A DNA stretch of 45,443 nt from an uncultured archaeon (GCA_963787445.1 CAWBCT010000011.1:1-45443), one strand, 5' to 3'. Numbered from the stretch's first letter, positions 1-45,443 are shown. Notes: generated from the sequence alone by a model not told the origin. Numbers and translations: made by a program.

Positions 1-150
1 TATTGCGAAGATGACCTCCTTGATGGATGGTATCCGGGAGTTGTGTCTCCGTGCAAATTCGACCAGGCTCCCAGCACTTCCGGGTCCGTCAATCAGTATC
101 CTCTGCTGTGCCACTGCCTTACTTTTATGGGGTGCTGTTACCGCTTGCAT
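1..150 (-). CDS. Hypothetical protein, 5' part (runs off the window edge)
   Basis: Open frame MQAVTAPHKSKAVAQQRILIDGPGSAGSLVEFARRHNSRIPSIKEVIFAI from ATG at 150, with TATA-like TTAAATAT about 27 nt upstream. Not in the ORF track. Confidence 0.6.
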   Translation of the reverse strand, partial: MQAVTAPHKSKAVAQQRILIDGPGSAGSLVEFARRHNSRIPSIKEVIFAI

Positions 151-248
151 TGCATCGTTTAGCCTGTATTTTGCCAGATATTTAAGCGTACTTATCCCGG
201 ACGGCACCGGTTGCCACTAACCTAAAATATGTTGATTTTTGCAACGGG

Positions 249-845
249 CTAGTTTGCGTCTGCAAGAACCTGACCGTTGACCAGGTCCCCATTCTTTTCC
301 TTAACTTTGTTGTTTATGTAGCCGGTGCAAGTGTCTATGACTGACCTCTCCAGTTTTCCCTCCTGTACCTCTTGCCAGCGAGAAAACTTCTGTACAAGGG
401 GACCCCTCTTCAGATCAAACATGTAGGTTATCACTTTGCGGTGTTGCCAATCCTGTCCTGGCTGCGTGCTTATCACGCCGATTACCTTGCCCTCTACGAT
501 AGGCTTTACAAACGGTTCCTTGATGCCCGGATCAAGCTTGGGATCCATCATTCTGGCTGGCTGTTCAAGCCGGTAGGCAACCTCACACTTATTATCATCT
601 GCAACCATCAGCTTTAGAGAGCTGAAAATGCTCATGTAGTTCGACTCGTTTATTACGATTACGCCCCTGACCTCTTCCTGGCTAGCCTGCGCGGACGGGG
701 AGTCCCGGGCAACCTGCTGCGAGCTTCCTGACGACTGGCTGCATCCTGCCATCATGGCCGCAACCGCGAAAGTGGTTGTGGCGACACCCGCTCTGAGTGC
801 GTTCTTCAGCACCTGATTGCCTTTTTGAGCTGTTTTTGTAGACAT
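249..845 (-). CDS. Hypothetical exported protein, possibly a lipoprotein
   Basis: 198 aa. Basic N-terminus, hydrophobic stretch ending in lipobox-like MMAGC, then a Ser/Gln-rich linker. Confidence 0.65.
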   Translation of the reverse strand: MSTKTAQKGNQVLKNALRAGVATTTFAVAAMMAGCSQSSGSSQQVARDSPSAQASQEEVRGVIVINESNYMSIFSSLKLMVADDNKCEVAYRLEQPARMMDPKLDPGIKEPFVKPIVEGKVIGVISTQPGQDWQHRKVITYMFDLKRGPLVQKFSRWQEVQEGKLERSVIDTCTGYINNKVKEKNGDLVNGQVLADAN

Positions 846-993
846 CTTCTCTACCCGATAATAATCGTAAACTTACACCTTTAAAAGGCTTGCTGAAGCC
901 GGACCCGGGCTTAAAAAGGATGTTTTTCCATACCCATGGATGCGAATTCTGTCGAGGGAGAAACTCTTTCCTAACTCTTGTCCAGGGCCTTCT

Positions 994-1170
994 TCAGCGC
1001 CGCCGCGCCCTTTGCCAGCGCGTTCTCGAGTGGATGAGCTCCTCCTCTAGGGTTGTCATGTTTACCATGAAACCGTTGAGGCACTCCAGGCAGATGTACT
1101 TGTTGGGATAGGCAGGATTAGCAGTCATTTTCTTCGGACTCTTGCCGCAGACAATGCACTTCTTTGACAT
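994..1170 (-). CDS. Small C4 zinc-finger protein
   Basis: CIVC...CLEC motif pair and Arg-rich C-terminus. Start probably MSKK at 1170 (track starts at 1203). Confidence 0.6.
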   Translation of the reverse strand: MSKKCIVCGKSPKKMTANPAYPNKYICLECLNGFMVNMTTLEEELIHSRTRWQRARRR

Positions 1171-1234
1171 CATATCACAGGTATGGACCTTGGGGGCCTC
1201 CACAGAGGCCCATGTGGCGGTCCATTACAATCAT

Positions 1235-1495
1235 TTATCTTCTCTTTGCCGGCGTCTTCCTGAATGAGGCGTAGATGACTACAACGCCGATTATCGCGGC
1301 TATTACGCTCCCGACCTCGATTATGACGGAGTTGTAGCACATCTGTGCTCCAGTGCCTCCAACCAGCGAGGTGAAGAACATGGAGATCTGCCCTCCGATA
1401 GAGTTGCACGACACAGACGTGTTGTAGCTCTGCCAGAAGAGCGCTATTCCAATTAGAAAGACCAGTATTCCAGTTATTGTTTCCCATGCGTTCAT
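1235..1495 (-). CDS. Small membrane protein with 2 TM helices and a Cys pair in the loop
   Basis: 86 aa with two hydrophobic segments and a basic C-terminus. Operon-like with 1507..1740. Confidence 0.7.
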   Translation of the reverse strand: MNAWETITGILVFLIGIALFWQSYNTSVSCNSIGGQISMFFTSLVGGTGAQMCYNSVIIEVGSVIAAIIGVVVIYASFRKTPAKRR

Positions 1496-1506
1496 ACTAT
1501 TACCAA

Positions 1507-1740
1507 TTAAAGCTTGACATTGAAGCCGAGCATCTTCAGCCCGAAGTAGATCAGGACTATGCCGACTATCGCCATAAGTATTCCAGCCAGGTTGAAGAGC
1601 ACCAACAGGATGCCTATCACGGCTATTATTATGCCGACTATCTTGCTATGGGTGAATCCCGACTTCTTGAGCTCCTTGTCGATCTTCTGCTCCTCCTGTC
1701 TAAGATTCACACTCTTTTTCGTGTTCTTTTTCTTTGCCAT
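1507..1740 (-). CDS. Small membrane protein
   Basis: 77 aa. Lys-rich N-terminus and a hydrophobic hairpin. Confidence 0.7.
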   Translation of the reverse strand: MAKKKNTKKSVNLRQEEQKIDKELKKSGFTHSKIVGIIIAVIGILLVLFNLAGILMAIVGIVLIYFGLKMLGFNVKL

Positions 1741-1817
1741 ATAATCTTCCCGAATTACCTTAAGACGTATCTATATTTAAACGTTAGGCTTTGCCATCCG
1801 AGAACGTGCAGGCCAGA

Positions 1818-2108
1818 TTATTCCGTGAGCAGGTCCAGGGTGTCCGACTGGACCAGCTTAACGATGTCCCTAAGTCCGCTCTTCGCCATTCTTCGCAAGT
1901 CATGCGCAAAATTTCGCGAGTCCACCTTTCCGATGAGGGGATTGGATGTGGAAGGCCTGATGTCCCCTCCCGCTTCCCGGAGCTGGTCGACAAACTCCCG
2001 GGTCATGCGCCTTGCGCGGATATCGTCAGGGTTTGGCGCAAAGTAATGTTCGCGCGTCCTCAAACGCAGCTTCACATGGTTTGACTGATGCACAACGAGT
2101 TCCTTCAT
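1818..2108 (-). CDS. Hypothetical protein
   Basis: ATG at 2108 preceded by GTGATC (SD-like) and a TATA element near 2139-2146. Confidence 0.55.
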   Translation of the reverse strand: MKELVVHQSNHVKLRLRTREHYFAPNPDDIRARRMTREFVDQLREAGGDIRPSTSNPLIGKVDSRNFAHDLRRMAKSGLRDIVKLVQSDTLDLLTE

Positions 2109-2241
2109 CCCGATCACGTAACCCTATTTTTGAATAAGATATTTAAGCGTACTGTCTAGGCTGTCGTTGGAAAAATGAAACCGCATAGCTTATAAATCAG
2201 GAAAAACAAAGGTGAACCTGCAATTCAACCGCTAGAAGACC

Positions 2242-2970
2242 GTGTTCATGATGGCAGCAATAATGCATAGGCAGAGAGCCGGGAGCGCTGCGCAGTGCGT
2301 AGGTGCTGATCCGGCAATCGCGGGGATCCTCCGCTCCTTCAGGCAGATCCGCAGGGAGAAGGTCCCGGCGAAGTCAGGGCCCAAGACCCGTAAGGGGGAC
2401 TTTAAACTCAGTTCACAGCCCAACGGAAAAACGGCAAAGGCCCCAAGGTCTGCCTACACGGGCATCTACGAGAAGAACAGCCCCGAGGTGCTGAGCAAGG
2501 TACGAATCTCCGGAAGAACCCACCCGGAACTGTCAAGGCTAATGAGGGAGCGGATAGTGCTGGAAAAACCCGCCGACCTGCAGGGCAGGCTGAACGAAGT
2601 CAGGGCAAGATTCCTTGAGCTGAAGGCTGCCCATCGGAAGAGCTCCGACTACATGCTCCAAAGGCTGGCGATCATCTGCACCGGCGACAGCGAACAGCTC
2701 TTCCAAAAATTTGCCGCCAACTCTGGCATCCTGGTGTCTAAATACGGAAACGAGCACCCCGCTCTCGTCGAGCTCGTCGCGCTTGAAAACATAGACGCGG
2801 CACCCGAAGAGCTTCTGAAACAATACGAAAGAGACCGATGGCCGTTTGGGAAACCCGAAAGGCCTGTCCGTAGGCCGCGCACGCGCAGCTCTAGCCAGAA
2901 GCCTTCTGAAGCTCGGCCATCAGGACCGCATAGTCCGGCTCCTTTGTCGGGTCATCTGAGACCCACTTGA
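2242..2970 (+). CDS. Hypothetical basic protein
   Basis: 242-aa ORF with TATA at about 2190. The 3' end overlaps the peroxiredoxin gene convergently by 80 bp. Confidence 0.55.
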   Translation: MFMMAAIMHRQRAGSAAQCVGADPAIAGILRSFRQIRREKVPAKSGPKTRKGDFKLSSQPNGKTAKAPRSAYTGIYEKNSPEVLSKVRISGRTHPELSRLMRERIVLEKPADLQGRLNEVRARFLELKAAHRKSSDYMLQRLAIICTGDSEQLFQKFAANSGILVSKYGNEHPALVELVALENIDAAPEELLKQYERDRWPFGKPERPVRRPRTRSSSQKPSEARPSGPHSPAPLSGHLRPT

Positions 2971-3364
2971 ACCTGACCACCCCGCTCCTATCGGTTATGA
3001 AGACTGCGCGCTTTGCCGCGGTGAAGCCCTGCAGGCCTGCGAAGTTGTTGAGCTCTATGCCGAACCTCCTGACTCCTGCGCGGTCGTAGTCGCTCAGGAG
3101 GGGAAAGCCTATCCCGTTCTGCTTCTTGAACTCGCCGTTGGAGAACGGCGAATCCACGCTTATTCCAACTATCGCCGCGTTGAGCGCCGAGAGCTTTGCC
3201 ATGCTGTCCCTGAACGTGCACATCTCCTTGGTGCAGACGCCGGTGAAGGCGCCGGGATAGAAAGCGACCAGCGCGGGCTTGCCCTTCAGCGAAGACAACG
3301 ACACGGGCTTCAGCTCAGTGTCGACAAACTGCATCTCAGGAAGGCTCTCGCCAATCTCTACCAT
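2891..3364 (-). CDS. Peroxiredoxin (Bcp/PrxQ or AhpE-like)
   Basis: FYPGAFTGVCTKEMC peroxidatic motif (PxxxTxxC), GISVDS, FPLLSD and the conserved Arg in KRAVF. Confidence 0.93.
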   Translation of the reverse strand: MVEIGESLPEMQFVDTELKPVSLSSLKGKPALVAFYPGAFTGVCTKEMCTFRDSMAKLSALNAAIVGISVDSPFSNGEFKKQNGIGFPLLSDYDRAGVRRFGIELNNFAGLQGFTAAKRAVFITDRSGVVRFKWVSDDPTKEPDYAVLMAELQKASG

Positions 3365-3410
3365 AATATCACAGTTATAACTGGGTATTATAATTAAAAT
3401 GGCTTTCGGA

Positions 3411-3665
3411 TTAGCCGAAGGTCTCGCTCTCGATCCTCTTTCCCTTGCTGAGCTGGCGCGTGACGCCTATAGTTCCAGCAACTAGGAAAACCGTTCCGAT
3501 GATGCTCATCGCCGCCGATGGCTCGTTGTTTACCACGCTCTTGATCTCAGCACCCTGGCCTCTCAGCAAAGGGGTGAAGGCGATCACGGATGATATGGCT
3601 GCATATTTCAGAGTTCTAACTAAGGGCTTTAGCATCGCTGCACTACGCTGTGCTTGCCTCTCCAT
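3411..3665 (-). CDS. Hypothetical membrane protein
   Basis: 84 aa with two hydrophobic segments and an upstream TATA (TTTTAAAT). Confidence 0.55.
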   Translation of the reverse strand: MERQAQRSAAMLKPLVRTLKYAAISSVIAFTPLLRGQGAEIKSVVNNEPSAAMSIIGTVFLVAGTIGVTRQLSKGKRIESETFG

Positions 3666-3744
3666 GGTCGCCGAATGCTACTAGGATAGGCGCATTTAAA
3701 AAGTTTGCTAATTAGCGGACAGTTTTATGACGCTTTCCTGTCCG

Positions 3745-3960
3745 CTATTCGGATGAAAACGGGCTGGGACGCGTGCCGTTGTTTTCGAGGTAAAACTTTC
3801 CTGCAAAGAACAGGCCAGGGGTCAGCTCGTAGCCGTTTAGGGACCACTTTGTTGCACCGCTTTCATTATCCCTGTCCGATTCGCGCCTGAGCAGTTGTTG
3901 GAGTGCCTCTGGGTTTTTGCCTATCGCCGGTCTTATCTGTTTTCTTTTTGTCGGACCCAT
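3745..3960 (-). CDS. Hypothetical protein
   Basis: ATG 4 nt after the stop of 3965..5107 on the same strand. No recognisable motif. Confidence 0.4.
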   Translation of the reverse strand: MGPTKRKQIRPAIGKNPEALQQLLRRESDRDNESGATKWSLNGYELTPGLFFAGKFYLENNGTRPSPFSSE

Positions 3961-3964
3961 TTTA

Positions 3965-5107
3965 TCAATCCCTTTTTTCCTCAGTTAAAGTTCCTGGGGC
4001 GTTCGGAAGTTCAATGTGCTGCGATTGCAAAGAGGTATCGGAGAGGGCGTAAACTCCAAATTTTCCATCCGGTTCGTATCCGAGAGGTATGTATCCCGCA
4101 TCCAGTGCAGTCATGCACTCGTTGACATACCTGGTCAGCACCGCCTTATTTTTGAACTCCTTTTCGCCGGTATCCTTGGTCAGGTAGAAACGCGCTCCGA
4201 TTGCAACCACTTCGCATACGTAATCAACTATCGTGCCGGGAAGGATTCCGCCCTCGAGCGTTTTTCTGGCTACCTCCTGGACAAGGGCCCGTTGTGCAAA
4301 CCGCCTTTTGTTCCAGTACATGTCGTGCCTTGAGTAAAGCGCCACATTCCTCTCAGCGCGCTCCGCCTCCTGATGCTTGTCGTTTCCGAACCTCACCTCT
4401 TTGACAATGCTCTTCACATTTTCAAATGAGGTCGACTGGTAGACCTTCCAGGAAGGCAATGGCACCGTGTTCGGAGAATCAAAACTGAGCGACCTTATCT
4501 TTTTCAGGATGGCGATGAAACCTGCTTTCTGCTCCGCCGAAAGCCCGGAAATGGCGTCTTCCAGGTACCCGCTCCTGAACCGCTGCAGGTCGTTATCAAG
4601 CGTGAGCATGTCCTTTAGGAGGGCAAGCTGCCCGGGCTCGCTGATTGTGGTTTTGGCCAGCGCGGTAACGGTGCTGCCAAACTCTTTTGCCAGCTTCTCA
4701 TCCGTTGTGATTGTGCAGATCTCGGTTTTTGTATTAAGCCCACCGTAGGTCCCGTCCCTTATCTTTCGGGCTACCTTCGGGCCGTCAGTCTCTTCATTAA
4801 AAGCGAACAGCCCCAGGTTTCCGTCCAGCAGTATCAGGTCGTACTTCCTGGAAGAGATAAATTTTTCTATCTCTTCGGGGCTCTTTGGCGCGTCAACGTC
4901 GACCTCCAGGCCTTGAAGCCTGCTTAGCCTCCGGATCAGGAGGGTTGAGATGGTGCTCCGGGTTGCCCTCTCATCTTCAACGAGAAGTATGCTTTTTGTC
5001 TTCAGCGTGGGTTGCGCCTCGGCTCTCCTGGCTTCGGCGAGCTGCCCGCCCGCATCCGAAGCTTTCTTTTTGAATGAGACTGGTTCGGCCACGGTTATCA
5101 CAAACAA
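3965..5107 (-). CDS. Response-regulator receiver (CheY-like) domain protein with unknown C-terminal domain
   Basis: ILLVEDE acidic pair, YDLILLDGNL phospho-acceptor Asp, DGPKVARKIR, conserved T (CTITT) and K (LAK). Confidence 0.8.
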   Translation of the reverse strand: MFVITVAEPVSFKKKASDAGGQLAEARRAEAQPTLKTKSILLVEDERATRSTISTLLIRRLSRLQGLEVDVDAPKSPEEIEKFISSRKYDLILLDGNLGLFAFNEETDGPKVARKIRDGTYGGLNTKTEICTITTDEKLAKEFGSTVTALAKTTISEPGQLALLKDMLTLDNDLQRFRSGYLEDAISGLSAEQKAGFIAILKKIRSLSFDSPNTVPLPSWKVYQSTSFENVKSIVKEVRFGNDKHQEAERAERNVALYSRHDMYWNKRRFAQRALVQEVARKTLEGGILPGTIVDYVCEVVAIGARFYLTKDTGEKEFKNKAVLTRYVNECMTALDAGYIPLGYEPDGKFGVYALSDTSLQSQHIELPNAPGTLTEEKRD

Positions 5108-5150
5108 TCTTATTTTTCACATATATATGGCTTGCCTGCGTCTTTTTGTG

Positions 5151-5864
5151 CTACTGCCTGAAGACCAGGCCCCTGGAGAGAAACGAGACGACGATGGCAA
5201 AGATGAATGCTATCACCATCGAGTAGACAAGTCCTGCTGTTGGATTTATCAGCGCCAGCATCGCCACAACTAGCAGCATGACTCCCGTGTACACCGGCTT
5301 GTTCCACCTGAGCACCTTGCTCCCGTCCAGCGGGTAGATCGGCAGCATGTTGAAGAACGCGAGCCAGAGGTTGATGAACAGCACGAAGCTTACGACGTAG
5401 GGAAGGGTGAGGCTGAGCTGGTCTACGGACGGCAGGGCTATCCCGAGCAGCAGCGTTGAAACCCGGAGTATTGCGAATATTGCAAAGTTGGTTAGAGGGC
5501 CTGCCACCGAGACTATCCCGTTCTCCCGGTTGGTAAAGTTGTTCGTGTAGATCATGGTGGCTCCGGGCATCCCGAACAGGAAGCCCATGAAACCCGTTGC
5601 CAGCGTTATGATTATGCCCGTATCCGACCTCCGGAACGCCGCTATCGCCCCAAATTTCTGCGCCACCACCTTGTGCATGTACTCGTGAAGCGGGAATGAT
5701 AGTATTATCGCGATGAGCGCCACCGGGAAGATGTAGATGAACGAGCCGAGGCCCGTGAAGCCGCCCGAGAGCGCCAGCGCGAACCCTATGGAGAGCGCGA
5801 GCACCGCTACCACTATGTCAATTAGCTCGTCTGAAAACTTAAGATTAGGACGAAATTGTTCCAT
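5151..5864 (-). CDS. Site-2 protease family (M50) intramembrane metalloprotease
   Basis: HEYMH zinc motif, AGPLTN, FNMLPIYPLDG and multiple TM helices. Confidence 0.93.
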   Translation of the reverse strand: MEQFRPNLKFSDELIDIVVAVLALSIGFALALSGGFTGLGSFIYIFPVALIAIILSFPLHEYMHKVVAQKFGAIAAFRRSDTGIIITLATGFMGFLFGMPGATMIYTNNFTNRENGIVSVAGPLTNFAIFAILRVSTLLLGIALPSVDQLSLTLPYVVSFVLFINLWLAFFNMLPIYPLDGSKVLRWNKPVYTGVMLLVVAMLALINPTAGLVYSMVIAFIFAIVVSFLSRGLVFRQ

Positions 5865-5888
5865 GGGGAATGCCCGAAGCGCCTACGG

Positions 5889-6164
5889 TTAGGACTTCTT
5901 TGACTTGGGAAGCTGTGCCGCAATCTCCTTCATCTCCTCTTCCACTTCCTCCAACGCCTTTAGTATGAGCGTCCTTGCATTCTTTGTGGTCTTTACCACA
6001 AGCCGTGGCTGTCCCACGTCCGGGTGGGTCTTTACCACTCCTGCGAACTCCACGTCTGCCTTGTCAAGAAGCCGGTCCTTGATGAGCTCTGCGATGGCCC
6101 TGTCCGAGTCTACAAACTCTATGATCATGCTCTTGGGTTCGTCCTCTAGGATGTTGAGTTTCAT
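5889..6164 (-). CDS. rpoL: DNA-directed RNA polymerase subunit L (Rpo11)
   Basis: 91 aa with VEFAG..THP....P.LVVKT pattern of the RpoL/Rpb11 family. Confidence 0.85.
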   Translation of the reverse strand: MKLNILEDEPKSMIIEFVDSDRAIAELIKDRLLDKADVEFAGVVKTHPDVGQPRLVVKTTKNARTLILKALEEVEEEMKEIAAQLPKSKKS

Positions 6165-6242
6165 TGAAAGTACCTGGGCACACCGACCGTAAATGCCTGA
6201 TTATATTTAGGATAAAAAGTTATATATACGTAGCCTGAAGAC

Positions 6243-6965
6243 CTAATGCCTTAGGGTTTCCTCAACAATCTTGGCAACCAGTTTGCTATGGTCGCTTAGG
6301 AACTTGTCAAGCGCAGCGGCAACGGCGCGGTTCCCCCGGGAATATAGGATCTCCTTGACAGAAGGCCTTTGGTTGTCTGCTGTCAAATAGTGAAGATGGA
6401 GGATGTGCGGGTCACCCAGTCTTATGATGGCCAGCTGCACGGACTCATCTCCGGACTCGGCCAGTTCGTGGATGGAGTTCTTGCCCCTCAGGTCCCCCTC
6501 TTCCAGAAGCCAGATCCTTTTCTTATCAAGCATCTCCATCTTTATATTCTGGTTCCCGTTGGCGGCAACCGTTTGAATTACTGTCCGGGCATCGTGGTCC
6601 CTTAGTATTAGGGTCTTCGGGTGCTTCAAGAGCTCCAAATGCACGGCTTCGCTGTTGCCCTGGGCCAGTATGTGGGCGACGGACATCCCGTCGAAGCCCG
6701 AAGCTGTCATGCCCAAGATAGGCTCATCAGAAGCCATTGCAACCTTAACCCGCTCCGAGCCGCGGACCGCAAGCTCGTGGGCAACGCCCCAGTTATTATA
6801 GGTCTCAAGGGTTAGATTGTATTTTACCACTTCATTTGTCTTTAGTACACTGATGCCGTACCTTTCTGCGCGCGCATTTATCTCCAGTGCCAGCCTCGTC
6901 ACCTCTGCTGGCTCGAGTGCCTGTCGTTTTGACCTGAAAGGCCTGGCGTAAAGAGTTGCTGCCAT
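6243..6965 (-). CDS. Ankyrin-repeat-like protein
   Basis: About 35-aa periodic repeats GVAHELAVRG, SVAHILAQG, TVIQTVAANG, NSIHELAESG. Likely ATG at 6965 with TATA at about 6989-6996. Confidence 0.7.
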   Translation of the reverse strand: MAATLYARPFRSKRQALEPAEVTRLALEINARAERYGISVLKTNEVVKYNLTLETYNNWGVAHELAVRGSERVKVAMASDEPILGMTASGFDGMSVAHILAQGNSEAVHLELLKHPKTLILRDHDARTVIQTVAANGNQNIKMEMLDKKRIWLLEEGDLRGKNSIHELAESGDESVQLAIIRLGDPHILHLHYLTADNQRPSVKEILYSRGNRAVAAALDKFLSDHSKLVAKIVEETLRH

Positions 6966-7056
6966 GCTCAAACAGGTGTTTTGCCAGATATATAATCCTA
7001 TTGGCTCTCTGTTTTGTTGGTAGTTCTTAAATATCTGAACGAAGGCATGAATATAC

Positions 7057-7788
7057 GTGGAACACGCTACTACTCTTGCAAGTCGGGCAATAGCGATGAA
7101 GTCAGTCATTGCGGCAGGGTGGAGGACCATTGACTTTCAGCGCGGGCTTGACCGGGCCCTGACTGAAGTGCTAAGGCCGACGGACCTGCGGTTCTTCCAA
7201 TCTGTGAGGGCGCACGAAAAGCGTGCTTTTCCGGAGTTCAGGGAAAGGAACTGCATCGCAGAAGGAGACTGTGACTACTTGTACTTCGCACCGAGCTGGC
7301 ATTTCGGAAAGAGCCTGCTCACTGAAGAGACGGTTCAGGACATAAAGCAAAATAAGAAGCAACTGCTCAGCGTGGGTTCCGGCAGGGCGTATCTTGAGCG
7401 CACGCTCGTAGGCGCATTCGGAATCGACAGAAAACAGATAACGCTTTCTGATTTGAACCCAATAATGCCTCGCGGGTTCAGAAGTTTCACCTTTGATATG
7501 AGAGGAGCATGGCCTGATTTCGGGAATCGCTTTGATTTTGTGATCTTTCCCGAATCGCTGTTGGCGATAATCAACACCAACAGCGCAGAGGAGCACGAGA
7601 GGCTAAAGGCGCTCATCGAGAAGACATTCAGGGTAGTCAAGCCGGGCGGGGAGATAAGGATGAGCGGCCATAATATTCCCGAGCAGCATATTGAGCAGCT
7701 GGAGGCATGGCTTGCCGACCGTCATCATGGGACAGAGCTTGAATACAACCGATTCCTTATGGTCATCAGGAAGCCGGCCAATGAATGA
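7057..7788 (+). CDS. Class I SAM-dependent methyltransferase-like protein
   Basis: LLSVGSGRAYLE motif I, ITLSDL, FDFVIFPES and VVKPGGEI. Confidence 0.8.
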   Translation: MEHATTLASRAIAMKSVIAAGWRTIDFQRGLDRALTEVLRPTDLRFFQSVRAHEKRAFPEFRERNCIAEGDCDYLYFAPSWHFGKSLLTEETVQDIKQNKKQLLSVGSGRAYLERTLVGAFGIDRKQITLSDLNPIMPRGFRSFTFDMRGAWPDFGNRFDFVIFPESLLAIINTNSAEEHERLKALIEKTFRVVKPGGEIRMSGHNIPEQHIEQLEAWLADRHHGTELEYNRFLMVIRKPANE

Positions 7789-7790
7789 TG

Positions 7791-7833
7791 CGGACACGGC
7801 GGGATTTGAACCCGCAACCCTCGGCTCCGGAAG
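7791..7833 (-). repeat. 43-bp duplicate of the 3' half of tRNA-Arg(CCG); att-like site
   Basis: CGGACACGGCGGGATTTGAACCCGCAACCCTCGGCTCCGGAAG is identical to 9168..9210. No tRNA 5' half is present. Confidence 0.92.
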
Positions 7834-7869
7834 TCGATGGGCCTATAATCTACCGTCCCTGCTGAACCC

Positions 7870-8469
7870 TCACATACCATTTGCAATCCCAGATGCTCTT
7901 TCCATAACGACTGCACGCATCCTCTTCTGGATTCCGGCCCTCTTTGCATAATCCATCAGCTTCTTCATATCGGCGTCTTTAATGAGCTCTGCCGCCTCGC
8001 CGTTGATGCCAATCCTGTAGTAAACCAGGTCCACCAGCGTCTTCTCCAGGTCGGACACAGGCACGAAGATGCCCGAGTATTGTACATAACTGAATCCAAA
8101 AAGCATCTTCTTTGATATCCTGCGTACAATTATCCTCTTTCCCATGGACTCCCGCGGGCCGGGCATGGCCTTTGAACAGGTTATTATTACCGGGACAGAC
8201 ACCTGGGTCCAAAGCCTCCGTATGGTCAGGGCGTACTCGAGCCCGTAGTAGAAGGGGGAAAACGCAAAGCCTATCACGGCCTCATCCTTTGCGAAGGTGT
8301 AGACTCCCTTGCCCAGCCTTGATAGGCTCCCATCCCCGAGCATCTTCTGTATGAAAAGCTTTGAGTAGGCCTTCGTCGCCCCGTTGTTTTCTAGGAATCT
8401 CTGTGCGTCTCTGAATGTAAAGCACTTCTCACCGCCGAAATATTTTGCGAACGGCTTTGTGTATTTCAT
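7870..8469 (-). CDS. AbiEi-like antitoxin / wHTH transcriptional regulator (type IV TA)
   Basis: N-terminal wHTH ending LSRLGKGVY, PFYYGLEYAL and VSDLEKTLVD, typical of the AbiEi family. ATGA overlap with the upstream toxin stop. Confidence 0.85.
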   Translation of the reverse strand: MKYTKPFAKYFGGEKCFTFRDAQRFLENNGATKAYSKLFIQKMLGDGSLSRLGKGVYTFAKDEAVIGFAFSPFYYGLEYALTIRRLWTQVSVPVIITCSKAMPGPRESMGKRIIVRRISKKMLFGFSYVQYSGIFVPVSDLEKTLVDLVYYRIGINGEAAELIKDADMKKLMDYAKRAGIQKRMRAVVMERASGIANGM

Positions 8470-9110
8470 TTTACCCACGTTTTTAGATAACCGATCATCT
8501 GCTGGAAGCTCAGGTGCTTGGATCCCACGTAGACCAGGGAGCTAAGCACTTTTTCGTCGACAGGCTTCTGGGGGGCTTTTAGAAATTCCGATAGGCATCT
8601 TCGTACGTAGTGGTCTTTCTTGTCCAGATAGTTTGTCATCTGTACCATATCGTAGATGTCGCGCACGTAGCGGCGGCCCTCATAGGCCTCGATCTTGCGT
8701 TTCAACAGCTCGGTAGGCGAGAGCACGCGTATGGTGGAGGTTGAACCGTTGACTTTTGTGTACTGGGTAATCACACTCTCAGCTTTCCCGACCTTGGCCT
8801 CGAAAAGAATCTCGGTGCGTCCATCCGTAATCCTCATGTTCAGGGGAAGGGTCGCGTCTCTGGACACCAGACCCAGGCCGTACTTCGGCAGCAACCGCAG
8901 GAACTTCTTCTCGAATCCCTTCTTAACGTAGATATCTATGTCCTCAGAAAATCTGCCGCCGTTGAAGCATCGCCATATGGCGGTGCCCCCGTAAAGCATC
9001 GCGTCGGGCTGAACATAATCGTACACGATGTCGATCAGCAGGTCCTGGAGCCTAGCCAGCTCCAGCCTGCCTCCACTAAGCATACTCTCGATGGGTAATC
9101 TGCTTTCCAT
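8466..9110 (-). CDS. AbiEii/AbiGii-family nucleotidyltransferase toxin (DUF1814)
   Basis: GGTAIWRC...RFSEDIDI NTase motif, KIEA..GR and RDIYD. Likely ATG at 9110. Confidence 0.9.
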   Translation of the reverse strand: MESRLPIESMLSGGRLELARLQDLLIDIVYDYVQPDAMLYGGTAIWRCFNGGRFSEDIDIYVKKGFEKKFLRLLPKYGLGLVSRDATLPLNMRITDGRTEILFEAKVGKAESVITQYTKVNGSTSTIRVLSPTELLKRKIEAYEGRRYVRDIYDMVQMTNYLDKKDHYVRRCLSEFLKAPQKPVDEKVLSSLVYVGSKHLSFQQMIGYLKTWVK

Positions 9111-9120
9111 AATAGTATAA

Positions 9121-9156
9121 TTAGCCAAAGTTATATAAATATATATCTTTGACTAA
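9121..9156. promoter_or_regulatory. Inverted repeat overlapping the TATA box of the TA operon (probable operator)
   Basis: TTAGCCAAAGTTATATA-AA-TATATATCTTTGACTAA: 17-bp arms with 15/17 complementary, containing TTTATATA on the minus strand about 21-28 nt upstream of the ATG. Confidence 0.7.
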
Positions 9157-9167
9157 CTCAATCATTA

Positions 9168-9242
9168 CGGACACGGCGGGATTTGAACCCGCAACCCTCG
9201 GCTCCGGAAGCCGGCGCACTATCCAAGTTGTGCTACGTGTCC
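9168..9242 (-). tRNA. tRNA-Arg(CCG)
   Basis: Cloverleaf with GGACACG/CGTGTCC acceptor, GCAC/GTGC D stem, loop TTCCGGA and T loop TTCAAAT. CCA not encoded. C27:A43 mismatch. Confidence 0.95.
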
Positions 9243-9328
9243 AGAAAGGCACGTTTATATACTTTTCTTGCCATAAATTTAATACTTGTTACGTCTAGAT
9301 TGAGTCATCAAGTTTTAACGGTGTTCAT

Positions 9329-9745
9329 GTGTCAAATATATTAGAGGCTGAGAGCGGGAAGCTTATCGTGAAGACCGCCGAGAAGCTTAAGAGCTCCGAC
9401 ATCAAGAAGCCCGAGTATCTTGTCTACGCGAAGAGCGGAGCGGGCAAGGAGCGCGTCCCTCTCGACCCGGACTTCTGGTTCGTAAGGATGGCGTCCATAC
9501 TGAGGCAGACCTACATCAACGGCCCCATCGGGATTTCAAAGCTAAGGACCAGGTACGGGAACAGAAAGAGGCACGTCACCCACAGGCATCATCATCTTCC
9601 AGCAGGCGGCAGCGCCATCAAGGACGCCTTCGACGCGCTCGAGAAGCTCGGGTACGTAAAGAAGACAAAGGAAGGAAGAGTAATAACGGCAAAGGGCAGA
9701 TCCTTCCTGGACAAGACGGCCGGCGAAGTTCTGAAGGGTGCGTAA
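9329..9745 (+). CDS. rps19e: 30S ribosomal protein S19e
   Basis: KSGAGKERVP...WFVRMASILR, GPIGISKLRTRYG and EGRVITAKGRSFLD. Confidence 0.96.
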   Translation: MSNILEAESGKLIVKTAEKLKSSDIKKPEYLVYAKSGAGKERVPLDPDFWFVRMASILRQTYINGPIGISKLRTRYGNRKRHVTHRHHHLPAGGSAIKDAFDALEKLGYVKKTKEGRVITAKGRSFLDKTAGEVLKGA

Positions 9746-10058
9746 AGTGCCCGAAGGCTCTGAGCAGCAGGACCAGAACGACCGGGTAAGGAAGGAGTAT
9801 GCGCGGCGCGTCCAGGCTGCGCAGCTCGAACAGCAGAAGAGGGAGATTGCGCGCAGGCTGATGACGACAGAGGCGTATGAGAGGCTGATGAACGTCCGGA
9901 TAGCGAATCCGGAGGTGTACCACCAGCTCATCGGCGTAATCGTGCAGATGGCGCAGCAGAACCGCATCGCGGGAAAGCTCACGGAGGAACAGCTCAAGAG
10001 CATACTGGCAAAACTGACATTCAAACCGGAACCGACAATCGCATTCAAGCATAAATAA
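9738..10058 (+). CDS. PDCD5/TFAR19-family DNA-binding protein
   Basis: LMTTEAYERLMNVRIANPE and KLTEEQLKSIL, at the canonical position after rps19e. Confidence 0.9.
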   Translation: MRKVPEGSEQQDQNDRVRKEYARRVQAAQLEQQKREIARRLMTTEAYERLMNVRIANPEVYHQLIGVIVQMAQQNRIAGKLTEEQLKSILAKLTFKPEPTIAFKHK

Positions 10059-10074
10059 ATTATCAGGTCATAAA

Positions 10075-10236
10075 ATGGTAAAGAAGAGCGCAAAACTGAA
10101 GCTCATGCTGGGCAAGAAGATGAAGCAGAACAGGCGAATGCCGGTTCTTGCGGTGCTTCGCACGCACAGGCGCGTGCAGGCCAACCGACAGCAGCGCAGC
10201 TGGCGCAACAGGAAGATGAGGCTGAAGGCAGAGTGA
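10075..10236 (+). CDS. rpl39e: 50S ribosomal protein L39e
   Basis: 53 aa MVKKSAKLKLMLGKKMKQNRRMPVLAVLRTHRRVQANRQQRSWRNRKMRLKAE, translated manually. Lies between PDCD5 and L31e; not in the ORF track. Confidence 0.93.
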   Translation: MVKKSAKLKLMLGKKMKQNRRMPVLAVLRTHRRVQANRQQRSWRNRKMRLKAE

Positions 10237-10240
10237 TTGC

Positions 10241-10639
10241 ATGGCAGGAGTAGCACGCACAATACGATTAAGGAAGAAGCTGGTAAAGATACACACCACG
10301 AGGAGGCTGAAGAAGTCCGTGGACTACCTCCGGGAGGACATCGCCCGTCACGCAAAGGCGGACATCTCAACGGTCAAGTTCAGCAGCGACCTGAACGGCT
10401 ATCTCATGACCAAAGTCGCGATGAGGATGAGGCCAGTGAAGGTTATAGTTGAGAAGACTGCAGACCGAGTTAATGTTGATCTCGCTCCTGAGCTGAAGAG
10501 AAAGCCGAAGGCGGTGATCGCAAAGAAGGCTGTTGCTACATCAAAGGCCCAGGCTCCAGCGCCTGCCAAGGCCGAGCCTCAGAAGCAGAAGGCTGCTCCT
10601 AAGCAGAAGCCGGCACCTGCGCCAGAGAAGGTAGGTTAA
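10241..10639 (+). CDS. rpl31e: 50S ribosomal protein L31e with Lys/Ala/Pro-rich C-terminal extension
   Basis: TIRLRK...RRLKKSVDYLREDIARH...VKFSSDLN, with operon position between L39e and aIF6. Confidence 0.85.
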   Translation: MAGVARTIRLRKKLVKIHTTRRLKKSVDYLREDIARHAKADISTVKFSSDLNGYLMTKVAMRMRPVKVIVEKTADRVNVDLAPELKRKPKAVIAKKAVATSKAQAPAPAKAEPQKQKAAPKQKPAPAPEKVG

Positions 10640-10643
10640 CGCG

Positions 10644-11312
10644 ATGGGCGTTGCTAAGCTGAGCATTCTGGGGAATGCTTACATAGGCGCCTTCTCCATA
10701 GCCACGGATAAATTCATACTCCTAGCCAAGGGCGCGACCCACGGCGAGGAGGGCGTGCTTCACAAGAACCTTGATGTGCCGGTTGCGAGGACGACTGTGA
10801 GCGGTTCTGACCTGATTGGCATATACGCCAGGGCGAACAGCAGGGCGATACTTCTTCCTGAGATGCTCTACAGCGATGAGCTTCATTCCCTGAAGAAGCA
10901 GCTTCACGGCATCGAGATACACGTTCTCAAGATGGACCTCAACGCGCTGGGCAACAACATACTCGCGAACGACAAGTTTGCGGTGCTGAACCCCAACTTC
11001 GAGAGGAAAGAGGCCAAGGAGATCGGCGAGCTTCTGGACGTGGAGGTGCTGCAGATGGCCATAGGCGGCTATGAGACCGTGGGGGCCAACAACATACTCA
11101 CGAACAAGGGGATGGTGCTCAACAACAAGGTGGAGGATAGCGAGGTGGACAGGGTCAAGGAGAACATCTCGAACGTTTCCCAGTCCACTGCGAACACGGG
11201 TTCGCTGAGCATAGGACTATGCACGGTAGCCAACTCCAATGGCGTCGCGGTCGGAAAGACCACGACAGGCTACGAGATGGCAAGCATTATGGAGGGCCTG
11301 ATGCTCGAGTAA
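10644..11312 (+). CDS. eif6: Translation initiation factor 6 (aIF6)
   Basis: GNAYIG, ALGNNILANDK, VGANNILTNKG, VANSNG and TTGYEM. Confidence 0.96.
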   Translation: MGVAKLSILGNAYIGAFSIATDKFILLAKGATHGEEGVLHKNLDVPVARTTVSGSDLIGIYARANSRAILLPEMLYSDELHSLKKQLHGIEIHVLKMDLNALGNNILANDKFAVLNPNFERKEAKEIGELLDVEVLQMAIGGYETVGANNILTNKGMVLNNKVEDSEVDRVKENISNVSQSTANTGSLSIGLCTVANSNGVAVGKTTTGYEMASIMEGLMLE

Positions 11313-11408
11313 CTCTTTTTTCCGGGGTCGCTGGACTGGCGTGGTTGTATATAAGATTTAAATACCTTAAGCTTTCACAGGGTATCGTACCCATTAAAAG
11401 GCGACCAT

Positions 11409-11888
11409 GTGACTAATGCTTTAGCTTCAAGGCGCGTCCAAGTGAGCAAAGGCGTCCGCATCGCTATCGAGTCCTTTGAAACAGAGTACAGCATAGCTGT
11501 TGGAAAGACTGAGACAAGGATCCCGCGCGCGGGCACAGTCATAGAGAGCATTGAAAACATGGTCTTCAGGCCCTTTGTCAACGAGGGCGACTCACACAGG
11601 CTCAAAAGCACGGAGCAGGTGTTCCTTCTTGCGGTGATGCGCAAGCTGAAGGAGCACAAGCAACAGAAGTTCGAGAATCCGGACAGGAACATTAGGAAGG
11701 CCGCATTTGACGCCTACAGGGCTGGAGACCTCACCTGCGGCGACGAGGCATTGGGCATGGCAGGCCTGAACGGCAATTTTGAAAGCACCAGAACCCGGCT
11801 GCTCAAGGCTGCGGAAAGGGCAAACAGGATCAGGGCCTCGATGAACGGGAGCTGGGAGGTGCTTCAGGCCAGCAGAGTCGAGCTGTAG
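11409..11888 (+). CDS. Hypothetical protein
   Basis: 159-aa ORF with upstream TATA. No known motif. Confidence 0.6.
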   Translation: MTNALASRRVQVSKGVRIAIESFETEYSIAVGKTETRIPRAGTVIESIENMVFRPFVNEGDSHRLKSTEQVFLLAVMRKLKEHKQQKFENPDRNIRKAAFDAYRAGDLTCGDEALGMAGLNGNFESTRTRLLKAAERANRIRASMNGSWEVLQASRVEL

Positions 11889-11949
11889 CCCGGAACCCTA
11901 AAAGGTCTATATATCTGGAAAAACCACTCCTACCTGTGGTTTTACGGTA

Positions 11950-12432
11950 ATGTTTAGGACTCCCCGCAGCGATCGGGAGGACAGCCTGGAGCAGAGGATT
12001 GAGCAGTCGAAAACAGCGGTCAGGTCTTTGGTCAAGAGCTTCGGAGAGAGGATCGAGGAGCTGGGCAAGGGACGGAAGGAGCTTGAAGACGACAAGAAGC
12101 GCAGCCAGATAAACTTCCTTACGACCTGCAGCCAGCTTGAGATGTTTTCCAGATCCCTGTCTGAGACCAGCGAGGCTGTTTTTGAGAAAAACCCAACTGA
12201 AGCCGCCAACGCCATGAAAATGGTTTTTGGGGTTTATGATCACTATATCAAAAATACCAGTGATTTTGAACGGGTGCTTCCAGGGATTGCCGATTATGAT
12301 AATTTGCAGGCCCTGACTTCAAAATATCTGGAAGGCTGGAATACCATACTGGACAAGATGGGCGAGGCAAGCGAGACTACCAGAATGGATGCGCTAAGGG
12401 CCCTGCTCAGGAAGAAGAAGCTGGAAGAGTAG
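11950..12432 (+). CDS. Hypothetical helical/coiled-coil protein
   Basis: 160 aa, charged and helical, with promoter CTATATATCTGGAAAAA at 11907. Confidence 0.65.
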   Translation: MFRTPRSDREDSLEQRIEQSKTAVRSLVKSFGERIEELGKGRKELEDDKKRSQINFLTTCSQLEMFSRSLSETSEAVFEKNPTEAANAMKMVFGVYDHYIKNTSDFERVLPGIADYDNLQALTSKYLEGWNTILDKMGEASETTRMDALRALLRKKKLEE

Positions 12433-12451
12433 CGAACAGAGGGCGAGCGGC

Positions 12452-13645
12452 TCAGTTGTTCTGGATCATACTCCTTATTATGAAGTCGGGATCGTAGGGC
12501 ATCAGGTCACCGTAGCCTTCTCCCAGTCCGAAGTAAAGTATTGGGACGTCGGCCTCGCTTATTATCGAGAGGGTGTTTCCTCCCTTTGCATCGCAGTCCA
12601 TCTTCGTGAGTATAACGCCGTCTAGGCCCACGGCGGCGTTGAACTCCTTGACCTGGTTGAGCAGCGTGTTGCCTGAGATGCTCTCTCCGACAAAGATCTT
12701 CAGGTCCGGCTTTGCTATCCTCACCATCTTCTTGACCTCCTCCATCAGGCTTTTGTTGGTCTCCTGCCTTCCGGCGCTGTCTATCAGAACGATGTCTATC
12801 TTCTGCGCCTTGGCGTGCGCTATTGCGTCAAAGGCTATGCTTGCCGGATCGGCACCGTAGTTACCCTTTATTACGCCGATGCCCAGCCTTCCAGCGTGGA
12901 TCGTCGTCTGTTCAATAGCAGCAGCACGGAAGGTGTCGCTTGCCGACAGAACGCAGGTGAATCCGTTCTTGAGGAACAGGTGGGCCATCTTGGCCATGGT
13001 GGTTGTCTTGCCGGCACCGTTGGGCCCGATAAAGAGGATCTTGAAGGGCAACTCGTTGCTCTGCTTCTTCTGCCTTGCAACGGCAACAACGTCGATCGCA
13101 TTCTTCTTTTTGAGTATGGACAGTACGGCCGAGGTGAGCGCGTCTGTTATCTGCATGGAGATGTTCTTCGAGTTGATGGGCTTACCCACCAGATTTGCCC
13201 TTATCCCGTCAAGTATCTTCTCTGCGGCTTCATAATTCACATCGGACTGAAGAAGCTCAATCTTGAGCTCCTCCATGAAGGGTTCTATGTCATCGTCCTT
13301 CACGGTCACCTCGCGCATGAAGATGCTCTTTATCTTCGTGGTTGTAGTAACCTTTGGCTGCGGCTTGTGTTCCTCTCTCTCTTTTTGGGGCTGTTGGACT
13401 GGTTTAGGCATTATTTTTGGTGCCTCTTGTGGTTCAATCCTTTGGGTGACTGTTGGAACAGGCTCTGACATTTTCTTCGGTGCCGGTTCCGGTTTTCGCT
13501 CCATGGGTCTGGGTGTTGGCACTGGCTCTTTTGCTATTTCCTGGGCCTTTGGTTCAGCCTTAACCGCTTCCTCGACCTTCTCCTCTTCCTTCTTTGAGAG
13601 CCCGCTTACAAAACTAGTGAATTTCTTCTTTAGTCCTTCAAACAT
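12452..13645 (-). CDS. ftsY: SRP receptor FtsY
   Basis: GPNGAGKTTT, DTFRAAA, DSAGRQ, TKMDCDAKGG and a Pro/Glu/Lys-rich N-terminal region. Confidence 0.97.
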   Translation of the reverse strand: MFEGLKKKFTSFVSGLSKKEEEKVEEAVKAEPKAQEIAKEPVPTPRPMERKPEPAPKKMSEPVPTVTQRIEPQEAPKIMPKPVQQPQKEREEHKPQPKVTTTTKIKSIFMREVTVKDDDIEPFMEELKIELLQSDVNYEAAEKILDGIRANLVGKPINSKNISMQITDALTSAVLSILKKKNAIDVVAVARQKKQSNELPFKILFIGPNGAGKTTTMAKMAHLFLKNGFTCVLSASDTFRAAAIEQTTIHAGRLGIGVIKGNYGADPASIAFDAIAHAKAQKIDIVLIDSAGRQETNKSLMEEVKKMVRIAKPDLKIFVGESISGNTLLNQVKEFNAAVGLDGVILTKMDCDAKGGNTLSIISEADVPILYFGLGEGYGDLMPYDPDFIIRSMIQNN

Positions 13646-13653
13646 GCGAAGAC

Positions 13654-14091
13654 CTACTGCTGCTGGGGCTGCATCGCTTCGAGCTTGTAGGCGATGCTCA
13701 TCAGCTCCTGCTGGAGCTTCTTCCTCTCTCCGTCAAGCTGCTTCAGGAGCTCCTGCTGCTTGCCCTGGAAGTCCTCGATGAACGCGCTCGAATCAGCGGC
13801 GCTCTTCTCCACGAGATACCCGCTTCCCACGTAGACTATCATCTTGCTCATCTTTCCAAGCTGTGCTTCGGTGTATATCCCAGCGCCTAGGCTCAGGAGG
13901 GTCTTCTTGCCCTCCACCTCGCCCGGGCTCTTCATGATCTCAAGGCTCTTCCGTATCCCGTCCAGCGAGACCGAGTAGGTGGCGATCTGGTCCTCTAGGA
14001 GCTGGTACTGCTGCGTGTAGGCGTTCTGCATGTACCTTAGCTGGGCGTAGGCCTCCTCCTTGGTCTGCTTTGCCGGGGCGTCTTCTGCCAT
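13654..14091 (-). CDS. pfdA: Prefoldin alpha subunit
   Basis: Coiled coil with LLSLGAGIY...IVYVGSGYLVEKS beta-hairpins, directly upstream of ftsY. Start MAEDAP at 14091. Confidence 0.92.
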   Translation of the reverse strand: MAEDAPAKQTKEEAYAQLRYMQNAYTQQYQLLEDQIATYSVSLDGIRKSLEIMKSPGEVEGKKTLLSLGAGIYTEAQLGKMSKMIVYVGSGYLVEKSAADSSAFIEDFQGKQQELLKQLDGERKKLQQELMSIAYKLEAMQPQQQ

Positions 14092-14197
14092 AATAATCAT
14101 CCATAATGGGCAGCCAAGACTTAAAACTGTTGCTGTGAAACGCAGAAGCTTATTAAGTTCTTTACATCGTATTTCTAACGTAGGAAGTGGTGAGCAG

Positions 14198-15097
14198 ATG
14201 AAGGTGCACAAGCAGGAGAACAAGACTTTTGTTTACATTCCGCTGGAGATGATCAAGGAGCTGGGCCTAAAGGAGGGCGATGATGTGGAATTCCTCAGGT
14301 ACAGCGACAAGGCGTACCTTGTTGCGAAGAAGGCGGAGCTTGCGAGCATGATAATGGGCAGCGCCAGGGCCGCGCCGCAAAAGGCCGAGTCCTACATGGC
14401 TCCGCCGGAGAGGGTAAAACCGATGGCGGTAAAAACTCCGAGCGTTTCCTACGAGGAGATCTCCGTCCTGAAGAAGATCGATACCCTCCGCTATCCCCAG
14501 AGAACTGCCGCCAACCTAAAGAAACTGCTTGACAAGAATGAGATTATCGTACTCAAGGGACTTATTGCAAGAAAACTGGTCAGCGTTATCCAGAAGGACA
14601 AGAGCGTACCCGCGCTTTACAGCATCTCCGCGAACGTCTACAATGATTTTCTAATGAGAAAGAAGCCAGGCACGACCGCTGCAACCCAGAAAGTTGCCCA
14701 GGCACCTGCACCGGCGCCATCACGATTTTCTGCTCCATCGAATCCCGCAGCTAACTCAGATGAGGTTGCAACACTCGACCAGCAGGGCTACCTTGTGGTA
14801 AACACGGAGAGCGAGGCCGCGCGCGTCTCCCTCCTGCTTGAGGACAGCATACGCCACGGCCTTGTCCTGGGCACCCGTTCATTCAACAAGAACCGCGAGT
14901 TCTTCATAGTCACGCGAAGGTTCCTTGACAAGCACATGTCCGTGGTATTCAAGCTTCTTCGAGAAGGCGACCAGAGGGCGCCCGCCATTGCTGAAGCCAT
15001 GAAGGTCGATGAGGACGGAGCCCGCGCCGTACTCTACATACTTGCGGAGAGCGGCGACGTGCGGGAGAAAAGAAAGGATCTTTTTGCTTTGGCCTGA
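14198..15097 (+). CDS. AbrB/MazE/SpoVT-domain protein with probable C-terminal wHTH
   Basis: VYIPLEMIKELGLKEGDDVEF AbrB motif. GGTGAG SD before ATG at 14198. C-terminal IAEAMKV...ARAVLYILAESGDV. Confidence 0.75.
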   Translation: MKVHKQENKTFVYIPLEMIKELGLKEGDDVEFLRYSDKAYLVAKKAELASMIMGSARAAPQKAESYMAPPERVKPMAVKTPSVSYEEISVLKKIDTLRYPQRTAANLKKLLDKNEIIVLKGLIARKLVSVIQKDKSVPALYSISANVYNDFLMRKKPGTTAATQKVAQAPAPAPSRFSAPSNPAANSDEVATLDQQGYLVVNTESEAARVSLLLEDSIRHGLVLGTRSFNKNREFFIVTRRFLDKHMSVVFKLLREGDQRAPAIAEAMKVDEDGARAVLYILAESGDVREKRKDLFALA

Positions 15098-15256
15098 TCA
15101 GGCCAGCGTCGCAAAGTGGTCAAGGAGTATAATGAATACCGCAAAGAGCAGCACAACCAGCAGCACTATCTTCGGGTTGAGCGGCGGGCCCTTCGATGGC
15201 GCGTCGTAAAAGCTCATCACGCCCGCCTGGGACTGCGGCGTTGAAATTTCTGCCAT
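15098..15256 (-). CDS. secG: Preprotein translocase subunit SecG/Sec61beta
   Basis: 52 aa MAEISTPQSQAGVMSFYDAPSKGPPLNPKIVLLVVLLFAVFIILLDHFATLA. AG.M.FYD...P followed by a single TM is the Sec61beta signature. Not in the ORF track. Confidence 0.88.
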   Translation of the reverse strand: MAEISTPQSQAGVMSFYDAPSKGPPLNPKIVLLVVLLFAVFIILLDHFATLA

Positions 15257-15329
15257 GATTATCATATCTACTGTTGCGAAAAGCTATAAAAAGCTGCGCC
15301 CAATTATATAAGCGTTCTAAGGTTTCGAA

Positions 15330-17042
15330 ATGCTGATCGGGTACATGATAACCGCTGCCACCATAGCAGCCTTCGCTTTTCTCGTCGTCTTCGGCGCGAT
15401 CGAGCTTACCGGGAGGGAGAAGGGCAAACATCCGCCCTACCTGACTCGAAACTCGCTGATCTGCCTTGCGGCGATACTCGTCTTCTTCACCCTCTTTGCC
15501 CTGCTTCTGGTGCATCCCGTCGAGCAGCTCTACTTTGACGAGAACATCTACCAGGGCATAGCCCTCAACATCCTCCACAGCGGCAACGCTTTGTGGTGCC
15601 AGTACGGGACAGGGAACCTCAACACCTGCTACATCAGCGAGCTTTACCACGACATGGTGGGCTACGACGTCTTCCTCGCGGCCGCCTTTGCCGTCTTCGG
15701 CTCCGCAGTGCAGGTGGCCTACGGACTTCAGTTGTTGGTGGGCATCCTCTCCATCACCTGCGTCTTCCTCCTGGCTGGAGAGCTCTCGAGGAAGGGCTCG
15801 GTGGCCGTGGCCTCCACCTTCATTTTTGCGCTTATCCCGCAGCTCTTCATCTGGTCCCGCACCCAGGCCGTGCCAGACCTGCCTTTCATGATGTTCACCG
15901 TGTTCGCGGCCTTCCTCTTCCTCCTTTTTCTGAGGAAGCCGGACACCAATCGGCTTGCCCTCTTCCTCTCGGCCGTCGTGCTTGCGGCATACACTAGGAC
16001 CGAGGGCCTGCTGCTCCTGCCCCTCTTTGCGTTCTTCTACTTTGTCTATGCCGAAGAGAAGGCCAGGAAGACCATCTCGAAAAGGGTAAAGCTGCTGAAG
16101 AGCGGGATCGACAATCCCAGGGCGATGGTAATTGGACTTGCCTTTGTGCTGATGATCCTGCCGCTCTTCTACTACTCCGTGCTCGAGATAAACACGGGCA
16201 GCTACGGCCAGAGCGGAAGCCAGTCGCTCTTCTCATTTTCAAACCTCAACCAGAACCTGCCGCCCAACACTCAGTTCATAGTCGGCCTGCTGAGCAACTA
16301 TCCGACGGTCTCAACCTACAACCTGCTGCCCCTCGCAGTTCTGGGGGTGCTAGCCCTGCTCCTGTACCAAAGGAGCAGCAGTAGGCGCTCGGCCCTGGCG
16401 CTCGCGGGCGCGCTCTTCCTCGCCTACTTCCTCTTCTACGGCTTCTTCTACGCCGGCTCAGCCGAGTATGGCGTGGACGTGAGGTTCATGCTGCAGGTGC
16501 TCCCGTTCCTGGCGATCCTTGGCGGGTTCGGGATCGGGGCTGCCGGTGAGATACTCGGTAACCTTCTGGGCAGGGTTAGGAAGAGGCATGCAAAAGTGAT
16601 AAAGGGGGTGGTCTACGCGGTGCTCCTCGCTGCGCTTGTTGCGGTGCCGTTTGCGTTCTACACGCCATCCATAACGCTGAGCCCGAATGCGATGCCCCAG
16701 GCCTCGTACCCGAACAACGCCACCGCGTTCTTCTACGCTAACTATAGCACGGTCCCGGCAAACTGTCTGGTCTTCACCTTCACCCCCGACCTGTGGTACC
16801 AGTACAACAGGAGCGCGGCCCAGATCGGCTACCTGACCGGGGCCAACCAGAGCCTCCGGCAGAGCTTCAGCAGCTACAGCTGCTTCGTGATAGACTACGG
16901 CTACTGGTGCACCGTGCCGCCCTACGAGAATACCCTGTGCAGCACGCTGACCTCCCAGTACAAGCTCTCCACCATCGCGTCTGAAAGCAACGGCCGCAGC
17001 TCGCAGTTCGCCTTCTACAAAATACTTAACTACTCTCCCTAG
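15330..17042 (+). CDS. GT-C fold membrane glycosyltransferase (ArnT/PMT, GT39-like)
   Basis: Polytopic membrane protein with FDENIY in the first loop, YTRTE, RFML and a glycosylated C-terminal domain. Confidence 0.8.
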   Translation: MLIGYMITAATIAAFAFLVVFGAIELTGREKGKHPPYLTRNSLICLAAILVFFTLFALLLVHPVEQLYFDENIYQGIALNILHSGNALWCQYGTGNLNTCYISELYHDMVGYDVFLAAAFAVFGSAVQVAYGLQLLVGILSITCVFLLAGELSRKGSVAVASTFIFALIPQLFIWSRTQAVPDLPFMMFTVFAAFLFLLFLRKPDTNRLALFLSAVVLAAYTRTEGLLLLPLFAFFYFVYAEEKARKTISKRVKLLKSGIDNPRAMVIGLAFVLMILPLFYYSVLEINTGSYGQSGSQSLFSFSNLNQNLPPNTQFIVGLLSNYPTVSTYNLLPLAVLGVLALLLYQRSSSRRSALALAGALFLAYFLFYGFFYAGSAEYGVDVRFMLQVLPFLAILGGFGIGAAGEILGNLLGRVRKRHAKVIKGVVYAVLLAALVAVPFAFYTPSITLSPNAMPQASYPNNATAFFYANYSTVPANCLVFTFTPDLWYQYNRSAAQIGYLTGANQSLRQSFSSYSCFVIDYGYWCTVPPYENTLCSTLTSQYKLSTIASESNGRSSQFAFYKILNYSP

Positions 17043-17850
17043 CCTTCTGATGTCTTCTCTTCCTGAGCTGGGCCCTGATGATAAGTACGACAAACAGGAT
17101 TACGATCAATACTGCGGCCAATGCAAAAAGATCGGACCTGGACAGCGAGATGCTGGAAGAACCCGCGCTGACCGATGCGGCATTTGCGAATTCGATGTCT
17201 TCCATGCCAGCATAGTGGATCCCGTCGTTTACGTATTGTGATTCTATGACACCGCTGGACGGCCCTGGTCCGGGATTGGAGAGCAGGAAGTGTACGTATT
17301 TTGTCTCCAGGGAGGGGACCGTCAGGTTGACCGAACGGGGCGAGAGGAAGATGAATCCCTGGGGCAATATCAGTGAGACCGAGGCATTGAACGTATAATT
17401 TCCAAAGTTGTACACCGATGCATTTATCTGGTACTGCCCGTTCGTGTTATTGAGCTGGTAGGACAGGACCGAGTTGGCCCTGGCGATCGGGCCGAAGTTC
17501 AGCAGGCATGGAAAGATCGCCGTGAATGTGGCAGGTCCCTGCTGGTAGGTCACCGGGATGTAGTCGACATAGCTTCCAAGCGCCGTGACATTTGTCAGGT
17601 TTAGACTAAACGTGTAATGCTGGCCGGGCCCGAGCGAATTTGCCGTGAATGCCGGCGGCTGGGAAGCCCCTGCAACTACCGGATTCATGCGAATTGTGTA
17701 GGCCGTGTCGTTTCCAATGTTTGAGATGTTGAAGGAGAGGTGGTTCTGAGAGGTCACGTTCTGGGTGCATGTCCCGATAAAGGTTACCGTTCCGGCACTC
17801 GCTATCCCGATAATGGATACCATTAGGACCAGCAAAAAGAGCCTTGACAT
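17026..17850 (-). CDS. Exported Ig-like/CARDB-type surface protein with C-terminal anchor
   Basis: Signal peptide, ISNIGNDTA and VYNFGN beta-sandwich motifs, many NxT/S sequons, C-terminal TM and basic tail. Confidence 0.7.
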   Translation of the reverse strand: MSRLFLLVLMVSIIGIASAGTVTFIGTCTQNVTSQNHLSFNISNIGNDTAYTIRMNPVVAGASQPPAFTANSLGPGQHYTFSLNLTNVTALGSYVDYIPVTYQQGPATFTAIFPCLLNFGPIARANSVLSYQLNNTNGQYQINASVYNFGNYTFNASVSLILPQGFIFLSPRSVNLTVPSLETKYVHFLLSNPGPGPSSGVIESQYVNDGIHYAGMEDIEFANAASVSAGSSSISLSRSDLFALAAVLIVILFVVLIIRAQLRKRRHQKARESS

Positions 17851-17936
17851 AGAATCACTAAGTAATTTAATTGAACTCTTATTAAACCTTCCGAATTATA
17901 AGCCTGTAGAGTTGTAATATACTGAAAAGGGAGACC

Positions 17937-18704
17937 ATGGCCAGGAGAGAGATAAAGCTGAAGAGGCGCAACCGCGAGGACTACCCGATAAAGGAGCAGA
18001 TGAAGATAGAGGAGGGTGTTTTCGAGAGGCGGAGCATAGAGAACCTGCGCAAGCTTACGAATAGGGGCATCCTAGACAACCTGGCATTCCTCATCTCCAC
18101 GGGAAAAGAGGCGGACGTCTACGTTGCCTGGGCCGGCGACGCACTCGACAAGCCCTTTGTGGCGGTTAAGATATTTCGGGTGGAGAACACGGGCTTCGTG
18201 AAGCGCCTCGATTACATAAACGGTGATCCGCGCTTCGGCAAGATAAAGAATGATATGTACAACATCACCAACACCTGGTGCAAGAAGGAGTTTGCAAACC
18301 TGAACATGGCCCTCGAAGCCGGAGTGAAGGTGCCGAAGGCGTACAGCTTTGCAGGAAATGTCTTGGCCATGGAGTTCGTCGGGGATGAGAACGGGAGTCC
18401 TGCCAAGATAATGAAGAACGTGAAACTGGAAGACCCAAAGAAGGTGGAGGAGAAGATCGTCTCCTACATGAAGAAGCTTGCAAAGATCGGGATGGTCCAT
18501 GCAGATTTGAGCGAGTATAACGTACTAATCAACGATGGCGAGCCATGGCTGATAGACATGGGCCAGGCTGTTGTTAAGGGACATCCACAATTCAACGCAT
18601 TCGTGGAACGTGATGCAGTAAACATAACTTATTATTTCAACAAGCAGTACGGAATTAACAAGGACTACGAAAAACTAACTGAGAGTCTGCTTAAGGAGAT
18701 CTAA
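17937..18704 (+). CDS. rio1: RIO1-family serine kinase/ATPase
   Basis: ISTGKEADVY, AVKIFR, YINGDPRF, HADLSEYN and IDMGQ. Confidence 0.96.
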   Translation: MARREIKLKRRNREDYPIKEQMKIEEGVFERRSIENLRKLTNRGILDNLAFLISTGKEADVYVAWAGDALDKPFVAVKIFRVENTGFVKRLDYINGDPRFGKIKNDMYNITNTWCKKEFANLNMALEAGVKVPKAYSFAGNVLAMEFVGDENGSPAKIMKNVKLEDPKKVEEKIVSYMKKLAKIGMVHADLSEYNVLINDGEPWLIDMGQAVVKGHPQFNAFVERDAVNITYYFNKQYGINKDYEKLTESLLKEI

Positions 18705-19003
18705 ACGGGTATCTCGAAGCCCTTCGCCTTGAGCGAGGTCTTGTCCATAACGCTGTATCTCCAGACTATGTCTCCCCTGCTGTCTCCCTGGACAACCCAC
18801 GGATGAACTAGAACCAGGTCGCCCTCTTTTATCCAGAACCTTCTCTTCAGCCTTCCGGGAATCGAGCAGGTCCTCTGCTTCTTGTCCGAGCAGAAGACCA
18901 CGAAGTTCGCCGCTCCCGAAGCCTTTGTGACCACGCCGATTATCTCGCCCTCCTTGGGCAGCATCAGCACATAGGGCGTGTTCGGGTTTGGCTTCTTGTA
19001 CAT
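18701..19003 (-). CDS. eif1a: Translation initiation factor 1A
   Basis: LPKEGEIIGVV...CSIPGRLKRRFWIKEGDLVLVHPW...RGDIVWRY. Confidence 0.96.
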   Translation of the reverse strand: MYKKPNPNTPYVLMLPKEGEIIGVVTKASGAANFVVFCSDKKQRTCSIPGRLKRRFWIKEGDLVLVHPWVVQGDSRGDIVWRYSVMDKTSLKAKGFEIPV

Positions 19004-19007
19004 ATCA

Positions 19008-19430
19008 TCAGTAGCTCTTTACGGTGTACCTGGCTCCGCAGGCCTCGCAGACTATGGTAACGTATCCTCTTTCCCTTCCTCCGAAGTGCGTGTCGGGCTT
19101 GTGGCACTCCTTACATATGACGTACGTATTGAAATACTGCTGGATTTTCGCGTTGAGGCTTGTGGCGTTCACCTTGGTGCTTATCTCCAGCGTGCCTCCC
19201 GCGCTGCTGACCGGCGCCGCGAGCTCCTTGGTGAGGTACTTCGCTATGTCCTCCTTCGGCCTCCTCGCCTTGTCCGCTATCTGGTCGATGTTCTTGATTA
19301 TGGTCTTGCTTCCCTGAAGTAGGGCGTCAACCACAGGTATCTGGAAGTCGACCTTCTCTACAGATAGAGTCGGAAGCTCCGAGAACGCCTTGTCCAGCAA
19401 ACCATTGTAATCCAAATTATCACTAATCAT
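19008..19430 (-). CDS. eif2b: Translation initiation factor 2 subunit beta
   Basis: YNGLLDKA, KTIIKN, YLTKEL and zinc ribbon YVICKECHKPDT...CEACGA. Confidence 0.96.
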   Translation of the reverse strand: MISDNLDYNGLLDKAFSELPTLSVEKVDFQIPVVDALLQGSKTIIKNIDQIADKARRPKEDIAKYLTKELAAPVSSAGGTLEISTKVNATSLNAKIQQYFNTYVICKECHKPDTHFGGRERGYVTIVCEACGARYTVKSY

Positions 19431-19807
19431 CTAAGCGAGACCGGGTTGGCCTTGCCCTTGTCATCCTCAAGCACGACTGCGGTCCCGTAGGCCAGGACCT
19501 CGGTCATTATGTTGCCGATGTCAGCGGAGTCGAACTGCATCCCGATGACTGCATTTGCACCCATCTCTGTCGCGTCCGCGACCATCCGGTCTATCGCATT
19601 CTCCCTTGCATCAGTAAGCATCTTTGTGTACTCGTGAATCTCGCCGCCCACCAGGGAGCGCAGGCTCGCGGCGATGTTGCCGCCTATCCCCCTGCTTCTC
19701 ACCACTATGCCGAATGTGGGGCCCAGGGTCTTGACTATCTTCTTCCCTGAGACGTAGTTGGTTGTCACCACGGCAAAGCCGCTCTTAAGGTTGGAATCCA
19801 CGGGCAT
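19427..19807 (-). CDS. YbjQ/UPF0145 family protein
   Basis: LVGGEIHEYT, AREnAIDRM...GANAVIG and EVLAYGTAV. Confidence 0.93.
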   Translation of the reverse strand: MPVDSNLKSGFAVVTTNYVSGKKIVKTLGPTFGIVVRSRGIGGNIAASLRSLVGGEIHEYTKMLTDARENAIDRMVADATEMGANAVIGMQFDSADIGNIMTEVLAYGTAVVLEDDKGKANPVSLR

Positions 19808-19885
19808 GTTATCACTGATGACAGATACTTAGGATTAGGTAGCTTCCATATAAATACTTATGCTGGGTCGATGTGCTTCTGGAAA

Positions 19886-20347
19886 TCAGCCAAGCCTGAG
19901 GAGCCTCACATAGGTCATTTTCCCATGCGGCATGCTTGCCATAAAGTCCAGGTCCCTCAGGGTTTCGGCCCGCAGCGTGTTTCCAAAGAGCTTGACCTCA
20001 ACGGAAGCGGCTAATCCAAACTCCCCGCTCCTTTCGAAGTAATTCCTCCTGGCTTCGTGGGCGAGCATTTTTTCAGTGAGATGGGAGATCGCCGCATAGG
20101 AGCCACCGAGCTCCTTCCTTTGCGAGATTGCGAAGTCGAAATAGCTCCTGGCAAACCCGTCAGCAGCCACCGTGGGTCCGCCGTTTTTCCGAAGGAGCTC
20201 GGCAATCTTGAGATGTTCTGGGTCATCGGTTAACCCAATCCTCACCGCAAGGCCTATGACCTGCCTCCGGCCCTGCTCGGTTCTCGCCACCTTCAGGGCG
20301 CTATTGAAAACCTTGCTCACCTCTATAAAGTTGCCGTTGAGAGACAT
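19886..20347 (-). CDS. Hypothetical protein
   Basis: ATG at 20347 downstream of promoter ATATATATGTGGAAAA (20371-20387). Confidence 0.6.
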   Translation of the reverse strand: MSLNGNFIEVSKVFNSALKVARTEQGRRQVIGLAVRIGLTDDPEHLKIAELLRKNGGPTVAADGFARSYFDFAISQRKELGGSYAAISHLTEKMLAHEARRNYFERSGEFGLAASVEVKLFGNTLRAETLRDLDFMASMPHGKMTYVRLLRLG

Positions 20348-20415
20348 GGAAGACCGGTATCGGAGTGTGATTTTCCACATATATATTGCTTTTTATATCT
20401 CAGCTTCGCAATAAT

Positions 20416-20680
20416 AGTGCAGCAGTATGGCGGGAGGCTAGGGGTCTCCCATCCGCAAATCCCCTTCAGGCGGGCCAATGCCGGCTAGTGTCATGCGCGT
20501 GCACCGGGCCCGCGCCAAAGCGTCGACGCCTTGCCTACGGTGGTACTGCTATATGTGAATCGGGCTAGGCCGGAAGGAGCAACCCTAAGTATGTAGCGCT
20601 ATGCTCCGGAGATACAGGGCTGAGCAGAGGTGCGGATCACCTTTTGCATCAGCATGTTGCAACGCCGGCTCTGCTGCACT
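20416..20680 (+). ncRNA. ffs: Signal recognition particle RNA (7S)
   Basis: Helix 8 GGGCTAGGCCGGAAGGAGCAACCC with GGAA tetraloop, terminal helix AGTGCAGCAG/CTGCTGCACT, Alu helices 3 and 4 with complementary loops, and upstream TTTTATAT. Confidence 0.92.
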
Positions 20681-20693
20681 TCTATGATTAGAC

Positions 20694-21350
20694 TTAGATT
20701 CCGGAGCCCTCCTGGTTTTCGGCGTTGTCTTTTGTTTCCTGTGTTTTGGGCCCCTCTATCTGGGCCGCAGGGCGCCCTGAGCTCTTTCTGCCATGCATTG
20801 CGAGCTTGAGCGTGAATAGCCTGTCGAAAAGCCCCACCTCGTCGAATCCCTCATAATACAGCTGCCTGAGCAGGCCTTCCTCGACCGACTCTAGCAGCTT
20901 TTGCACGGAGGTGGTGCCGGGATGAAACAGCTTGTCATGGATGTGGTGGGAAGCGGTCTTCTTGTCAGAGGTCGTTATGTCGTTTATGTTGACCCAGGTG
21001 ACCTCCCGGTCCCACTTTTTTGCGGCGACCTCTATGACATCGTTGGCATCGTCCTGGCGCACCAGGAGCAGCCTGGCCTCTGGGCCGCCGAAAGCCCTGG
21101 CGAATACCTGTATCTCCCCGTGAAGGTACAGGTTCTGCCGATTCAGCTCCTCTCTTACCTTGTCATCACCGGTCTCGAAATATTTCTGCGCGAGCTTTTC
21201 GATATTGCTCACCTGCTTGTCGATGATGCCCTTCACGTTTTCCTTGGACCCCTCAAAGCCGCTTGCTCCTCTTTTCCCCCTGAAGGAAGAGGCGAGCGGG
21301 GCTATCGCGGCGGCCGAGCCGGGAGCGTGCTTCTGAGCTGATTCTGCCAT
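20694..21350 (-). CDS. Hypothetical protein
   Basis: About 218 aa. Likely ATG at 21350 downstream of ATATAAATCTGAAC. Confidence 0.65.
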   Translation of the reverse strand: MAESAQKHAPGSAAAIAPLASSFRGKRGASGFEGSKENVKGIIDKQVSNIEKLAQKYFETGDDKVREELNRQNLYLHGEIQVFARAFGGPEARLLLVRQDDANDVIEVAAKKWDREVTWVNINDITTSDKKTASHHIHDKLFHPGTTSVQKLLESVEEGLLRQLYYEGFDEVGLFDRLFTLKLAMHGRKSSGRPAAQIEGPKTQETKDNAENQEGSGI

Positions 21351-21459
21351 GTTATCAATACTTTTCATCCCTGTTCAGATTTATATGCCTTCGCGGGAAT
21401 GCGGACGCGGCCCTGCTTTCAGAAACCTTAAATATCGTTGCGTGCAAAGTAATCAGTGT

Positions 21460-21576
21460 GCCGGGGTCGCCTAGTGGTACAGGCACAAGCATTGGCTTAC
21501 TTGCACTAAATGGCGGCAGGTTGCTAACCTGTTCGGCTGGAAACGGCCTCTACGAGTCCGATTCTCGTCCCCGGCG
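21460..21576 (+). tRNA. tRNA-Ser(GCT) with a 31-nt intron at position 20/21 (21479..21509)
   Basis: GCCGGGG/CCCCGGC acceptor, GCAGG-TTGCTAA-CCTGT anticodon arm, long variable arm and G73. BHB motif: AGTG/CACT central helix with GTA and AAA bulges. Confidence 0.92.
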
Positions 21577-21595
21577 CGTTATGTTGGATGATTTC

Positions 21596-22396
21596 ATGGC
21601 TCCCAGGATAGGAATAATTGGCGGTTCAGGGTTCTACTCTCTTTTAGAGAATCCCAGGATGAAGGACGTGAAGACGGAGTACGGCAAGCCCAGCGATCAG
21701 ATTGCTATTGGAAAGATTGGTGGGTTTGAGGTTGCGTTCCTGCCAAGGCACAACCGCAGGCACAACATCCCGCCCCATGAGGTTAATTACCGGGCAAACA
21801 TAGAGGCCCTCTACTCGCTTGGTGTGAGGCACATAATTGCCACCAACGCAATCGGTTCGCTGCGCAAGGATTTCAGGCCCGGAGAGTTCGTGGTCTTCGA
21901 CCAATTTGTCGATAGGACGCAGGGGAGAAAGGACACCTTCTATGACAAAAATGTAGTGGCCCACGTCAGTTCGGCAGAACCCTACTGCGATGTGCTTAGG
22001 GGCGTAGCCTCTGCCGCATTAAGGGACCTTAGGATAAAGCATCATGACCGCGGAACCTTGGTCGTGATAAACGGCCCCAGGTTCTCCACCAGAGCCGAGT
22101 CCATAGCCTACGCCAAGCAGGGCTTTGACGTTATAGGGATGACGCAGTACCCCGAAGCCTATCTTGCCCGCGAGAGGGCGATGTGCTACGTCGGGATTGG
22201 GATGGTCACGGACTACGACGCGGGGCTGGAAGGGAAGCCCGACATAAAATCCGTTACAGCAGATGAGGTAAACCTGGTTTTCGCAAAGAACGTGGAGGGG
22301 ATGAAGAGGCTTGTGCTAAGAATGGTGCCGTTGGTGCCCCTGAAGCGCGAATGCGAATGCAAGCACGCCCTAGACCACGCAATCATAACCAAGTGA
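21596..22396 (+). CDS. mtnP: S-methyl-5'-thioadenosine phosphorylase (MTAP/PNP family 2)
   Basis: IGIIGGSG, FLPRH, NYRANI, GPRFSTRAES, GMT..PE and VTDYD. Confidence 0.95.
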   Translation: MAPRIGIIGGSGFYSLLENPRMKDVKTEYGKPSDQIAIGKIGGFEVAFLPRHNRRHNIPPHEVNYRANIEALYSLGVRHIIATNAIGSLRKDFRPGEFVVFDQFVDRTQGRKDTFYDKNVVAHVSSAEPYCDVLRGVASAALRDLRIKHHDRGTLVVINGPRFSTRAESIAYAKQGFDVIGMTQYPEAYLARERAMCYVGIGMVTDYDAGLEGKPDIKSVTADEVNLVFAKNVEGMKRLVLRMVPLVPLKRECECKHALDHAIITK

Positions 22397-22526
22397 ACAC
22401 CGCATTCAAAACCAAAGTGCCGGGCAACCTATATAAAATAGGGATTGCTAACTGTTGCAGAAGGCAAATCCCTTTTATATCTATCTGTAGATATACAATT
22501 ATAGTTTAACTTTAAACCATGATTAC

Positions 22527-23243
22527 ATGAAGAAAAAGGTCAACAAAAACGCAAAGACTGTAATCAAGGTAGAGCACATCGGGAAGATCTACAGGACCAA
22601 GAAGATGGAGTATCTCGCAATCAAGGAGATGTCTCTGTCGGTGAAGAAGGGCGAGTTCGTCTCTATTCTTGGGCCTTCCGGCAGCGGGAAGACGACGCTC
22701 ATGAACCTGATCGGGACTCTCGACCGTCCCACCTCGGGCCAGATCTTCATCGACGGCATAGACACCTCCAGCCTCAAGGAGAACGAGCTCTCCATCCTGC
22801 GCAACAGGAAGATCGGGTTCATCTTCCAGTCCTACAACCTTGTCCCGTACCTCAACGTCCTCGAGAACGTCACGCTTCCGCTCATGGTGGACAAGCTCGA
22901 CAACCACGAGAACATCGAGAAGGGGAGGAGGCTGCTCGAGGAGGTCGGCCTTGGCCAGAAGCTCACCAAGATGCCCAACGAGCTCAGCGGCGGGGAGCAG
23001 CAGAGGGTCGCCATAGTGAGGGCGTTGATAAACAATCCCCCGATAGTGCTCGCCGACGAGCCCACCGGAAACCTCGACTCAAAGACTTCCGACGCGGTGA
23101 TGCAGATCCTCGTCCGCATGGGGAAGGAGATGGACACGACCATAGTCATGGTCACCCACGAGCAGGAGATCGCGAGCTTCTCGGAGAGGAGCATTTACGT
23201 TAAAGACGGTGTTATAGAACGAGATATAAAAGTGAGAAAATGA
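22527..23243 (+). CDS. ABC transporter ATPase, LolD/MacB type
   Basis: GPSGSGKT, IGFIFQSYNL, LSGGEQQRVAIVRA, LADEPTGNLDS and MVTH. Confidence 0.96.
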   Translation: MKKKVNKNAKTVIKVEHIGKIYRTKKMEYLAIKEMSLSVKKGEFVSILGPSGSGKTTLMNLIGTLDRPTSGQIFIDGIDTSSLKENELSILRNRKIGFIFQSYNLVPYLNVLENVTLPLMVDKLDNHENIEKGRRLLEEVGLGQKLTKMPNELSGGEQQRVAIVRALINNPPIVLADEPTGNLDSKTSDAVMQILVRMGKEMDTTIVMVTHEQEIASFSERSIYVKDGVIERDIKVRK

Positions 23244-24946
23244 AAACTAGGATATGGGGCTTGGCTGCCCTCGCATTTGGATTTATGATGTTGGCCACCG
23301 TAGGCGCGGCTTCGCAGAACACTGGCTCTTCCTGCCAGATCTTCTCCGGCACAAACTTCAACATAGTCAGCGCCACCTGGGGCAACGCAACCCACCTCAT
23401 CTCCGCCGGCCCTGGCATGAGCGACGTCCCGCTTACCCTGAGCCTTGAGAGCTACGGCAACACCTGCCTGCTGCAGAACGTGCAGGGAAGCATCTCGCTT
23501 TCGGGGGGCATAACCAACTTCGACGGCTCCTCCACCTCCACGGCCTACGCCCAGTCGGTCCAGCCCGCCCAGATCTTCACCATGGTCTTCTATCTCAACA
23601 TAGCAAACACGCTCGCTACTGGGCCTAACACCTATCTCTCCTACCCGTTCTACCTTTCCTGGAACTACACCAACCAGACCCTCAGGATCCAGCAGGAGGT
23701 CAACCTGAACCTGCCCCTCAAGGGCTCCGCGCAGCTCGACTACAATGTGGCGAGCCACGGCCTGCCCACCGGCCAGCTCCAGAACCTCACGATAACGGTC
23801 TCGAACCAGGGAACCGGGACTCTCACAAACATAGCTACGACGGTCCCCTCAAGCTCGAGCCTTAGCGTCATCAAGCAGCCGACCAACATCGCCTCCCTTA
23901 CACCAGGAAGCTCGAAGAACATCACTGCCCTAGTTTATGGCGCGCAGACCTCCACCGGCGCCCCGCTCACCCTCAACCTGGCAACCAGCTACATCAACCC
24001 CTACGGATACAACACGACCCTGACTGTTCCGCTCGGGTTGTACACGCTCGCCAGCCAGACGCCTGCGATCTCGGTCTCGGCATCCAACGAGAGCCTGCTT
24101 GCGGGAGTCGTAAGCAAGGACAGCCTAGTGGTCACGAACAACGGCCAGTACCCGCTTGATAACGTAACGGCACAGCTTACCCCGACCGGTTCGATGAGCC
24201 TTCTCGACTCTGACGGCTTTGTCTCGTTCCCGACGGTTCAGCCGGGCCAGAGCGCCACGGTGCCTGTGACCCTTTACGTCACCTCATCCTCAAGCACTGT
24301 TGAGAGTCTGGGCGTGATCCTCTCCTACGAGACGAACGGGCAGTCCCAGAGCCTCTCGCGAACGATAACTCTGCTGACTCCAGGATACATCAACATAACA
24401 GGTATAAGCACCACGGTGCTTCCAGCAAGGCCGGCTCCGGGTTCGATCTTCTCCCTTACTGTGACACTGCAGAATGGGGGCTCTGTGTCCGCATCCGCGG
24501 CCACGGCAACGGCGATTCCGCCCAACGGGATCGCCATAATAGGTTCTACCAGCACCTACATCGGGAGCATACCAACTGGAACGCCTACCGCTTACACGGT
24601 GAGCTTCACGGTCGGAGCCAGCACCAAGGCGGGCCTGTACCATATCCCGGTCGTTCTCTCGTACCTGAACAACCTCAACCAGAAGATAAACAATACGTAC
24701 CAGTACACGGTCAACGTGAGCGGCTCTGCGCCGATCATCACGGGCTCCTCGGGCGCGGTGGTGGTCCATGGCGGCAACGGGACTACCTACACCTACACAA
24801 GAGGCGGCGGCTTCCCGACCGGCATCGTGGTTGTGGTAATCATCATAATAGTAGCTGCGGCGGGAGCCTACTACTACTTCCGCATCTACAAGAAGCCCAA
24901 GGCTGCGGGGAAGGAGCAGCCTCACAAGAAGGGTAGCGCCAAATGA
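23240..24946 (+). CDS. COG1361-like S-layer/Ig-domain membrane-anchored protein
   Basis: Signal peptide, repeated xNxG beta-sandwich domains and a C-terminal TM. Lies between the ABC ATPase and permease with ATGA overlaps. Confidence 0.8.
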   Translation: MKTRIWGLAALAFGFMMLATVGAASQNTGSSCQIFSGTNFNIVSATWGNATHLISAGPGMSDVPLTLSLESYGNTCLLQNVQGSISLSGGITNFDGSSTSTAYAQSVQPAQIFTMVFYLNIANTLATGPNTYLSYPFYLSWNYTNQTLRIQQEVNLNLPLKGSAQLDYNVASHGLPTGQLQNLTITVSNQGTGTLTNIATTVPSSSSLSVIKQPTNIASLTPGSSKNITALVYGAQTSTGAPLTLNLATSYINPYGYNTTLTVPLGLYTLASQTPAISVSASNESLLAGVVSKDSLVVTNNGQYPLDNVTAQLTPTGSMSLLDSDGFVSFPTVQPGQSATVPVTLYVTSSSSTVESLGVILSYETNGQSQSLSRTITLLTPGYINITGISTTVLPARPAPGSIFSLTVTLQNGGSVSASAATATAIPPNGIAIIGSTSTYIGSIPTGTPTAYTVSFTVGASTKAGLYHIPVVLSYLNNLNQKINNTYQYTVNVSGSAPIITGSSGAVVVHGGNGTTYTYTRGGGFPTGIVVVVIIIIVAAAGAYYYFRIYKKPKAAGKEQPHKKGSAK

Positions 24947-26295
24947 AGCTGAACGACACCCTTTGGCTTGGCACCAAGGGGATCTCACAACGGAAGCTGC
25001 GAACCGGGCTTAGCATACTCACCATAGTCATCGGCGTCGCGGCGATAGTCGCCCTGATCTCCCTTGTCGCTGGCATCAGCGCCAGCATCTCGAACGAGCT
25101 CTCGAGCATCGGCCCGACTACGCTTTACCTCACGCCGAAGACCGGCATCTTCACCGTGGCGGACGTGGCCGAGATTGGTTCTCTGCCCAATGTCAGTGCA
25201 GTAATACCGCTGATACGCTTCACCGCCAACGTCTCCGTAATCGGGCAGTCATCGAGCACTGCCGCAACCATAATAGGGGTTGACAGCGCGGAGGTCTCCA
25301 ACACCATCGGCAGCGTCAATCTTTATGAAGGGTCGCTGTACAACGACTCCGCCCTCCCCTACGCGGTCGTAGGCCACAATGTCGCATTTCCAGGCACAGG
25401 GCAGCTCACCTCCTCCGTCCAGCTCGACGAGCCACTTTACCTCACCGAGCACACCGGAGCGGCCTCGCGAAGCATAACGCTCATTCCTGAGGGCATACTC
25501 AACACCTACGGCTCGTCCCTCTTCATCACCCCTGACAGCTCGGTGTTCATCTCCCTGCAGGAGGCTGAGCTTCTCACTGGCAAGCAGTCCTACAGTGTCC
25601 TCCTGGTCCAGGCAAACAACGCGAGCTCCGTCAACGCGCTCGACTCCCTCCTGACCCAGGTCTACGGGAGCTCTGCATCAATAATTTCAGTCCAGGAACT
25701 CGCCTCTACCGTCTCATCCATAACAGGCTCCATCGGCCTGCTCCTCGGCTCGATCGCGGGAATCTCGCTCCTGGTCGCAGGGATAAGCATACTCAGCATA
25801 ATGATGGTCTCGGTCACAGAGCGCACTCATGAGATAGGCATCCTCAAGTCCATCGGCTTCAAGAAGAACGACATCCTTATCCTCTTCCTCACCGAGGCGG
25901 TGATAATAGGCCTCGCCGGTGGAGTGATCGGGGTGGTCGTGGGTGGAGGCGGCGCCTACCTATTGCCAAGCCTTCTCTCTGCCGGTGCAGCCAGGTCCAC
26001 TACAGCAACTCCGTCCGCAAGCACGGGCTCTGGTACTTTCGTTGCCGGAGGTGGTGGCGGAGGCAGCGGCGGCTTCGGCGGAGGTGCCGCAAGGTCAGGG
26101 GCTGGCAGCTCCACCGCATTGGCGGCAAGCCCATCCTCGTCGTCAACAAGCTCAATCAGCCTCACGCCGATAGTCAGCCCGGAGATAATCGTCGTGGCGA
26201 TAATAATAGCGGTGCTGGTGAGCGTGGTCTCAAGCCTCTATCCCGCCTGGAAGGCCTCCACCGTCGACCCGATAACCGCGCTCAGGTCCGAGTAG
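24943..26295 (+). CDS. ABC transporter permease, MacB/FtsX family
   Basis: RKLRTGLSILTIVIGVAAIV, SVTERTHEIGILKSIG and YPAWKASTVDPITALRSE. Confidence 0.95.
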   Translation: MKLNDTLWLGTKGISQRKLRTGLSILTIVIGVAAIVALISLVAGISASISNELSSIGPTTLYLTPKTGIFTVADVAEIGSLPNVSAVIPLIRFTANVSVIGQSSSTAATIIGVDSAEVSNTIGSVNLYEGSLYNDSALPYAVVGHNVAFPGTGQLTSSVQLDEPLYLTEHTGAASRSITLIPEGILNTYGSSLFITPDSSVFISLQEAELLTGKQSYSVLLVQANNASSVNALDSLLTQVYGSSASIISVQELASTVSSITGSIGLLLGSIAGISLLVAGISILSIMMVSVTERTHEIGILKSIGFKKNDILILFLTEAVIIGLAGGVIGVVVGGGGAYLLPSLLSAGAARSTTATPSASTGSGTFVAGGGGGGSGGFGGGAARSGAGSSTALAASPSSSSTSSISLTPIVSPEIIVVAIIIAVLVSVVSSLYPAWKASTVDPITALRSE

Positions 26296-26361
26296 CTATC
26301 CGTTCGTTTGCACGAAAACCATTTATATCAGCAAAAACCTCATTGCTAAGGGCACATTGGG

Positions 26362-26931
26362 ATGCAACTCAAACACAATACGGCCAGGGACGCATGCCTG
26401 CTGGGCAGCGCTGTTCGCAACGTCCCTGAGGCCATGACCGACATGACTAACCTAAGAGTCATCCCGTATCTTATTCACTTTTCCAGGCTCGGGATAGTTC
26501 CTGAAATTTTAGATGTCAGCCATCATTATTTCAAGATCGTCAAGGCCGAGGGCCCTCGCCTGAGCCAGTTCATAAACAAGCACAGCGAAGAGGAGGTCTC
26601 CCAGGTGTACAGAAGGATGGGGTCCAACATAGCGTACATTGAAAAACTCGGAGTATGCCACGCCGACCTCCACTGCGACAACGTGATAGTACAGGATGGA
26701 AAACCGTTGATAATTGATTGGGAGGATGCACAGCTTGTGGGTCGGGAATTTCCAAGCGAGGTTCCCATGTTCTACGGCGGGGATGCAAACCACTTCCTTG
26801 GCTCATATAATGTTTCTGCACGGCCCAGAATGCTATTCATTAGCGCCTACAGGGAAGAGATGAAGAGACCTGTGCCTTCACTTGACGAGATAACAAACTT
26901 CATTCCGCTGCTCAGAGCCGCAGGAGCCTAG
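26362..26931 (+). CDS. Protein kinase-like (Bud32/RIO/APH-type) phosphotransferase
   Basis: GVCHADLHCDNVIV catalytic loop and LIIDWED. The N-lobe is short or divergent. Confidence 0.75.
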   Translation: MQLKHNTARDACLLGSAVRNVPEAMTDMTNLRVIPYLIHFSRLGIVPEILDVSHHYFKIVKAEGPRLSQFINKHSEEEVSQVYRRMGSNIAYIEKLGVCHADLHCDNVIVQDGKPLIIDWEDAQLVGREFPSEVPMFYGGDANHFLGSYNVSARPRMLFISAYREEMKRPVPSLDEITNFIPLLRAAGA

Positions 26932-26976
26932 TACAAAACGCATAAATATCATAAAAAGAAGAACCTTTTTATTATC

Positions 26977-27303
26977 ATGACCAGAACTAGCACTGCCGCC
27001 CGAAAGCCAATGAGAGAGCGGAGGAGCATGAGAGAGATTGCAACGGCGATTGGGCTCGCTAGGGAGATCTTCCGATCAGAGTATCCAAATCTGATGGAAA
27101 AAGAGAAGTTTCATAGTTTCAAGGAGCTGTCAGAATTGGGTAGCAAGAAAGCAGCTTACGTAGGAGGCTGGCTCTTCTTCAGGCGAAAGGAGACCCTTTT
27201 TGAGAGCTTTTTTGGGGAACGCAGGGAGATCTGGGTAAGGATCCATCCTGCCAGCAGGAAGGAGATGGCAAAGCTCAGCAGCCTGCTCCGAAACGGGAGT
27301 TAG
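26977..27303 (+). CDS. Hypothetical basic protein
   Basis: 108-aa ORF with its own TATA element at 26941. Confidence 0.6.
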   Translation: MTRTSTAARKPMRERRSMREIATAIGLAREIFRSEYPNLMEKEKFHSFKELSELGSKKAAYVGGWLFFRRKETLFESFFGERREIWVRIHPASRKEMAKLSSLLRNGS

Positions 27304-27423
27304 CTTTTTTAACAGAGCAGCTTTATATATCTAGAACTGCATAGTATATTGCGACCTTTCAGGCAGTGAAAGATATATGTCGGAGCTTCAGCTTCGGCGC
27401 CAGGATACTTAAAAGATGATAAC

Positions 27424-27876
27424 ATGACAACACAAAAGATAGTGCACAGATGCTCTTTGACAACCGCGCAGAAGCGGGGAATTAACGAGAAGATGTTTGG
27501 GGCCATAGACAAGGGCGACTTTGAGGGCTACATGAGGGCCGTTTGGAGCGGGGCCGACATCCACGCGAGATTGGCCAGCAGAAGGAATATGACAACGCTC
27601 ATGGTCGCCGCCAGAGGGGGTTACATAAAGATTGCAAACGACCTTAACAGCAGGGGGGTGAAGCTAAATGCTGCTGACCATGACGGCCTTACCGCTGAAG
27701 AGCATGCTGCAGCGCATCCGCACTTGAGGGTGCTTCTGGTGAGCGGATTCAGGCTCTCGATGGGAGACGCGCTCCGCAACGGATTTCACCATCTCACAAC
27801 GGAAGCTGAGAAGCTCAAGGCTACCCGCAGGCACATAGATTACAGGATGGCCCACAGGCACGACAGCGAGAGATAA
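27424..27876 (+). CDS. Ankyrin repeat protein
   Basis: GADIHA...TTLMVAARGGYIKIANDL..RGVKLNAADHDGLTAEEHA. Confidence 0.85.
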   Translation: MTTQKIVHRCSLTTAQKRGINEKMFGAIDKGDFEGYMRAVWSGADIHARLASRRNMTTLMVAARGGYIKIANDLNSRGVKLNAADHDGLTAEEHAAAHPHLRVLLVSGFRLSMGDALRNGFHHLTTEAEKLKATRRHIDYRMAHRHDSER

Positions 27877-27884
27877 GTTGAACA

Positions 27885-27959
27885 CGGACATGGCGGGATT
27901 TGAACCCGCAACCCCCGGCTCCGCAAGCCGGTGCGCTATCCAAGTTACGCCACATGTCC
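27885..27959 (-). tRNA. tRNA-Arg(GCG)
   Basis: GGACATG/CATGTCC acceptor, CCGGC-TTGCGGA-GCCGG anticodon arm and TTCAAAT T loop. Confidence 0.96.
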
Positions 27960-28044
27960 TTATGACCAATCTTTATATACTTTTGTTATTAAAGAGTTAA
28001 CGTTTGCTGGCAATCCTACGACTGCGAGCATGGCTTGTGATAGA

Positions 28045-28209
28045 ATGACGAACAAAGGAAAGGTATGCACCTCATGCGGAAGGCTCACGGACAAGTACGT
28101 CGCCTTCAAGTGCCCTTCGTGCAACGAGCAGGAGATCTTCAGATGCGAGGAGTGCAGGCTGAACCACACCAAGTACCGCTGCAAGAAGTGCGGATTTGAG
28201 GGTCCGTGA
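28045..28209 (+). CDS. Zn-ribbon RNA-binding protein (COG2888/DUF1610)
   Basis: CTSCG...FKCPSC...RCEECR...YRCKKCGFEGP, with conserved linkage to aEF1beta. Confidence 0.9.
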   Translation: MTNKGKVCTSCGRLTDKYVAFKCPSCNEQEIFRCEECRLNHTKYRCKKCGFEGP

Positions 28210-28451
28210 TGGGAAACGTAGCCACTATATTTAAGGTCTATATGGAAGCCGGCCAGGAGGCCAGCGTCCAGGAGGCCGTGAAGAAGTTCAACCCCAAGAG
28301 CATGCAGCTCGAGGAGGTGGGTTTCGGGATAAAGGTGCTGAAGGTCATGTTCGTCCACACCGATGAGGAGGGCAGCACGACCTACGAGGACATGCTCAAG
28401 GGCGTGAAGGGCGTCAACGAAGTGGAAGTGCAGGAGCAGACGCTTCTCTGA
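28209..28451 (+). CDS. ef1b: Translation elongation factor 1-beta
   Basis: MGNVATIFKVY...EEVGFGIKVL...GVNEVEV. Confidence 0.92.
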   Translation: MGNVATIFKVYMEAGQEASVQEAVKKFNPKSMQLEEVGFGIKVLKVMFVHTDEEGSTTYEDMLKGVKGVNEVEVQEQTLL

Positions 28452-28486
28452 TTCTTTTATACTTTTGCTAAGTAAAATAATCTGAT

Positions 28487-28559
28487 AGCCCCGTAGTCTA
28501 GTGGTCAAGGACGGCGGGCTCTGAACCCGTTAACCCCAGTTCGAATCTGGGCGGGGCTA
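28487..28559 (+). tRNA. tRNA-Gln(CTG)
   Basis: AGCCCCG/CGGGGCT acceptor with the archaeal A1-U72 pair, anticodon loop CTCTGAA and T loop TTCGAAT. Confidence 0.96.
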
Positions 28560-29387
28560 TTGAACTTATATATGTTTGGCTAAAATAGCAAATTTAAGAT
28601 CGTATTGTTGCTATTAGCGCCTTTCCTAACCACTTGTTCCTGTCTTCGTTTCCAAGATTCCCTGCATAATCTATTTTATCCACGGTCTCGCATTTTACAT
28701 CTAATTTTTTAAAAAGCCACGCAATATCTTCTGGTTCTTTGAAATTAGGTAGGTACAAGGCGATATGCTTAGGATTCGCATCAACAAGTTTTCTAAAGAC
28801 ATCTCTTATTCTTTCTAATGCGCCGTCTTTAATTCCGTCAAGCGTTTGTGTGTCAATAGGGACATAGTTGTGGAAAAGAAGTGCATCAGCACCTTTGATC
28901 AATTCAATCTGATCTTCTATTTTACCAACAATCCAGTTTAAATTAGGGGTTCCTAAATTTGTTGACTGATAGTTTGCCTCAAAGAGTAACCGATGTTGAT
29001 GTACTTGAATAGGATCTATATCTACCATAGAATAACTGCCGCCAGTTCCAAGACGTCGTGCAACATGCAGACTGGAGTCCCAGCCAGTATTGCCTATACA
29101 CCCCTCAACTATTCTTGAATTTTTTCTTAGAATGCGTCTATCTACTAGAAGTTCCACATAACTGTAAGGATTAGTTCTACGAGATTTGCTCTTCTGGGAA
29201 CTATTGTTCATGAATATCAAGATTATTGGTGCTTTTCAGATTTATAAGCGTTTAAAGATTGGGACTGTTGTCTAATTTTACTTAATCTAACAAGAATAGT
29301 ATATCCCAATAAACACCTTTTCTGAACAGCCTAACAAGCTATGTGCGGATAAACCCAACGACGACGTTGTCTTAAGGCGGGGCTATT
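28550..29387. mobile_element. Degraded AT-rich islet at the tRNA-Gln 3' end
   Basis: GGCGGGGCTATT occurs at 28550..28561 (tRNA 3' end) and again at 29376..29387, with a visibly AT-rich interior. Confidence 0.5.
28594..29211 (-). CDS. Hypothetical protein, possibly a divergent SAM methyltransferase fold
   Basis: RIVEGCIG, YSMVDIDP and WIVGKIED resemble class I MTase motifs. AT-rich codons. Confidence 0.55.
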   Translation of the reverse strand: MNNSSQKSKSRRTNPYSYVELLVDRRILRKNSRIVEGCIGNTGWDSSLHVARRLGTGGSYSMVDIDPIQVHQHRLLFEANYQSTNLGTPNLNWIVGKIEDQIELIKGADALLFHNYVPIDTQTLDGIKDGALERIRDVFRKLVDANPKHIALYLPNFKEPEDIAWLFKKLDVKCETVDKIDYAGNLGNEDRNKWLGKALIATIRS

Positions 29388-29492
29388 TCAACATTATGTT
29401 GGACTTATACAAAACTGTAGTAATCGAAGTACGATGAATCTGACAAGGAATTTTTTTCTAATTAAGTATAAATATCTGAAAAAGGTAATGAA

Positions 29493-29615
29493 ATGTCAAT
29501 GACGATCTTGAAAAGTGGTTCAGCATCGCGAGGCAGTTCTTACTATTTTACAAATCCGATAAAAGTTATAAAAGCTCTTTTAAGAAAAGTAAACACAGGT
29601 AAGCCAACAGCTTAA
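29493..29615 (+). CDS. Putative 40-aa small protein
   Basis: MSMTILKSGSASRGSSYYFTNPIKVIKALLRKVNTGKPTA behind TATAAATATCTGAAAAA at 29467. Confidence 0.3.
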   Translation: MSMTILKSGSASRGSSYYFTNPIKVIKALLRKVNTGKPTA

Positions 29616-29737
29616 CAAGCTATATGTAGCAGTGAACTTTAGGCTGGAAAGGCTTGGCGGCTGGGCACAGCTGAGGGGTTATAAAATAAAAGGGCACAGG
29701 GCCCGAATTAAAATAAAGACGTCAGGGTCTTCAGCCG

Positions 29738-30670
29738 TTACTTCTTTCTCATCATCAGCCAAGCGACTATCGCTATTATGATGATTACGATTACGACTCC
29801 GACTATCCACAGCGTTGTGCTTGAGCCAGCCGCCGAGTAGGTGGTCGAGTTGGTGGTGTTCACAATCGCTGCCGTTGTCACTGCAGCCACGGTCGTGACT
29901 GGGGCGACGGTCGTTGTTACGTTAACAATCGGCGCTGACAGGGGCGCTATCGAGGCCAGGTACACGTGCATCTGGGCCTTGTCAAGGCTTACGTCGGACA
30001 TCGTTCCCGCCGTCTTGTTGTAGACCCAGATGTTCTGCTTCCCGTAGAAGCCGCCCACGAATCCAGTCCCGTTGACCACTTCATTCAGGTAGCTGAATGA
30101 GGTCCAGTTGGACAGGTGGTTCACGGTGAACGTCACCGACTTTGAGACGCCAGTGCTGTTCACGAATGCGACAGCCTGTATCGTTCGGTGGTTGATCTGT
30201 ATCAGGAAGGCGGACTTGAACGTGTAGCCGGTCAGGTTTGCGGGGGTTCCCAGGTTCTGGGCCCTGAAGGTCGAGAGCGTCACGTTGTAGGTCGAGGTGA
30301 TTGTGTTGCTCACGTTCGCGTAGGTCCCGGGCATGACTACCAGCGTCATGTTGTATCCATTAGGGCTCCTGGAGTGAAGCGTGCCTCCGATCGTTGAGGT
30401 CACCTGCAGCGTTGAGGTGTTGAACAGCACAAAGTTAGCCAGGGTCCCAAGCGTGCTCGGGCTCGTGCTGTTTATGCTGCTGTTGTAGATCGGTCCTATC
30501 AGCGGAGTCTGGGTCGAGCTGTTCGTCAGGTTGTAGCTCGTGGCGTTGTATCCTGACAGCGTGCTCGGGTTGGTGCTGTTCGTGGTGTTGTATAGCGGCC
30601 CGAACGCCATCACCGGCACTGCGGTCGCCAGCAACGCTGTTACTAATAGTACAATTTGGTATAGCTTCAT
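29738..30670 (-). CDS. Thr/Asn-rich membrane-anchored surface glycoprotein
   Basis: Signal peptide, many NxT/S sequons, internal repeat GP(L/I)YN...ST.PSTL, Thr-rich linker, C-terminal TM and RKK. Confidence 0.8.
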   Translation of the reverse strand: MKLYQIVLLVTALLATAVPVMAFGPLYNTTNSTNPSTLSGYNATSYNLTNSSTQTPLIGPIYNSSINSTSPSTLGTLANFVLFNTSTLQVTSTIGGTLHSRSPNGYNMTLVVMPGTYANVSNTITSTYNVTLSTFRAQNLGTPANLTGYTFKSAFLIQINHRTIQAVAFVNSTGVSKSVTFTVNHLSNWTSFSYLNEVVNGTGFVGGFYGKQNIWVYNKTAGTMSDVSLDKAQMHVYLASIAPLSAPIVNVTTTVAPVTTVAAVTTAAIVNTTNSTTYSAAGSSTTLWIVGVVIVIIIIAIVAWLMMRKK

Positions 30671-30787
30671 TATATCACTTTCAGCTTTTTATCTAAACCT
30701 TATAATATAAAAAGCTTATCCGCTGTTTCGGAATGTGGGCGGGCCCTTTACCGCCACGTTTTTATATTTGTTTATGGATGCATTAGC

Positions 30788-31411
30788 ATGGACCTTCTCC
30801 AGAAATCCGTCATTGCCGTCGCAGTTGTCGTATTTATCATATTCATGGTCTTCTACCTCGCCAGCAACGGGGTCTTCACCCAGCAGGTGACCCAGCAGCA
30901 GGCGGTCGCGCAGGTCCAGTCCGACCTCCAGAACTCCAACCCCTCCGCCGCAATCAACATCACCAACGTGAGCCAGTCCCAGTACGCGGGAAGCTGGCAC
31001 ATTGTGGCTTCTGTGGTGCTCAACGCCACCTCGCCCTGCCCATCCTACTACATATACTCCTTCGACTACCCCAAGTACGGCTTCGTCTACCGCGTGGAGA
31101 ACACCTACACGAGCAACTGCACGATCTACGGGAGCCAGGGCAACTCCACGGTGGTGATCGGCTCGGCCTCCGCGGCCATAACCCGTGCCTACGACCTGGA
31201 CAGCCCGACGCTCGCCGCCTACCTAGAGAGCTACGGCTACAGCAACATGGTGACCTCGGCCGCCTACCAGAAGAGCTTCGGCTACCTGGGCAGGAACTAC
31301 TCGAACGTCTGGGTCGTGGTCTACGGCTCGCCGAAGACGAGCTCCACGGTCACGAGCCTTATCTCGCAGCTGAACGGGAGCGCCCTCTCGGTCTACAGCA
31401 GCTACGGCTAA
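30788..31411 (+). CDS. Hypothetical N-terminally anchored exported protein
   Basis: N-terminal TM followed by a Ser/Tyr/Asn-rich domain with a Cys pair. Confidence 0.7.
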   Translation: MDLLQKSVIAVAVVVFIIFMVFYLASNGVFTQQVTQQQAVAQVQSDLQNSNPSAAINITNVSQSQYAGSWHIVASVVLNATSPCPSYYIYSFDYPKYGFVYRVENTYTSNCTIYGSQGNSTVVIGSASAAITRAYDLDSPTLAAYLESYGYSNMVTSAAYQKSFGYLGRNYSNVWVVVYGSPKTSSTVTSLISQLNGSALSVYSSYG

Positions 31412-31908
31412 AGCGCCAGGACAAGCCGGATCACGTTCGCCTTCTTTCCGTTCCTTTCGGTTGAAATAGGAGCCGCGCTGTCGATCGCGAAGCCGTGCTT
31501 CAGGAAGAAGCCCAGGACTCCCTGGTTCTCCCGCTGGACCTCAGCCACAACGAACTTCACGTTCAGGATTCTCGCTTCCCTCAGGCACCTGAGAAGCAGC
31601 GAACGCCCCACGCCGCTGCCCTGATACTTGGGGTCGATGATTATTCCGAGAATGCCCGTGCCTTTCTCTATGAGGATCTCGCAGTCCCCGATCACCTTTC
31701 CGTTAAGGACCGCGACGTTGTCGATCAGCGTCTCCTGCTTCTTGGAGGCTAGCTTCTGCGCGAAGATTCCCTTCAGCTGCTCCTCGCTCGGCTTCTCCGC
31801 AAACCAGGTGGCCTGCGGCGTGCTCTCGAAGATCTCCGCCATCAGGGAGACGATTCCCTCCCCGTGGGAGTCATCCAAAGCCAGCAGCTCAACGCCCATC
31901 TTCCTCAC
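31408..31908 (-). CDS. GNAT-family N-acetyltransferase
   Basis: IDPKYQGSGVGRSLL acetyl-CoA motif A and N...GFFLKHGF. Confidence 0.92.
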   Translation of the reverse strand: MRKMGVELLALDDSHGEGIVSLMAEIFESTPQATWFAEKPSEEQLKGIFAQKLASKKQETLIDNVAVLNGKVIGDCEILIEKGTGILGIIIDPKYQGSGVGRSLLLRCLREARILNVKFVVAEVQRENQGVLGFFLKHGFAIDSAAPISTERNGKKANVIRLVLAL

Positions 31909-31963
31909 TTGTCAAAACAAACTGCACCGCAAGACTTTTAAGCAAATATATCTTAATCATAGC

Positions 31964-32158
31964 ATGCGCATTACAAAACTTACCGCGAAGAAGATATTAA
32001 AGGAGGTGGGTGCGGAGAGGGTAAGCGACGATGCGGCCGTCGAGTTCGCCGATACGATAAACGAGTTCTCCTACAAGATAGCCAACAAGGCGGTGAAGCT
32101 CGCCGCCCACGCCAAGCGCGCGACCATAAAGAAGTCCGACGTTGAGCTAGCGGTCTGA
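31964..32158 (+). CDS. Archaeal histone (HMf-like)
   Basis: 64 aa with GAERVSDDA...AVKLAAHAKRATIKKSDVELA histone-fold signature. ATG at 31964 with TTTTAAG about 22-28 nt upstream. Confidence 0.94.
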   Translation: MRITKLTAKKILKEVGAERVSDDAAVEFADTINEFSYKIANKAVKLAAHAKRATIKKSDVELAV

Positions 32159-32163
32159 TTAGC

Positions 32164-33066
32164 ATGGTTAAATGGCCGAGTGGTGCAAAGTTTTCCGATT
32201 CCAAGGCTCAGTCGGCGATGGAGTACCTGATGACCTACGGCTGGTCCATACTCATCATCGCCGTGGTGCTCGCCGCGCTCTTCGAGCTTGGGGTCTTTGG
32301 CAACGGTGCCCTTTCACACAGAGCGCAGCCCGGAGGCTGCCGGGTGAGCAGGCCTGGAGGCGCCCAGAGCACGACCAACCTCAACCTTCAGGGCATCTGC
32401 AACAACGAGCCGCCGGAGTATGCGGCTCAGTTCAATGGGCAGAGCAGCAGTATTAATGTTGGGAGCAGCCCGAGCTTGCTTGCAAATGTAATCACGATAG
32501 CAGCGTGGGTAAAAGTTACAGGAGGCACTGCGGTCGTTCAACCATTGATTTTATTTGGGGGGTCTGGTTACTATCTCACCGGCGGCGGCGGAAATCCCCA
32601 GATTATAGATTTGAATGGCAACAACTACAGATACTTCTTTAACAGTCCGGTGAACCCGGATGATGGAAACTGGCACTTCGTCGTGGTTGAGCTGACCGGG
32701 AACGGACAGTTCGATATTGCAAATTCCATGATCTACGTAGACGGGCAGAGCGAAGCACCAGACGGTGTGGTAGACACGGGTTTGCCACCAGTAAGATCCG
32801 GACCGGTTTCTATGGGGGGCCCTGGCTCACATCTTAATGGATACCTTTCAAACGTCCAGATCTACAATACCGACCTTTCCTCAAACGACGTCCTAATCCT
32901 TTACCAGGAGGGTATCAGCGGCACTCCGATTCTCGGCGATGGGCTTGTAAGCTGGTGGCCGCTTAATGGGGATGTGAACGACTACTCCGGGGAGTACAAC
33001 AACGGCATGGCGACCAACGTGGTCTTCACGACCTTGTGGACCAGCGGATATACCGCCCCGCATTAG
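32164..33066 (+). CDS. LamG-like jellyroll protein with class III (prepilin-type) signal peptide
   Basis: KAQ/SAMEYLMTYGWSILIIAVV prepilin-type motif, ITIAAWVK, WHFVVV, IYVDG, SNVQIYN and LVSWWPLNG. Confidence 0.9.
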   Translation: MVKWPSGAKFSDSKAQSAMEYLMTYGWSILIIAVVLAALFELGVFGNGALSHRAQPGGCRVSRPGGAQSTTNLNLQGICNNEPPEYAAQFNGQSSSINVGSSPSLLANVITIAAWVKVTGGTAVVQPLILFGGSGYYLTGGGGNPQIIDLNGNNYRYFFNSPVNPDDGNWHFVVVELTGNGQFDIANSMIYVDGQSEAPDGVVDTGLPPVRSGPVSMGGPGSHLNGYLSNVQIYNTDLSSNDVLILYQEGISGTPILGDGLVSWWPLNGDVNDYSGEYNNGMATNVVFTTLWTSGYTAPH

Positions 33067-33113
33067 GCTTATCTCGGATAATATTTGCCGGGCATTAACT
33101 GACCGCGTAGCTT

Positions 33114-33725
33114 TTATTCTACAATTATTACTTCGCCGTCCCTGAGCGTCTTGAAAGGGATCTTGTTTTTCTTGCAGTATTCAACCGTCTTAGCAATACC
33201 CTTTGATTCTGGGTGATCCGATTTGTAATGGGGCAGGAAGGCGTAGTCTATAAGACCCAAACCTTTCCAGATCACCTCCTTTACCGAATAGGGTGTGATC
33301 GTGGGATCATCTACTATTTGCAGGTATCTGAGGTTGTGGCTTAGAACGCATCCTGCAGCGCTGTATCCTCCGTACAGAAATTCCTTCCGGTCCATCTTCA
33401 TGAGGATCTTGTCCAGGCCGCTCAGCTTCATGGCTTGCCTCAGGACAAAGACGTTCCCTCCCCTAACCCAGATCCCGCCAAGCGCGTCTATCTTCTTTTT
33501 GAGCTCCTTCTCCTTTCCAAAGTATTTCTTCAGGTCTAACATCTCAACGCTTATTCCCAGATCGATCAGCTCCTTCATCGCCGCTTGGTTTCTCTCCTTT
33601 CGTATCTTTGGCTCTGCGTAATCCAAGGCGTTCGGGATAAACCCGAGGCTCTTTCCCTTCGGGACCATCCTCGTTAGCTTGCTCGCCTTGCTGCCAATGT
33701 GCGATGACGAAAGATAATACTTCAT
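33114..33725 (-). CDS. pepE: Peptidase E (S51 family, alpha-aspartyl dipeptidase-like)
   Basis: FIPNA, IWVRGGNVF.L, YGGYSAAG nucleophile Ser and FLPHY. Confidence 0.88.
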   Translation of the reverse strand: MKYYLSSSHIGSKASKLTRMVPKGKSLGFIPNALDYAEPKIRKERNQAAMKELIDLGISVEMLDLKKYFGKEKELKKKIDALGGIWVRGGNVFVLRQAMKLSGLDKILMKMDRKEFLYGGYSAAGCVLSHNLRYLQIVDDPTITPYSVKEVIWKGLGLIDYAFLPHYKSDHPESKGIAKTVEYCKKNKIPFKTLRDGEVIIVE

Positions 33726-33774
33726 GCTCTCCTCTAGAGATTCAAGGATTATAAGATTTTGCATTGGCGACGGA

Positions 33775-34086
33775 TCAGAGGATTGCCAAGGCTATTGCTC
33801 CTGAGAGCTTCAGTATTAGTATGGTGCCCACAGCCGGCAGGCCGAACAGCGCTGTGACAACGATCACCGGCAGGGTGAACGGGATCGAGATCGCCAGCCA
33901 GTAGTTCAGCACGAAGAGGGCTGCGAAGCCCAGCACCGTGTTCATTATTATCCCGAAGATTACCTTGCCGATGGAGCGCCCTATCCTGAATATTATGTAA
34001 AGGATGACGAGTGCTATGGCGGCCAGTATCACGTAGGAGATGGTGCTCGTCAGGGTCAGGGCCAATAGGATTGATGCGCCGGACAT
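33775..34086 (-). CDS. BofA-family (pro-sigmaK processing inhibitor-like) membrane protein
   Basis: Three TMs with NTVLG..AL..LN...I.IP...VTALFGLPAV pattern. Confidence 0.75.
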   Translation of the reverse strand: MSGASILLALTLTSTISYVILAAIALVILYIIFRIGRSIGKVIFGIIMNTVLGFAALFVLNYWLAISIPFTLPVIVVTALFGLPAVGTILILKLSGAIALAIL

Positions 34087-34119
34087 AAGTTAATATATCT
34101 ACTAAATGCTATATAAATC

Positions 34120-34355
34120 GTGGTGTGCGGGTGGCTTACGGTCAGAATATGACTGAGGAAGCTCTCTCCATGCAGAGCGCGTGTGGCCTAAGGCCTTATT
34201 CGGAACAGAAACGAGACCGCTTCGTCGCATGAGCGATGACACAACGAGCGCGGCGGTGCGGATGAAACGGCCGATGTGCGCGCGGTGAGCATGCAAGGCA
34301 GAATGCCGCTTAGTCGAATGTCACCTAAAACAGAAGAGGGGCTACGGCACACCAC
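34120..34355 (+). ncRNA. rnpB: RNase P RNA (reduced, type M-like)
   Basis: CR-I GAGGAAGCTCTCTC pairs with CR-V AACAGAAGAGGGGCT (P4 with bulged U). P1 GTGGTGTGC/GCACACCAC, CR-II ACAGAAA and CR-III TGAAAC. Confidence 0.93.
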
Positions 34356-34363
34356 ACTTCTTT

Positions 34364-34540
34364 TTACTGGGTTCTCTGGGTCCTTACAAGGAATCCGAAG
34401 AATCCTTCGGTGTTCTCTGCGCTGATGCCGTGGTCTACACGCTGCAACCTTCTTAGCAGGCGCGCCATGCTGCCCTTCGCCGTGCGTCCGCTGGTCGCAT
34501 CGTTCGCCTTGTTTGTCGGCTTGGTGTTCAATTGGTTCAT
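34364..34540 (-). CDS. Putative 58-aa small protein
   Basis: MNQLNTKPTNKANDATSGRTAKGSMARLLRRLQRVDHGISAENTEGFFGFLVRTQRTQ, with GTGATC SD and TATA upstream. Fills the intergenic gap; not in the ORF track. Confidence 0.5.
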   Translation of the reverse strand: MNQLNTKPTNKANDATSGRTAKGSMARLLRRLQRVDHGISAENTEGFFGFLVRTQRTQ

Positions 34541-34678
34541 CTGATCACTGGAACCTCTGACTCATTTAAGCTTTTATAGACGAAGTCGAGATAGACAGCT
34601 GACGATATGGTCTGACGTCGAGAGCAGGATAAATAGGCTTAAATATCTAGAAACTGGAGTAGTATAGAGAATGATATA

Positions 34679-35341
34679 ATGACTACAACTGTCCGCAAAG
34701 CACCATCAGTCATGCCTAAACTTAGGGGTAACTCTGAAGATGCAAGTACTTTTACAATCTTGAAGCGTAACCTTGATTCATTCCAGGTGGATTCGCCAAT
34801 CTTGAACCACGAAGTAATTAGGGGCTTCATTCGTCCGATAGAGGCGCGCGCGGGTTACGAGCTCGCGAAGCGGCTGATGGAAGACGGAAGCAACGACCTG
34901 CATGCCTTTGCCGCGAAATCGGACGCCGTCTGCGTCAAGATAGAGGACCTTCTTGAGGTCATGTACGTGCCGAAGTTCATCACCCTTATGGAGATGGAGG
35001 CTCAACGGCTCGACAGACCAAACAACATTCAGCTGCTTTCGGGAGACCAAACTAATGTCTTCATGGGCCCCCAGCGCCAACCCCACCTTTCGGTAAAGCG
35101 GATGCTGGATTTTGTATTGAATGCGGATGGGGAAGAAAAGCTGGACCTGTTGATGGGATCTGAAAGGTATCAGGTGGCTGTAATGGAGTACTCCAAGGAG
35201 CTCCTAATAAACTCCAAGTACAGCTTTGATGAATATTTCAGGAAACTCAGCAGGATTACGGAGTTTGACCACACGAAAGAGCTCGTGGATGGACTTAGGA
35301 ACATGTACGCTTTTGAGATGGGCGTCAAGCTTCCCGAGTAG
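34679..35341 (+). CDS. Hypothetical protein
   Basis: 220 aa with promoter CTTAAATATCTAGAAAC at 34638. Confidence 0.65.
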   Translation: MTTTVRKAPSVMPKLRGNSEDASTFTILKRNLDSFQVDSPILNHEVIRGFIRPIEARAGYELAKRLMEDGSNDLHAFAAKSDAVCVKIEDLLEVMYVPKFITLMEMEAQRLDRPNNIQLLSGDQTNVFMGPQRQPHLSVKRMLDFVLNADGEEKLDLLMGSERYQVAVMEYSKELLINSKYSFDEYFRKLSRITEFDHTKELVDGLRNMYAFEMGVKLPE

Positions 35342-36268
35342 TTACTTATTCTCTTCTAGTATTGCCGTTATCTGTTCCTTTGTAGGAGTAGGTTGTCCAG
35401 ACAGCGGTCCGCTCTGCAGCGCCAGCTCAACCGACTCGTAGGTCGGCCTCTCGGTCTTGTAGAACAGGCCGATCGGGATCTTCTCGTAGTTGGTCTGCGT
35501 GTCCTCAAACGCCCTGGCCATCGCCAGGTTGATGTTTGACGGGTCGTGGCCCGCGGTCTCTAGCTTGTAGATCTTCGGCCTGAACCACTCATAGGTGTTG
35601 TCATGGTTGAACGTGACGCACGGGCTGAAGACGTCGATTATCGCGAATCCCTTGTGCTCGATTCCTCCCTTTATGAGCTGCGCCAGGTGGGCAGGCTCTC
35701 CTGAGAATCCCCTTGCAACGTAGGTGGCTCCAGCGCTTATCGCGAGTGCCATCGGGTTGACCGGCATCTCGATTACCCCGAACGGGGTCGACTTGGTCTT
35801 GTGGCCTGTCTGTGCCGTAGGCGAGGTCTGCCCTGTGGTGAGACCGTAGGTCTCGTTGTCCATAATTATGTAGGTCATGTCCAGGTTTCTCCTGGCCGTG
35901 TGCATCAGGTGGCCTCCGCCGATCCCGTAGCCGTCTCCGTCTCCTCCTGTTCCTATAACTGTGAGCGCGTTGTTTGCCAGCTTGACTCCAGTGGCTACCG
36001 GCAACAACCTTCCGTGCAGGCTGTGGATCCCGTAGGTGGCGAATGAGTGGGGCATCGCCGAGCTGCACCCTATGCCGGAGACCATCATCACGTTGTGCGG
36101 ATCCACGTTGAGCTCCGTTAAGGCCTTAAGTATCGAGGCGTAGACTCCGAAGTCCCCGCAGCCGGGGCACCAGATCGGCTTTATCGTCGATGCTATCTGC
36201 TTCTTCGGCGCTGCTACTGCCGCCGGGCTCACCGGTGTCGGTGTTGGGGTTGCGTCTGCCATACTCAC
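35342..36268 (-). CDS. korB: 2-oxoacid:ferredoxin oxidoreductase subunit beta
   Basis: WCPGCGDFG, SGIGCSS, LHGR, TPP motif GGDGD...N, YGLTTGQTSPT and SPCVTFN. Confidence 0.95.
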   Translation of the reverse strand: MSMADATPTPTPVSPAAVAAPKKQIASTIKPIWCPGCGDFGVYASILKALTELNVDPHNVMMVSGIGCSSAMPHSFATYGIHSLHGRLLPVATGVKLANNALTVIGTGGDGDGYGIGGGHLMHTARRNLDMTYIIMDNETYGLTTGQTSPTAQTGHKTKSTPFGVIEMPVNPMALAISAGATYVARGFSGEPAHLAQLIKGGIEHKGFAIIDVFSPCVTFNHDNTYEWFRPKIYKLETAGHDPSNINLAMARAFEDTQTNYEKIPIGLFYKTERPTYESVELALQSGPLSGQPTPTKEQITAILEENK

Positions 36269-38004
36269 ATCTTCTTTATCAGACCCTCGGCCTGCTGGGC
36301 TATCTCGTAGCCCGTGATCGCCTCGCCGTCCGATTTAAGTATCTTGTTCTCGATGTCTATCCCTGTGTTCATCATTATCACCTGGGCGAGCTGGCCGGAG
36401 TAGTTGCACTCCACGTCTATCAGCTTCTTCCCGCTCAGGATCGCGCTCGTCTTGCCCTTGTCCAAAGGCATCAGGTAGCTGAACGAGATGAGCCCGAAGT
36501 TCATCCCCTTCTGCTTGAGTAGGCTCATCGCCTCCATCGCGGGCTCGGTGGTCGAGCCGAAGGTCACGAAGAAGTAATCGGCGCTCGGGTTGTCGATGTG
36601 GGGCACGAAGCAGCTCTCGTTCTTGAGCATCGTCTCTATCTTGTTCATGCGCTTCCCGTTCATCTTCTGCCTCATCACCACTGAGTCGTCAAGTCCTGAC
36701 AGCGCGTCGCTGATCAGGTCGCCGTACTCGTTGTGCTCGTCGCTGGGCGAGACGAACTGCATTCCCGGTGTTCCCGGTATTGATCGCGGTGAGACTCCGT
36801 CCTGCGTGAGCGCGTACCGCTTGAACCTTCCGCCAGTCGGGTTCGTCATCGCTATCTGGCCGCGGTCTATCTTTATCGCATCGAGGTCAAAGCCGTCAAC
36901 CGTCTCCACGTGCTCTGAAAGGTAAAGGTCAAGAAGTACTAGGACCGGGCACTGATATCTGTCCGCAAGGTTGAATGCGTCTGAAGCTATTGTGAAACAT
37001 TCTGTTATGCTCCTTGGCGCTACGACTATCTTGGGGAAGTCGCCCGCTCCGGAGTGCATCACGAAGAGAAGGTCTCCCTGTTCGGTCTTTGTCGGAAGTC
37101 CGGTGCTTGGTCCTGAACGCTGCGACTCGACCACCACCAGTGGCGTCTCGAGCATTCCAGCGAAGCCGACTGCCTCTGTCATGAGCGCGAAGCCGCCGCC
37201 GCTTGTCCCACACATCGAGCGGACTCCTGCGACCGAGGCCCCGATCGCCATGTTGATTGCGGCTATCTCGTCCTCGCTCTGCTTGAATAGGACTCCCTTA
37301 TTGTCATGGGCTGCGAACCAGTGGAGTATCCCGCTCGCCGGTGTCATCGGGTAGGCAGCATAGAACTTGCAGTTGCTTGCATACGCTCCGATGGAGAGCG
37401 CCGTATTGCCGTCCATTGAGTACCTGTGCCTTCCGTCGCTCTTCAGGTTGTAAATTGTTGAAACGCCTAGTGCAGAGTAGCCCTGGGCAGCTATGTCCAT
37501 GTTGCTCTTGACCACCTTGTCTCCCTTCCTTCCGAACATCCCCTTGATTACCTCCTCGAAGGCGGGCATCGGGATTCCGAGCATCTTGATTGTGGCTCCT
37601 ATCGCCACTGTGTTTCGCATGATCGGATCCCCGCTTACCTTGACCGCTATGTCGAGCATCGGGATCGGCACTAGCTTGAAGTCCTTGTTGTCCTTGATGC
37701 TGTCGACGTTTATCTTGGCCGGGTCGTAAATGACGCTAGCCCCCTTGTTCAGGTGGCTCTTCTGGTTGTTTATCGCGTCCTGGTTCATCGCTACGAGTAT
37801 GTCAACGCCGTCTCCATAGCCGTAGAGGTCCTCGTCGCCTACCCTGATCTGGTACCAGACGTGGCCTCCCCTGATGATTGACTGGTAGCCGCGGTAGCCG
37901 AAGACCTTCAGGCCATAGCTTGCAGCCACTTTTATGAGCAGCGAGCCGCTCGACTCGACGCCGTCTCCGTTGGCAGCTGCAATTCTTACATTAACGCTAG
38001 ACAT
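36265..38004 (-). CDS. korA: 2-oxoacid:ferredoxin oxidoreductase subunit alpha (gamma-alpha fused)
   Basis: IRGG, AAYPMTPAS, QSEDEIAA, TSGGGFALM.E and QRSGPSTGLPTKTEQGD. Confidence 0.95.
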   Translation of the reverse strand: MSSVNVRIAAANGDGVESSGSLLIKVAASYGLKVFGYRGYQSIIRGGHVWYQIRVGDEDLYGYGDGVDILVAMNQDAINNQKSHLNKGASVIYDPAKINVDSIKDNKDFKLVPIPMLDIAVKVSGDPIMRNTVAIGATIKMLGIPMPAFEEVIKGMFGRKGDKVVKSNMDIAAQGYSALGVSTIYNLKSDGRHRYSMDGNTALSIGAYASNCKFYAAYPMTPASGILHWFAAHDNKGVLFKQSEDEIAAINMAIGASVAGVRSMCGTSGGGFALMTEAVGFAGMLETPLVVVESQRSGPSTGLPTKTEQGDLLFVMHSGAGDFPKIVVAPRSITECFTIASDAFNLADRYQCPVLVLLDLYLSEHVETVDGFDLDAIKIDRGQIAMTNPTGGRFKRYALTQDGVSPRSIPGTPGMQFVSPSDEHNEYGDLISDALSGLDDSVVMRQKMNGKRMNKIETMLKNESCFVPHIDNPSADYFFVTFGSTTEPAMEAMSLLKQKGMNFGLISFSYLMPLDKGKTSAILSGKKLIDVECNYSGQLAQVIMMNTGIDIENKILKSDGEAITGYEIAQQAEGLIKKM

Positions 38005-38123
38005 GAATACACTTGCTGGTCAGCTACTTATGCAGGAAGTAAGGCTATAAACATTGCGACCAGCCCCGACGCTTTGACGTAGCCATATCCCTTAATAAAG
38101 TTGTATATCCCAAATGTGATAGT

Positions 38124-39374
38124 ATGGCGGCTAAGAAGGCGGTGGCGAAGGACGCGGACAGCGCAATCCTAGAGAAGGTCCTCAAGAACGAGATTCCTCT
38201 CCACAAGCTCGAGGAGCACGTGACTCCGGAGAAGGCAGCCGAGATTAGGCGAAAGTTTCTCACCCAGAAGACCGGCCAAAAGCTCCCGGGCATCGGCTCC
38301 GCCACCATAGACTACTCAAAGATACTCAACAAGAACACAGAGAACGTCATCGGAGCAGTCCAGATCCCGGTGGGAATTGCAGGTCCGCTGAAGATAAACG
38401 GCGAATATGCAAAAGGGGAGTTCTATGTTCCGATGGGAACCACTGAAGGCGCTTTGATTGCCAGCGCCACCAGGGGAATGAAGAGTGTGAACCTGAGCGG
38501 AGGGGCCAATGTCACTATTATATCTGATTCAATGGCTCGGGCGCCTTTGTTCGAGCTCGACTCTGTAGCTGAGGCGAAGGCTTTCGTTCATTGGGTCGCG
38601 AAGGAGAGGAGCGATATCATAAAGGCCGCTGAGGCAACCACCAAGCACGGCAAGCTCGTTGAGATTATGCCATTCATAGTCGGGAACAACGTGTGGCTCC
38701 GCTTCTCCTACAACACGGGAGACGCCATGGGCATGAACATGGCAACCATTGCCTCAGAGGCCGCGTGCACATTCATAACAGGGACCTACACCAAGGCAAG
38801 GCTGGTCGCGGTAAGCGGGAACATGTGCTCAGACAAGAAGGAGTCCTACGTGAACGAGCTCCTTGGCAGGGGCAAGAACGTGGTCGCCGACGCGGTAATA
38901 AAGGGGGACGTGCTTGAGGATATACTGAAAAGCAATGCCTCAGCCATATCGAACGTAAACCTGAAGAAGAACCTGCTTGGAAGCTCGAGGGCGGGGAGCA
39001 GCAAGCACAACAGCCACTTCGCAAACATAATCGCGGCCATCTTCCTAGCAACAGGGCAGGACCCAGCGCAGGTAGTTGAAAGCAGCAGCGGATACACCTG
39101 GACTGAGGTTAGGGGAGAGGACCTTTACATTTCAGTGACACTTCCATCGCTTGAGATTGGCACAGTCGGCGGTGGAACGGCATTGGCAACCCAATCAGAG
39201 GCTCTTTCTATAATGGGCGTGGATGGCGGCTCAGAAACTCCGGGAAACAACTCAAAGAAGTTCGCCGAGATAATTGCGGCCAGCGTCCTTGCTGGTGAAC
39301 TGAATCTTCTTGCAGCACTTGCTTCAAGAGAATTAGGAAAAGCGCACTCGCAGCTCGGGAGAAACAAGAAATAA
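38124..39374 (+). CDS. hmgA: Hydroxymethylglutaryl-CoA reductase, class I (NADPH)
   Basis: [42 protein letters not shown] and the C-terminal catalytic His. Confidence 0.97.
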
Positions 39375-39412
39375 AAATTTGTTGTCGGAAATACTATGGA
39401 GTGCACTCCATG

Positions 39413-39441
39413 AAATAAAAAGAGGCAGCAAAGCTGCCTCC
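39413..39441 (-). terminator. GC hairpin followed by a U-tract on the minus strand
   Basis: GAGGCAGC-AAA-GCTGCCTC (39422..39440) followed on the minus strand by TTTTTATTT. Confidence 0.4.
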
Positions 39442-39644
39442 ATTTTGGGTGTGCCAAAATTAATTGGCAGTATTATTGTAGTCGGAAAATATATATAGCT
39501 TCCTTTACTTATAGTGCATTCCCTTTTTGGGAAAGAGAAACCTATTTATAGTTTGGTGAAAAATGTTAATCACCGGTAAGCGTAGGTCGAACGCTATACA
39601 AATAGACCAAGAAGGCAGCGGCTGTCTCTGTTCTGGGTGGTGGA

Positions 39645-40082
39645 ATGGATGGAAGAAAAGGTGGTTGGGAAAAGGCCATGGAACAGCTGGAAAGGGCAAT
39701 GCGCAAGGAGTTACGGAACGAGGCTAAGGACATAGGGATCAGCACGAAGCAGTACAGGGCAATGTGGAAGGCGTCGTACGCCCTCCTGTCCGAACTGTGC
39801 GAGCCGACCCCGAAGCTCGTGAAGGACTCAATACGCATGGTTGGCAACTTCGCAAGGCTAGTTGAGCATTGCAGGCTCATCGAGCGGGAGTGCTACGTCG
39901 AGGAGAAGATTGAGGCGCGGCATCAGGTGGGTTGCGAGGGTGTCATTGCCACCAGCATATCTGCGGTATCGAAGGAGGCGGAGTCGCCTCCTTCCCCAGC
40001 CAAACTTCCATCCATCTCACCAATCAAAGCTATCGTAAGATGGTTTTGGGGCATCACGGAGAGGTTTTATATATGTGAATAA
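39645..40082 (+). CDS. Hypothetical protein
   Basis: 145 aa with GGTGG SD before the ATG. Confidence 0.55.
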   Translation: MDGRKGGWEKAMEQLERAMRKELRNEAKDIGISTKQYRAMWKASYALLSELCEPTPKLVKDSIRMVGNFARLVEHCRLIERECYVEEKIEARHQVGCEGVIATSISAVSKEAESPPSPAKLPSISPIKAIVRWFWGITERFYICE

Positions 40083-40105
40083 GGCCAGTCTAGCCTGGTG
40101 AGCAA

Positions 40106-40312
40106 ATGGCGCAGGCTAGGGCAGTCAAAACTGAAATCAAGGTTACGCAAAGAAGGAACGTGGTTCTGCTTTTGCGCAGGGTAAAGCGAAGGACGCAGCA
40201 GAGTGAGAGGGATATAGAAACGGCGCTGAAGATGCTGTTGCTTAAGAGCGCTAAAAGGGACAAGGGAAAGAGGGCACGCTTGGACGCAAAAAACAGCAGA
40301 ACAGAGGCTTAG
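40106..40312 (+). CDS. Hypothetical basic protein
   Basis: 68 aa with GGTGAG SD and TTATATATGTGAATAA promoter. Confidence 0.55.
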   Translation: MAQARAVKTEIKVTQRRNVVLLLRRVKRRTQQSERDIETALKMLLLKSAKRDKGKRARLDAKNSRTEA

Positions 40313-40632
40313 CCGAAGATCTCTCCGGTTATCTCCGTCACTCCTCCCTTCAGGCTTGCTGACTCAATCCCAAACTTCTCCTTGAGCATCTGGGCGGCGT
40401 GGTGCGATGAGATCCCGTGGTAGCAGACAAAGACGCTGTCCGCGTAGGCCTTTGCCTCCTCCTTGCTTGCGTGAATTATATCGGCTGGCTTTACGGCAAC
40501 GATAAGCTTGTGGTCTAGGTCCAGCAGCGTGCTGATGTAGTCCGCGGGCTCGCGACCAAGCCAGAGCAGCCTGGTGTTGTGCTTGGTGGTGTACTCTAAC
40601 GCCTCCTGAAGCGTAAGCTCCTTGACATCCAT
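40309..40632 (-). CDS. Rhodanese-like domain protein
   Basis: VFVCYHGISS active-site loop and SLKGG. Confidence 0.75.
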   Translation of the reverse strand: MDVKELTLQEALEYTTKHNTRLLWLGREPADYISTLLDLDHKLIVAVKPADIIHASKEEAKAYADSVFVCYHGISSHHAAQMLKEKFGIESASLKGGVTEITGEIFG

Positions 40633-40656
40633 GGTATGAGTTAGCAGCTTAGCTAT

Positions 40657-41304
40657 TTATTGCTTCTTCAGCAGGGTGGCCGAGATGTCCTCGAAGAAGA
40701 TGTGGCGCTTGACTGTCTCGAGCTCTACGAGCTTGAGACTACTTATCTTGGCCTTTAGCCTCCTCTCATTGGCAAGCGAGCTGTGGACGATTAGTATTCG
40801 CCCATTGTCCTTTAGGTGCTTGATGGCTCCTTCCAGAAACCTTGAAGTGAGCTCAACACCGGTAATCCCCCCATCCAAGGCCAATTTGAGCGATGAACCG
40901 TCCTTCTCGTTGGGAAGGTAGGGGGCGTTGAAGAGTATCAGGTCGAACTTTGAGTCCAGGGGAATGTCGGAGAAGAGGTTGGTCTTAACAAAAAGGCATT
41001 TTGAGCAGATGACTGAAGAGTTCAGCGCCAGGTTCTTTGCAGAGGTCTCCACGGCAGCCGGGTTGAGATCAGCAAACATGACCAGGTCCACTTTTGGATT
41101 TACTGCCGCAGTGATTCCAAGTATTCCAGAGCCGGTGCCCATGTCAAGAACAGACAGGTGGTCGGCTGAACGGTCAAGCTCCTTCTCAAGAAGCTCAGCG
41201 GCAAGATAGGAGTCGTCGTCGGGCCGGTAGACGCTCTCCGGGGTCTTCAGGTTGAGCTCAAGGTACTTCGGCAAGGCATCACGCAACGTTTTATAATTGT
41301 GCAA
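40657..41304 (-). CDS. HemK2/MTQ2-family protein methyltransferase
   Basis: VYRPDDDSYL, VLDMGTGSG, ILFNAPY and DGGITG. Start uncertain (possibly TTG at 41274). Confidence 0.88.
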   Translation of the reverse strand: MHNYKTLRDALPKYLELNLKTPESVYRPDDDSYLAAELLEKELDRSADHLSVLDMGTGSGILGITAAVNPKVDLVMFADLNPAAVETSAKNLALNSSVICSKCLFVKTNLFSDIPLDSKFDLILFNAPYLPNEKDGSSLKLALDGGITGVELTSRFLEGAIKHLKDNGRILIVHSSLANERRLKAKISSLKLVELETVKRHIFFEDISATLLKKQ

Positions 41305-41319
41305 CCACTCTATATTCCT

Positions 41320-41898
41320 ATGTCAAAAGCTAGCGGCACGCCGAGCGAGATGCCCACGTGGATTCAGTGCCAGGAGCTGCTGGTGAAGTGCAAGAACGAG
41401 CTCATCCTGGAGGCTATTGACGCCTTGCATAGGGAGATAGCAGCGAACAGGATGGAGGTCAACGGCGAGATAGTGAAGATAGAGGGGAAAGCGAACGACA
41501 TAGACAAGGACCTCTTCATAATAAGCAACCTGCTCGAGCAGGAGCCGAAGATACGCGAGCAGTACGGCAAGTACATAAGCGACGCCGAGCACGGAAGGAT
41601 AAGCGACCCGGCGATGATGGAGCGCGTGCAGGAGCTCAGGAAGTTCCTGCTCTCCCTGACGGAGATCCACCTGCTCATGAGGTTCGCGCGCTCGTTTGAT
41701 GAGTGGATGTCGGACTTCGGCGGGACCATGGAGCTAAGCGATCTGGCCGAGATAGTGGCGAAGACGGCGAAGCACAACGTGGAAAGGGTTGAGGCCCTTG
41801 AGTTCATAGTAAATGACAAGGCCTTCATGAAGAACGAGGCGCTTTCGGAGAAGGAGTTTGAAGCGATCAAGACAGCATTCAGGATGTGCAGGCAATGA
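41320..41898 (+). CDS. Hypothetical acidic helical protein
   Basis: 192 aa with host-like codon usage. ATGA overlap with nfo. Confidence 0.7.
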   Translation: MSKASGTPSEMPTWIQCQELLVKCKNELILEAIDALHREIAANRMEVNGEIVKIEGKANDIDKDLFIISNLLEQEPKIREQYGKYISDAEHGRISDPAMMERVQELRKFLLSLTEIHLLMRFARSFDEWMSDFGGTMELSDLAEIVAKTAKHNVERVEALEFIVNDKAFMKNEALSEKEFEAIKTAFRMCRQ

Positions 41899-42718
41899 AC
41901 AGGATAGGATTCCACGTGTCGGCTGCGGGCGGGGTCAGCAACGCATTCGACAACGCCAGGGAGATCGGCTGCAACGCGATGCAGATCTTCCTGAGCAGCC
42001 CTCAGATGTGGGATGTCAGCCCGATAAGCAAGGAGGAGAAGGCACGCTTCATAGAAAAGGATAAGTCGAGCGACATAAAGCCGTCGTTGTCCACATGCCG
42101 TATCTCCCAAACCTTTCTTCGCCAAAAGCCGACACCTACAAGAAGTCGGTAAGCACGCTCAAGGAGATAGCGAAGAGCTGCAGCGCGCTTGGGATAGGAA
42201 ACGTGGTGATGCACCTGGGCAGCCATCTGGGGGAAGGCAAAGAGATCGGAATGAAAAACGTAGTCGCAGCCGTAAACTCTGCGCTTAATGAGGTGGACGA
42301 TGTTTGCATGCTGCTCGAGGATCAGGCAGGCCAGACCAACACTGTCGGCACAAATATGGAAGACCTTGGCGAGATATACAAGCAGTTGAGCAAGAGGAAT
42401 GCGGGAATCTGCCTTGACACCTGCCATCTTTGGGGAGCCGGGTACGACATAGGCGACCACGAGGTCCTCAAAAAGATAGACAAGACGTTAGGATTCAAGA
42501 ACGTGAAGCTGATACACCTGAATGACTCAAAATTCGGCATTGGCTTAGGCAAGGACAGGCACGAGCGGATTGGAGAAGGAGAGATAGGGGCCAAGCGCAT
42601 AGCAAGCTTCCTCTCCTACAAGGGAATCGATAGCATCCCTCTGATTATGGAGACGCCGCACGAGACCACTGAGAGCCAGATAAAGGAGCTGGCGTTGGTA
42701 AAGCGACTCCTGAAGTAA
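41895..42718 (+). pseudogene. nfo: Endonuclease IV (AP endonuclease family 2), split by a 1-nt frameshift near 42083
   Basis: IGFHVSAAGG and MQIFLSSP in one frame; VVVHMPYLPNL, HLGS, LLED.AG, CLDTCH, HLNDSK, DRH and METP in the -1 frame. Confidence 0.85.
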
Positions 42719-42745
42719 ATAAAGGGTGAAAAATTAGGTGACAAT

Positions 42746-44374
42746 ATGACCATTAGTGTAAACCATGAAAAAAATATATTTGAAAAAGGTGACATAAAAA
42801 TCGTCAGCAGATTGAAGATGACAAGAATGCCAGACGGAGATCATGCTTGGCGCTGGAAAAATCAGCTGATAAAACGAAAAATGCCAATCTCAGGAGGCAT
42901 GAATCCTCACGCCGTGATAATAGGCGAGAGTGGTTCCGGCAAGAGCAACGCTTGCAAGGCTTTGATACTTAGCTTGCTTGATGAAAAATGCAACTTCATC
43001 GTCCTAGATCCTCACAACGAGTACGTTGGCATGGCGGATATGATTAAGGCAAATGTATACAATTGCGCCAATGGAGGCATAAACATTTTTGAAACAGATG
43101 GAATGTCATTTGTAGAAAAAAGTACTGAACTCACAATGATGTTCACAAAACACATGAGACTAGGCCATTATCAGAGCTCTGTGTTGTATAAGTGTCTTAG
43201 GTACATGTACGAACATAATGAAAAGGCGTCAGAGCCAACTAAGTATAGTCTCAGAAAAGTGATGGATGGCTTCTTGGCTAAGGCGGATAAGAGAGAGGCT
43301 AGTGCAATAAATACAATTAGCCAACGACTAGCGATGCTTCATGGCAATACTATAAGTTACTGTTTGAAAATCGAGGAGATTCTGAATTCGAATAATGTAT
43401 TGGCATTGTCAGAATTACATACTTCCGAGTCGCAAGCCGTATTCATAGAGGGTTTTCTACGAAAGGTCTATTCAACAATGCTTTCAACGCGCAGACCGAA
43501 AGGTAAAACAACTTACATAGTTGTTGAGGAGGCAGGTAAGTTGGGGGAGTGTGAGATACTTAAAAGATTAATTTCTGAAGGCCGTAAGTATGGAATTGGT
43601 ATAATAGCGGTGGCTCAGAGCGCGAAGAGCTTGGATCGTGAGGTGAGGATAAATGCGGCACTATTCATTTCCTTCTATCAGCGCGAACCTGAAGAACTGA
43701 ACTACGTAGCTAACTTCATATCAGGCGGCAATGAAGGCAAGCGTTTCATAGAGGTCAAAAAGGCGTTGAGAAGCCTGTCGAATGACCATGCCTTGGTTCT
43801 TTCCCATGGCATGCTCGAACCGGTCATTGCAAATTTTGCCCCAGTTAGATACCAAAAAGGGAATCTTGGTTATAGTATAGCTGAATTTACAAAAATACCA
43901 ATCAGCAAAGGAGAGCTGTGTCGCAAGCTTTACTCCCAAGGTTTCAACTTCAGAGAAGCGGAGGCCACTATCGAGAGGCTTACTATAGAGGCGAAGCTCA
44001 GGAACTATGTTTTAGAAGGATGCGGTGAGTTCGACGGAAAATGGTATGTCAGTAATCCAACGTATACGCCAGAGCACGATGTGATGGTTGAAATAATAAG
44101 CAGGAAGCTCACAAAGGTTGGCATCAGCAACAGAATTCACAACAAGGCCGGTGGGCCCGATGTAATTGGATATACAAAAGAGGGCAAGGTGGCTTTTGAA
44201 TACGAAACTGGTAAAAATGCGAAAAGCCAATTCGCAGATGAACTTGCACGAAGGAAAGCACAGGATTATCGGGCTATTATTGTAATTGTGAACTCAGAAA
44301 AACTGCATAACTATCTCCATTATAAAAAGGAGAAATCGGTCAGGGTAATCACGGAGAGGGAATTCCTAGCCTAA
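42746..44374 (+). CDS. HerA/DUF87-type P-loop ATPase with C-terminal PD-(D/E)XK-like domain
   Basis: IIGESGSGKS, VLDPHNEY, IVVEEAG and SEGRKYGIGIIAVAQ. C-terminal GPDVIG...VAFEYETG. AT-richer than its neighbours. Confidence 0.85.
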   Translation: MTISVNHEKNIFEKGDIKIVSRLKMTRMPDGDHAWRWKNQLIKRKMPISGGMNPHAVIIGESGSGKSNACKALILSLLDEKCNFIVLDPHNEYVGMADMIKANVYNCANGGINIFETDGMSFVEKSTELTMMFTKHMRLGHYQSSVLYKCLRYMYEHNEKASEPTKYSLRKVMDGFLAKADKREASAINTISQRLAMLHGNTISYCLKIEEILNSNNVLALSELHTSESQAVFIEGFLRKVYSTMLSTRRPKGKTTYIVVEEAGKLGECEILKRLISEGRKYGIGIIAVAQSAKSLDREVRINAALFISFYQREPEELNYVANFISGGNEGKRFIEVKKALRSLSNDHALVLSHGMLEPVIANFAPVRYQKGNLGYSIAEFTKIPISKGELCRKLYSQGFNFREAEATIERLTIEAKLRNYVLEGCGEFDGKWYVSNPTYTPEHDVMVEIISRKLTKVGISNRIHNKAGGPDVIGYTKEGKVAFEYETGKNAKSQFADELARRKAQDYRAIIVIVNSEKLHNYLHYKKEKSVRVITEREFLA

Positions 44375-44415
44375 GCGCCCAGTCAATTTTTATTCCTTTA
44401 AGCCCATTCCTAATC

Positions 44416-45321
44416 ATGGAATCCATAGAGCTAGGCAAGTCAGGCGTGAAACTGCCAGTATTGGGAATGGGAACGTGGAAGCTCGGCGCGGACTACGCGG
44501 GCTCGGTCCAGGTGCTCAAGCGGGGAATAGAGCTGGGAATACATTTCGTGGACACGGCTGAGCTCTACGGCAATGAGGTCATCGTGGGCGAGGCGATAAA
44601 GGGGAGCGGGGTCTTCCTGGCCACGAAGGTCTCCCCCGGCCATTTCAAGGAGAAGGACGTGCTTGCCGCCTGCGACGAGAGCCTGAAGCGGCTCGGCACG
44701 AAGCACATAGACCTGTACCAGCTCCACTGGCCAAACCACAACGTCCCCATAAAGGAGACGATGCGAGCTATGGAGAGGCTCATGGACGAGGGGAAGATAA
44801 GGCACATCGGAGTGAGCAACTTCTCCGTGGCGGAGTTCGAGGAGGCCAGGGCGGCGATGCACAGGCACGAGATCGTCTCCAACCAGATAGAGTACAGCGT
44901 GATCGTGCGGGAGGTGGGGGACGCATTTATGGAGTTTGCGAAGAGGAACAACGTCGCCGTAATAGCCTACAGCCCGCTCGGGAGCGGCGCGCTCTTCGAC
45001 GAGCGGTACGGGGGCGCGCACGTGCTGCTTGAGGACATAGGGAAGAGGTACGGGAAGACGGCGAGCCAGGTCGCGCTGAATTGGCTGATGCAGAAGGGGG
45101 ACATTTCGGTGATCCCCAAGGCCTGCAGCCTGCACCACCTGGAGGAAAATCTTGGAGCGGTGGGCTGGAAGCTCAAGGGGGATGACATCAAAATAGACGA
45201 GATCGGCCAGCTCAAGAAGCCGCTCTCACTCCGGATGAACACCCCAGTGGCTAGGAAGATGTCGGGCTTCTGGTCCAAGGTGAGGCCAGAGGGAGGCGAG
45301 GCATTGCCAAGAAGCCGGTAG
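44416..45321 (+). CDS. Aldo/keto reductase
   Basis: LGMGTW, VDTAELYG, ATKV, IDLYQLHWP, IGVSNF, NQIEY, AYSPL and IPKA. Confidence 0.96.
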   Translation: MESIELGKSGVKLPVLGMGTWKLGADYAGSVQVLKRGIELGIHFVDTAELYGNEVIVGEAIKGSGVFLATKVSPGHFKEKDVLAACDESLKRLGTKHIDLYQLHWPNHNVPIKETMRAMERLMDEGKIRHIGVSNFSVAEFEEARAAMHRHEIVSNQIEYSVIVREVGDAFMEFAKRNNVAVIAYSPLGSGALFDERYGGAHVLLEDIGKRYGKTASQVALNWLMQKGDISVIPKACSLHHLEENLGAVGWKLKGDDIKIDEIGQLKKPLSLRMNTPVARKMSGFWSKVRPEGGEALPRSR

Positions 45322-45443
45322 AAAGGATTAAGAGACGCCCAAGCCATACTAAACGATGGCAATCTCAGACATCACCATAGGCATGGGTCTGCTTCATCGC
45401 GATGGTCTCCTGGGGATTGGCGACTTCTTCATACAGAAATCAA

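Follow-up and report, generated by a model that had tools for sequence, protein, structure and literature searches.

An element in fixed register behind the TATA box defines a promoter class tied to orphan genes in an uncultured archaeon

A minor class of promoters, marked by a short element that follows the TATA box in one fixed register, is present in the genome of this uncultured archaeon, where it is tied to orphan genes and to certain places in the genome, and it recurs in other species of the genus. The element had been predicted from a single stretch of DNA of 45,443 nucleotides (the window, in what follows). A large part of the gene content of DPANN genomes consists of orphan genes, on whose control, to our knowledge, nothing is known. 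Our comparison of promoter sequences suggests that the newest genes of this archaeon might share one transcriptional switch.

Results

The original prediction listed 15 copies of the element in the window, all of which are present where they had been placed, nine on the plus strand and six as reverse complements, and all of which lie 25 to 101 nt upstream of an in-frame ORF start on the matching strand (Table 1), with site 27322..27337 being 101 nt from its ORF 27424-27876. Thirteen of these 15 sites are members of the class defined below. The other two are 29467, whose 40-aa ORF is missing from the gene list used, and 7026, whose weak BRE/TATA score of 6.6 falls under the cut-off of 8 applied to promoters. 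The LLR of 3.9 at site 34638 lies in a bin where the observed count equals the null. Several of the quoted sites were also clustered independently by a repeat search, in families of 21–26 nt (D9, D10, D14 and D17). Promoters 6979..6996 and 7026..7042 are arranged back to back, and the class promoter at 20371..20386, with its ORF, adjoins the SRP RNA gene.

Table 1. Promoters of the predicted class in the window, and two non-class promoters.
Feature	Position	Strand	Gene behind	BRE/TATA score	LLR	TATA start
Class promoter	169..186	-	182 aa, crosses the window start onto contig C14; no Pfam or PHROG family	9.4	8.0	185
Class promoter	2189..2206	+	ORF 2248-2970, 240 aa; no Pfam or PHROG match	9.0	10.4	
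Class promoter	5113..5128	-	ORF 3965-5101, 378 aa	12.9	7.7	
Class promoter	6979..6996	-	ORF 6243-6965, 240 aa, orphan	11.5	8.7	
Class-like, borderline promoter	7026..7042	+	ORF 7057/7096-7788	6.6	3.3	
Class promoter	11907..11923	+	ORF 11950-12432, 160 aa, orphan; no Pfam or PHROG match	10.3	7.7	
Class promoter	20371..20386	-	ORF 19886-20347, 153 aa, orphan	12.2	8.9	
Class promoter	21372..21386	-	ORF 20694-21350, 218 aa, orphan	11.4	5.7	
Class promoter	26321..26337	+	ORF 26362-26931, 189 aa	11.8	7.5	
Class promoter	26941..26957	+	ORF 26977-27303, 108 aa, orphan	11.1	5.6	
Class promoter	27322..27337	+	ORF 27424-27876, 150 aa, orphan	11.9	4.8	
Class promoter	29233..29248	-	ORF 28594-29220, 208 aa, orphan; atypical codon use (dicodon score -41)	12.0	8.5	
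Class promoter	29467..29483	+	ORF 29493-29615, 40 aa	9.7	6.6	
Borderline class promoter	34638..34654	+	ORF 34679-35341, 220 aa, orphan	11.5	3.9	
Class promoter	40067..40082	+	ORF 40106-40312, 68 aa, orphan	10.1	7.0	
Non-class (major type) promoter	9249..9277	+	S19e operon	10.8	-8.2	9255
Non-class promoter	20385..20413	+	SRP RNA	10.5	-2.8	

Genes and their starts were taken from a simple in-house gene caller, a BRE/TATA profile was obtained by EM from 585 upstream regions, and an unsupervised two-class mixture was fitted, in 427 non-redundant promoters, to the bases that follow the TATA box from +7 to +22. The mixture recovers the quoted element as its minor class, with the consensus T-[C/G]-[T/A]-G-[A/G]-AAA(A)..C-A, and its log-likelihood gain is 143, compared to 45.5±3.9 (maximum 53.9) in a null of 40 column shuffles. 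Forty-five promoters are strong members (LLR>4) where 4.4 are expected and, together with the gain of the mixture, this excess statistically supports a distinct promoter subclass. Members with LLR>7 number 21 against 0.2 expected and those with LLR 4-7 number 24 against 4.2, while the bin of LLR 1.8-4 holds 16 promoters against 15.3. The commonest class triplets behind TATA are CTG, CAG, CTA and GTG, and A occupies positions +11 to +14 in 60–78% of the members. The rule as first worded, tested as STG/CAG/CTAG at +8 to +10 plus AAAA within +10 to +18, has both its parts at 21 of 529 gene-linked BRE/TATA sites, whereas 5.9 would be expected if the two were independent (Fisher p=5.6e-9). When the mixture was retrained without contigs C11 and C14, the class was still recovered (gain of 75.7 vs 45.8±5.3), and the retrained model assigned to it 25/57 of the held-out promoters and 60/370 of those used for training (p=8e-6).

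The register of the element is fixed. In 29 of the 427 promoters its downstream part attains 7 bits at offset 0, compared to 0–2 promoters at each of the 18 other offsets, and of its 1742 hits genome-wide, 35 are placed exactly behind a TATA box, where about one is estimated by chance. Among the 52 TATA sites with LLR>4, 45 represent the top-scoring promoter of a called gene, a property by which the signature improves the calling of promoters and start codons, and 2/52 fall within gene bodies; for the remaining TATA-like sites these figures are 366/970 and 134/970, respectively. Class and other promoters have similar BRE/TATA scores (medians of 10.6 and 10.2) and do not differ as to leaderless or Shine-Dalgarno type. 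Immediately ahead of the TATA box, however, the class prefers C over T, and C at -1, a position not used in defining the class, is found in 51% of class promoters vs 23% of others (p=0.0008). Part of the motif is not a mark of the class, as promoters picked by BRE/TATA alone generally favor T at +9 (59%) and seldom have C at +10 (7%), and T at +9 is also seen in three relatives when the consensus is taken over all promoters. The motif is hence partly class-specific, with its ATC-T part being generic. The same applies to the SRP promoter, said to share the ATC part alone: it does carry T-C-T without the G and the A-run, but ATC-T is shared by promoters in general.

Housekeeping and stable-RNA promoters in the window, at which the full element had not been noticed, are indeed non-class, with LLR below 1 throughout. 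These include the promoters of RpoL, S19e, L39e, GT-C, Sec61beta and the YbjQ/eIF2beta unit, and those of PNP, ABC, SRP RNA, RNase P RNA and the tRNAs. The PNP promoter at 21428, divergent from the class promoter at 21372..21386, has an LLR of -8.3. In agreement with the prediction, genes without a Pfam match at E<=1e-4, here called orphans, stand behind 34/45 class promoters, compared to 67/148 of the others, 148 being the number scanned out of 366 non-class promoters (p=0.0006). The link is not exclusive, given that 11 of the 45 strong members precede Pfam-annotated genes, including an ornithine/arginine decarboxylase. Dicodon scores are lower in class genes (median 0.152 vs 0.359; p=2e-5). 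Searches with ORF 6243-6965 and ORF 19886-20347 returned only self-matches among 5.8 billion proteins, and in 30 related genomes the former has no full-length relative and one weak partial match, in G005.

Several gene labels originally attached to these promoters needed correction. No Pfam ankyrin match was obtained at 6243-7130 or 27424-27876, both labeled as ankyrin. The receiver label of ORF 3965-5101 has some basis in a Response_reg match of 27 bits, which is weak and under the cut-off of 30.2, and the methyltransferase label of ORF 7057/7096-7788 likewise finds a match, if a weak one (E=8e-4). ORF 26362-26931, labeled as a kinase, is a RIO/APH-like kinase fragment according to Pfam, and is distantly paralogous to the RIO1 gene at 17937; in a search with the RIO1 kinase locus, the nearest named locus was that of a Micrarchaeota MAG at 45% identity, and no close syntenic loci were found. 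Of the housekeeping labels, that of a histone has no histone family match among the 63 ORFs scanned, and ARAGORN calls a tRNA-Arg and a tRNA-Gln but no tRNA-Ser.

The class is concentrated in one stretch of about 79 kb (C14 and C11), which holds 22 class promoters among 57, compared to 23/370 elsewhere. Outside C11 and C14 the link to orphans is not significant (14/23 vs 50/117; p=0.17), and class membership is predicted better by genomic place than by orphan status. The class clusters in variable stretches, where the assembly splits into strain variants. Genes of mobile type are found in the 79 kb, namely an integrase, reverse-transcriptase fragments and a HerA/VirB4-like ATPase, and so is an AbiE-like pair adjoining a duplicated tRNA half. 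The class genes themselves are single genes among housekeeping genes, and form no blocks with hallmark genes. A mis-binned contig was ruled out, as the 14 window housekeeping genes tested are single-copy in the bin apart from strain-variant overlaps, and so was an effect of the contig itself, with housekeeping promoters on the same contig being non-class. A provirus on C14 was also considered, and the long one-strand gene block in question is an A/V-type ATP synthase operon. A look-up of RNA runs for positions 19800-29700 of the window returned none, and contigs from four DNA runs, all of one study, yielded near-identical fragments at low depth.

Scored with the model derived from this genome, two further species of the genus show the class, with LLR>4 at 12/228 promoters in G006 and at 15/327 in G005 (null 2.3±1.4). 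In G006, 11 of the 12 class genes are without a tblastn match in this genome, compared to 86/210 of other genes (p=0.0006), and in G005 the same is true for 12 of 15 vs 91/302 (p=0.00015). The link to species-specific genes is thus repeated in both species, even if the three genomes of the genus are related and the replication is not fully independent. The species that keep the element span a G+C content of 31% to 53%. Other genera show little of the class (11/152 vs 5.1±2.0 in G013; 13/308 vs 9.9±2.8 in G026), and in these two genomes class promoters have no link to orphans. The methyltransferase promoter at site 7026 (G000) and that of its orthologue in G004 share 15 consecutive identical bases, spanning the TATA box plus CTGAA, between flanks that have diverged. 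Conservation of class membership is weak at Pfam-annotated housekeeping genes, whose orthologues in relatives keep the class in 1 of 8 pairs; the median LLR in these eight pairs is -2.7 vs -6.2 in 80 control pairs (one-sided p=0.017).

An alternative TFB or TBP, or a dedicated factor, had been proposed to act behind the class, with the genes perhaps being co-expressed upon contact with a host. The genome, 82% complete, has one TFB gene only (the single gene matched by PF00382, with two cyclin repeats, at C5:576040-576565), which speaks against an alternative TFB. Two single-domain TBP genes do exist, but among the five relatives compared, all of them kin, no relation between TBP gene number and the class was apparent: G026 has two TBP genes and no class excess, and G013 has one and a small excess. 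Throughout the order of this archaeon, a two-repeat TBP seems to be lacking, with one or two single-domain TBPs encoded instead.

Discussion

On balance we lean, if only slightly, towards the element genuinely extending the archaeal core promoter, fixed in register and read together with the TATA box. A promoter of this kind would consist of an 8-nt TATA box with [C/G]-[T/A]-G-[A/G]-AAA(A) behind it, always in the same register, and the element would sit at about -20 to -12 if transcripts start 27–29 nt after the first TATA base, as we assume because the distances to start codons point there. Start codons, in fact, peak at 28–30 nt (leaderless) and at 34–40 nt past the first TATA base. The TATA box of the SRP RNA promoter starts 29 nt ahead of the first base of the RNA. 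The element would mark about 10% of promoters both here and in two or more further species of the genus, and the genes it serves would mainly be species-specific orphans located in variable stretches between conserved housekeeping genes. Since TFB contacts DNA behind the TATA box, the putative reader may be a member of the TBP-TFB-DNA complex, or else it could be a small factor docking on that complex. With either type of reader, the newest genes would receive a common transcriptional input, unlike housekeeping genes. That the element is bound by a protein, who this reader might be, and that the genes are co-regulated, is what we infer from the patterns described above. That the extended TATA box is recognized by the second TBP paralogue, acting as a homodimer or in a pair with the first one, seems rather improbable; should this be so, a duplicated half-TBP would represent a separate transcription channel for the fast-turnover orphans of the genus. 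In a literature search of limited extent, neither promoters of Micrarchaeota nor single-domain TBPs serving as the sole TBP were the subject of any paper.

A different explanation, which we consider unlikely and yet the most serious of the competitors, is that the orphans derive from one pool of mobile elements, such as viruses or plasmids of the lineage, whose promoters carry this extension, in which case a dedicated reader in the host would not be needed. The class is in fact strongest at genes that have no relatives and whose codon use is atypical, it clusters where the assembly splits into strain variants, and the mobile-type genes and the AbiE-like pair are in the same 79 kb; there is also a precedent in SIRV1/2, where GTC is found behind TATA boxes, according to PMC5569661. 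On the other hand, among the 63 ORFs of C14 and the window that were scanned, no orphan matches PHROG, the four matches being to the integrase, two reverse-transcriptase fragments and a Pfam-annotated phosphatase, and the two orphans tested have no relative on any contig of the protein collection. Class genes are, in addition, scattered singly between housekeeping genes and not grouped in hallmark-gene blocks. The element is also kept across the wide range of G+C content and at an orthologous chromosomal gene, which argues for a reader encoded by the host.

We also find little reason to believe that the bases behind the TATA box are a classical operator, bound by a free-standing repressor or activator that would block or aid the recruitment of the polymerase. 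The region between TATA box and start is the usual place of archaeal repressor sites, of which PMC2396416 names examples, and the set of class genes could make sense as a regulon. However, the element occurs at a single offset, is short, has a consensus without dyad symmetry by inspection, and is not enriched on its own, as only 35 of its genome-wide hits lie behind a TATA box. The receiver-domain protein encoded by ORF 3965-5101 was rejected as the regulator, as it has no full-length relative in 30 related genomes, where a single weak match (residues 69-133) is found in G006, even though two relatives show the class.

The view that there is no class, and that the motif is a generic promoter flavor of the genome or arises from its local base composition, is already largely refuted, and we regard it as very improbable. 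The bases at +9 and +10 common to all promoters, the same T at +9 in three relatives, and the agreement of the LLR 1.8-4 bin with the null would favor it, but they are opposed by the large gain over column shuffles that keep composition, the excess of promoters at LLR>4 (45 vs 4.4), the fixed register, and the non-class housekeeping promoters of the same contig. Lastly, that the promoters are alike through paralogy of their genes or through one copied repeat is hardly credible. A small family exists in which all members have class promoters (C14_4936, the gene of 169-186, with C14_5892 and C5_328772; E=4e-5 and 3e-6), but BLASTP of 21 strict-rule proteins gave no other pair at E<=0.01, phmmer of 111 proteins of C11 and C14 against 1072 proteins added one further class-gene pair (C14_35779 and the neighboring short ORF C14_35397; E=1.6e-10) plus the kinase-like fragment with RIO1, and DNA similarity between sites stops after 21–26 nt.

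If the preferred reading, that of a core promoter extension recognized together with TATA, is true, a signature of about 20 nt would predict the promoters of the flexible gene set in three species of very different base composition. The same signature could serve as a DNA probe for finding the reading protein in a lineage difficult to cultivate, and the system would make it possible to test how archaeal transcription takes in genes that are newly arrived or newborn.

With regard to known systems, the promoters studied here resemble the canonical archaeal BRE/TATA in that an 8-nt TATA box is accompanied by an A-rich BRE at -5/-4; the EM profile reads A at -5/-4 and T-W-W-A-W-A, and all class sites score at least 8 with the exception of 7026. 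What goes beyond the canonical form, in about 10% of promoters, is a run of about nine extra conserved bases that directly follows the TATA box. The BREd, the downstream TFIIB recognition element of eukaryotes, has the consensus RTDKKKK and lies directly 3' of TATA, where TFIIB/TFB contacts DNA; we know of no role for it as a marker of a gene class. Our element resembles it in position, as it begins at the base after the 8-nt TATA box, and the T-D of that consensus agrees with the generic preference for T at +9 and against C at +10, but a class-specific A-run is found where the BREd has G/T.

In haloarchaea, which have several TFB and TBP genes, specificity came from BRE/TATA and not from downstream bases, according to PMC2396416. 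The likeness lies in the idea that genes are assigned to regulatory groups by their core promoter and not by an operator further away; the genome analyzed here differs in having one TFB and two single-domain TBPs. In SIRV1/SIRV2, GTC is found behind TATA (Kessler et al. 2004, as described in PMC5569661), in one set of promoters that use the host TBP/TFB, and was proposed to be a set-specific cis-regulatory element. The two systems share a short element directly 3' of TATA that marks one promoter set. Confinement to promoters of viruses or mobile elements was not observed here, with no viral family at the orphan ORFs among the 63 scanned. Unlike the viral GTC, the element described here consists of CTG, GTG or CAG plus an A-run, and it is chromosomal, sitting among the housekeeping genes of a member of the Micrarchaeota.

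A statistically distinct promoter class

All 15 strings quoted in the original prediction, which had proposed a promoter class extended behind the TATA box, were found where they had been placed, each upstream of an ORF on the correct strand. Genes and start codons were called with a purpose-built dicodon model, on which every gene-based count given here depends, and redundant contig copies were masked, leaving 961 kb for analysis. Under the strict rule proposed for the element (STG, CAG or CTAG at +8 to +10 from the TATA start, plus AAAA within +10 to +18), trinucleotide and A-run co-occur in 21 of 529 gene-linked sites, with 5.9 expected (p=5.6e-9). The class was also recovered by a two-component mixture blind to this rule, fitted to the +7 to +22 segment of all 427 promoters scoring >=8 for BRE/TATA: a minor component of ~15% (T7, C/G8, T/A9, G10, A/G11, A12-14, a15, c17, A18) emerged with a log-likelihood gain of 143, compared to 45.5±3.9 in 40 column shuffles. 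When promoters were ranked by log-odds score (LLR, class versus major type), 21 exceeded 7 where a shuffled null gave 0.2, 24 fell between 4 and 7 (expected 4.2), and 16 between 1.8 and 4 (expected 15.3); we took LLR>4 (n=45) as the real class and left those last 16 out of later contrasts. Thirteen of the 15 quoted sites are members; the site at 29467 has a class-level score and fronts a 40-aa ORF, and that at 7026 is borderline.

Part of the proposed motif is nevertheless generic. The EM profile of 585 upstream regions consists of an A-rich BRE at -5/-4 plus a TATA box, and among 281 promoters picked by BRE/TATA alone T occupies +9 in 59% and C occupies +10 in just 7%; because these preferences are common to promoters chosen in this way, and T at +9 is seen in relatives too, only the remainder of the motif, as defined by the mixture, is specific to the class. 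Genome-wide, translation starts in two modes. Distances of start codons from the first TATA base peak at 28-30 nt, which implies leaderless mRNAs, and then at 34-40 nt; many other genes have a GGTGAT ribosome-binding site, a strong motif at -9 to -4.

Genomic place and gene content

The archaeal bin that holds the window (contig C11) comprises 19 contigs and 1.05 Mb, at 82% completeness and 5.4% contamination. Of the named relatives found, a Candidatus Micrarchaeota MAG comes nearest, with 45% identity over RIO1 kinase. Several small contigs of the bin are strain-variant overlaps; the window's ends overlap other contigs in this manner, including C18 at 98.6%. Since the left end reverse-complements contig C14, the two contigs form one ~79 kb stretch. 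This stretch is rich in class promoters (22/57 versus 23/370 elsewhere, p=5e-10), and a second cluster lies at 85-102 kb of contig C13. A mixture trained without C11 and C14 still recovers the class (gain 75.7 versus 45.8±5.3), and calls it in 25/57 held-out promoters versus 60/370 training promoters (p=8e-6).

The element was predicted to favour orphan genes, here those without a Pfam match at E<=1e-4, and this is what we found: 34/45 class genes are orphans versus 67/148 non-class genes (p=0.0006). The scan covered all 61 promoters with class posterior >0.5, the non-class promoters of C11 and C14 minus two with unscanned ORFs, and a random 125 of 364 scanned-set candidates outside these contigs, so the contrast samples the non-class side and leaves out 218 further non-class promoters. 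The excess is clear inside C11 and C14 (20/22 versus 17/31, p=0.006) and not significant outside (14/23 versus 50/117, p=0.17); genomic place correlates with the class more strongly than does orphan status. The original prediction had also seen no full copy of the element at housekeeping promoters. In the window, non-class promoters indeed serve RpoL, the S19e operon, L39e, GT-C, Sec61beta, the YbjQ/eIF2beta unit, PNP, the ABC transporter, the SRP and RNase P RNAs and the tRNAs; elsewhere there are exceptions, among them the genes for an ornithine/arginine decarboxylase, a DEAD-box helicase, a radical SAM protein and GatD.

Class genes have lower dicodon scores (median 0.152 versus 0.359, p=2e-5), and hydropathy analysis of 21 strict-rule proteins revealed no strongly hydrophobic segments. 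Two class orphans had no relative among 5.8 billion proteins, and two class genes searched in 30 related genomes had no full-length relative and one weak partial match each. In the first 40 kb, class genes have no DNA match in ten same-genus genomes, save a methyltransferase-like ORF matched in the closest relative only, while their housekeeping neighbours do match at DNA level.

Other features of the window and genome

Features with coordinates are collected in the table below. The interval bounded by tRNA-Arg(CCG) and its half-copy resembles a small element that has integrated into this tRNA, and a gene pair paralogous to the AbiEii-like gene and its neighbour is present on contig C10. The integrase locus on C14 looks like a broken retroelement. 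In the ATP synthase operon, the C-terminal domain of the A subunit is divided between two ORFs; this division could be real, or it could come from a frameshift or an assembly error. The Laminin_G_3 gene belongs to a paralogous family with a common N-terminal region. The C14 copy of the receiver-domain gene is broken across two frames.

Coordinates of features in the window (C11) and on other contigs of the bin
Feature	Position	Locus position	Remarks
Left contig end	C11:1-5143		Strain variant; reverse complement of C14:1-5142, 99.8% identity
Right contig end	C11:34788-45443		Strain variant; C3, 96.8% identity
tRNA-Arg(CCG)	C11:9167-9243 (-)		Intact
tRNA-Arg(CCG) half-copy	C11:7791-7836		46 nt of 3' half, 97.8% identical
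Interval with tRNA and half-copy	C11:7790-9243		1.3 kb between the two
AbiEii-like gene	C11:8466-9128
Neighbour of AbiEii-like gene	C11:7870-8478
Laminin_G_3 protein gene	C11:32164-33066		First ~250 nt (32205-32448) repeated at several C5/C13 places, 69-82% identity, and in all genus genomes
HerA/VirB4/TraG-like ATPase	C11:42746-44374		Near strain-variable right contig end; promoter at 42774, borderline class, LLR 3.7
Tyrosine integrase with reverse-transcriptase ORFs	C14:32484-35430	L061:15484-18430	Integrase beside two adjoining ORFs matching consecutive parts of one reverse transcriptase
Catalytic A subunit in the A/V-type ATP synthase operon	C14:26816-28461	L061:9816-11461	Read as two ORFs (437 aa, 108 aa)
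Single-domain TBP gene	C5:289003-289251 (-)	L003:1468-1803
Single-domain TBP gene	C5:463731-463979 (+)	L004:1447-1764

The class in related genomes

Five relatives went through the identical pipeline, four with 0.36-0.40 Mb each and one with 27 kb. All were scored with the model derived from the present genome, and the genus genomes, being kin, are not fully independent. The promoter of the orthologous methyltransferase in G004 shares 15 identical bases over the TATA box plus CTGAA, between diverged flanks.

Class promoters in related genomes ("no hit", no tblastn match at E<=1e-5 in the present genome, itself 82% complete)
Genome	Relation	Class promoters	Null	No hit, class versus non-class
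G004	Closest relative, 27 kb only	3/17
G005	Same genus, 31% G+C	15/327 (LLR>4)	2.3±1.4	12/15 versus 91/302, p=0.00015
G006	Same genus	18/228 (LLR>1.76)	7.0±2.4	11/12 (LLR>4) versus 86/210, p=0.0006
G013	Other genus	11/152	5.1±2.0	2/5 versus 50/141, no link
G026	Other family	13/308	9.9±2.8	3/5 versus 139/295, no link

How the element might be read

Several other explanations were considered. A contig artefact was rejected, as the window's housekeeping promoters are non-class. The class is not visibly viral either: no orphan ORF among the 63 scanned on C14 and in the window matched a PHROG family. Paralogy of the class genes was rejected as well, with just one three-member family found, and so was a repeat family or cassette boundary, for DNA likeness between class sites stops after 21-26 nt.

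A further alternative is a free operator. The downstream part of the element, however, keeps a fixed register: 29/427 promoters have it at offset 0, and 18 other offsets yield 0-2 promoters apiece. It has 1742 hits genome-wide, 35 of them exactly behind a TATA box. Of 52 TATA sites with LLR>4, 45 rank as the best promoter for a called gene, versus 366/970 other TATA-like sites, and C is found at -1, a position that played no part in defining the class, in 51% of class promoters versus 23% of others. Fixed register, shortness, no evident symmetry and conservation across the genus together favour an extension of the core promoter over a free operator, and the evidence thus points to an element that would be recognised jointly with the TATA box.

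Alternative basal factors had been suggested as readers. An alternative TFB finds no support, as a single TFB gene is present in this 82%-complete genome. As to TBP, PF00352 matches two separate ORFs (111 and 105 aa, 51% identical, one TBP domain each) and no two-repeat TBP was found in the present genome, but across the small set of genomes compared, the class is not tied to how many TBP genes are present. Among 31 genomes of the order, each has one or two TBP matches (a 97%-complete genome has just one), all but two of them in open frames of 100-146 aa. Our literature search returned no paper describing one or two single-domain TBPs without a two-repeat TBP; the one paper found on such proteins (PMC3597702, section 24) reports them only alongside full-length TBPs, in Thermococcales and Halobacteria. 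The identity of the reading protein, co-regulation of the class genes and a link to a host are matters that we infer. TFB contacts DNA behind the TATA box, according to PMC7289017, and SIRV1/2, as described in PMC5569661, provide a precedent for a set-specific element at the same place behind the TATA box.
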